Source: Lepidodermella squamata (lineage: Eukaryota > Animalia > Gastrotricha). Taken from it: a DNA stretch of 64,000 nt. A program made the position numbers and the translations under genes. Positions 1 to 64,000 of the stretch are shown here, in pieces. Each line of letters opens with the position of its first letter. Positions within the stretch are counted from its first letter, which is position 1. Location: assembly GCA_047495785.1 (NCBI GenBank), contig JBLDXI010000030.1, positions 806,001-870,000 on the forward strand, written 5' to 3'. Under the pieces are notes generated by a model that was not told where the DNA came from, searched no databases, and was given only the letters and a program-made list of their open reading frames with translations.

Positions 1-2169
1 CTGTCAGAGCCAACAAGATCGTGATCACGAACATGACTCGATCTGGCTTGCTGGCCTGCATGAGAAACGCAGCGAGTTCTAACAGTGTGAGGATCAGACA
101 AGGCCCAAGAATGTTCAGAAGATAGTAATTCGGTCGCCTTCGAAACGTCAGTGAGAACACGGCAACACTCACTCTGCTTCCAATCGTTGGAGCAGGCAGC
201 ATTTCAATTCTCGTTTCTTTTCTCTCGCCCAAAATTTGCCACTGGGCTATGGGTGAAAGATCATCGGGTATTACGAAAACCAAATCAGAGAAATTGGTTA
301 GCGCAGCAGAGCGATGGATTCCGAACTCAACCTCGCAGGTTTGAGTATCGAAAGGGAACTTTCGAAGATTCAGTGAACAGGTTGAGGTGTAGACGCCAAT
401 TCTTGACCAGTAGAACTGCATTTCCAAGTACGTTGCGTCCAGTGGTTTGATCACAAAGACAAAATCATCGCCTAGAATGGTGTCGACCATGTAAACGTTA
501 TCTGGGCTTGTGCGAAATGTTAAGGGCGGTAGCCAGAAATTCTCCTTGTCGCCAACGAAAACGCGTTCCGGATCTTGAATTTCGATAGGAATGTCACTTC
601 GTTTACAGGTCGTGACGCTCCATCGCAGCTGTAGGATGCCTGATAGAGTTATAGTCTCTTCGACCTCTTTTATACCGAAGAACTGGTCAATAACGAAAAT
701 CGCTCCGATTTTTGTAGGATTGCCATTGTTAGGCGGCGCGCTTCGATCAGCGGAGAAGTCTTTGCAGGTGCCATTCTTGATGTCAGAATCGCGGATTCTA
801 GGAGTCGCATTCTCCGGCGGGAGTTTCGGCAGCACTTCCGCCGCTCTTTCAGCGATCGTTAGCTTCTTGGCTGAAGTTGTAGATGTCGCTGGCAGGGTTG
901 TTACGGCTACAGGAATCGGTGACGTAGTCGAGCTCATTGGCTTCGTAGTTGTAGTCGGCATTTGGGTTGTTGAATTGGACCCTGGAGATAAGGCAATATC
1001 TAGTTTTCGAAATTTCTCATAGAAAGCTTACATATTCGAAGTTTCATGTAAAACCCTCCTGTTCTGCTGGATGAACTTCCGCGATTGAAATAAGAGACCA
1101 GCAGCTGTGAATCACTCGGCACAAGTTGCCAGTCCCCGCTGAAGCTGGTTATGTTTTCTTTTTCGTCTATAAAAACCTGCTTGGAGTTGACGAGGCCCTT
1201 CTGGTAGTTCCCATAGGTAATGAGTACCCCAGCACCGTCGGTGTTGAGACTCGTGAAGTTTAACAATGCGTACCTGGACAATTTATTAAAGATCAAAATC
1301 ATCTGCTGCGTCGAAACTCACTCTAGATATGTCATCGATGGAGCAATGATAAGCCACTCGCAGATATCAATGAGCCTCGAGTTTTTCGCAACAGGAATCA
1401 CTCCGATCGTTAGTTCCTGGAAGTCCCGATCCACTACCGTGAAAGTAGAACAGTCCGCTGTAATAGGAAGCATATCTGTCGATACGATCGCGTTGTTTTC
1501 AGGCGGTTCTATTTGTTCGAAGAAAATCGTAACAGACGAGAAGTGCCGTTGGTTTGTCGAATAGAGCGCGACCATTGCCGAAGAACTGTTCGTCGTCACT
1601 GTTAACGTATTGCCTGCAGTCAGTCTGTTTGGGTCAATTTCAAGCAGTTTCTTCGCCGGTCCTGATTGCCCAATGTCGAAAATCGCCAATCTAAGCCCGT
1701 CATATGGGCCTCCACTGGTATCGTTGACAACCGCGGTCATTTCGGAAAACCTAAACGTTTCTATTGTTCATAATTTGAAAATTTTGAATCTTTTTCAGCA
1801 ATGCCTAATCACGTTTGTGCCGTTAGCAATAATTCGCCACTGACGGTAGAGGTTGTACTCCTGGGTGTAGGTTGTAACAATGGTGCCGTTTTTGAAGTTT
1901 GTCATTTCAATTGTTGTTTTCACGTTGAGAGTCCAGTCGAAGTTGACATTTTTGTAGGCTGTTTTGGACTCGCAAGCTAGGCCGAAATAGCTTCCAGTGC
2001 ACGCGCAAACTTTATTGATCGTACACGAGCCTCCATTCTGGCAGCCATTCGGGCATGAATGTGCTAGAAAACGAAATTTAGTCTGAGATAGATAGTTCGG
2101 AAAGCTGATTATTCAACCTGTATTGATGATCTCAGAGGCAACAAGGATAAGATACCAAAATCGCAGCAT
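1..2169 (-). CDS. Chimeric Cys-loop channel A1, short form (signal peptide, EGF, 2 CUB-like, Thr/Ser stalk, pLGIC); 3' end runs off the window
   Basis: ATG at 2169 (MLRFWYLILVASEIINT). EGF exon CPNGCQNGGSCTINKVCACTGSYFGLAC, then CUB-like exons (ORFs 1318-1740 and 1000-1302). The final exon from ~999 is open to base 1 and is homologous to ORF 8995-10806 (DRSAPPNNG, FWLPPLTFRTSPD, RKFPFDTQTC, PDRVMFVITI). Confidence 0.85.
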
Positions 2170-2896
2170 GGAAAACACTTGAAAAAAATGAACAATTGTC
2201 GACCATGATGGCAAATAAGTCCCTTGGGTTTAGGATTATGACGCTAGCTGAGCAGGAAATTATCCTGCGAGGGCTCTATCGTTGCAGAGGAAATTGCAGC
2301 CGATCTCAACCGTTTGCCCTGCCGTTCCAAGTTTCATCATTTCCAAGCAGCGTTTTATTTGTCGAAACAGCATTTGATTTATTTTATAAAAATACATTTG
2401 TTTCGAATCAATACGAAGGATATAGAAAGATCGCGAATGACTCTAGGTTTCATTTCCGCAACAAACAGCCCTTCGAATTTCGAACTCTTTTTCAGTAGAA
2501 ATTGATATCAATTCACAAATGTGCAGTAATTCACAAATATCAAATCACAATTAATTGTTATTTGACGTTATCATCTGAAATCTATCCAATAGAAGATCAT
2601 GCGTTTTTCACGCCCCCAAAAACCTGTATCCGTCAACAACTACTTCGTATTCCTCTCGATATGGCTATTTCGAACTCGCTTGAGCGTCATTGCCATGTCC
2701 TTACGCAAAACGTGGCATGAGTTCACACTATATTGAGACGGAGACGACTTGGAATCGCCTCTAAAATACTCATGTTCATGTCCAGTCTTATGGCTTGTGT
2801 AGTGGGTTCGACACAAGTTCGCCGAGAATGCCCTATATATGCGCGGTTTGCAATCACTGAAATCATTTCTGCCCAGTAATACAGCTGACTGAATTC

Positions 2897-5504
2897 ATGT
2901 TTCGTCTGCTAAGTTTGATCTTTCTCGCAACAAATGTGTACACGTTACTGCATGGGATAGATTTGCTTCCAGTGAGCCGAACTACCGCTGGTCAGCAGAG
3001 CGTCGCTCTAAACGAACAAATGCCCGATTACGCAACTTCAGCCTCTTATGGCAAAGAGAACAAGACTTTGATCACAATTCTCGCAGGCGTTAGCTACGGC
3101 GGCGAAATGCCACTGGGCCCTCTTGCAACAAAAGCAATTGAATTCGCGTTAGATCGACTCAAATCGATGCCGAATTTCTTAGCAGACTACGAAATAGCTT
3201 TCCAGCTTTACGATGACAAGGTAAAACTGAAAGCCTTACATTTCAGAGCCCTCTCTATTTTTTACGGTTCTATATTACAGTGCCTCGACTATGTCAGCAT
3301 TTCAGAGCAGTTCTCGCGCTTTAGAGGTGAAAGACCCGGTATCAATCGCTTGCCGATTTTCATAAGCATGGGATGTGACTCAATCGGAATTCGAACCATC
3401 GCAGAATCGGCAAAGTACTTTGATCATCTAGCCTTGACAGTCGCCCTCACTTCACCTGAGCCTTACTACCAGCGCAATCGTTTCCCAAACTACTTCGCCT
3501 TTTTCCAGAGATTTGAAGGTGGTCACTTGGCTGCGGTTGAATTTATCGCAAAAATGGGCTGGCACAAGGTGGGGATAATCTCTGAGTCCTTCATCCTCTA
3601 CGACATGCTTCAAGCGTTGTTGCTTCCTCTTCTCGATCGGAAAAACATCACCGTGATCCATTTGAGCAAATCTTCTCATGTTGCCGTGTATGATGAGGAA
3701 ATGATCCGTGTTTTCGACGAATTGAAAGAGATCGATGCGAGGATTTTCATTATGGACTCAGATCGAGCCTCAGGGAAAGCTTGCTGGCTGCATCGATACG
3801 GAATGTATGGACCAAACTACGTACCGATGTTCTGGTATTGGTCCGACATCTTCCCAACAGGGTTTGTACCACCTGAACAGGAGCCGTGGTGCACTATGAG
3901 TATGATAGACGAAGTAGTCGCTAGCGCTGTGTTTTTCGGAGATTCAACCCTTGTTGACATCGATGGACCGGAACACGTGGACTCGACAGGACTCTCAGCA
4001 GCTAGATGGGATGAAGAAATGAGCAAGAAGATTTTGAACCCAGAAGAAAGCGTGTTTTGGAGGTACTACCGATATACCATCTACGAAGTTATTCTCTTCG
4101 CTGGATTACTTCTCAACAAAACTGAAACTGATCTCAGGCGCAGGAATCAGACCTTGTTAGACTGGATGTCTGCAAAACCTGAGAAGAGCTCTTTAGAATT
4201 GATCGATCTTCTCAGGGAAAATGTGTACTCAGTCAAATTAACCGGGATGAAGGGCACGTATTCGTTCGATGAATCTACAAAAATGAATTCTAAAGGATTC
4301 ATTCCACTGACCCTGAGTCAGGTAGATTTCTCTCGAGACGAGACGGGAAGTGTTATCTTGGGGAGCCCGAGAATAGTCGCCGTACACAAAGCATCAGATA
4401 ATGACGGGGAGATGAAACTCTTCACGGAACGCTTGATGTGGTTAACGCAAGACGGAAGGGCACCTTTAGATTCGAAAGTTTATATCAGGATGGAAGTTGC
4501 CATTCTGCCACTGCCGTTTTACGTGTTCATCATTTCGTTCACAATCTTCTACCTCATTGCATTACTCTACATAATCGTGCGAAGATTCGCCAAGTTCAGA
4601 TTTGAAAGAAAGCCATCTGAAATATCTCCCAAAGATCAAGCAATGCGCCCAAGAATTAGTTTGGTTGAAACGAATGTTGAGGTTTTGAGAGTTCTGGGCA
4701 GTTTGATGTTATTAGCGAGTTTGGCCATGATTCCTTGCCCAGGGAGACCGATTCAGAGATCGACATCCTGTATCGCGATGCCCTTGCTTTACGTAACTGG
4801 AATGCTGACGACTATATTCGCATTCCTACTGAAGGCAGAAGATGCTCTTCTAACTCCGAGGGAGAAAAAACTTAGATATCGAATTTACGGCTTCGTTTAT
4901 GCTCTCGTCCTTGGCCTCTCAATTTCTTGGCTAGTCTTCACTGAGCCTATTGCTCTGGCTGAAAAGAACTTTCAAGAGTTTACTCATGACAAAACTCGAT
5001 TTTATACACCGTTTCGCAACGAATGCGTTCTAAGTGGCGAATCCAGCATGGCATCAATCATCCTGTTTTCAATGATATGCTTGATCAAAGGAATCACGCT
5101 GGCTCGTTTGTGCGTGGCCTGCATCAAACTTAATGCCGTAAGCTTCAAAACGCCTTTTCACTGTATCATTTAATTTCAATATATACTTAGAAGCGATACC
5201 GCGCAAAAGGACGCCTCAAGGTCCTATCAATTAGTTTCTACTGCCTGCTCATGCTGGCGGTGACAGCTGTCTTGGCGAGTTTGATTCTGCCGGACCATAC
5301 GGCTGTTATTTCATCTGTTTTTGCATTGTTTGTTCTTGCTGGGTCTAATGCAATCATACTTGTAAGAAATGACTTTAACTATTCGATTTTCTCCAATATG
5401 TTTCCCTGTCTACTTTTCAGGAAATTCCGTATTGCAACAAAAATGGTTCTAAAACTGCAAGCAATACCACCAAGCGCGCAAGCCGTTTGTCTTCAAGACT
5501 CTGA
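2897..5504 (+). CDS. Orphan class C GPCR, GABA-B-like (Venus flytrap + 7TM, no Cys-rich domain)
   Basis: Signal peptide; VFT motifs (LADYEI..YDDKC, RNRFPNYF, MGWHKVGII, DARIFI, GMYGPNYV); 7 hydrophobic segments. Introns 3221-3280, 5138-5190 and 5362-5420. TGA at 5502-5504, AATAAA at 5532. Confidence 0.85.
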
Positions 5505-6500
5505 TGCCATCTATTGAAAATCGCGAATAGCAATAAAAATTGATAATTGGTTTTATTGTTTGACCGAATCTTCCGCCGTGACGATTATCTTTGGTTTGAT
5601 TGTTGATCAATTGAACCAACATTACCGACAACTCCTTACTCATTAGGTTGCGGTAACTGTTAGGGAAATTTGATAACTGTTTCATGGGCCCGTCTAAAAT
5701 GCACATTTCCCTTTAATTTTTTCGAACAGGACCCCATAACCCATAACCAATCGACGGAGGATTGCTCAAATTTCTTGTTGGTTAAACCGACACGATTTCC
5801 GAAAATTAAACTTTGAAGGGATACGCGTGATATTCAACCAATAAGTGCGCACGCGGATGAAACATAGGCGGGCTAGAAATGAAATGTGCTAGAAAAATCA
5901 GTTCAGCTTCTTTTCTTTAATATTGCATTTCGATATGGTTTGAAAATAAATAAATTTTTTAAGCTGCTCAACTTCACGTTTTAGTGACCGGAGGAAACCA
6001 CCGCGGATCCGTAAATGTGCCGCCGAAACACCTCTTAAAATGAGAAGAAATGGATTGTACTTAGTTGCTAAAGCACACACTTGGCACTCACTGTCAGAAC
6101 CCTCTGCGTGCCAGCTTTGGCGCGCATGCTGATCTGTTTTCTTGGAATGCCCCGATTGGCACGCATGCCAGGGTTTAAGAACCACTAGGCTAGCTGCAGG
6201 GATGCGTCGGATATTCAGTTTAATAAATTGCAATGCTTGATATCCCGTAGTTTACTTAGGTCAAATAGTCTTACACTTGAAAGAGGGTTACTCCAAAATT
6301 ATCAACTATTCTTTTCGAGTTAAGACATATTACGATTCCAGTAGCAGTTTCGTCGCACTACTACGGCGAAACTACGACGAAACTGCGACGCCACTGATGC
6401 ATGCAAACTACGACGCTACTGCGACGAAAAAAAGCTGCGACACGACTGCGACGCGCGATATATAAGTTGCGCAATTGTCGCGAATAGTACATATTTCAAT

Positions 6501-7966
6501 ATGTCCCTATGTATCGCTGGATAGCCCGTCCCGAGTACTACAAAGGGGGCCCAACTCAAAGACCAAAAAGTAATCCGATAGTCCTGAAAAGTGGCCGGAA
6601 AATGCGAAAATTTAAAATTTTCACTCAAAAACAGGTGACTTTGGGCGCCCGGCTGCTCCTTGCGGGTGACCTGGCGCCATGTCTCTATATATCGCTGGAT
6701 AGCCCGTCCCGAGTTCTACATAGGGGGCCCAACTCAAAGACCAAAAAGTATTCCGATAGTCCTGAAAAGTGGCCGGAAAATGCGAAAATTTAAAATTTTC
6801 ACTCAAAAACAGGTGACTTTGGGCGCCCGGGTGCTCCTTGCGGGTGACCAGGCGCCATGTCACTATATATCGCTGGATAGCCCGTCCCGAGTTCTACATA
6901 GAGGGCCCAACTCAAAGACCAAAAAGTAATCCGATAGTCCTGAAAAGTGGCCGGAAAATGCGAAAATTTAAAATTTTCACTCAAAAACAGGTGACTTTGG
7001 GCGCCCGGGTGCTCCTTGCGGGTGACCTGGCGCCATGTCTCTATATATCGCTGGATAGCCCGTCCCGAGTTCTACATAGGGGGCCCAACTCAAAGACCAA
7101 AATGTATTCCGATAGTCCTGAAAAGTGGCCGGAAAATGCGAAAATTTAAAATTTTCACTCAAAAACAGGTGACTTTGGGCGCCCGGGTGCTCCTTGCGGG
7201 TGACCTGGCGCCATGTCTCTATATATCGCTGGATAGCCCGTCCCGAGTTCTACATAGGGGGCCCAACTCAAAGACCAAAAAGTAATCCGATAGTCCTGAA
7301 AAGTGGCCGGAAAATGCGAAAATTTAAAATTTTCACTCAAAAACAGGTGACTTTGGGCGCCCGGGTGCTCCTTGCGGGTGACCTGGCGCCATGTCTCTAT
7401 ATATCGCTGGATAGCCCGTCCCGAGTTCTACATAGGGGGCCCAACTCAAAGACCAAAAAGTAATCCGATAGTCCTGAAAAGTGGCCGGAAAATGCGAAAA
7501 TTTAAAATTTTCACTCAAAAACAGGTGACTTTGGGCGCCCGGGTGCTCCTTGCGGGTGACCTGGCGCCATGTCTCTATATATCGCTGGATAGCCCGTCCC
7601 GAGTTCTACATAGGGGGCCCAACTCAAAGACCAAAAAGTATTCCGATAGTCCTGAAAAGTGGCCGGAAAATGCGAAAATTTAAAATTTTCACTCAAAAAC
7701 AGGTGACTTTGGGCGCCCGGGTGCTCCTTGCGGGTGACCTGGCGCCATGTCTCTATATATCGCTGGATAGCCCGTCCCGAGTTCTACATAGGGGGCCCAA
7801 CTCAAAGACCAAAAAGTAATCCGATAGTCCTGAAAAGTGGCCGGAAAATGCGAAAATTTAAAATTTTCACTCAAAAACAGGTGACTTTGGGCGCCCGGGT
7901 GCTCCTTGCGGGTGACCTGGCGCCATGTCTCTATATATCGCTGGATAGCCCGTCCCGAGTTCTACA
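6501..7966. repeat. 178-bp tandem satellite array, ~8.2 near-identical units
   Basis: The motif ATCGCTGGATAGCCCGTCCCGAG recurs every 178 nt (unit starts 6501, 6679, 6857 and so on). The ORF track shows identical peptides with the same period. Confidence 0.97.
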
Positions 7967-8046
7967 ATCGCAGCAATGCACAAATATCTAATATCATTAT
8001 AGTGCAAAGAGTATTATAAAGAGATATTATGTACGCATTTATCAGG

Positions 8047-8118
8047 GTAGATGTTAGTAAAGTAGGTTAATAGATGCATATCACGCGTTAGGTCCGCGGT
8101 TCGACTCCCCCATCTGCA
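8047..8118 (+). pseudogene. Degenerate tRNA-Asp-like sequence (pseudo-tRNA or SINE head)
   Basis: GTAGATG/CATCTGC acceptor stem, A-box-like TTAGTAAAGTAGG, GC-ATATCAC-GCG anticodon arm, B-box GGTTCGACTCC, TTTTT at 8124-8128. The D and T stems are defective. Confidence 0.6.
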
Positions 8119-8629
8119 CAGCGTTTTTCAGAGCTTCGGCTGATTGGATGATATGAATTCAGCTAGTTAGACCTAAAATTACCAAGTGGAGCATTATTTT
8201 AGCTTTGAATAAGACTGCGACGAACTGCGACAAAACTACGATAAAACTACGACGTAAACTACGGCGCAACTACGACGGAAATCGGCTATTAAATCAATTC
8301 TTAGAGTGAAGAGATACTTCTTAGCGTGCGTTTTTTGAATACAATAGGATCGAGTTAAATCAGAATGAATGATAGTGACATCAAAACTATTCACTATATA
8401 TTTGAAAAATATGAAACATAATCCGAGAAAGCACTAAAGGGGCAAAAAAAAGAAAGAAAAAACTGAAATTTGAAATGCACATTCATTCTCTAAAGGCTTA
8501 TTGTATCCTATGTCTCAATTACTAAATGAAGAACGAGCTCAACGGCTGATATTTGATATTGGATATGTTTGATGACATTGGACACAATTAACAGTGCAAT
8601 ATATTTTCAGTCTTCCATATATATCGTTA

Positions 8630-8805
8630 GCGTCGTTGAATAACTCGGATTTAGGCTTGTTTACCTCCATTTTAAGTTGATAGGTGACAAGTAAAACGTC
8701 TTTTGTATTTGCCTCTTCATTCACACTATAAAGCCGCCTTTTACTTGTCACTGGCGATCTCGAAAGGGATGTAAACAAGCCTAAATACGAGTTTTTCAAC
8801 GACGC
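8630..8805. mobile_element. MITE with ~39-bp terminal inverted repeats, flanked by TA
   Basis: GCGTCGTTGAATAACTCGGATTTAGGCTTGTTTAC versus GTAAACAAGCCTAAATACGAGTTTTTCAACGACGC. Inner inverted repeat GTGACAAGTAAAA/TTTTACTTGTCAC. TA on both sides. Confidence 0.75.
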
Positions 8806-8994
8806 TAAGGTATGTTTATGGTATATATGTTTTTGTATGTATTTGGTATATATGTTTTTGGTATCAACAGATAGAAAAAAGTGGAGATGAAGAAAGCTCT
8901 GACTTATGAACTCCGTCAAACCGGCGGTGTCAGAGCAAATAGATACACTCCATAAATCACGTTCAGCAAAGATTTCCTCAATAGTAGTGCTAGC

Positions 8995-11900
8995 TCATTC
9001 GTATTTAAGAATATATAAGGCGTACAGATTGATACCGAAGAAAACTGCCACTGCCATGACGAATCCAAGAGCATTCAGCAGATTCAAGACTGAAATACGA
9101 AGGCAGCCAAACTTCAGCACTTTTTTGGCCCATTTCGTCATATCGGTTGCCAGATACCCTAGTACCAGGTTGTAGAAACTGACCAGTCCTGTGTAAATCG
9201 CCATGTAGAAAATGTACTCGGTCAGCAGGATCATAGCAGCACTTTTCGGAACATCTTGCAAAACTTGATTCTGTGCTACTGTGAGAGCCAGCAAGATTGT
9301 GACTACGAACATGACTCGATCTGGCTTGTTAGCCTGCATGAGGGAAGCAGCCAGTTCCAAGAATGTGAGAACCAGACAAGGGCCGATGATGTTTAGCAGA
9401 TAGTAGTTGGGTCGTCTTCGAAAGGTTAGCGAGAAAACAGCCACACTAACTTTGCTTCCAATTGTCGGAGCGGCCAGCAATTTGACCTCGGATTTCTTTT
9501 CCTCACTCAGAATCTCCCACTCAGCTACTAGAGATAGATCATCGGGTGGGATGAGTGTCAGGTCAGAAAAAGCAGTAAGATTGACAGATCGATGAATGCC
9601 AAACTCGATTTCGCAGGTCTGAGTATGAAAGGGAAATTTTCGCAAATTCATCTCGCACGTTGACTTGTAGACGCCCACCCTCGACCAGTAGAACTGCATG
9701 TTCAGGTAGGTTTTATCAAGCGCCCTGATGACGAACACGAAATCGTCTCCGAGTTCACTGTCCACCATGTAGACATTGTCAGGGCTAGATCTGAAAGTGA
9801 GAGGAGGCAGCCAAAAGTCCTCCTTTTTGCCCACAAATACCCGTTCAGGCCCATCCAAGTCGAATGGCATTTCATCCCGCCGGCATGTCGTGACGTTCCA
9901 ACGAAGCTGGACGATTCCTGACAACGTTATTGTCTCATCCACCTCACTGATATCGAAAAATTGATCAACCACGAAAATTGCGCCGACTTTTGTTGCGTCG
10001 CCGTTGTTTGGCGGGGCACTCCGGTCAGCAGTGAAGTCCTTACATGGGCTCTTTGCAACGTCTGAATCTCGAATCCGTGGCGTAGCGGTTTCAATAGGTA
10101 GCGGAGGCATAGCTTCGGCGGCTTTTTCGGCAAAAGTCTTTTGCCTTGGAGATGCTGGGACAGGCGTAGTGGAGTATGTGGACTGCGTTTCTTGTATAGC
10201 TATTGTGTTTGCAGTGTACTGCGTTTCTTGAATAGGTTGTGTAGTCGGAATAGAGGAAAATTTCTTGCCAGAAGTGGACCCTGTGACTAGAGAAGGTGTA
10301 TCACTAGCTATGTTGCTTGTTGCACCACTGAAGTTGGGGATCGATGTAGTTGTGGAGTTCAATGAGATGGAAATCGACGTTGAAGTAGCGGGAAATGTCG
10401 ATGTAGTTGGTATTTTGAAAAAGAACTGCATTTCAAAGCCAGTTTTTGTTTGGTTAGAATCTGACATGCTTGAACTCATAATAACCATTATTTCAGAACC
10501 TTCAAATCCACTCAACGGCGGGATAGCTAGTTCAAGCTCATTTTCTACGGTAAAATTTGGTTTCGCCTCACGCAGCAGGTTGTTCCAGTTGTAGTTTGAA
10601 TCGCGACGCCTCATCTGTATGTTTCCATCAATAATCAGCGACATGTTGAGGATTCGATATGAAATGGATTGCGCGAGGGGAAACCGCAGCAGCCATTGGC
10701 AAACTTGGAAATCAACTCTCACCGGAGGCCATTTGCCAATCAAGACCGTATCAAATGGCCAGTCGATGACAGTCAAAGCCGGGCATGTTGTTTGGACCGG
10801 CATCAAATCAGGTGCAGCTCGCTTCTTCCGAGCAATAGAAATCGCTAAAATAAAGCTAATGAAAAAGGATTAAACCCGCCTTAGAATTACTTGTTGCATT
10901 TGTCGTAAACTCGACGTAAAGCCCCGTCTTGTATTGAAGCAACAGAATTACTGAATTTGTGGTGCTCTCAACTATGACCCAGAGACCGCCTGTTGTATTC
11001 GAAGGCCTGACAGCCGCAAGAGCTTTCGAGGTAGATGATCCGGGTGGCATTTCGTGAACAGTTAGCAGGACTATTAATTATTACAAAAAATAATAATTTT
11101 GATTTTTTAGGCTGTTATTTCACCATCGTTGCTGAAGTTTCCAAATTTATCTATCGCCTTGATTGAGAGTTTTACTAATCTGAAGAAGTAAATGTTCAAA
11201 ACTGCTCAAAAGTATAATAGCGTTACTTGAAAACGTTATCCGGGGTTGTGGTGAGCATCCATTGACAGAATCCAGATGTCGTGTCCACTTTAGCAAGGAC
11301 CAGCAACCAGTCACTAACATCGCTTCTGTTGTTCTGTCCAGCAAGCAACTCAGGTGTGCAGATTTGGACGCGCTTTTCGGCTGGGGCGCTTTTCTTCGCA
11401 TCGGATTCGCACTGCTGTCCATAGAAGCTCATAGGGCATTTGCAAGTGCTCTCGTAAATACATTCGCCACCGAGTGCGCACTTTTTGGGGCAAGCTTTAT
11501 CTAGACACGAGCAACTTTTGCCTATACGAAATTGATTATTGAAACGTAACTCATTTTGAATTTCATGTAAAACCCATGCGTCTGAGTTGCCAAGTATAGT
11601 TTGTTCCTGTACTGAAAGTATACCATAACTTCACGATTCGAGTCAGAATATGGCACAGGCAGGGTCTCTGCTGAGTTTTTCTGTGTTTCGTTTTTCCTCC
11701 AATCCACCCGAAACGGAGTTGAGTAGACTTCACCAGTTTGGTAATTGACCGAATCCATAGCAAGGTAAACCTCCGATTCACCAAATGTGTAATTTAAGAT
11801 TGTGTACCTGCCCGGTAAAATCAGTTGTAACGCAGTTCAATCATTGATCAATGTATTCCTCACTGCATAATACTGGTGGTAAAACTGCCTGGTGGTACAC

Positions 11901-13089
11901 TGACACGCCAAGCACACCACCGAGTGAATAGATAAGGTGCTGCCTTAGGTTTCACACCAATTGTAATTTCACCGAATTGCCAATTGATAGTTGTCAATGA
12001 AGGGCAACTTCCTTCTAATATTTCCGGCGTGGTTGTGGAGCCAAGCGTTGCTGGTATATTAGCTTCCACTTGCTCGAAGAAGATCTCGAGGCGGATGTAA
12101 AGTACATTTCCCGAACCAGTGAACAGCACTAATACAGAAGAACTATTACTCGTCACGGTCACAGTATTGTTGTTTCCAAGGTCAGATTGTCCGTATCGAC
12201 CGATAACAGGGGCTATGCCAGAATAACCGGCATCCAGCAACTCGATTCTAGCGACATCATTTAGTTGTTTGTTCCCAGAGATATCAAAAGTGAATAAAGA
12301 GATTTTCGAGAATTTGATCGCCTTTCCTTGTTCAGCAAAAATGCGCCATTGCAGCACGCAGTTCCAACACTCACCGGTGCTGACTAGGACTCCGCTTTTC
12401 ACGCCTCGGATCGTTGACTGTGGTGTCAAGGTAGCATTTGATACTTTTATCATGTTACTCTCGGTGTACTGACAAGTCGGGCCGAATGTATTTTCAGGGC
12501 ACAAGCATAACATCCCGTTGAGACATTTACCACTCCCACACGACTGTGGGCAGCTTAAACCCGTGGATTCTTTAGGAAAGAAATTGCTCAGACATAGAGG
12601 CCCCGAATCAGGAAAACTTACCATCTTCACAATAATCGCCACTATAGCGATAGCGGCATTTCGAACAAATACCAGTGGTCGTGCAGCTGCCTCCATTCGG
12701 ACAGGCCGCTTGAAAGAAGGTCTTTATCACATTGCTGCATTTGTTTTCATTCACTTACGGCCTTTTACGACGCATTTTGTTGGCGGGACGTCCCACGAGC
12801 CGTTCGCCAGGCATCGGTGGCTACTTAGAACATTAGAGCCGTCCATTACTTGAATGGTATCATTGAAATCGCGCGGCTTCGAGACTTCTTCTTGGGCGAT
12901 TTCTCTCCATTCGAAGGATGTTGCCGCGCTCTTGTAACGGTACTGACCGGGTAAAGTCCGAAACCCAGGGCACGTCGAGTGAGCTATAAAACAACCAGTA
13001 ATTTTCACGTAAATTGAGGAAAATCATTTCGTGCCTTCACAAATAAAATGTAAAAATGCCCATAGCTTTAGTGCTCTTCGGAATGACAT
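8995..13089 (-). CDS. Chimeric Cys-loop channel A2 (SP, sushi-like, EGFx2, CUBx2, EGF, CUB, RKKR, CUB, stalk, pLGIC, 4TM)
   Basis: ATG 13089 (MSFRRALKLWAFLHFIC). Phase-compatible exons cover ORFs 12751-13008, 11860-12696, 11522-11758, 11223-11432 and 10856-11050. Terminal exon 8995-10844 has CEMNLRKFPFHTQTC, FRRRPNYYLLNIIGP, PDRVMFVVTILLALTV and four TM segments. Confidence 0.85.
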
Positions 13090-13510
13090 TGTTTTTTCAA
13101 CCTCTATATCTGCAGGAGAATGTACAGCACTGTCAAAATTTCATGTGCGGTTAACCGATGAGGGAAATTTAATTTAGCGGCTTTATTTACTCGGCTCAGC
13201 TACTTTTGCCTACCGACTATAACAGCTGGCATCGTTTCGATCTGCAATCTAGTCTTGTATATGCAATTTTTATTTTCTGAAGTTTAATTGAAATTATGAC
13301 AGGATATTAAAACACTGCAGGGTGTTCTATGTTGAGGCCGTTGATTGCCAGCACCGCGTTAGCTACTTGGGCGTCGAAAAGCTTCGATTGCTTACCGTTG
13401 AACTAATTGGCAGCGAACCAACAGAATTTCGCTGTGCTTTATACGCCATGAGAGTTGATAATGACCCTGAACCCTGAACCCTGAAAATTGCCCCTTGCCC
13501 TTTGCCCCTT

Positions 13511-13716
13511 GGATCATCCCCCATCTTGGCCGGGCTAGACAACAAAATGAGAATTTATCCCACTGTTTCGTTAATTTGAGAGGATTGAGAGCCTGTTTTA
13601 ACGGAAAATCTTCAACATTCTCGCTTCGATCGGTTTTTAGTTGTAATGACTAGTCATTTTTGCAAATACAGCAATTTTTCATCTCTGGCAGCTCCGAGAT
13701 CTAAGATCGCACCCTG
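13511..13716 (+). mobile_element. Partial diverged copy of the hAT-type MITE at 58212-58470
   Basis: Colinear similarity to 58252-58470 (GGATCATCCC..., ATGACTAGTCATTTT...AAATACAGCAA, AAGATCGCACCCTG end). Confidence 0.7.
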
Positions 13717-14584
13717 CTCGTTGAAATGGACAGAAACCTGACCTTGAAGTTGAACGGTAAAACTTCCATTGCTGAGTAAACATCACAAGTTTATTTGTTC
13801 GGAAATCAGAGTGAAATCGCTTTTTAGATAGTAAGAGAAAGGTATCAAAAGCCTTTTTTCAGCTGTTTACTTTAATAGCAAGGGGAGAATGACACCACGG
13901 AGCATACGTTGACAGAGCAAATTTTGAGTTTTTTGTTATCCTTCGGTTAATAGGACAGGAGTATGGGAAAGTGCTATGAAAGGCATAGTTTTAGTCGGAA
14001 AAGTGGTGGGACAAGAAAGCCGGTTTGTATAATGTGTAGTTTACTCAGATCGATGCCCACAACTCGATACTATGAATTATATTTTTTCAGGGAAAGCAAG
14101 CTTAAATTTGCAAGCCAATTTGGAGTGCGCGTAAAACTTTTTTAGTTTGATTTTTCGAGCGAGAATACCATATTCAATCGATGGAGTATTGTCTGAATTA
14201 TTTTTTGGTATAAAACCGACGCGATATTTGAAAGTAACCCTTTGACATCTTCCCGCGACAATTTGTTAAAAAATAGTGTAATTTACATAAATCCATGACC
14301 CAAGATGCACTGAGTCTAGTCCAATAGGGTTGATGTTCAAAAGCTGTGAAAAGCCAATCAAATCAAAGTCAAAATGAAGAAGTGGGATAATGAATAAATG
14401 ATACGTGAAGCCTGGAGTTAAAGCCTGACATCAAAGCTCTGATAATTTAAGCTCGTCATTCATCGATTAAGAACTTCATGCGGGAGAAATTCGAAGAGTT
14501 TGAAGCGATGTAAAGGGATTAGGTAAACATTCCTTATTAGGTAGAAATTCCTTTCGGTATTTGTTTAGCCGTATTTGAGAATAT

Positions 14585-15060
14585 CGCAACCGCCATGATG
14601 AATCCCAAGGCATTCAGAAGACTCAAGACTGAAATACGGAGGCAGCCAAACTTCAGCACTTTATTCAGGTCACGCAAACTACGGCGATTTCGAGTTGGCG
14701 CGGACACTGTATGTATCTCATATAATAGGCCTTCTATAGCTTGAACCTGTTGTAAAATCAGCCGAGAATTCTGTTACCAGACCATATTTGTATCGCAGAT
14801 GCAAAATGATAGAATTAGTTTCGGCATTCATAATTGCCGCTGAATCAGCGTTTCCAGATGGTCCAATTTTACCTAGAAAGGTTGTCTTGAATGATCCTGG
14901 CCGCATCTCATAAGCAAAGAGCCAGACTGTAAGGAAGGCAATGATTCGTCAAGCTGAATACACAGCACTATAACCCTACCATCTTTCTGAAAGTACCCAG
15001 AGCCGTTGATCGCCCACCCGGCTACCACCAGCTCGTCATGATTTCGGCCTCATAACTGCA
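14585..15060 (-). pseudogene. Deleted relic of an array-A channel gene
   Basis: 14590-14662 closely matches the M3-M4/M4 DNA of A2 (9050-9122). 14718-14927 matches the third CUB exon (NSIILHLRYKYGLVTEF versus NSVILLLQYKTGLYVEF). The intervening stalk and channel are absent. Confidence 0.75.
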
Positions 15061-15320
15061 ATTTTCGAGAGCCGAATAATATAAAAAAACAAAAATGCTT
15101 GTTGAATCACAAAAAATCATTCTATTTTGAGGTTTTGTTTAAAAGTGGAGCAACGTGCCAGCTGCGGATGCGTCGATTCCAGGCTTTTAAATTGAAATTT
15201 AAAAACTGGATATTTCACGCTATACATTTTTATTCTAGTTGAAAAGCGAGAAAGTGAACAGCGTGCAAAGCTTGCAAAGTGATATAGTAAAATTTAACTC
15301 AAACTGTTCCATTCAGTGCC

Positions 15321-18300
15321 TTATTCGTAGTTGAGAACATAAAGGCCATACAAATTGATTCCCAAAAAGAACGCCACTGCGAGAATGAAGCCGATTGCGT
15401 TCAAGAAATTCAGCAGAGTCACCTTGCAAAATAAGACAGAAATTGGCTTCTTGCCAGTCTTACGCATTTCCGTCGCTAGGTACCCGAGAAGCAGGTTGTA
15501 AAGCGTAACCAACCCAGTGTAGACCGACATGTAGAAGATGTACTCTGTCAGAAGGATCCTCTCAGCACTTTTCGGTACATCGGCCAAGACCTGATTCTGG
15601 GCAACAGTCAGAGCCAGTAGGATTGTGACCACAAACATGACCCGATCTGGCTTACTAGCATGCATTAGAAACGCAGCAAGTTCCAAGAAAGTTAGAATCA
15701 AACAAGGCCCGATTATGTTCAGCAGGTAGTAATTCGGCCGTCTGCGATAAGTTAGGGAGAAAACTGCAACACTGACTCTACTCCCAATTGTAGCAGCTGG
15801 CCATAGCTTGACTTCAGCCTTAGTTTGCCCCGGCAAGATCTGCCACAGAGCGATTGATGATAACGTATCTGGCGTGATAATCCGCAGATAATCCGCGGAA
15901 AACCCTGTCAGATTGACCGAGCGATGAATCCCGAACTCAATCTTACACGTTTGGGTATCGAACGGGAATTTCCTCAGATTCATCTCGCATGTCGATTTGT
16001 AGACACCCACCCTCGACCAGTAGAACTGCATGCTTAGGTAAGTATCATCAAGGGGCTTGATTATGAACACGAAGTCGTCCCCCAACTGGCTTTTGACCAT
16101 GTAGACATTATCAGGGCTCGATCTGAATGTCAAAGGGGGTAGCCAGAATTGCTCCTTCGAACCAACGAAAACCCTCTCCGCAGCGTTGATTTCGACAGGT
16201 ATTTCATTTCGTTTACAGGTTGTAATGTTCCATCGGAGTTGTAGTATCCCTGAGACTATTATCGTCTCTTCGACTTCCTTAATCCCGAAAAATTGGTCGA
16301 TAACGAAAATCGCGCCAATATCCGTTGGGTTATCGTTGTTAGGTGGAGCACTACGGTCTGCGCTATAGTCGTGGCATGTGCCGTTGGTGATATCTGTATC
16401 TCGCACTCTTGGGGTTGCCGTTTCAGTCGGAAGTTGGGGTAGAGCTTCGGCTGCCTTTTCTATAACAGTCATTTGCGTTTGAAGAGGAGTTGGAAAGGTT
16501 GGTATCTCTATTGTAGTTGGCGCGCTTGTTGCAGTAGTTACCCATAGTATTGTTGTTGGTAGAGAACTCGAACTACTCCAGCTCGATGTCGTACTGTCAC
16601 TCAAGCTTGAATTTGAATTTGAAATCGTAGATGCTGTTGTAGTCGAAGTCGTAGTAGTTGTTGTTGTCGTCGTCGGTAGTTCGAAATTGAGCTTCATTTG
16701 GAATCCTGATTTCGCATCAGCCAGGTCAGACTTCCCGGTGTTTAGAACGACCAAAAGTTCTGTATTCACAGTTCCATTCAACCAATCGAATCGCTGCATC
16801 CCCTCAGGTTTCGTTAGGCTGAAATCAGCCGAGAACGTTCGATTCGCAATGTTCCAGCTGTTGCTGTTGTCGCGGCGGCGAATTACAAGATTTCCGTCTC
16901 GCTTCAGATCAATGTTCATAAACTGGTAGGAAAAATCGAGAGCGAATGGGTAGCGTATCAGCCACTGGCAAACTGTTAGGTTCGTCCTGGAAGCAGGCCA
17001 TTTCCCAATCACGCCCGTCTCCATCGGCCAGTCTATAACTGCGAAGACCGGGCAGGTTCCGTCAACTGGTGGTAAGTCGGGAGCAGCTCGCTTTGCCTTA
17101 CTTTTAGTAACTGGAGCCTCTGGGAAAAATGGCGAAATAAAAAATATTAAACAATGGAAATGTTTATACCAGGGTTGAAATCTGCGCTAAATTGTATGTA
17201 TAACCCGGGCTGATATCGGAGGAGTAGAATCATCGTGCTAGCTGTGCCGTTCTTAAAAGTCAGACCCCTCGGGGTGGAAGGGGTTATCTCTACCAAAGGA
17301 GTAGCTAGGACAGATCCAGTTGCCAATTCGTGGATCGAGAAAATAACTTTAAGAAGGAACATCGTTAGAGTTAGCTTTGGAAAATCAGTTTCCTTACCGT
17401 CATCCCGAAAATACCCCATAGAATCGATGGCTTTTATGACAACGTTGTTGATCCTGGATAGGATTCATTATAATGAAAGGATTAAAAGATGAGTCCGGCT
17501 TACGTGAAAGTTTGATTAGCATAGGTTGAGATCATCCACTGGCAGAATCCTGACTTTGCCTGGAATTTGAGTAGAATCATACCCCTTCCATTGATATTTG
17601 TCAGATTATTCTGCCCAGCCACCAATGCCGAATTACATACGGTGTTTTTTATGGGATACATATCTTCAAAAAAGTGGTTGGTGTACATTTAAATAATAGC
17701 GGATCGTGGCATTACTGCTATTCGTATCAAAATTGAACTCGCACGAGACTCCATAGTAGTTAGCCGGGCATTGGCAAGTGTCCTTGTAAATGCAGAACCC
17801 ATCATTTTGACATGGCTTGGAGCATGAAGGGACTATACAAAAAACCTATCTCTAAATCAACAATAAATATCGTAAATATTCACCTAATTTGAATTTTGCG
17901 TAGAATCCATTGGTTCTAGGGATTGTATGACCTCTAGAAACGTAGTAAACCTGAACTTCACGGTTAGAATCAGAGTACGGCAAGGGCAGAAGCGTGTCGG
18001 AAAACGACTCAGACGCACGGGCACGTATATCAATCGAAAACGGGGTCGTGAAAATAGTTCCTGTTGTGTAGTTGATCGAATGCATTGCTAGGTATATCCC
18101 CGCGTCGCTGTTTACGGTGTAGTTAAGGAACCGGTATCTGTGGCATAATTTGTATTAAGGCGAATCGATGATTCATCAATATTACTGTAAAACGCTGTCA
18201 GGTGGAATGATGAAGCGCCAAGTGCATGTTTCTGAGATTGAACTGTAAATACTTGTTGCATTCACGCCAATAACCTCCTCTGTCGAGAATCGCCAGTCAA

Positions 18301-19395
18301 TTGTTGTCAGTGCGTTGCATTGAGGACCAATCTCAGGGAATGATTTGTCGCTATCAGCGCTCAAATAATTCGACCCATTGACCTGTTCAAAGTACATATC
18401 ATATCGAACGAAAAGGCCTGCCGCGGTTGAAGACAACCATAGTAGCACCGATGAGGTATTGCTCGTGACGGATTTTGCGTTTCCAGGAACCAGTTCACTA
18501 GATCGCAATTCAGCGAGTTTCGTTGCAACTCCGGAATTGCCAAAGTCGAACACTTGGAATTTCGCCTCGTTGTTGAGAGTTACATTGCCAGTAGAGTTGA
18601 CCACTGTCAGAAAAATTCCAGAGAGCTTTACAGCCTTGCCTGGATCCGCAAAAATCCGCCATTGGAACAGTCCATTGCCAAGTATGTAGTAACCGTCGAT
18701 TACTCCGTTTTGAACGTTTTGAATTGTCGTGTCGCGTGACAAAAGATACAATTGTTTCGTCATTTTATAGCCGACTTTGTGCTGACAGTAACGGCCGCGC
18801 ATATCAGCCGGACAGGCGCAGGCTTTGCCATTCAAACATGTGCCATTAGTGCAACCAAGTGAGCAGCTAGAAGCAGCTAAAATACAAGTAAAATAGTCAG
18901 AAAATGGCTTCAAAAAACATAAGTTACCATCTTCGCAATAAGTACCACTGTAACCATAATAACAATTGCATTGATCATTTCCATTACACCAACCACCGTT
19001 TGCGCAACCAGCTTAACAGTTGAACATTCAAAATTCAAATATTCGCTTGTAAAGGGCTTGTAAAGCTTACAGCCTGAAGCGCATGGAGCCGGAGCTACGT
19101 CCCAAGTGTTATCGCTCAAGCACCGGTGCTCCCTTTTCGGCGCCCAATTGACCAATATTCGAATTGTGTCGTTGATTTTGTTGAACTTGGCTACGTCACC
19201 TTGCGAGATATTTTGCCATATGTAAGACGTAGCATTTGGGGAGCCGGTCATGTACTGAAACTGCACCCCTAATGTCCTGAAATATGGACAAGTTGCCCAG
19301 ACTGAAACAAGTAACGATTAATAGGTGATTTATTCAGTGAAATTTTCACCTTCAGAACTTTGCTGCAGGAAAATGAGGAGAGTCAAAGCTAACAT
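15321..19395 (-). CDS. Chimeric Cys-loop channel A3 (same architecture as A2)
   Basis: ATG 19395 (MLALTLLIFLQQSSE). Exons within ORFs 18910-19266, 18182-18913, 17852-18085, 17500-17688 and 17147-17419. The terminal exon has KAKR, CUB, poly-Thr stalk, CEMNLRKFPFDTQTC and 4TM. Confidence 0.85.
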
Positions 19396-19862
19396 AATAC
19401 GCGGTTTTTTGAATATATTCAATTCAGCATAACGAACCTTCCATGTGGGAACTCAGTTTTATGAAGCAGATTCTCGAAGGCAATACTTTGATGCTGGCTG
19501 GCAGGAAATTGAACTTGATCCAGGCATCGAATACCGGAAAGCAAGTGTCGAAATATTGGCATTTTTCAATTATCTTTTCTATTTTTGCCGCGAGCTTGGA
19601 GCATAAGTGTAACTATGGAGCTGAAAGTTTCATAAATGGACTACATTCACATTGGACAACGCGGAAACCGCAGAACATCCTTTGAAAATAAATCGACTTA
19701 CTATGCATATTTGGGCAAACATTGAAATTAGCAGGTTTTGAAAAGGAAAACGTGATTGGAATCCAAATTTGCATACTCAGGCGCATCGGCTTACATTCTG
19801 AGCTTATTCTATACACAACGTAAAAGGAAGCAATTTCATGCCTTAAAGTATTCTGCATATAA

Positions 19863-20966
19863 ATGCTATCAAACTTCCATTTCACAATTTTAGCGTTGTA
19901 TTTACTCACCATTACAAAATCCCTTGAATATTACCGCAGTTACTCGCCCCAACCGCTCAATCGATGGATGACTAACCTACCAGTCGAGGTTCGCCAACGC
20001 CCATTAAACCAATTAGCCATTCCAGGTTCCCACAACGCTTTCACCTATCACCTTGATACGACCTACAAAGCGGATTTCGCTCCGGATAAAAAAGGCATCG
20101 CATGGGCTAACATGAATATTTTCAAAATGTTCCCGGTTTGGATAATTGCGAGACGAGCAGTTTTGGCTGTGGTCAATAATTGGGCGAAAACTCAAGATGC
20201 TACGTTTTCGGAACAGTTAGCTATCGGCATTAGATACTTCGACATCAGGTTGGCCTATGATGCTCGAAATGACATGGTACGAATAGTCCACGGTCTTTTC
20301 GGCCGTGAAATTGAAGATATTGTTGGTTTTTTTTAACATGGAATTCTAACTATAATTTAAAATATACAGCTCATAGAATTGAAGGGATTCCTGGATGACA
20401 ACCCGGGAGAAGTCGTTTTTCTAGGTCTTAATCAGTTCCATGCGATGAAGGCCAGTCATCATGCAGCTTTGAAGAACCTTTTTCGCGATATTTTTGGCGA
20501 CAGAATCGCAACGGCTAAAATTTACGATAGGAATAGTAGAGCTATGACGTTGGAAAGGCTCGCGGAGGCTAATCAACAACTGGTTATTTTCAGTGGATTA
20601 CCTGATCTGAGGGACGGTCTCTACTGGGGCCCACATTTCTTCGGAAACCCATGGCCCCAAACGACTAAATATGGAGAAATGAGGACTTTTTTGACGAGGC
20701 TTCACACAAACCGCCGCCCTGCGAATCCACGGAGATTTCTTATCTATCAAGGCATTCTGACACCAAATGCAGATTACATTGCTAGTAAGCTAGGAATCTT
20801 TGGTAAGCTGAAAGGTCTTGCTCTAGACGGCACTTGGACAACTGTTGAGTGGCTGCGACAGCTGAAGTCTGATGAGAACAGAATTCTTGGGAAATTGAAC
20901 ATAATCATGGCTGATTTCGTCGACAATTACGAATTGGCGAGGCATGTTATTGATATGAACTTTTGA
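19863..20966 (+). CDS. PLCXD: PI-PLC X-domain-containing protein with signal peptide
   Basis: LAIPGSHNAF, EQLAIGIRYFDIR, HGLF, PGEVVFL and NIIMADFV motifs. One phase-0 intron (~20322-20369) joins ORFs 19863-20336 and 20379-20966. Confidence 0.9.
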
Positions 20967-21596
20967 CGGATGATGAAGATTCATTCACAACATAGTTATA
21001 AATATGTTCAATAAAGAAAGTCTCCGCATTTTCACAACATTTTATTTGGAAATTCCATATAAACTTATAGAGGCGAAGCTTAGAAGTTTCAAGAGATTTC
21101 AGCACAATTTGATAATCAAGTTTACGAAAATCAACTTGTCACAAAACAAATCAAGTTTATCAATGTGAAAATGAGAAAATAAGTGATGAATGAATTATGT
21201 GTAATATATATTTACAGTTTTAATTATATAAATTAATTTAATATTAATTTTTCAATATTTTTTTGGAAAATTTAAATAATTGAATTCCCCTGAATTCCGT
21301 GCCAAGCATCATTTCATTATGCACCAAATTATTCCACGTCCCAAATTCAAAACACCGCCCCAAACCCTAACCCTAACCAGGTAAATAACCAAATAGAATC
21401 GTTAGGAATTAAACTGAATAATAATTCGGTACCGCATTACGATTCCCACGTCCTATTTTTGAGGATATTGAATCAATCAAAAAGAAAAAATCGCCAAATC
21501 GGAAAAGCCGTATCCCCTGATCATGAGATCACATCAGACTTGAGTAAGCTTTCATATTCATTCATTTTGCATTCACAGAATTTCAGTCGCACAGAA

Positions 21597-24500
21597 TTAT
21601 TCCCGGTCCAAAACGTGTAAAGCATACAGATTGATAGCCGCGAAAATAGCAGATGCGCCGACAAATCCGATGTAGTTCAGAAAATTCATTAGAGAAACGC
21701 GGAAACAGCAGATTTTCAAGGTTTTGAAAGCCCTCTTCGGACTTTCGGTTGCGATGAAACCCATCATGAGGTTGTAGAGAGTGCAGATGCCAGTGTAAGC
21801 TGCCATGTAGAAAATCCACTCAGTCAACAGAATTCTCTCAGCTGTTCGAGGCATAATGACTAAAACTTGGTTCTGCGCAACAGTGAGAGCCAGCAGGATA
21901 GTTACAACAAACATAACTCGATCAGGCTTACTAGCTTGCATTAGAAAAGCAGCAAGTTCCAAGAAAGTTAGAATCAAACACGGACCGACAATGTTAAGAA
22001 TATAGTAGTCTGGCCGCCTTCTGAACGTGAGAGAAAACACAGCAAGGCTAACCTTTGCACTCAGAGTCGGCGCCTTAACAGTCGAGACACTAAACTCATT
22101 CTGTTCATAAAGAATTTCCCAAAGAGAAACAGGTGATGTTTCATCAAGCGTAAACATCGTGATATTGTCGAATATAGCCAACGTGATTGATCGATGGATT
22201 CCGAACTTGAGGACACAAGTCTGGGTATCAAACGGGAATTTTCTGAGACTCAACGAGCATCTTGACGTGAAAACACCAACTCGCGACCAGTAGAACTGCA
22301 TAGTTATGTTAGGATCGCCGGGTTTGACGACGAAAATGAAATCATCCCCCAAATGGCTGTCAATCATATATATATCATCCGGGCTGGTTCTGAAGGTGAG
22401 AGGCGGCCGCCAGAACTCGTTGACGTCTCCGACAAAAACTCGCTCAGGCCCGCCAATGTCGATGTTAACTTGATCCTTCGAGCATGTCGTGACGTTCCAG
22501 CGGAGTTGTAGGATCCCGGCTAGGGTTACAGTTTCAGCTACATCGTCGATTCCGAGGAATTGATCGATAACCAACGTTGCGTTGACTCCATTAGGCTGGT
22601 TGTTGTTTGGCGGGGCACTTTTGTCCGAGGCGTAGTCTTTGCATTCGCTGTTTTTCAGATCAGAGTCGCGAACTTTTGGAATAGCGCTTTCGACTGGCAG
22701 TTTCGGGAAAGAAGCTGCAGCTTTGTCCTCGGCTGATTGTTTAACATTTGGTGCTGGGGGTGGTTCGGTTGTAGTCGTAGTCGTAGTTGCAGTGGTTGTA
22801 GTGCTCGATGTTGCTGTTGTAATCGCCTGGGTGGTTGAAGGAATTCCCGTTGAGGAGGATTCCATAATGGCCGCAGTTGTTTTCACTTCTGCTAGAGTAG
22901 GACTAGTTGCAAGGCTTGAAGAAGCACTTTGAGTTGTAGATTGTGCAGAAGTAGGAATAGCTTTCGATGTCGTACCGGATGTCGTGACAGTGGTTGAAAT
23001 TGTGGTTGAAATAGTGGTCAAAGTGGATGTAGCCTTAGTAGACGTTGTAGCCGTGCTGGAGGAGGAGGTTGTCGGAGTGGTTGTAGATGACGCAGGGGGA
23101 ATTTGAATAAGACTCACTCTAGCAATAGCTGGCACCTGGTTCATTGTATAGTAAACAAGCAATGCCTCATTGTTACTGCCAACCGCAGAGCTTGGTAGAA
23201 ATTGCCAATATCCCATGCTTCCCATGATGTTATTCAGCGATCCAGGAGAGCCATAAAAGAAAAGTATGGAGCCAGCGGAGAATAGGTAATCATTCGACTG
23301 GTCAAGAACAAATCTCATCCTCCAATCAGCGGGGTAGACAAAATGCCACATGCAGAGCTCTCTATTCTGAGTAGGTTTCTGAACGGCGGGCCATTTTCCA
23401 GCGTACTGGTTCGTCGAGAATGTCCAATCGATTCTCGAATAAACCGAACAATTAGAACTAGCACTTGGGAATACTTTATCATTGACCTGGCGCTTCTTCC
23501 GTATTAAACTCGAAGATGCTGGCACTGAATTATCAAAAGAAATACTTTGAAGGTTTCATTCCACTCAGGTTGTCTTACCGAAACCTTAGCACTCTCATCA
23601 GTTGCTATACCTTTCCCCGATTACGGATCTCAACGGATCTCGGTTTTAGCTAAAACTTAATAACGAAAATGGAATTTTTGGCAATAAAAATGTTAGCCAT
23701 CCTGAAATGTTCGGGTTTTGAAATTGCGTTTAGGCGCTACACATTCTTAGGCTTCAAGCTGGAATTTTCTTTATGAACCTTGTTCAGACGATTCATCAGG
23801 AACTTACCGCTTTCGAATTCCATGAACAACTCAGTATAAGAGTACTGCATTTCCAGCACGACTATCGCCGTGTTTGATTTTGTGACGATTTCATCGCCAT
23901 TTCCTGGCATGCCACTTTTCGCGTTGAATCGTGCGATTTCCACCGAGGAAACTGCTCCTATGGGCAATTCATGAATTGTGAGATTCGCGACTGGCCCGGC
24001 GGTTTCCCACTCAATGCTCCTGTTGACTGATTTCAGGGTAATATTCCAAAATCTTGTATTGAAACAATTCTTAAGATGGAAATTTGGATAAAGCTGGATG
24101 CGTTACCTGATATAATTGTCTTGCGCTGCCGTTATATACATCACGCATGTTTGGGCTGTTCTTTGCTGCCACAACATTGCCACCCCGCGTTTGAAGTTTT
24201 TTATAGTGTTGCTGCTGTCCATGCCCAAGAAGCAGGCTTTGATTTGCGGACTCGACGCTGGTACTACCATAATATTGTTCCTCATGATTATATATGCTTG
24301 CAACAAAACATCGGAGCTTACTGTACACCGCCGTGTTAACTTGGCAAAACGATCCAATCCAAGGCGATATGCACATGCAGGTATCTTTATAGACGCAAGT
24401 TCCACCATTCAGACAAGGGCTTGAACATGCCATTTCTATCACAAGAAAACGGATAATTTTTTTTATTGTATTACATTGAGTCAAAACCTGTTGATAGACG

Positions 24501-26252
24501 AAGAATGAACCCTCCAAACTTGTCGGCTGCCGGTAGAGCCCGGTATACGACGTGCATATCGGTGAAACCCTGAATGACGTCCGGTCGGATGAATGTTTGC
24601 GCGTTACCACTGCAACTGGAGTAGGTCGTGGGAGCAGTGAATCCCGAATTTTGCAAATAAATTCTGACATCGCTAGCGGAAAAGTTGCATTTCAGCATTG
24701 AATAGCGAAATATGCGATCTGTTGGAATTCGAACACGCCAAACGCAAATGTCGTAGTAGAAGCTCGTGGGCATAGGTGGCCACATGCCGATGTCAAGATT
24801 TCCCTCGAACTTCCAGTCGATCACCGTGTAGACATCGCATGTGGAACTTATTGGGGCCAAAGTGTTTGGGTAAGTTGCAGCTGGTCCTTTGGCTGTTTCC
24901 TCGACAAAAATGGAGTAATGCAAAAAGAACTGGGCTGAAGTGCTCCTGACAACGACGTAGACTGAAGAGGTCTTGGACGTAACCACAATGCCATTGACTG
25001 GATTCAGTGCAGATTGAGAAAATAGGCCGAGTTGTTCTGCAACACCAGAGTGTCCGATGTCGTAAAATCCAATCGAAACTGAAAAAGTTGAGGATTAAAG
25101 GTTAAATTTGAATAAATTATAGAAAAACGTCATTTATTATGTATTTTTATTTATTTATTTATTTATTTAGAAGCTATTACACCCAAAGAGGGAAGCTTGA
25201 CAAAGTATAAGGAAAACAACATATAATTGCAGGACAGGATCACATTTAGGACAGGAAAAGTGTTGTAGAAGAAAGGTTTTTCAACTGTTATCAACGAAAA
25301 AGTGGCCATCTTCTCTTACTATTGTTTATTTGTTGGTTCTTGCCGTCGTACGTGATCATGTGCATATACGAAAACCTGGATCGATGAATTCAGTGCGATG
25401 CAAAAATATACTCTATAGTTGACTCACTTCAAGGCATTTCCTGATACGGAGTTGATGCGGTATGTTGCTAGGAAAGACCCATTTGCAGTAACTTCAGGTC
25501 GTATGACTGAAGTAAACCCTTTCACCTCGTCGCCGTACCCATTCGTGTCATAATTTGTTATCCCCCATCTAGCATCTAAAATAAAAATTTTGAGTTTTAA
25601 ATATTCATAATCGTGATTTCAAACTTGGCGTTGAGTATTGACACTTGTCCCCATGTACTCCTGTGCCCGTGTCGCAAACGCAATAATTTGTACGAGAACA
25701 AGTTCCAATGCATCCAGGGCATGATTTAGCTAGGAGTAAAAATATATCAATCAAATGTTTTGAATAAATGCAAAGACCGTGTAACAAACCATCGCAATAT
25801 TGACCAGAATAACCGTATCCGCATTCGCACTTGTGAGTGGTTGTGTTACATACAGCCGAGTACGTTTGGCAATTGCCTATAGGGGGAAAGTAGCAGTCAG
25901 CAGTCAAGTCCGAAATGTTTCACGCACCTGCAAAGCAATCCCACGGTTCGACAGACCAAGTGCCATTCTCCAAACATTTGTGTTCTACTTCCCATTTCGA
26001 AGCGGATGAATATACCCTAACTGACACGTTAGTAGCTGTCATCGCATTCGCATTGTTCAGCAGAGGACCCCAAGTTCCGTTAGTACTGGACGAGTATGCG
26101 TGGGCATTCAGCGTTTTTATCGGTGTACAAGCGGACTCAGCTTGGGTAAACAAAGTTTCAATGGGAAATATCATGGAAAATATATAAAAATCTTTACCTA
26201 ATGTTAACAAAACCGAACCAACTACCACTTGGGCTAAGTTGAAATTCCGCAT
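21597..26252 (-). CDS. Chimeric Cys-loop channel A4 (same architecture, longest stalk)
   Basis: ATG 26252 (MRNFNLAQVVVGSVLLTL). Sushi-like HKCLENGTWSVEPWDC, EGF exons 25605-25907, CUB 24471-24986, EGF CSSPCLNGGTCVYKDTCMC. Terminal ORF 21597-23525 has RKKR, a stalk of roughly 110 aa, CSLSLRKFPFDTQTC and 4TM. Confidence 0.82.
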
Positions 26253-27277
26253 GATCAAGCAACAACAAAATGGACAACTGAAATATATGTCAGGTTCAAA
26301 AAAATTTCTCGCCGTCAACGTATCGCAATTTTCGAAAATCAAAACAATTTTTATTGCGCACATCGGATATTCGTTCCAGTTGCAGCCCAGGTTGTCTGGT
26401 AATAATTTCTGTTTTTTCGCGTTAAAGCCGCGAAATTTCGGGTGTTGGGTCTTTCTGGACAAACACAGACACAACTACTCCGATTTTCCATTTTTATTAG
26501 GATTCACGCAATTTTCTACTTCAAACAAGGATGACATGCCGCGAATTTTATTATCAACGCCTCAGGTTCGTGAACGTCGAAAAAAAAATAAAAATCATGT
26601 GTCAATTTTCAGATATTTCAACTTTCTCTATCACGAAGAACTGCTACATAATGTTTTGAAACAAGAGAAATAAATTGAAGCAGTCAAATTTGCCCACTCT
26701 CCATTATTCTGGTACCTTTCTGGTCCCACCTGAGAATAATATTTCGCGTTTTTTGTTTCAACATCGAAGTTGAGCATCTAGAGGAGAACTGCTGAATATT
26801 AAGGAAAATCGTTCATCTCAGTGCCTTTTCCATTGAAAATACTTCACGCCGCCATTCAATTCATTTTATATGCCTCAGCTGTGGCTTCAATCAAAAAACT
26901 TATGACTGTGAGTAATAACGAGGTAAAGCACTACTTATACCCCATATTCATTTGATTAAAGAGCCGCAGCTAGCTTGTATATAGGAATATATGCGCAGTA
27001 TATGCCTATACGAACGCGCGTTGTTTATATGTGCGTATTTTCGTCTATACGCAGCGCTGTGTTCGTATAAAATATACTGCCGAGCTCCGCTCTACGATAA
27101 TGCGTCTTCACGCTACTACATACTACACTACTACAGCAGCATAGCACATATATATTTTATCCAAAAACAAGCCGAGGGTTTTTCAACTAGTTTTGGACGG
27201 TGTGGCAAAATGCTGTTCGTCTATTTCTTCGATTTTACTGAAACGTTCGACTAATTTTCTAGGGATTGTCATTTAAA

Positions 27278-28429
27278 ATGGCTTTGATCGGCCGGTCTAG
27301 CTCGTCTAAACTCCTCAAACTCGCTAATGGATTGAAGCAGAGCACCAACTCGCTGATTTCTCAATCAAGAAACGTCTTCCATCTCAGCGGAGTTTTTCCG
27401 ACTGTGGTAACGCCATTCACGGCGAAAGATGAGGAAATCGACTTTGGCCGTTTCGACGTTATGCTGCGCCATCTTAAGCGATACCCTGTCGCAGGATTCG
27501 CTCTGCTCGGCTCTTCTGGCGAATTCGCATCGATGTCGTATGATAAGAAGCTTGAACTAGTTCAACATGCTAGAGAAGCACTGGGAGAACATCGCACAAT
27601 TCTAGCCGGAGCTGGACTCGAATGTATACGCATTTCTAATTTATTATTTTATATCTCAATACGATAAAATTATGTGAAATTCTGAGAGAAATTATGGTCA
27701 ATACTGAACAATTTTGTTTTCATTTTTCCAGCTACCTCCGATACGATTGAGCTTGTCAAACGAGTTGCGGATAAAGGAGCTGACGCTGCTTTTGTCTACA
27801 ATCCGTCTTATTTCCGCGAGCGCATGGACAACGAGGCCTATATAGACCACTTTTCTCGGATTGCCGACAAGAGCCCAATCCCGATTATCCTATACAACAT
27901 CCCTACTCATCTGGACGTCGACATCCCAATCGATGTGGTCGCTCATCTCGCCCGGCATCCCAAAATCATTGGAATTCTCGATGCCGGGGGTAACATTACG
28001 AGAATTGCGACTATCTGCATGCGAACGCAGCCGGCTCAATGCAAACGGACTAACCCGTTCAGTGTCCTAGCTGGTTCAGCTTGCTTCTTCCTGCCGGCTA
28101 TGTCAGTCGGGGCTGTAGGGACTATGTGCTCCCTGGCTAATGTCCTGCCATTCGAATTATGCAGTCTTGAGAAGTATTTTCAGGACGGCAAGTTGAAGGA
28201 AGCGCGAGAAATTCAATGGCGGTTGTTAGCCCCCAATGAAGCTGTTACTACGAAATACGGAGTCGCAGGTCTGAAATCCATCTTAAGGACTCATTTCGGC
28301 ATTGATACTGGATCTGTTCGTTCGCCCCTGAGGAATCTGTCTCCGGAAGAAGACGCGGCTGTTCTGCGAATCTTTAACGATCAAGGATTTTTGATTGATG
28401 TCAAACAGCGGGCAGCAAAGGCAAATTAA
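27278..28429 (+). CDS. HOGA1: HOGA1/DHDPS-like aldolase homolog with mitochondrial-type leader; catalytic Lys replaced by Leu
   Basis: LSGVFPTVVTPF, GSSGE, IADKSPIPIILYNIP, VLAGSA, QWRLLAPNEAVTTKYGVAGLK. Intron 27624-27731. Confidence 0.8.
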
Positions 28430-28864
28430 AGACTACGCTTGACATTGCTTATGTTGATCACAAGTCAATAATTAGTTATTATCCTCACCTTGGAGTAAAA
28501 TAGTGTTTCATTTTTGAAAATGTGGTAAATTATTGGTATTTAGCGTCGATGTTTGAATAAAATTGAAACCGTTGCTAAGATACAGCGTCGATTTTTTTCG
28601 CACAAATAACCCTCCTTAATTAATTTAGCAAGCTCTGAGATCTTTGGAATGAACCAAGTGTCTGAAACAAATCGCGACTCTTTCTTTTGTTTTTTTTGCT
28701 CTTACATCGTAAAAAAGCAAGGGGTGAAAAAACACAAAAGACCACGAAAAAAAACACGTTGACAAGTCTCTGCCAACATAACACAGAGTAACTATATGTC
28801 ATTACGGCTATAACTAGCTGGGCATTTTTTCCTTCTGCTTTATTTTCTACGTTATGTCGATGCA

Positions 28865-29230
28865 ATGAATGCACCTCCGCCTAGCTATGAAGAAGCTGTT
28901 CTGGGCATCAGCCCGCCTTCGACGATCGACCAGCGAAATTCCGCGGTTCTAATCAGTGCAATCAGCTATCCAGAATCTAACTACTCAAGTCAAGAATCAG
29001 CCAGGAGAAAACATCGCCGAAAAATCATCATCATACTCACAATCCTCAGCTTTGTCACCATTCTGCTGATAGTCTCGAATTTCGTGATAGCGGCAATTGT
29101 TAAGGGAGATTTCTTTGCTCGGTCAAATCAGACGGCGAAAACTGGTTCGACTACTCCACCTTCAATAACAACTACTACAATTCAAATTATGGATCCTGAT
29201 TACTCTGACTACGGCTCAACAGTTCTATAG
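28865..29230 (+). CDS. Small single-pass membrane protein with N-terminal PPSY motif
   Basis: PPPSYEEA, then basic RRKHRRK, a long hydrophobic helix and a Thr-rich tail. AATAAA at ~29326. Confidence 0.6.
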   Translation: MNAPPPSYEEAVLGISPPSTIDQRNSAVLISAISYPESNYSSQESARRKHRRKIIIILTILSFVTILLIVSNFVIAAIVKGDFFARSNQTAKTGSTTPPSITTTTIQIMDPDYSDYGSTVL

Positions 29231-29336
29231 CACCTTAGACTTATTCAATCCGGTGTTGATTTTCGGTGCTAGTCTCTAATAATAAGGTGAATTTCGAATA
29301 ACAACCCATTTAACCATTCAATATCAATAAATTGTT

Positions 29337-31703
29337 TTATTCTGCGCTATCGCTATCACTTCCTTGCATTGACCTTTTTCTAATTGTGACAAAATTGCGA
29401 ATTTTACGAACGTAATTAGTTATATAGGGTGCGCACATGAGAAAACTTGTTCCATTCGAAAATTGAAGAATCGCAATCGACCAAACAATCAATGCAGGCG
29501 ATTTTTTGTTTGCCACTGCTAATTTTGTGGCTAGGTAACAGCTGAAAATGAATGAAGCATTGAAAACAGCGGCTTTCAACCATCGGGCATTCCGATGGCG
29601 TCGAACGGCACGGGGATGGAAAACCTGGTGGAAAGCGAGCTGAAACGAGCTGAGTATCATTAAAGTGGCATTTGAGCAGATGATTGCCCAGAAGAATCCA
29701 TTCTCTCCAACGCAAGTTGTCACTATACTTTGACAATAAACGTCAAGTTTCGGGTCAAGAAAGGCGTCACTTCGAATTTCAGAAACAACCACCGAGCCTC
29801 TAGCCATCCAGATAACCCATATTACGAAAACAGCAGCTGCGTAGAAAACTAGAAAAATTATGTAGAGATGACGGGTCTTGACTCTAGGCGGTGGCTGGGG
29901 TGGCTCAGTAGATGTCCCTTCTTGCGGGGCGAAAGTCACCCGCCTATAGTCGCAAATGAGCCCAACCTTACAAAACACGACCAGCGCTATCACTGTACTA
30001 GTGAACATGAAAGTACAGTATCGAAACGTGCACAGCTCAGGCCGAATTTCCCCTCTTTTCTCCGCCATTGTTGTAAGGGTTCCAACATCAGCTACGAGGC
30101 TTGCAGTCAATATAGCCGAATTGAGAGATCTTCTGAAATTTCGAGGCACGCCATTTGCGTAGAGCAGACTGCATACTCCCAGCGTTAGAAGCAAACAAAG
30201 AGCCCATACGAAATGTTGAAGTCTTGCAGGCGAATCCACATACAAAAGTAGTATGCTTGATAGATCCTTAGGAGGCTGAGCATTTCCAGTCAGCCAAAGG
30301 GGGTCATTCACCCATTTGCATTTGTAATCACTTATATTCGAAGAATTCCCATCTTGGCGAAGTTCTACCTCCCTTAGGACTTGGGTAGCGCCATACTTCC
30401 ACTGCCAAATGTGTTGATAGATCGAGATAGGCTCACGTGGGAATTTACGGTATTGCGAGGCCTTCCTCACCGCTTTGAACACTACATCACGGTCGGAAAG
30501 TTGATCAGCCAAAGACCGATTAACTCTTGAAGCTAGTAGATTTTCGGCTGAATCAAGAGTTTGAAGGACATTTGTGATTGTGAGTCGACACAGCCGATTT
30601 GATCCTGGGCCTGGGCCTGTTCGATTTCTGAGTTCAGCCCGCCGGCCATACCAAATTGTTACCCGGAATTGCTCGATAATTTGCTCACGAGAGCAGCCAG
30701 GTGGAAAATCATCTTCTTGGAACGGGTCAAAATATGCCCGAGCGTTAGCGATAAAAGCAAACTCAGGCGCATGTACGTCCTTGGCATACGCCGTGCAGTA
30801 GAGGTTAATCAGTGATGACAGGTCGATGTTATTGATCAAAAGAACCCGGACATTTGCGGCTTTCATCGAAGTGATTAGTTCTTCTTTCAGATCATCTACG
30901 CCCGGAATGATAGAATGGAACCAGGGTACGTTAACGTTGATCTCCCTCATTAGCGCGCTCAAATGCTCAGCTTCAATGACATCATCTGGCCCGTTGATAG
31001 TGTGGAAAATTCCGATGCGTTTCCACTGGCCGATCTCGCGGATAACGAATGAAAGTGAAGCGGCGTATGTATCGAAAACATCGCTTGTCGTTACCTTGTA
31101 ACATCTGAGAAAAGTTCAGCTTAGAAAAATGAAGGGGCGGTTTCAAAAGAATGTCGAAAAATCTCAATCAGAGCAAATTTCCAACCCCAAATTGGTTCAG
31201 TATTGAAAAATTCTACCTTAAAATGTTAACCTTATTTGAACCTTAAAATTTTAAGCTGGTTTAAAATTAAGAATTTCTTGAGCTAGAATATTTGCGGATA
31301 CTAGGACCCAATCGGGATTTTCCTCAACTCACCCTGTGCCCGTAAACTGAACCATCTTGAACTGAGCTGCAATCCTCAATAATACTTTGCACGTTCTAGT
31401 CGTAGCGATAATTGCCGGAGCGATTTCTTTCGACAAATGATCATCGACAAAACGAAGAAAAGCCCGAGGCCCATTCGAACCATCAATGCCATCATGAGCG
31501 AATGATCCTTTGATAATGTATCTCTCTAGAAGCGTCTCATTGTTGTTCGCGGCGTTGATAACTGAAGTCATAGATTCCCTGCAAAACGTCACATTTACTG
31601 GTTCCTCAACCAAAGCAAAGATCCTGAGGGTTTGCTGTGTCCATGAAACTTGAATAAAACTAGCTAAAAAAGCAACGAAAAACACTCCCATGATTTTTAA
31701 CAT
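29337..31703 (-). CDS. Highly divergent class C (GABA-B-like) GPCR
   Basis: Signal peptide exon 31703-~31333, one intron, then exon from ~31105 (IGQWKRIGIF, ANVRVLLI, W.TGNAQPPKD) and 7 hydrophobic segments. Similar to ORFs 33996 and 39880. Confidence 0.75.
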
Positions 31704-31956
31704 CAATGAATTCTGTGACAGCAAATGTGCTTGGGATAATCACATTTAATTGGTGATCATTCATCAGACAGCTTCACGGAACAAATTAAAAAATTGTCTT
31801 GTTGTTGTCATCGATTTTTTCCAATACCACGAAAATACGAGGAAGATTGCGAGGCCTCTACCAGCCTACCTGGACATCGATGTGAGTGCGAAGGCAGGCA
31901 ACCAGGACCCAGGTACGTTGTGCACAAACACCGCCTCCTCTTACCACGCACGCAGT

Positions 31957-31964
31957 ATAAATAG
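31957..31964 (+). promoter_or_regulatory. Candidate TATA box of the secreted peptide gene
   Basis: TATAAATA about 48 nt upstream of ATG 32005. Confidence 0.45.
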
Positions 31965-32004
31965 AGACGCATTTAGAGATCTATCTTCATTCCGCTCTCT
32001 CGCT

Positions 32005-32391
32005 ATGAATTTTGACATACTACTGCTGCTTGCGACTATCATTTTAGTCTTTCAAAATGTCCTAGCGAATCCTACGAACCGTCCTAAGCTAAAAACACGC
32101 GAGGAGAGGTCTAACAAAATAGGTAAGGCTGAAATCAGCTTTCATCTTTACGGATGATTACTTAAATCATGTTTTTGTCTTTTAACAGAAAGCTATTTGA
32201 ACGATCTAGTTAGTAGCGGTTACTACGACGAAGTAGGCGCCTTGTTAGTGCATCTGAAGCAATTACAACGGCATCAGCGCCTGCTGAACTGCGTTCGACT
32301 GCTCGGCTCGCTGGCGATCTGCAGCAACTCGACGGCTTTCTCTATATGGCGACGCAATATCGCCGGCAAAATAATGAGCGGGCGGCATTAA
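32005..32391 (+). CDS. Small secreted protein, possible peptide precursor (~106 aa)
   Basis: Signal peptide MNFDILLLLATIILVFQNVLA. Phase-1 intron 32123-32188 joins in frame to ORF 32197-32391. Contains a C-x9-C pair. AATAAA at ~32459. Confidence 0.65.
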
Positions 32392-32632
32392 ATCAATCAA
32401 AATATTAGCATTTATATATGTGATATTATGTAATTCGGCAAGTGATTAATCGCAGAGTAATAAAAGATTTTGCTAAGAAAAAAATCGATCCGCGCTCCGT
32501 TTACCTTGACGGCCCTTGTAATCGATAAATATCGGCTCATTGTGTATTCAGCATTTTTTTCACCGCGAGCTAACAACACTACAGCCCTTCCTTATACTGA
32601 ATTTTTTATTTCCCACTCATATAGCTGAAAAA

Positions 32633-33791
32633 ATGCAGGAGCCGCCGGAAAATGAAAGCAGCCCTGCCGCCGATCTCCCTCCTAGCTACTCTGAATTCGT
32701 TGAACACGTTAATTACACGAAAAAGCTAGCCGCAGTTGATGGTCCAGGAATAGATCCGAGCTTAGTCGACCCAACTTTCATCATCGAACCACCGCCTGAT
32801 GGCAGCGATTACTCTCCCCCGCCTCCTACACAACTGCCTTTTACAGAGTTCACTCGGATTGAACTCGGCAACATCGGCGGTGATATTGCGACGGTTTCCT
32901 ACTCAATTCCTTACTTTCAACTCGCGCTTTTGAATGGAGGCAGGGGTCGGACTTTCCCGCTTCGAGATTTGCTCGAAGGTACCATACCTACAGATTTGAC
33001 ACCGGCCCAAATCACGAGGCAGAATGAGATACAAAAGCGAAGGAAAAGAATCGCGATTTCTTGCTCATTGGCATCTCTCGGTGTGGTTGTAGCGCTCATT
33101 TTCTTCATAGTCCTATTCTGTGTCCGAGGGACGGATCTTGATGGAGCTGCTTCGTTATCAAGAGTGGGCTACTACAGCTTCGGAATGGCAACTACAAAAC
33201 GTCCGGTAATTTTACTAAAAATGTCTTCATTACTAATTCATCCCTTATTTATTTCAAATTTATTTTCTGAAAATTATGAAAATTATTATTAATTTTATTT
33301 AATTTTAATGAATTTTTATAATATTTCAGATAATCACTCTCGCAGACCAATTAGTCGATTCAGTGATCCGGAACAAGGTTAAAGAGGTTGAATACTTCCT
33401 CGATAGCGGGATTTTCGATGTTAATGCCAAAGCCATTTACGGGCCTTACTGTTCAGATTTCATCGACAATGGAACGATGTTAACTCTGGCGTCGGCTTGC
33501 AGGGATGTTGACCTCGAAATGATGCGGCTAATAATAGGTCGCGGGGCTGTTGTTGATTTTCGCGACGATTCTGGGTGGACACCTCTCATCTGGGCGGCTA
33601 TCAAGGGCGAGACTGAGAAGGTGGAGTTGCTACTCAACAACGGCGCCTCGATAAATTTAACCACGCGAGCTGGCAATTCGGCGGTTGTTTTAGCAGCGGC
33701 CAACAAATATACAAAAACAGTTAAATTGCTGTTGAGACGAGGCGCGAATCGAGCTGGTTGCGACGACGAACTTTGCAAAACAGCCAGTTAA
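32633..33791 (+). CDS. PPxY-containing single-pass membrane protein with C-terminal ankyrin repeats
   Basis: PPSY, QKRRKR plus TM. Phase-0 intron 33206-33329 joins in frame to the ankyrin ORF (GWTPLIWAA, LLLNNGASIN, LLLRRGA). Confidence 0.72.
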
Positions 33792-33995
33792 TCAAAGATC
33801 ATCAGTTTTACTTGCTTGTTATGACCACAAATGCTTTTTTGAATCATCACCTGCGTGCTAAATAAAACGGTTCGTTAGCTTTCACGATTCACGTATTGAT
33901 CAAAGGTCACGTGATTTCTATCACAATCAAATTATCAGAGAAAGTTCCGAGGAACATTATAGTAGAAATTCGTTTCTGGACGATTGTTCAGTCTG

Positions 33996-36338
33996 CTATC
34001 TGAAATTCTGATTGAGACTCGGTCTTACAATTTTCGATCGATAGAGTAAAAGAGCTACTTCAGGCTTCAGAATAAGCCCGCTAGTTGTTACGGAATAGAC
34101 TAGAGCAGCTATAGAGATTATAATTCGCTCTACAACCGGCCTTTGCGGTAGAACAGCGACGATGAGACATGTAGCAATAATGATGACCGTGCAGTTAATC
34201 ATGGCGTGCAACGGAAATTTAAACTCCTCAGAGCGATTTTTCAAACTTTGATCCCGAGCTATCCGTCGTGCTGCTGCAGTGCATCCAGCCAATAACAGGG
34301 AGATATTCACGCCGAGTAGGAGGAGAACCCACGTCAACTCGTTAGGCGTGGAACAGCGAATAGATGTCACCTCGAAAATCACGTCCTGCTGCTCAAAATA
34401 CCTTATCCCATCGGGCTCAATGTAATACGAGCAATGAAACGGCATGAAAATTAACCACAAGGTCAAGTATATCGCAACAAATAAAAAAGTCGAAAAAAGT
34501 GAGACTAAGAACTTCTTGGGAAACGCTGAGCTGACGCTTTTAGCAGAATTGCCGGATTCTCTTGGAAATGGAGATCGAGACATTGATAGAGTCGAGTTGG
34601 GGTGACCTACAATGTAACTGCGATTTCTAGATGGAACGACAATTTGGTACCCCGCATAACTTGATAAAATTACACCTGAAGCTATCGAAGAATTGGTCAT
34701 CGAAATTCCTACAGCCAATATGATCACCCTTGAATAATGAACATAATTCGCGTAAGAATCATCTACTTCTGCGGCGAAAAGCGGTACGCTTAGATCCAAC
34801 AGGGCTAACCAAGTGACTTGAATAATCACGAGGATAGAGCCAGTCTGTTTTTTTAATGCAAGAATCGCGATCAGGGCAATTCTGACGAAGAATGCTAAAC
34901 ATGTGAACACAATGATGGGAACTGATAATCCGAAAGGGAATTTCTCTCTGAATATCACATAGCTCGCCTTATCTTTTGGCGGTTCCTTGTCAGGGGTTCG
35001 CCATTTCACACTTTGATTCGCTTTAACGCTCAAGTAAGTGTTGAACTCACTCCTGTTAGCCGCAGAATCAGTTTTAACGACCAAACTGATTATTCTGAGG
35101 CCATCCTCACGAGCCCATTGGGAGACCGGCCATTTCCCACCCGAAACCTCCCCAGTCACTACGTCGTAACCACTTAAGCCCTCAGCTCTCAAACCAACAT
35201 ATTTTAACCTTAATTGGGTCGAATTAACGATATCCACAACTAATCTTGCTTGGTTAGTAACATTAAGAAGTGTAAGACCGGCTTTTCTCAGGGCTTTCTC
35301 ACTCTCGTGAAGTAGGAGAACGGCCTGAAGAGCAGCGTCGTGGCACTGGAACCTACTTGAGTAATCAGGGTGTCTGAGGCTATTCGTATAATTATCCAGC
35401 ATTTGATCCAGCTCAAACAAATTGTAGCCAAGGGCTGATTCCGCGGAAGGTTCGTCTGAGCTCAGCTGTGAGGAAACCATGAAAGATGACTCAGATTGGG
35501 CAACGATCATCTCTCTAGTGCAACCGGAGTAGATAATATCCGGTAAAGTTGTAGGATCCGCAAAGGTACTCGCAGCTATTATGAAAACATAGCGGGGGCC
35601 TGTCATTCCGAATTTGTAGCACTGGCACATAATGCGATAGGCGAGAGAACTAACGCTACCCACGACGAAAACAATCACTCGGATATCAGCCTTTTTCAAA
35701 GCAATCGCTGCTTCATCCGTGAAATCAGTGACAACGTCAACATAGATTTTCATGTCTAGCTCCTTAGCGAAGCCTAAAAATTGCCGTACGTAGAAAGTGT
35801 CCTGCATCTGAGAGCTGGAAATGACACCAATGCTCTTCCATCGACCTATGTCTACGATGAACCGCATCCGAGCCATGAAAGCTCGACCGCCTGTTGGCCG
35901 TATTAGGTATATATTCGGATATCTGGCGCGATTTGTTAGATAATCTGACGAACACTGTGCGATTTGAACATATCCGAGTAGATGGACGAAAGAGGCGATT
36001 GGATCGCAGTTTGTTATCGACCCAATAACAACAGGAGCTTTGTGCCATGACTGGAAAGTCCCTCCCACGAACTGATTGTCAAATTCAATGAGCCGCCGCG
36101 CCATTAGTGGTCCATTACTGTCGTCTAAAAAATGACCTTCAATCGTATAGTCCGGTAGAATGTCATCTCGCTTATTTACGATGTTGAAAACGAGCTCAGT
36201 TACGGCTCTGCATGTTTTGTATTGATTGACCGATAGACCGGTGAATGGTAGCAGAACTGGTACAGCCAGTTTGTTACGCTTCTCGGCAAGCGAAAGGCTC
36301 GAGACGAAAAGCATCGTTATTACTGGAAAGATCAGCAT
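33996..36338 (-). CDS. Orphan class C GPCR, GABA-B-like, intronless (paralog 1)
   Basis: 780-aa ORF with signal peptide, DILPDYTI, NRARYPNIY, WKSIGVI, GMTGPRYVFI, WRTPDKEPPKD and 7TM. Confidence 0.9.
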   Translation of the reverse strand: MLIFPVITMLFVSSLSLAEKRNKLAVPVLLPFTGLSVNQYKTCRAVTELVFNIVNKRDDILPDYTIEGHFLDDSNGPLMARRLIEFDNQFVGGTFQSWHKAPVVIGSITNCDPIASFVHLLGYVQIAQCSSDYLTNRARYPNIYLIRPTGGRAFMARMRFIVDIGRWKSIGVISSSQMQDTFYVRQFLGFAKELDMKIYVDVVTDFTDEAAIALKKADIRVIVFVVGSVSSLAYRIMCQCYKFGMTGPRYVFIIAASTFADPTTLPDIIYSGCTREMIVAQSESSFMVSSQLSSDEPSAESALGYNLFELDQMLDNYTNSLRHPDYSSRFQCHDAALQAVLLLHESEKALRKAGLTLLNVTNQARLVVDIVNSTQLRLKYVGLRAEGLSGYDVVTGEVSGGKWPVSQWAREDGLRIISLVVKTDSAANRSEFNTYLSVKANQSVKWRTPDKEPPKDKASYVIFREKFPFGLSVPIIVFTCLAFFVRIALIAILALKKQTGSILVIIQVTWLALLDLSVPLFAAEVDDSYANYVHYSRVIILAVGISMTNSSIASGVILSSYAGYQIVVPSRNRSYIVGHPNSTLSMSRSPFPRESGNSAKSVSSAFPKKFLVSLFSTFLFVAIYLTLWLIFMPFHCSYYIEPDGIRYFEQQDVIFEVTSIRCSTPNELTWVLLLLGVNISLLLAGCTAAARRIARDQSLKNRSEEFKFPLHAMINCTVIIIATCLIVAVLPQRPVVERIIISIAALVYSVTTSGLILKPEVALLLYRSKIVRPSLNQNFR

Positions 36339-36753
36339 AGTTCTGAATGAGACACGTCTAAATCTGCAAAAGTGCGATCAGAACAGTCGCTGTAATGGAT
36401 AGCACCCATCACCGATCACTGGCTAGCTGGAGTGGGAAGCTGATAACGATGCTAATTGTTGTCGGGTTTGAGCTATTTTTGGCTCTTGATTCAAGTTTAA
36501 TCAATTCTCAAGTCTCGAGTAGGAGATTCAGCTCGAAAGTCGCTTCTACATTCTGAAATACGCTTCTCATCTCGTGCGGTCAGGTAACAGCGCGACTTCC
36601 GAGTGGACCTCGAGATGCGGGAAGGTGCTTTGTATCCCCTGTTAGCATGTGCGTTAGGGCAGCGGAGAGGGCTTAACTCAAAATGATCAGTGATTATCAG
36701 TTTCTAAGACAGTTCTGACAGTTCTGACCTCCGGGGTTTCTAAGGGGTTCTTC

Positions 36754-37020
36754 AGACCCCATTCAGTGCTATAACGGTTTGGATGGTGAGCGGCTGTAAG
36801 GTATGTGCCAAGTCGAAGTATAAAAGGCAGCGAAACCATTGCAAAAGCGTGCCTCACCGAGGGTAGCTACAAAACTGAATGCCAATCGGGTTCAGCTGGC
36901 GGCATTTCCGCAACCGTCTGCTACTTCAACACCTACCTTTGCAACAGTTCCCAGGTCACTACCGGCGCTCGAGCAGCTATCACTGGCTCCATTCTGCTTG
37001 CTGTCTATTACCTAATTTAA
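36754..37020 (+). pseudogene. Frameshifted Ly6/three-finger pseudogene
   Basis: Homologous to exon 2 of 38362-38756, but with deletions causing frameshifts, a Cys-to-Phe change (CYFN) and no recognisable signal-peptide exon. Confidence 0.7.
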
Positions 37021-37237
37021 ATAACAGTCAGTGTTACAATTCCTTATTATTTAACGATGTTTGATGGCACGAGCCTTTCGAATTTCCTTTCGAGTTATAC
37101 ATAAGAACTTATAAATGCTCGCTAAAACTGCGAAGCTCAGTCTCTCGGCAAGCTTTGGCATCCTTTGAAACATCGTTCTATTCTTTCTCAAAGCAGTATT
37201 GAAATACACAAGCTTCCAAGTAACTTGTCTTTTTTCA

Positions 37238-37360
37238 ACCTTTTTCAAATAATTTTCACCGTAACTCGGTACTGATGTTCCCACCTTCTTACGGATGTTC
37301 CCATCTTCTCACGATGGGAACATCAATACCGAGTTTCGGTGAAAATTATTTGAAAAAGGT
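37238..37360. mobile_element. Foldback/MITE hairpin with 46-bp inverted repeats
   Basis: 37238-37283 is the reverse complement of 37315-37360 with 2 mismatches. Confidence 0.75.
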
Positions 37361-38361
37361 CTTGAGGTCAAGGCGGGGCACTAGGTCTCGCAGGTGGGGC
37401 ACTGGGTCTCGCAAGGTACAGCGGCATATGCCACTGCAAACAGTCTCATCCGTCATCCGAGGGAGGGCTGTGGGAAAAGGGGCTCCGGAGGACGATCACA
37501 GCAATGTATCCCCAATGGGACCTGTCGAAAATCAGGTCACGGCACTGGTATTAGGCAACTGAATAGGCCTCGGCCTCAGGCGAGGTCTGAAGGGTAGCTA
37601 AACGTCAAGCGAGCCCACTATGTACGTCAAGGTTCCAGTGCATTAGCATTAGGCTCGTTTTTTTCGTGTTTTGCCTCAAGAACTGGTGGGCGGCGAGCAG
37701 TTTGTTTTTATAACTCAAGTATCTCGCGGAGATAAAATGCCCATTGCGAGAGAAATTGCAGTGTTCCGAAGACTTAAGGGGAACGTGAATCGCGTCCTCG
37801 AAACATAATTTCATGATATCATTTCGAGACATGATAAGGTGTATGGTTTTTCTCGTAACCGAAACTCAGTCATAAAGTTTGCACAAACTTGCACCGAAGT
37901 CACTGAAGTCACCGAAAATAGCTCTGGTATAGCTCAACATGGCTAAGGACGTGCTCAACATAATTCAACCGTAGATATCGAGTAGATATCGATAGAGAAA
38001 ATTCTCAACACGGATAAAAGATTTTCTTAGCATTTTCAAATATTTTCCGGATGAGCGAAGATTGGCAGAAGATTGGCAGATTTGTCGAAAATCTGCAAAA
38101 ACAGTCAAAGTTAAGGGCATTGCCTGGGGGTTTCTTGGTTATTTTTCAGGGATTTTCCCCGACTTTGTTCAGGGATTCTGGGGATATTTCAGTTTGATGG
38201 CGAAAACACCCGGAGGAATTATCGTTCTGGATCGGAATTTCCAGCCTTCCTGTTCCAGATAAGATAAACTTTGGACTAGAACTTTGGTACAGCCCAAATT
38301 ATTATCATTAATAATAAGTTTTTTTCTTCAAAGTAAAACAGCAAGCGAAATCAGCTAACTA

Positions 38362-38756
38362 ATGAGTATGCATCGCCTCACCCTTTTCGCCTTCGTCTTC
38401 ACCATACTAGTTGCTGGTTCTTGTAAGCTAACTAACTTGCACTTTCGCTGTCTCTAACCTCTTGCATTTCAGACGCCATTGAGTGCTATACCGGTGTGAA
38501 TGGTAATTACACAACGGTGAGCAACTGCAAGATTTGTGGCAAGTCGCAGTTCACAACTGACGGCGAGGAAACCACTGGAAAAGCGTGCCTCACCGAAGGT
38601 AACTACGAAATGGAATGTCAATCGGGCTCAGGTGGCGGCGTTTCCGGAACTGTCTGTTACTGCGACACCGACCTGTGCAACACCGGTCAGGCCACTGCCA
38701 GTGCTCTAGCTGCAATCGCTGGCTCCATCATGCTTGTCGTCTATTACCTAATTTAA
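38362..38756 (+). CDS. GPI-anchored Ly6/uPAR (three-finger) protein
   Basis: Signal peptide exon, phase-1 intron 38423-38472, mature IECY...CKIC...C...C...CYCDTDLCN (8 Cys) and a hydrophobic GPI-type tail. Confidence 0.88.
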
Positions 38757-39879
38757 CTGGAAAACATCATTACCATTCATTTCGTTATTCCTCTTTCCAT
38801 TTTTGTTTGACCTATATCATCGATTTTTCTGTTATTGGATACTATATGTTTGTTGTCAAGAGCCTTTCGAATTTCCCATCATGAGAAATAAGGGCCGTTT
38901 CATCGATTTAACATCCACGAGAGTAGTCCTTTGTAATCAGAATGCGTAGTTCATATGACTAACGACTTTCCAATGATCGCTGAGAAACTGGGAAGCCAGT
39001 CTCTCAACTAGCTTTTGCATCCATTGAAATGGAAACCTCGTTTTGCTCCTCAAAGAAGTATTGAAATACACAAGCTTCAAACGCAACGTGAATTTTTTAT
39101 ATTTGTAACGCAACGCGGTATTATATTATCATTCAACCTCAGCGGAATTTTCTGCATTTTATGACACCAAAATAATCGCTGTATAACGTACAATAACGTA
39201 CCATCAACGTACAATTTTCAGGATAAATTATGTTTTGCGAAAATTAAGCTAATTTTTATGCTGGAAACTTTCATCATTGCATTGGAAATCGCTGTGGCAA
39301 ATTTACAGTCCAACTGGCCACCACAGAGTGCTAAACGCTTCTTAGCGAAGTTTTTTGTACCAGCAAAAATTCCATATTCTAGTAGCTTCTCAAAACTACT
39401 CCGAAATGTTTTTGAAAATTATGTACATTTTTCTTAACCGGTCGGTAATCAAAACTAGGTATTACTTTTGCAGCAATCAAAAATACCTGAGGTAGGTACA
39501 CTTTTCAATCATTTCGTAGTTCTATTGAACGCATTTTTAGGCAACCGATGTAACCTTGCGTGTTAACGGCGGCAGTTTGCAACAGCTATTACGCAACAAG
39601 CCTAGGCATTAATTAGGTTTAAACCGTCAACGCTTTAAAGTTGTTAGGCAAAAAAGCCAGTGTAAAAGCCACTATTAGCTATTGCAAACGGCTGGTTGAT
39701 TAAAGATCACCACTTATTTGCGTGTTTTGACCATAAAATGCTTTGAATCATCCTAAATAAAACGGTTCCTTATCTTTCATTCACGTGTTAATAAAAGGTC
39801 ATGCGACTAATTCATGTAATTCCAAGCATAATCAGATGAGCGGTGTAAGTTCCGTGATCGAAATTTTTAGATCAGCCTG

Positions 39880-42210
39880 CTATTTGAGATTCTGAGGGAG
39901 ACTTGGTCCTACAATTGTAGATCGATTTAGTAAAGCAGTCATTGCAGGCTTCAAAATTAGCGCGCTAGTTGTTATGGAATAGACCAGAGCAGCTATAGAG
40001 ATAATGATGCGCTCTACAACTGGCTTGTGCGGTAGAACAGCGATGATGAGACATGTAGCAACAATGATGGCAATACAGTTAATCATGGCGAGTAACGGAA
40101 ATCTGAACTTCTCCGGACGATTTTTCAAACTTTGATCCCGAGCCATACGTCGTGCTGCCGTGGCGCATCCAGCCAATAACACGGTGATATTCACACCGAG
40201 TAAGACGAGAACACACGTCATCTCGTTGGGCGAGGAACAGCGAAGAGATATCACCTCGAAAATCACGTCCTCTTGCTCGGAAAACCTTATCCCATCGGGC
40301 TCTGCGTAATAGGAGCAATAGGACGGCTCGAAAATGAACCAGAAAGTCAAGTACATCGCGAAAAGTGAAAAAGCCGAAACAAGTGAGATCAAGAACTTTT
40401 TTTGGGGAAATGCTAAGCTGACGCTATTAGTAGCATTGCCGTAATCTCTGGGAAGTGGAATCGGTCGAGACTTATGGCTTTTAGAAATGACGCGATTTCT
40501 CGATGAAACGGCAACTTTGTTGTCAGTATAACTAGACAAAATCACCCCCGAAGCAATTGAAGAATGGGACATCGAAATTCCGAGAGCTAAGATGATCACC
40601 CTGGAGTATTGAACGTTTTTCACGTAAGAATTGTCGACTTCTGCGGCGAAAAGCGGTACGCTGATATCCAGCAGAGCTAAGAAACAGACTTGAATGATGA
40701 CCGGGATAGAGCCAGTCTGCTTTTTGAGTGCAAGAATCGCGATAATAGCAATTCTCACGGCGAAGATTAAGCATGTAACCGTGATGATGGAGACTGATAA
40801 TCCGAAGGGAAATGTCTCTCTGAGTATCACATAGCTCGCCTTGTCTTTTGGCGGTTCCTTGTCAGGGGTTCGCCATTTCACGCTTTGATTCGCTTTAACG
40901 CTCATGTAAGTGTTGAAATCACTCCTGTTAACCGCAGAATCTGTTTTCACGACCAAACTGATTATTCTGAGGCCATCTTCTCGAGACCATTGAGATACAG
41001 GCCATTTCCCTACTGAAAGCTCCCCGGTAACCAAGTCGTAACCAGTTAAGCCCCCGGTTCTCAAACCAACATATTTCAGTCTTAGTTGGGTTGAATTAAC
41101 TATATCCGCAACTGATTTTCGTTGGTTGGTAACATTAAGAAGTGTGAGGCCGGCTTGTCTCAAGACCTTCTCACTCTCGTGAAGTAGGAGAACAGCTTGA
41201 AGAGCAGCGTCGTGGCACTGGAACCTACTTGAGTAATCAGGGTGTCTGAGATTGTTCGTATAATTATCCAGCATTTGATCCAGCTCTAACAAATTGTAGC
41301 CAAGGGCTGTTTTTGCGAAAGGTTCATCTGAGCTGAGCTCCGCGGAATTCATGAAAGACGACTCAGACTGGGCTGTGATCATCTCTCGAGTGCAACCTGG
41401 GTAGATAATAGGCGGTAAAGTTGAAGGGTCTGCGAAGACACTAGCGGATATTATGAAAACATAGCGAGGACCCGTCATTCCGAATTTGTAGCACTGACAC
41501 ATTATGCGGTAGGTGAGCGAGCTGACGCTACTCACGGCGAACACAATCACTCGGATATCAGCCCGTTTCAAAGCGATTGCTGCCTCATCCGTGAAATCAG
41601 TGACCACATCAGTATAGACTTTCACGTCTAGCTCCTTAGCGAGGCCTAAAAATTGCCGCGCGGTGTACGAGTCCTGTACCTCAGTGCTTGAAATTACGCC
41701 AATGTTTCTCCATCGGCCAATATCTACGATGAACCGCATCCTAGCTATGAAAGCTCGCCTACTTGTAGGCCGTATTAGGTAAAGATTCGGGTATCGGGCG
41801 CGATTCGTTAGGTAGTCGGTTGCACAGTGTGCGATTTGAACATATCCGAGTAGATGGACGAAGGAGGCGATTGGATCGCAGTTGGTTATCGACCCAATAA
41901 CAACAGGAGCTTTGTACGATGAGTTGAAGATATCCTTTTGGAACTGATTGTCGAATTCGATGAGCCGCCGCGCCATCAGCGGTCCATTGTTATCATCTAA
42001 GAAATGGCCTTCAATCGTATAGTCCGGTAGAATGTCATCTCGCTTATTTGCGATGTTGAACACGAGCTCAGTTACGGCTCTGCATGTTTTGTATTGATTG
42101 AGCGAAAGGCCAGTGAATGGTAGCAGAACTGGTATAGCCAGTTTGTTACGCTTTTCAGCAAGCGAAAAGCTCAAGAAGAAAAGCACTGTCTTTATTGCAA
42201 AAATCAACAT
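39880..42210 (-). CDS. Orphan class C GPCR, GABA-B-like, intronless (paralog 2)
   Basis: 776-aa ORF colinear with and highly similar to 33996-36338. The flanking DNA is also homologous. Confidence 0.9.
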   Translation of the reverse strand: MLIFAIKTVLFFLSFSLAEKRNKLAIPVLLPFTGLSLNQYKTCRAVTELVFNIANKRDDILPDYTIEGHFLDDNNGPLMARRLIEFDNQFQKDIFNSSYKAPVVIGSITNCDPIASFVHLLGYVQIAHCATDYLTNRARYPNLYLIRPTSRRAFIARMRFIVDIGRWRNIGVISSTEVQDSYTARQFLGLAKELDVKVYTDVVTDFTDEAAIALKRADIRVIVFAVSSVSSLTYRIMCQCYKFGMTGPRYVFIISASVFADPSTLPPIIYPGCTREMITAQSESSFMNSAELSSDEPFAKTALGYNLLELDQMLDNYTNNLRHPDYSSRFQCHDAALQAVLLLHESEKVLRQAGLTLLNVTNQRKSVADIVNSTQLRLKYVGLRTGGLTGYDLVTGELSVGKWPVSQWSREDGLRIISLVVKTDSAVNRSDFNTYMSVKANQSVKWRTPDKEPPKDKASYVILRETFPFGLSVSIITVTCLIFAVRIAIIAILALKKQTGSIPVIIQVCFLALLDISVPLFAAEVDNSYVKNVQYSRVIILALGISMSHSSIASGVILSSYTDNKVAVSSRNRVISKSHKSRPIPLPRDYGNATNSVSLAFPQKKFLISLVSAFSLFAMYLTFWFIFEPSYCSYYAEPDGIRFSEQEDVIFEVISLRCSSPNEMTCVLVLLGVNITVLLAGCATAARRMARDQSLKNRPEKFRFPLLAMINCIAIIVATCLIIAVLPHKPVVERIIISIAALVYSITTSALILKPAMTALLNRSTIVGPSLPQNLK

Positions 42211-42693
42211 GGTTCTGAACGAGTCACTTCTATTACTGTGAAAGCGCGATCAAAACTGTCGTCGATATAGTGCATATCCCGTACACGTGCTAGTGGGCGT
42301 GGGGAGCTTTAACGATGCTAATTTTACACAGGTTTGAGCTTTTTGTCCTTTGATGTGAGTTCAAACATTCCTCAAGCCTCCAGAAGGCAGTTCCGCTCAA
42401 AATTTGAATTAAAATTACAATACACAGACTCCAAACATCATCAATCAAACATGCTCCACTGTGGACATTATTAAGACTTTTGCAAGCGACAATTCAGTTG
42501 TATACAGGATTATTCCTTATTCTACTCACGACATCCCTACTTTCATTGAAAATGTGAAATTATACGACTATAAAGTAAATAATATTCATGTCAAGGTGGT
42601 CTCACGGCAGGGCTACTGTAAATATTTACACTCCTGTGTAAATGCCCATCAGCAAATCGCCCACGGCTATTAGTAGGCCACTGTGTGCTGAAA

Positions 42694-43921
42694 ATGTTCT
42701 CGATTATCACAATTCTCGTCTCGATTTGTCTTAAATTTGCAAACGCTGCAAATTCATCTCAAAATTTGGTCGAAGAACAACTTTTGAATAAATACAGGGA
42801 GCTTTGTCCGGCTTTTGAATCATCAATCTTCCCATTGGAGAGAAAGGCAATCATAGAAGACTACGACCAGCCATTAACTGTATCAGTAGACCTATTATTA
42901 TTCCGGTTCTTCGGAATTGATGATCTTCAACAGCGACTGTCATTCGTCGGCTATTTCACTTTCAATTGGGTTTTACCGTGCAAAATCGAACCACCTTGTA
43001 CCAACCTTTTTTCGGCATTTCTTTGCAAGGGAATCAAGGATGGAACTATGTATTTCACAGTTCCAATTTCTAATGGAATTTGGTATCCAAAACTATTCCA
43101 TGTAACGACTTATGAGCATCCGAAATTACGCCCGAAGTAAGTTCGTTTCCTTTGAAGAGTAAATTCTGACCCCATTGTGCAGGGCTTTAGATGTGATTGA
43201 AATAACACCGGCCATGGAATCCCTATCGATTGACTGGAGCTTAGGAGATCGTTTCGATGTCTCATGCTCTTCATTTGTTTACGAAAATTTCCCCTTTGAT
43301 ACCCAAGAATGTTCCATGGCATTCGAGTCTTACGACGAGAGCTTTTACGTTAACTACAACATCTCTAAATTCGCGATCGATGAAAACTGGACGGATTCAT
43401 TTGTTAGCAGTACAGATGTGTGGGAGTTTGTCGGGCCTCTCGATTCAAATGTCGAAATATCAAAAACAGACACTAAGAGTTACAACAGGCTGAACTTCAG
43501 CATCAAATTTAAACGAAAACCCGGCTATTACATCTGGAGTATTTTCGTCCCAACGATATCGCTCATCTTCCTTCCAATCGTGTGCCTAATGACCTCACCG
43601 AAGAAAACAGATCGAGCGACTTTTTGCGTGACAGTAGTTTTGTCGTACTCTGTTCTTCTCACCTTAGTTTCTGGCATGATACCTCGAACTTCAAGCCCTG
43701 TTTACTTGGTATATCTAATAGCTATCAAGTTCTTAGTGGCTGTTCTGATCACTATCTATGTTCTTTTCGGAGAGTGGCTAAGCAACTTCACCATCTCAAT
43801 TCCTTTTTTTAGAGCTCATAATGTTAAACTGAGTCGGATGTTAGATTGCTTCTTTGCGATAATCTCAACTTTAACGATTCTCATATCTGATGCAGTCTTA
43901 ATTTCGTTAATGAAAACGTGA
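42694..43921 (+). CDS. Divergent Cys-loop subunit B1 (1 intron)
   Basis: RFFGIDDLQQRL, IWYPKL, CSSFVYENFPFDTQEC, FKRKPGYYIW, 4TM. Intron 43137-43182. Confidence 0.88.
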
Positions 43922-44102
43922 AAGAAATTAAAATTATTATCAATACTGATGAACAGCGAGTTTTCTTTATAGCTTGTAGGGTGAAGGCAAATCCTAGAAG
44001 TGTGGGTATTTTCAGCCTCGAATTTTTCTGACCAAACAGCCCCCTGTGGTTTTTGGGGTTTTCTTGCCACGACCTCTTGAGGTGGGGGTTCGAGGTGCAA
44101 GT

Positions 44103-44261
44103 AGTGAGCGAAGTAGGATCCTCGAACTAGGGGGTATTTTCGGGCCCAAATTTTACGACCAAAGACTCCCCCTGTGGTTCCCCACTTTGGGGGTTTCGGG
44201 TGTTTCGGCCTTCCGAACTGGGGGTACGATACACCTCATTCCCCCTCCTACTTCGCGCCCT
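44103..44261. mobile_element. Degenerate MITE related to 58822-58972
   Basis: GCGAAGTAGGA...TCCTACTTCGC inverted ends, sharing GCGAAGTAGGATCC with the element at 58.9 kb. Confidence 0.45.
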
Positions 44262-44530
44262 CGGTGCAAAAAACCCGAAAAACCAACCCTAAAACTCAGC
44301 TGCACGCTTATAGTTTCTAAACATTTCGAAGGCTGGGATTTAATTAAAAAATTATGGCAAATAATGATTTGCGCTATTTCCACATGCATCGGTCCGCTGT
44401 GTATTGAAAAAATTCTGTATTTTGCAAGGAAACAATTAAAACTCGATAATTGGCAAACAGCGCTACAGCGGAAATTGTTCACGTACCATTAAAGACACGT
44501 TCATGAAATTTTCAAGTTTCCTATTTCAGA

Positions 44531-45709
44531 ATGATTCGCTTTCAGTTAACTTTCATTGTGAGTTATCTTTTCTTAAAGCTTGGTTACTCAGGCTATCCTC
44601 AATTGTCGATGGCTGCGATTAAGGAAGAGATATCCGAGCAATGCTGGTACCTGAACTCCGATAACTTGCCTCGCGACAGGTCGCTGAATAACAAGGGACC
44701 TGTTGAGGTCGAAGTTAATTGCAACTTGTTTCGCTTTGTGGAAATTAATGACTTGAAACGCCAATTGTCTCTGTACCTCGAATTATACCTAGAATGGCCT
44801 CTTCCGTGCACCTTCGCCTGTAAGTCTTATTTTAAAGCAGCGAATTCAACGTGCGAAATCTCGGACTATACCGACTTCATGAGGTTCACCTTCCTTATCC
44901 AACAGTCTTGGAAGCCAGGTCTTATCCACTTGAATGCAGCTGAGATTTCGAGGCCTTTAAGCAACATGGTTGGACTGCAGTACGCCCTGATAGGAGGGCA
45001 GGACATTCATATATCCCTATCAGTCGTAGGTATTTTCGAAAGTGCTTGTGCTGGTTTTTCGTTCAAAAAATTCCCGTTCGATACCCTTGAATGCGGTATG
45101 ATTTTCGACGCTGACGATACAGTGAATCACACTTTGTACCGAATCAAAGTATTCAAGGTCGATTCGTCGATGGTAAATGCCTTTATCGGCGATACAGAGA
45201 TTTGGCGGCTTGATGAGACTGGTTGATGAGATCTGGTCAAGAAAGTTGAGCCAATTCAACGATTTGGCAACCCTGTTCGTTATCAACGGCTGAGTTTCAT
45301 ACTGAAGTTCCGGCGGAAAAGCCAGTATTACGTCTCGAACATTATCATTCCGATGTATTGCCTATTTCTGCTGCAATGTTCTACCCTGTTGATGCAGCCT
45401 AAGATTCCAGAAAGGCCCGGATTCTGCATGGCTGTTGTCCTGGCATACGCGTTTCTGCTATCGGTCGTTATCTACAACATTCCGCAAACCTCGGAGCCTG
45501 TTTTCTTAGTTTACATTGTGCTAGACAAATTTGTTTTCGGCGTCTTGCTAACGATCCAATCGATGGTTATGCGGCTTTTTCTACGCAGAAAATATTTGAT
45601 TATAAGTAAGCATTTCGTCAGAAAGTTAGACTTGGCCCTTGGATGTGCGTTAATAGCTGTAGTATCTGTGGTCGATCTGATTTTCTTTGGCTTGATGTTG
45701 TCCAACTGA
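44531..45709 (+). pseudogene. Cys-loop subunit B2 interrupted by in-frame TGA TGA
   Basis: ORFs 44531-45226 and 45353-45709 are in the same frame. Stops at 45224-45229 lie in a 12-nt insertion relative to B3/B6. The rest aligns end to end. Confidence 0.8.
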
Positions 45710-45897
45710 ATGACAAGGGATCTTTTTATATCCAAACGAAAAATAAAACTGGAAAGGAGGGACTTGTTGAAATTCTCATTTCGAACCATATTTAAAATGA
45801 CGACGGATTTTCTTTCAAATTCAAGCTGATAGATTAATTCTGGGTCAGACACATTCACACAAACATCTGACATCATTACAATGATAATTCATGTGGT

Positions 45898-46160
45898 TCA
45901 GGAAAGCATGAATATAAACAAGATGATATATGTAATAAGAATTGCAACAACAGTGGCTACCGCGACAGCGAGGTCAAACCATCGAACAGCTGTAATTCCC
46001 CAACCTCGAATTTCAATGATTTTTCTGGATTTTCTCGCGAGGTTACAAACTATCAGCATGTAGGCAGTAAGAGCCATACCAGCTAAATTCTTGAACAAAG
46101 TTCCAACGACGACGTAAATGGCCTCGGACGTTGCGGGAACCTTTTCATTGAGAAGGCGCA
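45898..46160 (-). pseudogene. Fragment of a Cys-loop subunit (M2-M3 loop, M3, M4)
   Basis: VPATSEAIYVVV...YMLIVC...RWFDLAVA matches IPQTSETVYLVV...YMMIAC of B8-B11. The upstream part is not homologous and carries a MITE end at 46360-46378. Confidence 0.65.
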
Positions 46161-46649
46161 AAGTTAAAGAGTTAACAAGACAACAAGCAGAACTCGTCCA
46201 GAATTTCGCGACGAAAGAGCAGAATTCGTCCAGGATGTCGCGGGGATCAAGCATCAATCGGCCAGCTTTCGATGAAATCGAAGACAGCTCAGGCAGCATT
46301 GGATCCCAGAATCCGAGAAATCGCAACAGGGCATCGATTGCCTTCCTCTGTTTGGTGTCCCCTGTACTTCGCACCCTGGCTCTGGCTAGGACAAATTATA
46401 ACGCAATCAGATGACCGCTGGGTAGAGAACTTGGCTATAGCCCTCTAAATTGGTTAAAATAAAAAATAATGAGATACACACAAAAACTAGCCCAAGCTGT
46501 GCGTAATAGTCACATCCTCATGCTGATTAAAAAAGATTTCATCCAAAAAACAAACAATTACAGTTAGATAATTGGCAAATATCGCCGTGGTAGTATAAGG
46601 AATTCGTTTTTTCCCCAATACATACGTTTTCTCTGTCTGAAAATTCAAC

Positions 46650-47816
46650 ATGAGAATTTGCCTGTTGGCTTTTATTCTGAGTTCATTTTTCTTGCAGCTG
46701 GGTCACACTGGCTACCCTAAATTGTCTGTGGCTGCGATTAAGGACAAGATATCCGAGGACTGCTGGTACCTGATGTCTGAAAACCTACCTCGCGATATGT
46801 CGCTGAATAGCCTCGGACCTGTTGAGGTTTCAGTAAATTGTAACCTGTTCCGATTTGTTAAGATTGACGACATCAAACGCGAATTGTCCATGTACCTCGA
46901 AATATACCTCGGCTGGTCTTTGCCGTGCATTTTCGATTGCAATGCGTATTTAGCTGGAACGAATGCAACATGCGACTTATCAACGTTCACATATACAATG
47001 AGGTTTTACTTCAACAGCCACCAAACGTGGAGGCCTGATCTAATCCATCTGAATGGAGCCGAGATTTCTCGGCCTTTAAACACAATGCTTGGCATGCAAT
47101 ACGTGCAAGTTGGCAGTCGGAACATCAACTTGTCATTGTCAGTCGTCGGAATTTTCGAAAGCGCGTGTGATGGGTTTTCATTTAGAAAATTTCCGTTCGA
47201 CGCCCTTCAATGCGCTATGATTTTCGATGCTGGCGAAATAATTACCCTAACTTCTTACCGAATCAAGCGATTCGAGATTGACACATCGACGAACAAATCT
47301 TTCATCGGCGATACGGAGATATGGCGGCTTGATGGGGAACTCATCGGAAGAGTAGAGCCTATCATAAGATTCAACAACCCTTATCCGTATCAACGATTGA
47401 GTTTTACACTCAAATTCAAGCGCAAAAGTGGATTCTACATCTCGAACATGATAATACCGATGTATTGTCTGTTTTTGCTACAATGTTCAGCCTTACTTAT
47501 GGAGCCTAAAACCCCAGAACGACCTGGTTTTTGCATAACAGTGGTTTTAGCGTACGCGTTTCTGTTATCGATCGTTTTCAACAGCACTCCACAAACATCG
47601 GAGCCAATATTCCTGGTTTACATTATATTAAACAAACTTGTTTTCGGCGTAGCTCTTACAATGCAATCGATGGTTTTTAGCCTTTGGGTTAGGAAAAAAT
47701 ATATCAAGAAAGGCAAGGACTTCTTCAGATATCTTGATTTGACCGTCGGAGCAGCATTAATTGCTGCTGTCTGCATAGTTGATTTAGCTTTATTTAGCCT
47801 TATGTTGTCTAACTGA
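46650..47816 (+). CDS. Divergent Cys-loop subunit B3 (intronless)
   Basis: 388-aa ORF with signal peptide, WRPDLIHLN, CDGFSFRKFPFDALQC, PERPGFC and 4TM. Confidence 0.9.
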   Translation: MRICLLAFILSSFFLQLGHTGYPKLSVAAIKDKISEDCWYLMSENLPRDMSLNSLGPVEVSVNCNLFRFVKIDDIKRELSMYLEIYLGWSLPCIFDCNAYLAGTNATCDLSTFTYTMRFYFNSHQTWRPDLIHLNGAEISRPLNTMLGMQYVQVGSRNINLSLSVVGIFESACDGFSFRKFPFDALQCAMIFDAGEIITLTSYRIKRFEIDTSTNKSFIGDTEIWRLDGELIGRVEPIIRFNNPYPYQRLSFTLKFKRKSGFYISNMIIPMYCLFLLQCSALLMEPKTPERPGFCITVVLAYAFLLSIVFNSTPQTSEPIFLVYIILNKLVFGVALTMQSMVFSLWVRKKYIKKGKDFFRYLDLTVGAALIAAVCIVDLALFSLMLSN

Positions 47817-48000
47817 ATTATTATCAAAATAAAAAAAGCAAAATGCAATTTTCTCAAATCGATTCGAAGGTAGAAACAGTAATCAAACAGCTGACAAATT
47901 TTAAAATTTTACTCAATTTCCGTTAAATGTAATATTGGATTTGAAAGAGTTAAATTTCTAATAAATTTTCGAGCTTTAAACAGTTTTCATAATTTTTGCT

Positions 48001-49286
48001 ATGCTTATCACAGTTAGCTTATCGATTTTTGTATTTCTCAACTCACTCAAGTTATGCCTCAGCCAGGGCGATATATTCAGAGTAACTAAGCTTTTGGAAG
48101 ATGCTACAAGAGACAAGTGCCCAGCTTTGGACTCTCGCATGCTCCCGAACGAGCATTTACTCGACTCAAACATGCGCCCACTGCCGTTGACGTTCCAACT
48201 CGCCCCCATTAGATTCGTTGAAATCAACGATGTCGACCAGCGATTGTCCCTCATCGCTTCGTTCACTCTTTTCTGGGAGATTCCATGCGAAATCGAAGAC
48301 CTTAAATGCGTGGATTTGCTCCCCGATCAAATGTGTGATGTAATAGGGCAAGATGGCGACGGACTTTGCCTAAGCCTTAGCTTGAGAGACATTTGGTATC
48401 CAAAGTTATACCACGTATCAGCCTTCGCAAAACCTCGTTACCAACCTGAGTTAAATTCTATCTCCATGTAAATATATCCACCTTAACATTTCATGTTTAC
48501 AGCTTATTCGACACGGCTGAATTGTGTCCTTTGGATTCAATGCAGGTTACGTGGGGCTTCAGCGATCGCATCGATGTCTCCTGCTCATCATTTGGCTACG
48601 AAAAATTTCCGTTCGACACTCAACGCTGCGTCATCATTTTCGAATTGGAAGATCGCAGCAAACAGGTGATTTTCAAACAATCCGAATTCTTCATCGACGA
48701 AGCGTGGTTCGAGTCGTTTGTGAGCAGCAGTGATGTCTGGGTCTTAGTTGAACCGCTTGAACTCACTATCAAAAACATTTCTCAACTTCTCAAGAACAAC
48801 GAGGATGAAGATGAAGATGATGATGATGATGATGATAGCAAAAATATCTATAGCCGTGTTGATTTTGCAATCACCTTTAAACGTAAACCTGAATATTACA
48901 TTTGGAATCTCCTATTCCCAACAATTTCTCTCATCTTGCTTCCTATTGTTTGTCTGATAGCTGAGCCTGATGTTACTGATCGAACGGCGTTTTGCGCCAC
49001 TGTTGTACTCGCCTATTCTGTCGTATTGACTGTAGTTTCTGGCTTGTTGCCAAAAACAGCTAGTTCGGTGTATTTACTCTATATGATTTCAATCAAATTT
49101 ATGGTAGCGATTGCCATCACTATATACTGCTTGTTATCTGGCTTTATTGGCGCCGATAAATATTGGACTTTGAAGCCTCATTTGAAGTTCAGAATCAGCC
49201 GAATTGTCGATGCTTTTGTGACAGTAATTTGCATTGCAATTCTGGTTACCGCTGATTTTAGCCTCTTTGGCATTATGCTGAATTGA
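48001..49286 (+). CDS. Divergent Cys-loop subunit B4 (1 intron; poly-acidic loop C)
   Basis: IWYPKLYHV, CSSFGYEKFPFDTQRC, FKRKPEYYIW. Intron 48450-48502. Confidence 0.87.
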
Positions 49287-49811
49287 GGTTACTATCAATT
49301 TCCAACTTTGGTAAATTGATAATCTCTTTGATGTTCGCGTCTCGAAGGATTCCTATATCGTCCACTGCGAAGCTGAATGTTTTCAATCTTGGTTTCTATT
49401 TTTTTCTATGTGAAATACGAAAAAAACTGAAAAAACGAACACATTTTTAAGAATTTGAAGTCCGACTAATGACTTTTGCAGTTATGATATTCAAGGTTGA
49501 ATATGAGCTGCATTGACTCGAAGCATGAAAGCTATTTTATGCAACCAATAGCGTCAAAATGTTATGCGATATCTCACGGCGGAAGACAAATTCAATTTTC
49601 CGTGTCGAAAAAAATTGGCTTGCTCGCTAATGTATGGGAACTTGTCAAACTTTCACTGGGAAACAATGCACACTGCTTTAAAAATTCTGGCGATGCATAA
49701 TTTTATTCGTGGTCCTTGTAACGCGCCGCTGCGAGTCAATATTTGACGATCGATGACTTCCATCGCTTCATTCCATTCAAAAGTCAGAATTTCACGAGCT
49801 GAATTTAAAAA

Positions 49812-51036
49812 ATGCTGCGAGTCATCCTTCTGGTGTCACTCGTGGCTACGTATTCAGCTGAAGGGTCTAATTTTACCACAATTCCAGTTGAAGACCAGCT
49901 TCTTACAGTATACAGAAAGGTTTGCCCTGCTTTTGAATCGTTACTCCTGCCATTAGAGAACAAAGCTCTAGTTGGCAACTATTCGGAACAGTTAACAGTC
50001 AATGTTGACCTGATTCTTCTCCGCTTCTTCGGTATTGATGATATTGAACAAAGACTGTCTCTTGTTGGGTACTTTACCTTTGCCTGGGATTTACCGTGCG
50101 AAATAGAGCCGCCTTGCACCAGCCAATTTTCCCAAATGATTTGCCAAGCAATCGACGAAGGAGCTGCGTATTTCTCAATGCCAATAACCGGCCGCATGTG
50201 GTTCCCGAAATTGTTCCAGGTCACAAGTTACGACGACCCAGAATTAAGGCCAAGGTTAGTTCTCCGAATAACAGAAACAATCTCTAACCTTAATTCCCAG
50301 GATGTTGGATGTTGTCGAAGTCATACCTTACAACGACCATATTGACATGTTTTGGAACTTCGGCAATCGATTCGATGTCTCGTGTTCATCCTTTGTCTAT
50401 CAAAACTTCCCATTCGACATCCAACAGTGTACGATGGCTTTTGAGTCGTACGACGAGACATTCTACGTCCATTACAACATATCGCGTTTCGCGATCGACA
50501 GCAATTGGCGCGATTCTTTTGTCAACAGTATGGACGTTTGGGAATTTGTTGAGCCTCTCACTTCAAATGTCATCATCACTCAATCCGATATGAATAATTA
50601 CAATAGACTCAGTTTCAACGTGACATTCAAACGGAAACCTGGCTACTACATCTGGTGCGTGTTTTTCCCGACAATCTCACTTATAATTATCCCTATTATA
50701 TGCCTGGTCGCATCTCCGAAGAAAATAGACCGCGCTACGGTTTGCGTAACAGTAGTTCTGTCTTACTCTGTCCTTCTAACCATAGTATCGGGCATGCTAC
50801 CTAAAACCTCTAGCCCAGTTTACCTTGTCTACATGATCGCAATCAAGTATATGCTGGCAATTTTTATAACGATCTACGCTCTCTGTGCTGATCTCGGTAG
50901 CAAAAGAAGGATCTCCATCCCTAGGTTACGCTTGAAGGTCGAATTTAGCCGTATGTGCGACTTTGTGATAGCTGCAAGTTCGGCTTTATTGATTTTCTTA
51001 GCAGACTTTATTCTCATTTCGTTGATGATGGATTGA
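49812..51036 (+). CDS. Divergent Cys-loop subunit B5 (1 intron; close paralog of B1)
   Basis: CSSFVYQNFPFDIQQC and 4TM. Intron 50255-50300. Confidence 0.88.
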
Positions 51037-51479
51037 TTTGAAAATTGAACTATTGATACTAAGTATCATTCGCCATTTCAATAATCGGACTGAATAAAAC
51101 AGACAGGTAATGAAAGGATATTGAAATTCGGTTTCCTATTTCCTACCCAGCTCATAGCTCCGCGAATAAAAGTGCTCTCTGCTATAAAAAATATTTTAGC
51201 GAATGCCACGACTCATGCATTAAAGGACCAAATGCGAAATCTCTCCTAGTTTACATAGCTGTCATCATGTGATGCCAGGAAAAGTTAACATTAAATATCA
51301 ATGTCAACATTTGACGCTGAATGTCAACATTACATAGTTCATTTCATAGTTCAGCATTATAAACGACAAAAAAATATGTTATTTCTTCTTCGCAGAGGAC
51401 TATCATAGCAATCGACGGTGTAATCTGCAAACACGCGGTTTTTGAAAACAGCAATTTTTTTGCTGAATTTTTGTCTGTA

Positions 51480-52643
51480 ATGAAGAGACAAATTTTGCTG
51501 GTTCTTCTCGCGCCTCTGCTAGTCTCAATTCAAGCTGGCTACCCGAGCACGTCCGTGGCTAAGCTGAAGGAGATGATAAGTAACCAATGCTGGTACGTCG
51601 ACTCTGAGAACTTACCCCGCGACGCTGTAATGAACAAAGTCGGGCCGATTAAAATAAGCGTTAATTGCAACCTGTTTCGCTTCGTCGAAATCGACGACAT
51701 TCAGAAGACGCTGAAGCTATACCTCGAGCTTCATCTTGCCTGGCCGATGCCTTGTGTCTTTGACTGCGGGGCGTTTTTCGCTGCAACAAATACAACTTGC
51801 GAGGAGTTGGGCTACAATACTCTTATGAGGTATGAAGTTACTAACAATTACATATGGAAACCGGATCTGCTGCATCTGAATGGCATTGGCTCAGCGCGAC
51901 CGCTCATCACCCTTGGAGGCCCACAGTCAATAGCGGTTAGGCCGAAGTATATCGGCTCATCTTGGTCGATAACCGGAATTTTCGACAACTCGTGCGATGG
52001 TTTCTCTTTCAAGAAATTCCCGTTCGACACTCTTGAATGCGGCATGATTTTCGACGCGGAGGATACAGTTAACAAAACTTTTTACTGGATCGAGAAATTT
52101 GAGATTGACACTTCGATGAAGAATGCTTTCATTGCCGATACGGAGATATGGCGACTCGATGGGAGCCTGAACGGAAAGGTTGAGCCTATAACAAGATTCG
52201 GCAATCCTGTTCCTTATCATCGAGTGAGCTTTCTGCTGAAGTTTCGGAGAAAAAGCGGATTCTATGTTTCGAACACTATCATTCCAATGTATTGCCTATA
52301 TCTGCTGCAATGTTCTACCCTGTTGATGCTACCTAAATCCCCTGAGCGGTCTGGATTTTGCATGTCTGTCGTTTTAGCTTACGCGTTCCTACTCTCTATC
52401 GTTTACGACAGCATTCCAGGCACTTCTGAGCCTATATATCTAGTCTACATCGTTTTGGATAAACTTATTTTTGGTGTAGCACTGACCATTCAGTCAATGG
52501 TTATGCACCTTCTTGTTAGTAGAAAGTATTATTATAAAAGTAAGGGTTTCATCAGAAGTATAGATTTGACTGTGGGAATCGGTTGTATAGCTGTTGTGAC
52601 GTTTGTCGATCTTATCTTATTCGCTCTCATGCTATCAAACTAA
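51480..52643 (+). CDS. Divergent Cys-loop subunit B6 (intronless)
   Basis: Signal peptide, IWKPDLLHLN, CDGFSFKKFPFDTLEC, 4TM. Confidence 0.9.
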   Translation: MKRQILLVLLAPLLVSIQAGYPSTSVAKLKEMISNQCWYVDSENLPRDAVMNKVGPIKISVNCNLFRFVEIDDIQKTLKLYLELHLAWPMPCVFDCGAFFAATNTTCEELGYNTLMRYEVTNNYIWKPDLLHLNGIGSARPLITLGGPQSIAVRPKYIGSSWSITGIFDNSCDGFSFKKFPFDTLECGMIFDAEDTVNKTFYWIEKFEIDTSMKNAFIADTEIWRLDGSLNGKVEPITRFGNPVPYHRVSFLLKFRRKSGFYVSNTIIPMYCLYLLQCSTLLMLPKSPERSGFCMSVVLAYAFLLSIVYDSIPGTSEPIYLVYIVLDKLIFGVALTIQSMVMHLLVSRKYYYKSKGFIRSIDLTVGIGCIAVVTFVDLILFALMLSN

Positions 52644-52856
52644 ATCTATCCAACTGCTTTTTCCCCAAAATAAACACATTTTCGAGACATTTTTCTCATA
52701 ATATTTGCTTGTCAGTGTGGTAAACATCTCTCGAACCAACAATGGTTTAATCGACTCGAGCAAAATCCAGAATTCCGAAAGCAAATATTGAAATTACAGA
52801 AAAGTCATTTTTCCGATTGCATCCCTTTATGGATTGGGATTTTTCTTATTCTGAAG

Positions 52857-54008
52857 ATGATTGTTTTAGCAATTCTCCTGAGCTTTTCACAGCTAAGTTT
52901 GTCAGCCCATCCTAAAAATTCTATAGCAGCTATACGAGAGCAAGTAATGGAGCAATGCTGGTACATCGCATCCGAGAATTTACCGCGCGACGTTCTCATG
53001 AACAACGACCGACCGGTGGAAATAAACGTGAAATGCAACATGTTTCGATTCATTGGAATCGACGATATCCAGCGCAAATTGTCGATATACCTTGAAATGT
53101 ACATCAACTGGCATTTCCCTTGCTATTTCAATTGTGAGAACTACTTCGCTGGGACGATGAATGTGTCCTGCGACAAGGTAGCTCATGCAGCAATAACAAT
53201 GTTCGAGATGGATAATTATCCAAAGTGGAGACCGGATTTGATCCATCTAAATGGCGTTGAAATTTCGCGGCCTCTTAGCGCGCTTGGAGGGCCCTTATCA
53301 GTCGTCCTGGGTGTTAAGACTATTTACGCGGCTTGGGGTGTTATTGGATTTATAGAGAATGCCTGTTCCGGGTTCTCCTTCACGAAATTTCCATTTGACA
53401 CCCTGGAATGCAGTATGATTTTCGACGCGGATGAAACCGTTAACAAAACTGTCTATCAAGTTTCAAAATTTGAAATCGACACATCGATGAGGGACGCCTT
53501 TATCGCGGAAACCGAGGTTTGGCAGTTGGACAGCGCCCCAACAGCGAAAGTGGAGACGATAATTAGGTTCGGCTATTCCGACCCTTTTCACCGTCTGCAT
53601 TTCATTCTCAAATTCAAGCGGAAGAGCCAGTATTACGTCTCGAACATAATTATACCGATGTATTGCCTGTTTCTGCTGCAATGCTCGACCTTGTTGATGC
53701 CGCCTAAAACCCCGGAACGGCCTGGATTTTGCATGGCTGTCGTTTTAGCTTACGCCTTTCTACTCTCGATCGTTTTTGGCAGCATTCCGAAGACCTCGGA
53801 GCCTATTTACTTGCTTTACATCGTCCTGGATAAATTCGTTTTTGGTTTGGCTCTAACCATTCAATCAATGGCTATAAGCCTTTTGTTAGGCAAGAAATGC
53901 ATGCTGAAAAGACAGAATTTCATGAGAAATCTTGACCTGATTGTTGGGTTCGGATTAATAGTTGTTGTTTCACTGTTCGATCTTGTTTTATTCATCCTCA
54001 TGCTGTAA
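52857..54008 (+). CDS. Divergent Cys-loop subunit B7 (intronless)
   Basis: First ATG 52857 gives a signal peptide; CSGFSFTKFPFDTLEC, PERPGFC, 4TM. Confidence 0.9.
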   Translation: MIVLAILLSFSQLSLSAHPKNSIAAIREQVMEQCWYIASENLPRDVLMNNDRPVEINVKCNMFRFIGIDDIQRKLSIYLEMYINWHFPCYFNCENYFAGTMNVSCDKVAHAAITMFEMDNYPKWRPDLIHLNGVEISRPLSALGGPLSVVLGVKTIYAAWGVIGFIENACSGFSFTKFPFDTLECSMIFDADETVNKTVYQVSKFEIDTSMRDAFIAETEVWQLDSAPTAKVETIIRFGYSDPFHRLHFILKFKRKSQYYVSNIIIPMYCLFLLQCSTLLMPPKTPERPGFCMAVVLAYAFLLSIVFGSIPKTSEPIYLLYIVLDKFVFGLALTIQSMAISLLLGKKCMLKRQNFMRNLDLIVGFGLIVVVSLFDLVLFILML

Positions 54009-54141
54009 AATTGATTGTACGAGCGTTTACGGGGCAATAAAAATGGATTTCGAAAAACATACAAGTTAAAATTTGGTCCAACTAGTCGCATTGTATTGGG
54101 CGTTTATTTTAGATTTTACATTCATGTCATTAGCATACTAA

Positions 54142-55746
54142 ATGCTACCCACAAAATTTCAAATCCCACTGCGCCATCCAGGCATATTCGCCCACAATGT
54201 TTTCAAACTCAAACACTGCGCGATAATCAATAATGGTCTCCAGGATATAGATGAGGCGTGTCGGCGAGCCTACGATGTTCGACCTAGCACTTCAAAGGCA
54301 CTACACAATTTTTCTCATTCTTTCATTAGAAAAAACATGATGATGCTAGGCGATGAGCTTGATCCTGATGCGTTCTGGCGCAAGTACGGCGCTTCAGAGC
54401 CGAAACCGCATCGCAGCATCGGGAATTTTAGACGGCTATCATCGTTCGACTTCCCGCAGTTAGAAACTATGCCGAAACAACAAACTACCGCTATGTTCAA
54501 CGAAAAGCTCGCAAATCACTATTCGCGGAGTGTTTGCCGAATCGAAAGTCAGAAGGGCGTTGGGTCTGGTTTCCTTATCAATTTGTTCAACGAAAAATTC
54601 GGCTTAGTCACATGCCGGCACGTCCTGGGTGGGACTGACGATGCATACTCCCTACCGTTAGCAGACGGAAACTCCTTTGAAATCGTCTTCACCCAAGGAA
54701 TTAAAGGGGAAGAAGAGCCGGCTGTCACTGTTGTAATCGGTCAAGATACAACAGCTTGGCGATTGGTTGGAGATCAACGCATCGATGCTACCTGCATAGA
54801 ATTCACGGCTAGATTCAAGCGGAGGATCGACCAGCTCGGCAAGCCATTCCTACCCCTGAAAACCACTGAAACATTCTTCAAAAACGATATGGTAACCTTA
54901 TTAGGCTACCCTAAGGGTGGCAAGTTGAATTTGAGCAAGGGGGTGATTATGGATGTCACGACCGATAGCAAGGTCGGTCGATGTTTCGCCCATAGTGCTG
55001 ATACAGAGCGCGGCTCGTCTGGCTCGCCGATTTTCAACGCAAATTTCGAGGTAATTGGCGTTCATTTCGCGGCAGCATCTGAGACGAAGAAACTTGGCGT
55101 GCCCCTAGGAGCCCTTCTCCTGGCTGAGAATAGGGTTACTCATACCGTTAACCAATTCAGAAGATCGAATGAGCCTTTGGCTACTCATAACCGGTCTTTA
55201 AGTCCTATTCGAGAGGTTCCGGCTGTTTCAAGCATTGGCTGGCGTTACTCGATGGAGAGCACCTCGAAGCCAGTGGAGTGTCCTATGATTCTAACATCGT
55301 TCACAGAGGCTAAGCGCTTCCTATCGATATATTCTCAACAAGATCAGTCCAGCATTTTCCTGACCCTTAATAAGAATGTGGCGATTCGAAGTACCTCGAA
55401 ACCAGAGGTTGTTTCGGGTGATGACGGAAGTTGGGCTCTAATTCGACTGCCGATGCATGCCATGTTCAAAAACTGCACTCTACCTTTGATGGCTACGAAT
55501 TCAATGCTAAATGTTCAGTTACAGACCTTGATATCATCGGCCGTCCAATCGAGAGACGACCCACTGACTTTGGCGAATTTCATAGGAAGTCAAATGCTGC
55601 AAGTTACCACTGGCCCAAGTTACATAACTGTAGCAGTTTTCCCTGATAGTGATTTTAATTATGATTTTTCGAGACATTCAGTGATTTTCCCTAGAGCTTT
55701 TCCGCCCTACCTGGGCAGTCCAGGTATTTTGATTCTTTGGCATTAA
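54142..55746 (+). CDS. Trypsin-like serine protease, FAM111-like (start uncertain)
   Basis: SVCRI, GSGFL, LVTCRHVL (His), DATCIEF (Asp), DTERGSSGSPIFN (Ser). No signal peptide; unknown C-terminal region. Confidence 0.75.
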   Translation: MLPTKFQIPLRHPGIFAHNVFKLKHCAIINNGLQDIDEACRRAYDVRPSTSKALHNFSHSFIRKNMMMLGDELDPDAFWRKYGASEPKPHRSIGNFRRLSSFDFPQLETMPKQQTTAMFNEKLANHYSRSVCRIESQKGVGSGFLINLFNEKFGLVTCRHVLGGTDDAYSLPLADGNSFEIVFTQGIKGEEEPAVTVVIGQDTTAWRLVGDQRIDATCIEFTARFKRRIDQLGKPFLPLKTTETFFKNDMVTLLGYPKGGKLNLSKGVIMDVTTDSKVGRCFAHSADTERGSSGSPIFNANFEVIGVHFAAASETKKLGVPLGALLLAENRVTHTVNQFRRSNEPLATHNRSLSPIREVPAVSSIGWRYSMESTSKPVECPMILTSFTEAKRFLSIYSQQDQSSIFLTLNKNVAIRSTSKPEVVSGDDGSWALIRLPMHAMFKNCTLPLMATNSMLNVQLQTLISSAVQSRDDPLTLANFIGSQMLQVTTGPSYITVAVFPDSDFNYDFSRHSVIFPRAFPPYLGSPGILILWH

Positions 55747-57273
55747 TTCTTAAAAATCATTAAATAAATCAAAACAGCATCCGCAACCAGGAAGAAAATG
55801 AATAAGAATAAAGCAATCACGATGTCGATAACTCGAATGATTCGAAGTTGAGGAATGAGGCTGAAACGGGCTCGGAATGTCTTCATCTCACAAATCGTAC
55901 AGGCGATCATCATGTAGACTGTTACAACACAGCTAGAGGCCATTTTCATAGAAACCATAACGACTAGGTATACAGTCTCAGATGTTTGAGGGATGAGTTG
56001 GAAAATCATGGTTACAGTAACAGCGAAAGCGAGAACTGCGGTCATACTAAGTGCGGGGCGGTCTGAAAGATTAGGCGGTAAAGTAAGGGTCAAAACATTA
56101 AGGAAAAATAGCGAGAAAACGGGAATGAAAATGTTGCAGACATAGTAGTCGTACTTGCGTTGGAACTGTATGGATAACGTTTGCCTCGAAAATTGCAAAC
56201 CGCCAAATTTGGTTACATTCTCAGAGGTGTACCAAACTTTTAAAACCTTCCATATCTCTGTATCGTCCAAGAATGTGGATTGGGCTGACTCATCGATTCC
56301 GTAGTCTGTTGTCTGGAACGTTACTTGATCGATAATATCCGTTGACTCAAAAACGAATTCGCACTCCATTTTATCAACTGATCATAGGGAATGAATAAAA
56401 ATGTGATTTCTTAAGATTAGTAAACTTACACGGGAATGTTTGGAATCGGAAGCTGCTACAGTATGATGAGAATACATTTCGCAAAAACCACTTCGCCCTA
56501 GCTGCAGGTTGAAAGAACGGCTGAATCACGATGTCAGGCATATCACTTTTAAAGAAAATATCATGACGGCTTTTCATACATTATTTTCGGATGTCTAACT
56601 TATCAAGAGGTCGGAAGGTATTGAGAGCATTTTCGTGCATGATTTGAGGCCGCCATATATCACGAGCTGGAATTTTCAGCGCATCGTACTTTGAGTTGCA
56701 AATCTTCAAATCACTACCGGCGAGTTCGGGGCAGTTAATCGCGCAAGGAAATGCCCAGTAAGCGGCAATACTTGCGTAAACGGAAAAGCTGAAACAAATC
56801 AAAACATCTGTTAATACCTCTTTCACCAAAAAGGAACATTGAAGAGCGGAATCCTATAGCATGAGTTTATAGTTTGATGCTCGAAACTACAACATAATAT
56901 TGAAATCAAAATCTTCAATTGTCCCGTCGCCCTCTTGATACTATATAAATTCGACATTTTTTACAGTGTAAGCAAATCACAACTTTACAAGCATTAGGAT
57001 TTACAAAACGGCGTAGCTTTCATTCTACACTCACGTTTTCCGAAGGTCGTCAACTCCAATAAACCTGAGCAAATAAAAAGTCAGGTTGACCCGAACAGGA
57101 GTCGTGAAATCGTTTTGCAGGAGAAAATTGACAGGCAATTGTTTCGACTTTATAATAGGGCATTTCTCCAGAACCTTCTCCTCAAAAGCCTCCATAGTCA
57201 TATTAGTCTCCGGCCTGACAGGAGATGCGAAAAGCATCAAAGCTAGAAGAAAATTTACAGGGAGTTGGCTCAT
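55743..57273 (-). CDS. Divergent Cys-loop subunit B8 (3 introns)
   Basis: Four phase-compatible exons (ORFs 57031-57273, 56581-56829, 56374-56577, 55743-56369). Spliced loop reads CSSFRFQTFPFDKMEC. Confidence 0.85.
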
Positions 57274-58211
57274 TTCTTGAAAAAAACGAATTAGCTTTTT
57301 GGCTGAATGATAAGATGATGATAAAGAATAACGATCTGTGAAGACGAAAGCTGATCACACAAATTACACAGCTTTGCCTCTACCACAGCCATGAGTCATG
57401 ATAAACCGCACTTAAGTATTATACATTATGTATAATAGTTATTTGTTATTTGCTTTAAAATATAAAAAATTGCTTACGACTCTAAGAGAGTCATGTGATT
57501 GAAGTAAATGTTTTTATTAAAAACCGAAATTAAATACATTTTGTCGCTTTGAGTTAAAAAATATTTAAATTTGACCGTTTATCGATAATCGGTAAATTTT
57601 TAATTATCATTTAAGATTCAATAAATGGCCTTGTCTTTTTTTCATCTAACCAGAATCGTATCCCAACTTACCATGAATTACCAGGATATCTCATGGAATT
57701 ACCATAACTTACCAGGAATTCGAACCTTCAATAACTCAGCTAAACTAATTCTTCTTTCGATTTGAAATTGGCATTGTTCCTCCAAAATAATGTCCGAATG
57801 TCCGAGAAGCTCCTGTCAAGTTCCAGCCCTAATTTGGCTAATTCAAAGCATATTCGAGAGAGATTCGAGGATTTCGAGAGATGTCCTGCCCAGCCAAGCT
57901 CTTAAATGAGGTTAAACAGGAAAATAAAATAAATTGTGATCAATTGGGCGCCGATGTGGTTAAAAAACTGTATAATTAACATTTTATTTATATAGATTAA
58001 AATTGAAATGTACTTATAGATGTTTGCCAAAAATCAACAGGAGGGCAACAGGGTTAGAAAAATACAGGACGATGTGTAAGTAGGAGTAAAAAATGAGTCG
58101 TCTCGATTCCCTCGCATTCGAGGAGGATGTGTGTGTAGCGTGTAGCAGCCGTGTTCACCTTGCATTATGACTACGAAATGCATCACGTCTCAGCAAGCGA
58201 ATACATGCACT

Positions 58212-58470
58212 CAGTGTGCGACTTTCAGGGGGGGGGGGGGGGGATGGGGGGGGATCATCCCTCCCAGCTCGGCCGGTCCAGACCACAAAACGAGAATTCA
58301 CCCTGCTGTTTTGTTCATTTTTGAAGGTTCTAGAGTGTGTTTTAGTGGAAAATCTCCAAAATTTTCTCGATTCGCTCGGTTATTCGCCGAAATGACTAGT
58401 CATTTTGGCAAATACAGCAAAAAATTTTTTGTTCATCCCTGGCAGCTCGGGGATCCAAGATCGCACCCTG
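58212..58470. mobile_element. hAT-type non-autonomous element with perfect 8-bp target site duplication
   Basis: TIRs CAGTGTGCGA / TCGCACCCTG. CATGCACT at both 58204-58211 and 58471-58478. A second partial copy lies at 13.5 kb. Confidence 0.88.
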
Positions 58471-58690
58471 CATGCACTCTAGGTTGACTCTTCGCTTCGG
58501 TTGAGGCACTTCGCGGTAATGAATGTTGGCTGTGCTCGACAATAGCCCTTTCATGGCCACAACACTTTGACTGTCGAAAATATACTGTGAGATCCGATAT
58601 TTGGAGTCAAATCTTTGCACTGTCAAAGTTGATTTAATTGAAGTCCTATGACAAAACTTTTGACGGGGAAATGTAGGCCATGTCTCGGGG

Positions 58691-59308
58691 ATTCTGGCGA
58701 CACCAAATTCAAGACTCGAAACATCATGGATTGCTCAGGAATCGATTTGATAAACTGTGAATTTTCGATTGTTGCGCCAAAACGTGGGTCTAGTGTCTAA
58801 TAATTGGGTCCAATTCTCAGGCAGGGTGCGAAGTACAGGGCGGTGCTGGTGCTGGGGTGTCGCGACACCTCAGCTCCGAGGAAGGCTGAAAAAACCATAG
58901 GTGGGACCCTTTGGTTACTTCGACTGGGTCCTAGAAAACAAGCAGAACTCCCGGATCCTACTTCGCACACTGGTCTGTATCCTGGCTCTAATCCAACTCT
59001 CAACACTTATTATAGTCGGCCAATCAGCTGGGAGCTGCGTTTATAAGGGAGTCAGTGCGATAAATGCTTTGATTGGCTGTAAACTTTAAACATTGATCCT
59101 CATTGGTTGACTTGCCAACTATTTTGCTTGTACCGCGGTCATACCCGGCGGGTATGAGCTGTAAAAGGTCAACTGCCGGGTATGGTACCAACCATACCCA
59201 CCACCATATTCCACACTGAATCCAAATTTTTCACAGCTTTTTCGAATTGATTCCTGTGCAATCCATGATGTTTTGAATCATGAATTTGAATCATTATTTC
59301 GCCAGAAT
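58691..59308. mobile_element. Degenerate foldback element with a nested MITE (58822-58972)
   Basis: ~70-bp imperfect inverted repeats (ATTCTGGCGA...AAACATCATGGATTGC.CAGGAATC...CTGTGAA). Nested element ends CAGGGTGCGAAGTA / TACTTCGCACACTG. Confidence 0.6.
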
Positions 59309-59441
59309 AATATATAGAGGACACAACTTTAGCCGTTTTCCCTGATGGTGATTTTAATTAGGGTTTTTCGAGACATTCAGTGATTTTCTTTAGAGCTTTC
59401 CCGCCCTACCTGGGCAGTCCAGGTATTTTGATTATTTGGCA

Positions 59442-60861
59442 TTAATTCGTAACAATCATCAAATAAATCAAAACAGAATCCGCAACCAGGAAGAAGAGGA
59501 ATATGAATGAAGCAATCGCAATGTCGATAGCTCGGATGAGTCGAAGTTGAGGAAAGCGGCTGAGACGGGCTCTGAAGGTCTTCATCTCGCATAAAGTACA
59601 GGCGATCATCATGTAGACAGTCACAACGCAGCTCGAGGCCATTTTCATAGAAACCATAACGACTAGGTATACGGTCTCAGATGTTTGAGGAATGAGTTGG
59701 AAAATCATGGTTACAGTTACAGCAAAGGCGAGAACTGCTGTCATACTAAGTGCGGGTCGGTCTGAAAGATTGGGTGGCAGAGCAAGGGTTAGGACATTAA
59801 GGAAGAATAGAGAGAAAACTGGGATGAAAATGTTACAGACATAGTAATCATACTGGCGTTGGAACTGTATGGATAAAGTCAGCCTCGAGAATTGCAAGCC
59901 GCCAAATTTTGTTACATTTTCAGAGCCGTGCCAGACTTTCATGATCTTCCAGATCTCCGTATCATCGAGAAAGGTGGATTGGGCTGACTCATCGATTCCG
60001 TAGCCTGTTACCTCGAGCGTGACTTGATCGATGATGTCCGTTGATTCGAAAACGTATTCACATTCCATTTTATCAACTATGGTAATAAAGATCTCAGGAA
60101 TACATCTTTAATAAATGTGAGTGAACTAACATGGGAAGGTGTGGAATCGAAAGCTGCTACAATAAGAAGAGAAAACATCTCGCATAAACCACTTCGCCCG
60201 AGCAGCAGGTTGATAGAACGGTTGAATTACGATATCAGGCATGTTCTCACTTTTATGGTATGTATTTCATATAACGGTTTTACAATCACGATTCACTGAA
60301 TTCTAACCTTTCATACGGACGGAAGGCTTTGACGGCATTTTCGTGCGTGATTTGAGGCCGCCATATATCGCGAGCTGGAATTTTCAGACTATCGTACTTC
60401 GTGTTGCATATCTCGGAATCGGTACCGGCGAGTTCGGGACAATCAATCACGCAAGGAAATGCCCAGTAGGCGCAAATACTCACATAAACGGATAGCCTTG
60501 GAAAATCAAAATCATAAAATATAATAGCAAATTATTAATGGGGTGTGTGAAAATCAAATTCTATCGTTTTCATTGATATTAGCATAAAAAAGTCCGAATT
60601 TCCAAAATTTAACTCAACTTACGATTTTCGAAGGTCGTCAACTCCAATGAATCTGAGCATGTAAAAAGTCAGGTTGACCCGAACAGGAGTCGTGAAATCG
60701 GATTGCAGGAGAACATTGATAGGCAGTTGTTTCGATTTGATAAGAGAGCATTTTTCAAGAATCTTCTCCTCAAAAGCCTCCATTGTCATATTAGTCGCAG
60801 CTCTGACAGGAGACGCGAAAAGCAACAAAGCTTGGACAATTCTTAAAGAAAAATGAATCAT
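59442..60861 (-). CDS. Divergent Cys-loop subunit B9 (3 introns; recent duplicate of B8)
   Basis: Same exon structure as B8 and a near-identical TM region. Loop CSSFRFHTFPFDKMEC. Confidence 0.85.
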
Positions 60862-61067
60862 TTCTCAAGGAAACGGACAGATTTTCTGCTGAATGATATG
60901 ATGATGTTAATTTCCGAGAGCGAAAGCTGATTACACAAATCAGGCATCTTAGCCGTTACCACAGCGAAAACACGTTTAGTCACGAGAGTTCATTTATTTA
61001 CTATTTACTTTGGCATAACATATTGCTTAGAAATTGACTCTTAGTGTTATCTTGATTACATCTAAAT

Positions 61068-62397
61068 TCATTCGAACATTTTTTTCATCAGAACAACATC
61101 TATCACGCCGAAAGCCGCAAGCCAAGCGATAGTAGCGAAGAAGTCCAGAATTCGTACTTTCGTCATTCCACCAATGCAATTCGTTTTAGCCTCGCCCCAT
61201 TCAGTTCTTGCCAGGGTACAAGTTGCCATCATGTAGATAGTCAAGATACAGCTACCGGCGAATTTCGATGAGATCATTATTACCATATAGACTGTCTCAG
61301 ACGTTTGGGGAATTATATCGCCAATCATTGAAATTACTACGGAATATGACAGGACGACCGTCATACTCAAGGCGGGTCTATCCGGCAGTCTTGGTGGTAG
61401 AATGATAGCAGCAGTATTAATGATGAATAGGATGAAAACAGGAAGGAGGACGCTATTCACGTAATACATGTACTTGCGGCCGAATTCGACGGTGAATACC
61501 ATTCTGATAATATGAAGCCCGCCGTAAGCCGTGACGTTGAACTTCTCAGAGTCGTATCGGTTGAACTGCCAAACATCCGAACTCCCGATAAAGTCATCCG
61601 CCGCAGCGTCGTCGACTCCGAAGAATGAAATGTAGAAATCGAGATACTCCGCGACATCATCCGATTCGATTGTCATTTGGCATTCGAGGGAATCGACTGA
61701 AATTTGAGTGAATAATTGGATGATAGCTGAAATCAGATGTTGTAACTTACAGGGAAATTTTTTGAAGCTGAACGTGTCACACCGAGATGACATGACTTGA
61801 TTTGTCCACCAATAGCCCGTTGCAAATGGTTTTGTGAATGGTACACTCACTACGTCCAGTTTGATAGGGCTGGAAAACAAGATTTTAACCCGAGAAACCA
61901 TAAATTCTCTAGGATATTACTATTCCATGAGTCTGAACGTCTCAAGGGCGTTGACATGGACGAGCCAAGGATGCCAGACCTCATTCGACTTGAATGTAAA
62001 GTGCTTGTAGGACATTTTGTCGCAGTAACCAGCTCCATCAGCCCCGAGAACGGCATAGCAATCCAAGGCGCACGGGTAATACCACGAGAGAGATATGTCA
62101 ATGTACAAATCCATGCTGAAAGTTTATTACATGAGATGTTTTAAGCACGAGCCAATGGCTTTCTTACGTCTGATCGACATCATCGATTCCAACGAATTTC
62201 AGGAGAGAAAATGAAACGTTGACAACCATAGGCGAGACGAAATTGTTCGCTATTAACGAATCGGCTGGTAATTGAGGGGATTTTAGTGCTGGGCAAGCTG
62301 CTACGACAGCATTTTTGTACTGTTGCACTTTGGTTAGATTGTCTTGCTCAGACAATCCAATTGCACAAAAAATCAAAATCGAAAGAGACTTTAACAT
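61068..62397 (-). CDS. Divergent Cys-loop subunit B10 (3 introns)
   Basis: KFVGIDDVDQT, VWHPWLVHVN, spliced CDTFSFKKFPFDSLEC, PDRPALS, 4TM. Confidence 0.85.
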
Positions 62398-62415
62398 TTT
62401 ATTTTACTTCAAGCT

Positions 62416-63809
62416 TCAAGGTTTGATAACAGAGGAAAAGCCTGAATCAAAGCTCTGGCTAGTCATTAATAGGATGAGAATCCCGTCGAAAATAACGAAA
62501 AATAAACAGGTGAAAAACGCGACAAGGCCATCCAACAGCCTAATTACCGTAACATCACGCCAGCAGAAAACTTGTTTGATTATCGTTTGCGGGCTCTCAG
62601 AACGAGCCCAGGCGCAGGTGATTATCATGTAGATAGTTAACAAGCAGGAGGCGGCGAATTTCGTTGAAACCATCAAAACCATGTAAACAAGCTCGGATGT
62701 TTGCGGGATTTGTTGAAAAATCATTGAAATCGTGACAGAAAATGCTAGCAGGGCTGTCATGCTCATGACAGGCCGGTCGGGTATTTTTGCTGGTAGGACC
62801 AGCGAGAAGATGGCCAGGATAAGCAGGCCAAGAGTTGGGACGAAAATGTAGAAAATGTAATAGTTGCATTTACGTTGATAGGTCGTGATGAAATACAACC
62901 GGCGATAGTGGTTATCGCCGTACTTTGACACATTTTCCGTGCGAGTTTTGAATCCGCCGAGGGTCCAAACGTCAGTATCGTCTATGAACGAGTCGATGGC
63001 AGAGTTGTCCAGGCCGAAAAAGGTGATGTTGTAGTCAACAACTTCAATGATTTCGTCCGATTCCAAAACGATTTCACACTCCAAAATATCGACTGTAAAA
63101 TTTCGCGAAATTAATTAAGGAGGAATTTTCTATTCAATAAGGCTTACATGGGAATTTTTGAAATTCGAAATTGTCGCAGTAGGATGCAAAGACTTGTCGA
63201 CTTTCCCACGACGCTGTTGCGTATGGCTGAGAAAATGGGGTTATCTCGATATCAGTGTTTGCCCTGATGAAACAAATATCTCAATGAATCTCTATCAAAT
63301 CTTCAAAAATGCTCACGTTTCCAAGGGACGAAAATTCGATATTGCATTGTCATGAATTATGCCAGGATTCCAAACGTTTTCGGCTGGCACTGTGAACTGC
63401 TTGTCACTCATGAATCTGCAGTACGCGTTGTCTTTCGTGAAAAGACTTTCACACTGCAGCTGGCATGGAAACTCCCAAATAACTCGCAGGACTCCGTAGA
63501 CGTAAGAACTATGGTTCAAAAATTGCACAATATTCTCTATCAAGCTGAGGCGAAGACTTACGATTTTTCCAAATCATTGATGTCGACGTAGCGAAACAGT
63601 GAGATTGAGACATTTCCGATGAATCGCTTCTTGCCTTCGTTTTTGATGAATGCATTGCCGGGTAGCTGTTGCGAAATCATGTAAGGACATTTTTCGAATA
63701 TAGCGTTTCGATGCGTTTCAAACGGCAAATCGGGATCTCTCGCACTTGCATCGTCATTAGCGGCGGCCAAACTCGAGACTGAAGTTAGAAGGAAGAAAAA
63801 GTGTAACAT
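62416..63809 (-). CDS. Divergent Cys-loop subunit B11 (3 introns)
   Basis: RYVDINDLEKS, VWNPGIIHDN, spliced CDNFEFQKFPFDILEC, PDRPVMS, 4TM. Confidence 0.85.
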
Positions 63810-64000
63810 GGCTGCTTTTAAACTGTTGAATGGGACTGAAAAATCTGCTGAATGACTGATATTCTGTCACTGAAATCTCGGCTAGCGAGTACAATAACCA
63901 TGTTTGTATATCATTTTCAACTCCGCATTTAGATCTTTGTCAAAACATTCGAGAGACATGTTCGTTGAAATTAACGAAGCAAACAAGGTTTCCTCTTCAT

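What the first reader, a model, noticed from the sequence alone, without database searches (positions are those of the whole stretch)
1..26252. Family of chimeric Cys-loop channels carrying sushi/EGF/CUB ectodomains on a mucin stalk
Seen: four tandem minus-strand genes whose terminal exon encodes a complete pLGIC (C-x13-C loop, M1-M4) with no signal peptide of its own. In A2-A4 a CUB-like domain, a Thr/Ser stalk and the channel lie in one uninterrupted ORF, so the fusion does not depend on splice prediction. Upstream exons add a signal peptide, a sushi-like domain, EGF and further CUB-like domains with compatible phases. Known: animal Cys-loop subunits normally begin directly with the ligand-binding domain. 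CUB (LEV-10) and sushi (LEV-9) proteins act in trans to cluster nematode AChRs, and prokaryotic pLGICs such as DeCLIC carry extra N-terminal modules. Inference: a pentamer displaying five stalked protein-binding arms could be gated or localised by contact, macromolecular ligands or tethering, acting as an adhesion/pattern-recognition or mechano/chemotactile channel. I know of no described family with this architecture but cannot search for one.
Basis: partly seen in the sequence, partly recalled or inferred. Interest (0 to 1): 0.95.

Follow-up and report, generated by a model that had tools for sequence, protein, structure and literature searches.

The report
Ion channels with built-in CUB/EGF arms
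Four neighbouring genes of an unidentified small-intron animal each encode a nicotinic-receptor-type ion channel subunit with a long outer arm of CUB and EGF modules on a sugar-rich stalk, a design textbooks give only to bacteria, although the lobster genome paper reported a related form.

Summary
Four minus-strand paralogues (A1 2-2169, cut by the window edge; A2 8998-13089; A3 15324-19395; A4 21600-26252) give intact spliced reading frames of 1204-1232 aa.

The module order is signal peptide, small N-module, EGF, EGF, CUB, CUB, EGF, CUB, a conserved dibasic site, CUB, a Thr/Ser/Pro stalk, then a complete Cys-loop channel with almost no M3-M4 loop. A1 has a shorter arm.

- **Folds:** two CUB-like module types fold as CUB (Z 10.3 and 13.4; all top 50 matches are CUB). 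The 'sushi' label is not confirmed.
- **Gene models:** introns are about 50 nt, GT-AG, mostly phase 1. Variants in a second DNA data set are 22 synonymous to 8 non-synonymous, and both indels lie in my introns.
- **Transcripts:** evidence is weak, from one run only guessed to be RNA.
- **Relatives:** unnamed metagenome proteins carry signal peptide, head, stalk and channel in one ORF.

The 2021 lobster genome paper reports Cys-loop receptors with lectin, pentraxin and LDLa domains, but I found none with CUB/EGF arms.

This scan also found related headed channels many times elsewhere in this genome.

Function is untested. My best reading is an in-cis extracellular anchor or capture arm on a conventionally gated cation channel. 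I class it as a new variant of a known kind.

The parts
2..2169 (-). Gene A1 (partial, cut by the window start inside M2): signal peptide, EGF, CUB1-type, CUB2-type, stalk (872-1032), ligand-binding domain, M1 and part of M2. Exons 2169-2118, 2063-1805, 1750-1322, 1273-1032, 981-2.
   Evidence: Hand-built model gives 654 codons without a stop; intron 2 needs a GC-AG donor.
8998..13089 (-). Gene A2, 1227 aa, 9 exons, introns 46-57 nt. Terminal exon 8998-10844 holds CUB4, stalk and channel.
15324..19395 (-). Gene A3, 1204 aa, 10 exons, introns 48-59 nt. Terminal exon 15324-17119 holds CUB4, stalk and channel.
   Evidence: DNA variants of run X2 fit this exon model.
21600..26252 (-). Gene A4, 1232 aa, 11 exons (introns 49-60 nt plus two of 241 and 283 nt). 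Terminal exon 21600-23524.
19351..19395 (-). A3 signal-peptide-like first exon (15 codons plus one base, phase 1 donor). Equivalents: A2 13041-13089, A4 26198-26252, A1 2118-2169.
   Evidence: Met followed by a hydrophobic run and a GT donor. No signal-peptide predictor was available.
19084..19350 (-). A3 N-terminal module ('sushi-like', 73 aa, two Cys and a C-x4-(G/N)-x-W motif). Equivalents: A2 12775-12981, A4 25938-26138. Absent from A1.
   Evidence: No Pfam hit, no PDB profile hit. Atlas feature score 0.90 to Sushi/Sushi_2 clusters. Alignment.
18776..19083 (-). A3 EGF1 (18929-19083, spans an intron) and EGF2 (18776-18871).
   Evidence: Six-Cys EGF spacing. C-x-C-x5-G-x2-C motif found. Pfam EGF/EGF_2 E 0.002-0.016, below the cut-off. 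Notch EGF is the best PDB profile hit, E 0.026.
18380..18751 (-). A3 CUB1-type domain. Equivalents: A2 12067-12435, A4 24897-25567, A1 1510-1950.
   Evidence: AlphaFold model with pLDDT about 80 over the domain. All top 50 matches are CUB domains; the best is spermadhesin 1spp_B, Z 13.4, rmsd 2.3 A over 110 residues. Pfam CUB E 0.04-0.07 in A2 only.
17885..18328 (-). A3 CUB2-type domain, split by a phase-2 intron. Equivalents: A2 11552-12012, A4 24489-24845 (no intron), A1 1033-1458.
   Evidence: Aligns with CUB4: shared C...IDW...G.WP...C.W motif. It was a row in the alignment used for the fold model.
17735..17884 (-). A3 EGF3. Equivalents: A2 11403-11551, A4 24338-24488.
   Evidence: Pfam EGF/EGF_2 E 0.002-0.004 in A4. 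The EGF of metagenome relative P0011 matches it.
17171..17643 (-). A3 CUB3 (CUB1-type, split by introns). Equivalents: A2 10892-11366, A4 23809-24240.
   Evidence: Assigned by sequence likeness to CUB1 (C/Q-W-x-I motif) and by paralogue alignment. Not folded on its own.
17088..17105 (-). Conserved dibasic (proprotein-convertase-like) site between CUB3 and CUB4: KAKR in A3, RKKR in A2 (10819-10833) and RKKR in A4 (23490-23504).
   Evidence: It is the only [RK]-x-[KR]-R motif in each protein and sits in the same column. Cleavage was not tested.
16674..17060 (-). A3 CUB4. Equivalents: A2 10408-10791, A4 23094-23456.
   Evidence: AlphaFold model pLDDT 72.6, pTM 0.72. All top 50 matches are CUB; the best is Kremen CUB, Z 10.3, rmsd 2.6 A over 106 residues. 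The best Atlas cluster is 'CUB domain-containing protein', TM 0.63.
16473..16673 (-). A3 Thr/Ser/Pro-rich stalk (67 aa). Equivalents: A2 10147-10407 (87 aa), A4 22749-23093 (115 aa), A1 872-1032 (37 aa).
   Evidence: Stretches of 35-135 residues with at least 60% S/T/P. Tandem repeat rows at 16621-16669 and 22989-23018.
15738..16472 (-). A3 pre-LBD motif (C-x-D-Y/F-x5-APPNN) and ligand-binding domain with the Cys-loop. Equivalents: A2 9412-10146, A4 22014-22748, A1 134-871.
   Evidence: Pfam PF02931. PDB nAChR hits. The motif is invariant across the wider family.
15324..15737 (-). A3 M1-M4 with an M3-M4 loop of about 15-20 residues. Equivalents: A2 8998-9411, A4 21600-22013.
   Evidence: PF02932 E 9e-5 to 7e-4, below the cut-off. 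Hydropathy. Alignment to Torpedo delta through M1-M3, with -1' Asp and 9' Leu.

Best explanation
**Shown from sequence.** Each gene makes one secreted-pathway polypeptide. It has an N-terminal signal peptide and a 360-850 residue extracellular arm of EGF and CUB modules, led in A2-A4 by a small N-module. A Thr/Ser/Pro stalk of 37-115 residues follows, then a complete nicotinic-branch Cys-loop subunit with essentially no intracellular M3-M4 domain.

**Family property, inferred.** Five subunits form a channel that displays five arms.

**Inferred from conserved residues.** The pore is still opened through the ligand-binding domain and probably conducts cations. The Cys-loop FPFD, pre-M1 Arg, M1 Pro, 9' Leu and -1' Asp are all kept.

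**Inferred mechanism.** The arm most likely acts as a built-in extracellular anchor or capture device. It would bind matrix, cell-surface or soluble macromolecular partners, and so position, cluster or locally feed the channel. That would replace the cytoplasmic scaffold sites this family lacks. It would do in cis what CUB and sushi proteins (LEV-10, LEV-9, Neto, SOL-1) do in trans for other ionotropic receptors.

**Inferred processing.** A conserved dibasic site before the last CUB domain probably lets a proprotein convertase split the arm into a distal ~600-residue piece and a CUB-stalk-channel piece.

**Inferred evolution.** Fast divergence of the arms over a conserved channel suggests that the paralogues differ in what they bind, not in how they conduct.
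For: **Architecture.**
- Uninterrupted CUB-stalk-channel frames.
- Stop-free spliced models with uniform ~50-nt GT-AG introns, mostly phase 1.
- The gap between the CUB3 exon and the channel exon is only 46-50 nt in A2 and A3, which leaves no room for a separate promoter.

**Domain identity.**
- PF02931 at E 1e-11 to 1e-12.
- nAChR delta at E 3e-19, with -1' Asp and 9' Leu aligned.
- CUB folds with Z 10.3 and 13.4, all top 50 matches CUB, Neto2 among them.

**Selection.**
- The paralogues are old (synonymous sites saturated), yet all frames are intact and arm pN (0.35-0.59) is below pS (0.68-0.96).
- Against a second DNA data set, A3 shows 22 synonymous to 8 non-synonymous changes (13 to 6 within arm codons 420-682).
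- Ten changes, and both indels, lie in my introns or flanks.

**Arms versus channel.** Arms are 18-47% identical, against 53-74% for the channel.

**Independent support for the design.** Unnamed metagenome relatives (28-36% identity in the channel) have signal peptide, head (Laminin_G_3 E 6e-16, or EGF), T/S stalk and channel in a single ORF.

**Dibasic site.** It is the only such motif in each protein and sits in the same column.

**Short M3-M4 loop.**
Against: - No functional datum exists for any part.
- Transcript evidence is weak. Run X1 is only guessed to be RNA. Its tiny contigs cover 15391-17364 only. They include a pair on either side of the last intron, but none covers the distal arm.
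- The orthosteric pocket is not nicotinic. By my own reading of the sequence (not a tool result), His stands where loop B Trp is and there is no loop C Cys pair. It is therefore unknown whether any small ligand gates the channel.
- If the dibasic site is cut and the distal piece leaves, anchoring would rest on one CUB domain alone.
- The signal peptides are short and were not scored with a predictor.
- The CUB calcium-site residues were not examined.
Confidence: 0.5

Rival explanations
1. The arm is the sensor, which is the first reader's idea and the lobster paper's idea. Binding of a macromolecule, a microbial pattern or another cell's surface would open the pore directly. So would tension transmitted through the stalk to the N-terminus of the ligand-binding domain. 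This would make an ionotropic pattern-recognition, chemotactile or tether-gated channel.
For: - The arm is attached directly ahead of the conserved pre-LBD segment, at the top of the ligand-binding domain.
- The nicotinic pocket residues are not kept (my own reading of the A3 sequence, not a tool result).
- The arms diverge fast, as recognition modules do.
- By earlier scan notes, the same genome holds channels with lectin-fold, SRCR and LamG heads.
- The lobster paper proposes this link.
Against: - A 37-115 residue, probably O-glycosylated and flexible stalk separates arm and channel, so rigid allosteric coupling of the DeCLIC kind is unlikely.
- The dibasic site would detach most of the arm.
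- The ligand-binding domain is under strong constraint (53-71% identity), as expected if it still binds something itself.
- No experiment exists.
Confidence: 0.2
2. Polyprotein reading. Convertase cleavage at the conserved dibasic site releases the distal N-module-EGF-EGF-CUB-CUB-EGF-CUB piece as a soluble or matrix-bound protein. That piece would be an auxiliary or clustering factor made in fixed proportion with its channel. The mature channel would keep only one CUB domain on the stalk.
For: - A single, positionally conserved RKKR/KAKR motif lies in the linker before CUB4 in A2-A4.
- The cysteine count on either side is even, so no inter-fragment disulfide is implied (and the models).
- A1 lacks both the site and the modules between CUB2 and the stalk.
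Against: - Cleavage is untested.
- A3 has Lys rather than Arg at P4.
- Many cleaved receptors keep their fragments attached non-covalently.
- Metagenome relatives with other heads show no obvious equivalent site; I did not check this systematically.
Confidence: 0.15
3. Gene-model artefact. The arm exons and the channel exon belong to separate transcripts (a secreted CUB/EGF protein gene followed by a channel gene), or the loci are decaying pseudogenes.
For: - No full-length transcript was seen.
- X1 covers only the 3' half of A3.
- An A-type pseudogene remnant does exist at about 14540-14950.
- A1 needs a non-canonical GC donor.
Against: - CUB4, stalk and channel share one ORF in three genes.
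- The terminal exon has no start codon ahead of CUB4 and no signal peptide.
- The CUB3 exon ends in a donor without a stop codon, 46-50 nt upstream.
- All 8-10 junctions per gene keep the frame.
- Synonymous changes exceed non-synonymous ones 22 to 8, and the indels avoid exons.
- Relatives carry head, stalk and channel in one ORF.
Confidence: 0.05
4. The proteins no longer conduct. The pentameric scaffold would serve only as a membrane anchor that presents five adhesion arms, making an adhesion or matrix receptor.
For: - The nicotinic ligand-pocket residues are not kept (my own reading of the A3 sequence).
- The intracellular domain is missing.
- The arm is large and adhesive in type.
Against: - The pore-lining M2 is the most conserved part: an invariant run from Lys-Pro-Asp-Arg through the 9' Leu in all full copies.
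- The gating elements are kept: FPFD, pre-M1 Arg, M2-M3 Pro.
- TMD identity is 66-74%, against 18-47% in the arms.
Confidence: 0.05

Closest known systems
Lobster 'chimeric' Cys-loop receptors with immune-type domains (Polinski et al. 2021, Sci Adv, PMC8221624)
   Same: Both are animal Cys-loop subunits (PF02931/PF02932) predicted to carry extra extracellular protein- or glycan-binding modules in the same polypeptide. Both families are expanded and lack a known ligand. The paper makes the same proposal of coupling recognition to ion flux.
   Different: The lobster heads are C-type lectin, pentraxin and LDLa. Here they are EGF and CUB, plus an unclassified N-module, a long mucin-like stalk and a dibasic site. 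The lobster paper calls the design unique to lobster and related crustaceans, whereas the present animal is unidentified. In my search its channel is nearest to unnamed metagenome proteins, with no crustacean among the 21 hits I looked up. Orthology was not tested.
Prokaryotic pLGICs with N-terminal domains, e.g. DeCLIC
   Same: Both have extra extracellular or periplasmic domains N-terminal to the ligand-binding domain, and a minimal or absent M3-M4 intracellular domain.
   Different: By my recollection, DeCLIC's N-terminal domain is two jelly-roll lobes packed on the extracellular domain that modulate gating. Here a chain of up to eight cysteine-rich animal modules is held away on a flexible stalk. 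The channel has a true Cys-loop and sits in the nicotinic branch. The structural literature states that such N-terminal domains belong to prokaryotic members.
CUB and sushi auxiliary proteins of ionotropic receptors: LEV-10 and LEV-9 (C. elegans L-AChR clustering), Neto1/2 (kainate receptors), SOL-1 (GLR-1)
   Same: In both cases CUB and related modules sit next to an ionotropic receptor's ectodomain and control clustering or gating. The Neto2 CUB domains are among the structural matches of both models.
   Different: Those are separate single-pass or secreted proteins acting in trans. Here the modules are part of the channel subunit itself. What LEV-10, LEV-9 and SOL-1 do is taken from established literature, not tested here.
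Unnamed metagenome pLGICs with heads (P0008, P0011, P0015, P0019, P0020, P0037) and headed channels noted elsewhere in this genome by this scan
   Same: They share the channel clade, the pre-LBD C-x-D-F-x5-APPNN motif, a signal peptide, a globular head and a T/S-rich stalk before the channel.
   Different: Their heads are Laminin_G_3-like, EGF or unclassified. None matches the CUB modules by sequence. None is described in a paper that I found.

Membership tests
Pentameric ligand-gated (Cys-loop) ion channel | Extracellular ligand-binding beta-sandwich domain (PF02931) | tested here: met
   E 1.6e-12, 2.9e-12 and 5.3e-11; 43-48 bits against a cut-off of 26. PDB nAChR hits down to E 3e-19.
Pentameric ligand-gated (Cys-loop) ion channel | C-x13-C loop with the FPFD motif | tested here: met
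   One such loop per gene. It is aligned to the Torpedo delta Cys-loop.
Pentameric ligand-gated (Cys-loop) ion channel | Four transmembrane helices M1-M4 with a pore-lining M2 (PF02932) | tested here: met
   PF02932 scores 20-23 bits, below the 28.1 cut-off. However, M1-M3 align residue by residue with nAChR delta, including 9' Leu, and hydropathy shows the helices, M4 included.
Pentameric ligand-gated (Cys-loop) ion channel | Long M3-M4 intracellular domain, typical of animal members | tested here: not met
   Only about 15-20 residues lie between M3 and M4. This is as in prokaryotic members and in the ~390-aa relatives.
Pentameric ligand-gated (Cys-loop) ion channel | Pentameric assembly and ligand-gated conduction | not testable with these tools
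   Needs expression and recording.
CUB domain | CUB beta-sandwich fold | tested here: met
   CUB4-type: Z 10.3, rmsd 2.6 A over 106 residues. CUB1-type: Z 13.4, rmsd 2.3 A over 110 residues. All top 50 matches are CUB in both. The models are of moderate confidence, pLDDT 73 and about 80.
CUB domain | Sequence match to Pfam PF00431 at the gathering score | tested here: not met
   The best is 13.9-14.7 bits against a cut-off of 21.4, in A2 CUB1 only. CUB2 and CUB4 give none. TSG-6 and PCPE-1 CUB appear at E 0.2-0.8 in a profile search.
CUB domain | Two conserved disulfides and, in ligand-binding CUBs, a Ca2+ site | tested here: inconclusive
   CUB2 and CUB4 keep the first Cys pair and the C-x-W motif. 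The CUB1 type lacks most cysteines. The Ca2+ ligands were not examined.
EGF-like domain | Six-cysteine pattern with C-x-C-x5-G-x2-C | tested here: met
   The motif is found in the EGF modules. Pfam EGF/EGF_2 E 0.002-0.016, below the cut-off. Notch EGF at E 0.026.
Sushi / CCP domain | Four cysteines (1-3, 2-4) and a conserved Trp; Pfam PF00084 | tested here: not met
   The module has only two cysteines of its own plus the Trp. There is no Pfam hit at E up to 10 and no PDB profile hit. Only an Atlas feature score of 0.90 points to Sushi. I do not file it as sushi.
Lobster-type chimeric Cys-loop receptors | PF02931/PF02932 plus extra extracellular binding domains in one predicted protein | tested here: met
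   compared with the text of PMC8221624.
Lobster-type chimeric Cys-loop receptors | Heads of C-type lectin, pentraxin or LDLa type; crustacean lineage | tested here: not met
   The heads are CUB/EGF. None of those Pfam families was hit. The host animal is unidentified: the best named hit of a neighbouring aldolase exon is a scorpion protein at 46%.
Proprotein-convertase substrate | R-x-K/R-R motif in an exposed linker | tested here: met
   RKKR in A2 and A4, and KAKR in A3 (Lys at P4). It lies between CUB3 and CUB4 and is the only such motif per protein. Cleavage itself is not testable here.
Mucin-like stalk | Long stretch rich in Ser/Thr/Pro; O-glycosylation | tested here: met
   Stretches of 35-135 residues with at least 60% S/T/P. 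Glycosylation is not testable here.

The most novel reading that the evidence does not exclude
This animal, and unnamed relatives seen only in metagenomes, has turned the pentameric channel into a modular surface receptor. A conserved stalk-plus-channel cassette receives interchangeable recognition heads by exon shuffling. The heads here are CUB/EGF; elsewhere in the genome they are lectin-fold, LamG and SRCR. Binding of a macromolecule, or contact or pull on the head, would open the pore directly. That would make a fast ionotropic route for pattern recognition, chemotactile sensing or adhesion sensing, with no counterpart among characterised animal receptors.
Probability: 0.15. Interest if true: 0.9.

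Novelty: new variant of a known kind. Interest (0 to 1): 0.6.

Why it matters
Structural reviews of this channel family state that extra N-terminal domains belong to bacterial members and that animal subunits start with the ligand-binding domain. The lobster genome paper broke that rule on the basis of gene predictions and expression, and called the design crustacean-specific.

These genes add four things:
- The same principle occurs with different heads (CUB/EGF).
- A long mucin-like stalk and a likely convertase site are part of the design.
- The channel has lost its intracellular domain.
- Signs of purifying selection extend to the arm.

If the arms anchor or feed the channel, this is a natural experiment: auxiliary-subunit functions (LEV-10, LEV-9, Neto) are fused to the pore-forming subunit. 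If they gate it, this would be a new sensory principle.

Either way the genes are compact and have a stripped-down channel. That makes them practical for expression, recording with and without the arm, and cryo-EM.

Tried and rejected
- **Word-indexed protein search with the A4 channel part.** It found only two distant hits: a sea anemone nAChR-like protein at 25% and one metagenome protein. It was uninformative because of the word filter.
- **Exact look-up of the A3 ORF product in public assemblies.** Not on record.
- **Identifying the host animal.**
  - The aldolase-like exon at 27824-28429 gave a best named hit from a scorpion at 46%.
  - Rfam found nothing in the window.
  - The run names are coded.
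  - The host remains unresolved.
- **Looking for the CUB modules in the N-terminal extensions of the 150 best channel relatives.** Only the EGF of P0011 matched.
- **Long named hits from bivalves, a hemichordate, an acoel and fish.** These are two or three channel subunits merged in one gene model, not armed channels.
- **Two scans of JGI metagenome contigs.** The first found nothing. The second found only 21-30% identical fragments on short contigs.
- **dN/dS between paralogues.** Synonymous sites are saturated, so only the comparison of pN and pS could be used.
- **Sushi assignment.** Pfam and a PDB profile search were both blank.
- **The plain channel genes at 46-54 kb as the source of the A-type channel.** Rejected, because they form a far clade.
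- **Literature searches for CUB/EGF/sushi plus pLGIC.** Nothing was found.

Full report
**What is there**

The first 26 kb of the window hold four minus-strand paralogues. Stop-to-stop open frames of 624, 621 and 652 codons end at 8998, 15324 and 21600. A fourth frame runs off the window start.

- Pfam finds the neurotransmitter-gated channel ligand-binding domain in all three complete frames: E 1.6e-12, 2.9e-12 and 5.3e-11, at 43-48 bits against a cut-off of 26.
- The transmembrane family scores just below its cut-off.
- Against solved structures the channel part is nearest to nicotinic receptor subunits: Torpedo delta at E 3e-19 and alpha-7 at about 1e-17.
- Each copy has one C-x13-C loop with FPF(D/H), and hydrophobic stretches that fit M1-M4. 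Only about 15-20 residues separate M3 and M4.
- In the residue-by-residue alignment to Torpedo delta, the pore helix keeps Asp at -1', Arg at 0' and Leu at 9'. This is the pattern of cation-selective members.

**Gene models**

I built the models by hand from three-frame displays and assembled them in a script.

| Gene | Window span | Length | Introns |
|---|---|---|---|
| A1 | 2169-2 (cut inside M2) | at least 654 aa | 4 |
| A2 | 13089-8998 | 1227 aa | 8 |
| A3 | 19395-15324 | 1204 aa | 9 |
| A4 | 26252-21600 | 1232 aa | 10 |

- None of the spliced frames contains a stop.
- Twenty-eight of the 31 introns are 46-60 nt long. Thirty are GT-AG; A1 intron 2 needs GC-AG.
- Phases are mostly 1 at module borders, as expected for shuffled extracellular modules.
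- Keeping the frame by chance across 8-10 junctions in three old paralogues is not credible.
- The exon before the terminal exon ends in a donor without a stop. It lies only 46-50 nt upstream in A2 and A3.
- The terminal exon has no start codon before its CUB domain and no signal peptide.

**Module order in A2-A4**

1. Signal-peptide-like start
2. A 67-73 residue N-module
3. EGF
4. EGF
5. CUB1
6. CUB2
7. EGF
8. CUB3
9. Dibasic site
10. CUB4
11. Thr/Ser/Pro stalk (67-115 residues)
12. A conserved pre-LBD segment
13. Ligand-binding domain
14. M1-M4

A1 has signal peptide, EGF, CUB1, CUB2, a 37-residue stalk and the channel. In a channel-domain tree A1 groups with A2 and A3 (support 98), with A4 outside (support 100). 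Its short arm is therefore a secondary loss.

Sequence profiles are weak. Pfam CUB reaches only E 0.04-0.07, in one module of A2. EGF families reach E 0.002-0.016. Sushi gets nothing.

I folded two contiguous pieces with small paralogue alignments.

| Model | Confidence | Best match | Other matches |
|---|---|---|---|
| CUB4/CUB2 type | pLDDT 72.6, pTM 0.72 | Kremen CUB, Z 10.3, rmsd 2.6 A over 106 residues | C1r, neuropilin, enteropeptidase, cubilin, TSG-6, MASP, PCPE-1, Neto2 |
| CUB1 type | pLDDT about 80 over the domain; its EGF below 50 | Spermadhesin, Z 13.4, rmsd 2.3 A over 110 of 112 residues | All top 50 are CUB |

- For the CUB4/CUB2 type, all top 50 matches are also CUB domains.
- The nearest ESM Atlas cluster to it is also a CUB family. 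The CUB fold is therefore supported.
- The EGF modules show the six-cysteine spacing and the C-x-C-x5-G-x2-C motif. Notch EGF is their best PDB profile hit.
- The 'sushi-like' module is not confirmed. The last cysteine of its exon is really Cys1 of EGF1, which leaves two cysteines and a C-x4-(G/N)-x-W motif.
- A PDB profile search of that module is blank. Only a language-model feature search points to Sushi/Sushi_2, at 0.90, which is borderline.

**Are the genes alive, and is the arm part of them?**

- The paralogues are old: pS is 0.66-0.96, which is saturated.
- The arms keep 18-47% identity with pN 0.35-0.59, below pS. The ligand-binding domain keeps 53-71% and the membrane domain 66-74%.
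- A 2024 DNA run (X2) holds this locus with many differences. Of the 40 best-supported ones listed, 22 are synonymous and 8 non-synonymous in my A3 exons. Within arm codons 420-682 the split is 13 to 6.
- Ten further differences lie in my introns or flanks, seven of them in one 51-nt intron. Both listed indels fall inside introns. This supports both the exon model and purifying selection on the arm.
- Transcript evidence is weak. The only candidate RNA run (X1) is a guess. Its tiny contigs lie on 15391-17364 only. One read pair sits on either side of the last intron (17043-17093 and 17191-17241), and nothing covers the distal arm.

**Relatives**

An exhaustive HMMER search of 1.8 billion representatives found 3706 relatives. 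The best reach only 36% identity, and all the close ones are unnamed proteins from ENA metagenome assemblies.

- None aligns with the CUB4 domain.
- Several have long N-terminal extensions in a single ORF, with a signal peptide, a head and a T/S-rich stretch directly before the channel.
  - Laminin_G_3 scores E 6e-16 in P0037, and more weakly in P0015 and P0019.
  - P0011 has an EGF.
  - The maximum S/T/P content in 50 residues is 0.76 in P0008 and 0.86 in P0015.
- The contig that carries P0011 holds eukaryotic housekeeping genes and CUB-trypsin genes.
- These headed proteins share a clade with A1-A4 in the tree.
- They also share an invariant pre-LBD motif, C-x-D-F/Y-x5-APPNN.
- Long named hits from bivalves, a hemichordate, an acoel and fish are merged tandem subunits, not armed channels.
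- Earlier notes of this scan report channels with lectin-fold, LamG, SRCR and EGF/CUB heads at many other places in this genome, one of them 400 kb beyond this window. I could not read those loci. I use them only as context.

**How it most likely works**

*Shown.* One polypeptide with an extracellular arm, a stalk and a channel. The gating and pore residues are conserved. There is no intracellular domain. The arms diverge fast while the channel is conserved. One dibasic motif per protein (RKKR, KAKR, RKKR) sits at the same place before CUB4.

*Inferred.*
- Pentamers display five arms.
- The pore is cation-selective and is still opened through the ligand-binding domain.
- The arm anchors, clusters or feeds the channel by binding macromolecular partners. 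It would replace the missing cytoplasmic scaffold sites.
- It would do in cis what CUB and sushi proteins do in trans for other ionotropic receptors (established literature on LEV-10, LEV-9, Neto and SOL-1).
- A convertase may split the arm.

I give this combined reading about 0.5. The architecture alone I put at about 0.9.

*Rivals.*

| Reading | Probability |
|---|---|
| The arm gates the pore directly, by a macromolecule, contact or pull | 0.2 |
| The distal arm is released as a co-made soluble factor | 0.15 |
| Gene-model artefact or pseudogenes | 0.05 |
| Non-conducting adhesion scaffold | 0.05 |

The long flexible stalk argues against rigid coupling of the DeCLIC kind. The non-nicotinic pocket, with His in place of the loop B Trp and no loop C cysteine pair (my own reading of the sequence), leaves the ligand open.

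**Comparison with what is known**

- Recent structural papers say that animal members have an intracellular domain, while prokaryotic members can have an extra N-terminal domain.
- A broad phylogenetic survey does not mention N-terminal additions.
- The lobster genome paper reports 66 Cys-loop receptors with C-type lectin, pentraxin and LDLa domains. It calls this the first demonstration and unique to lobster and related crustaceans.
- My searches found no paper with CUB, EGF or sushi modules, a mucin stalk or a convertase site on such a channel.

I therefore rate this a new variant of a known kind, not a categorically new one.

**Limits**

- The host species is unknown.
- No full-length transcript was seen.
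- The signal peptides were judged by eye.
- Spliced proteins could not be handed to the fold or search tools, so CUB2 (apart from the A4 copy used as an alignment row), CUB3, the N-module and the whole protein were not modelled.
- Nothing about function has been tested.

Noticed in passing
window 43175-54008 (+) and 55743-63084 (-): There are at least ten further channel genes or gene pieces of a different, plain kind. They are single-exon, about 390 aa, with their own signal peptide, a Cys-loop (FSFKKFPFD type) and a very short M3-M4 loop. Pfam PF02931 scores E 7e-7 for 46650-47816. They form a far clade from A1-A4.
   Followed up: partly
window 14540-14950 (-): Remnant of an A-type gene. The end of a CUB3-like module (like 10891-11070 of A2) directly abuts an M4-like tail that nearly matches A2's. 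Everything between is deleted.
   Followed up: no
window 6360-8281: A 178-bp satellite (6501-7966, 8.2 copies, 98% alike) is flanked on both sides by arrays of an 11-mer, ACTACGACGAA (6360-6429, 8214-8281). It lies between A1's neighbour gene and A2.
   Followed up: no
window 2897-5173 (+), 33996-36338 (-), 39880-42210 (-), perhaps 29337-30962 (-): Single-exon class C GPCR-like genes. ANF_receptor scores E 2e-12 to 4e-12, and 7tm_3 scores E 6e-6 in one. The two at 34-42 kb are close paralogues. The region is a receptor gene hotspot.
   Followed up: partly
window 54142-55746 (+): A 534-aa ORF with a Trypsin_2-type serine peptidase domain (E 7e-16) and weak echoes of flavivirus NS3 and S46 peptidases. 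It has no signal peptide and sits among the channel genes. Its origin is unclear: bacterial-type, viral-type or host.
   Followed up: no
window 19863-20966 (+): A two-ORF plus-strand gene (157 and 195 aa) between A3 and A4, with no Pfam hit at E 0.001. From memory its first part resembles PI-PLC X-domain proteins. This was not tested.
   Followed up: partly
window 15250-19450 versus run X2: The DNA run that holds this locus differs from the window at about 154 places in 4.2 kb and shows contig depths near 45 and near 80-90. This points to a second haplotype or strain with high divergence.
   Followed up: partly
A1-A4 pre-LBD segment (e.g. window 16340-16472 in A3), and P0003-P0019: A motif C-x-D-F/Y-x5-APPNN just ahead of the ligand-binding domain is invariant in A1-A4 and in distant metagenome relatives. 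It marks this channel clade and may pair its Cys with the invariant Cys in the first strands of the domain.
   Followed up: partly
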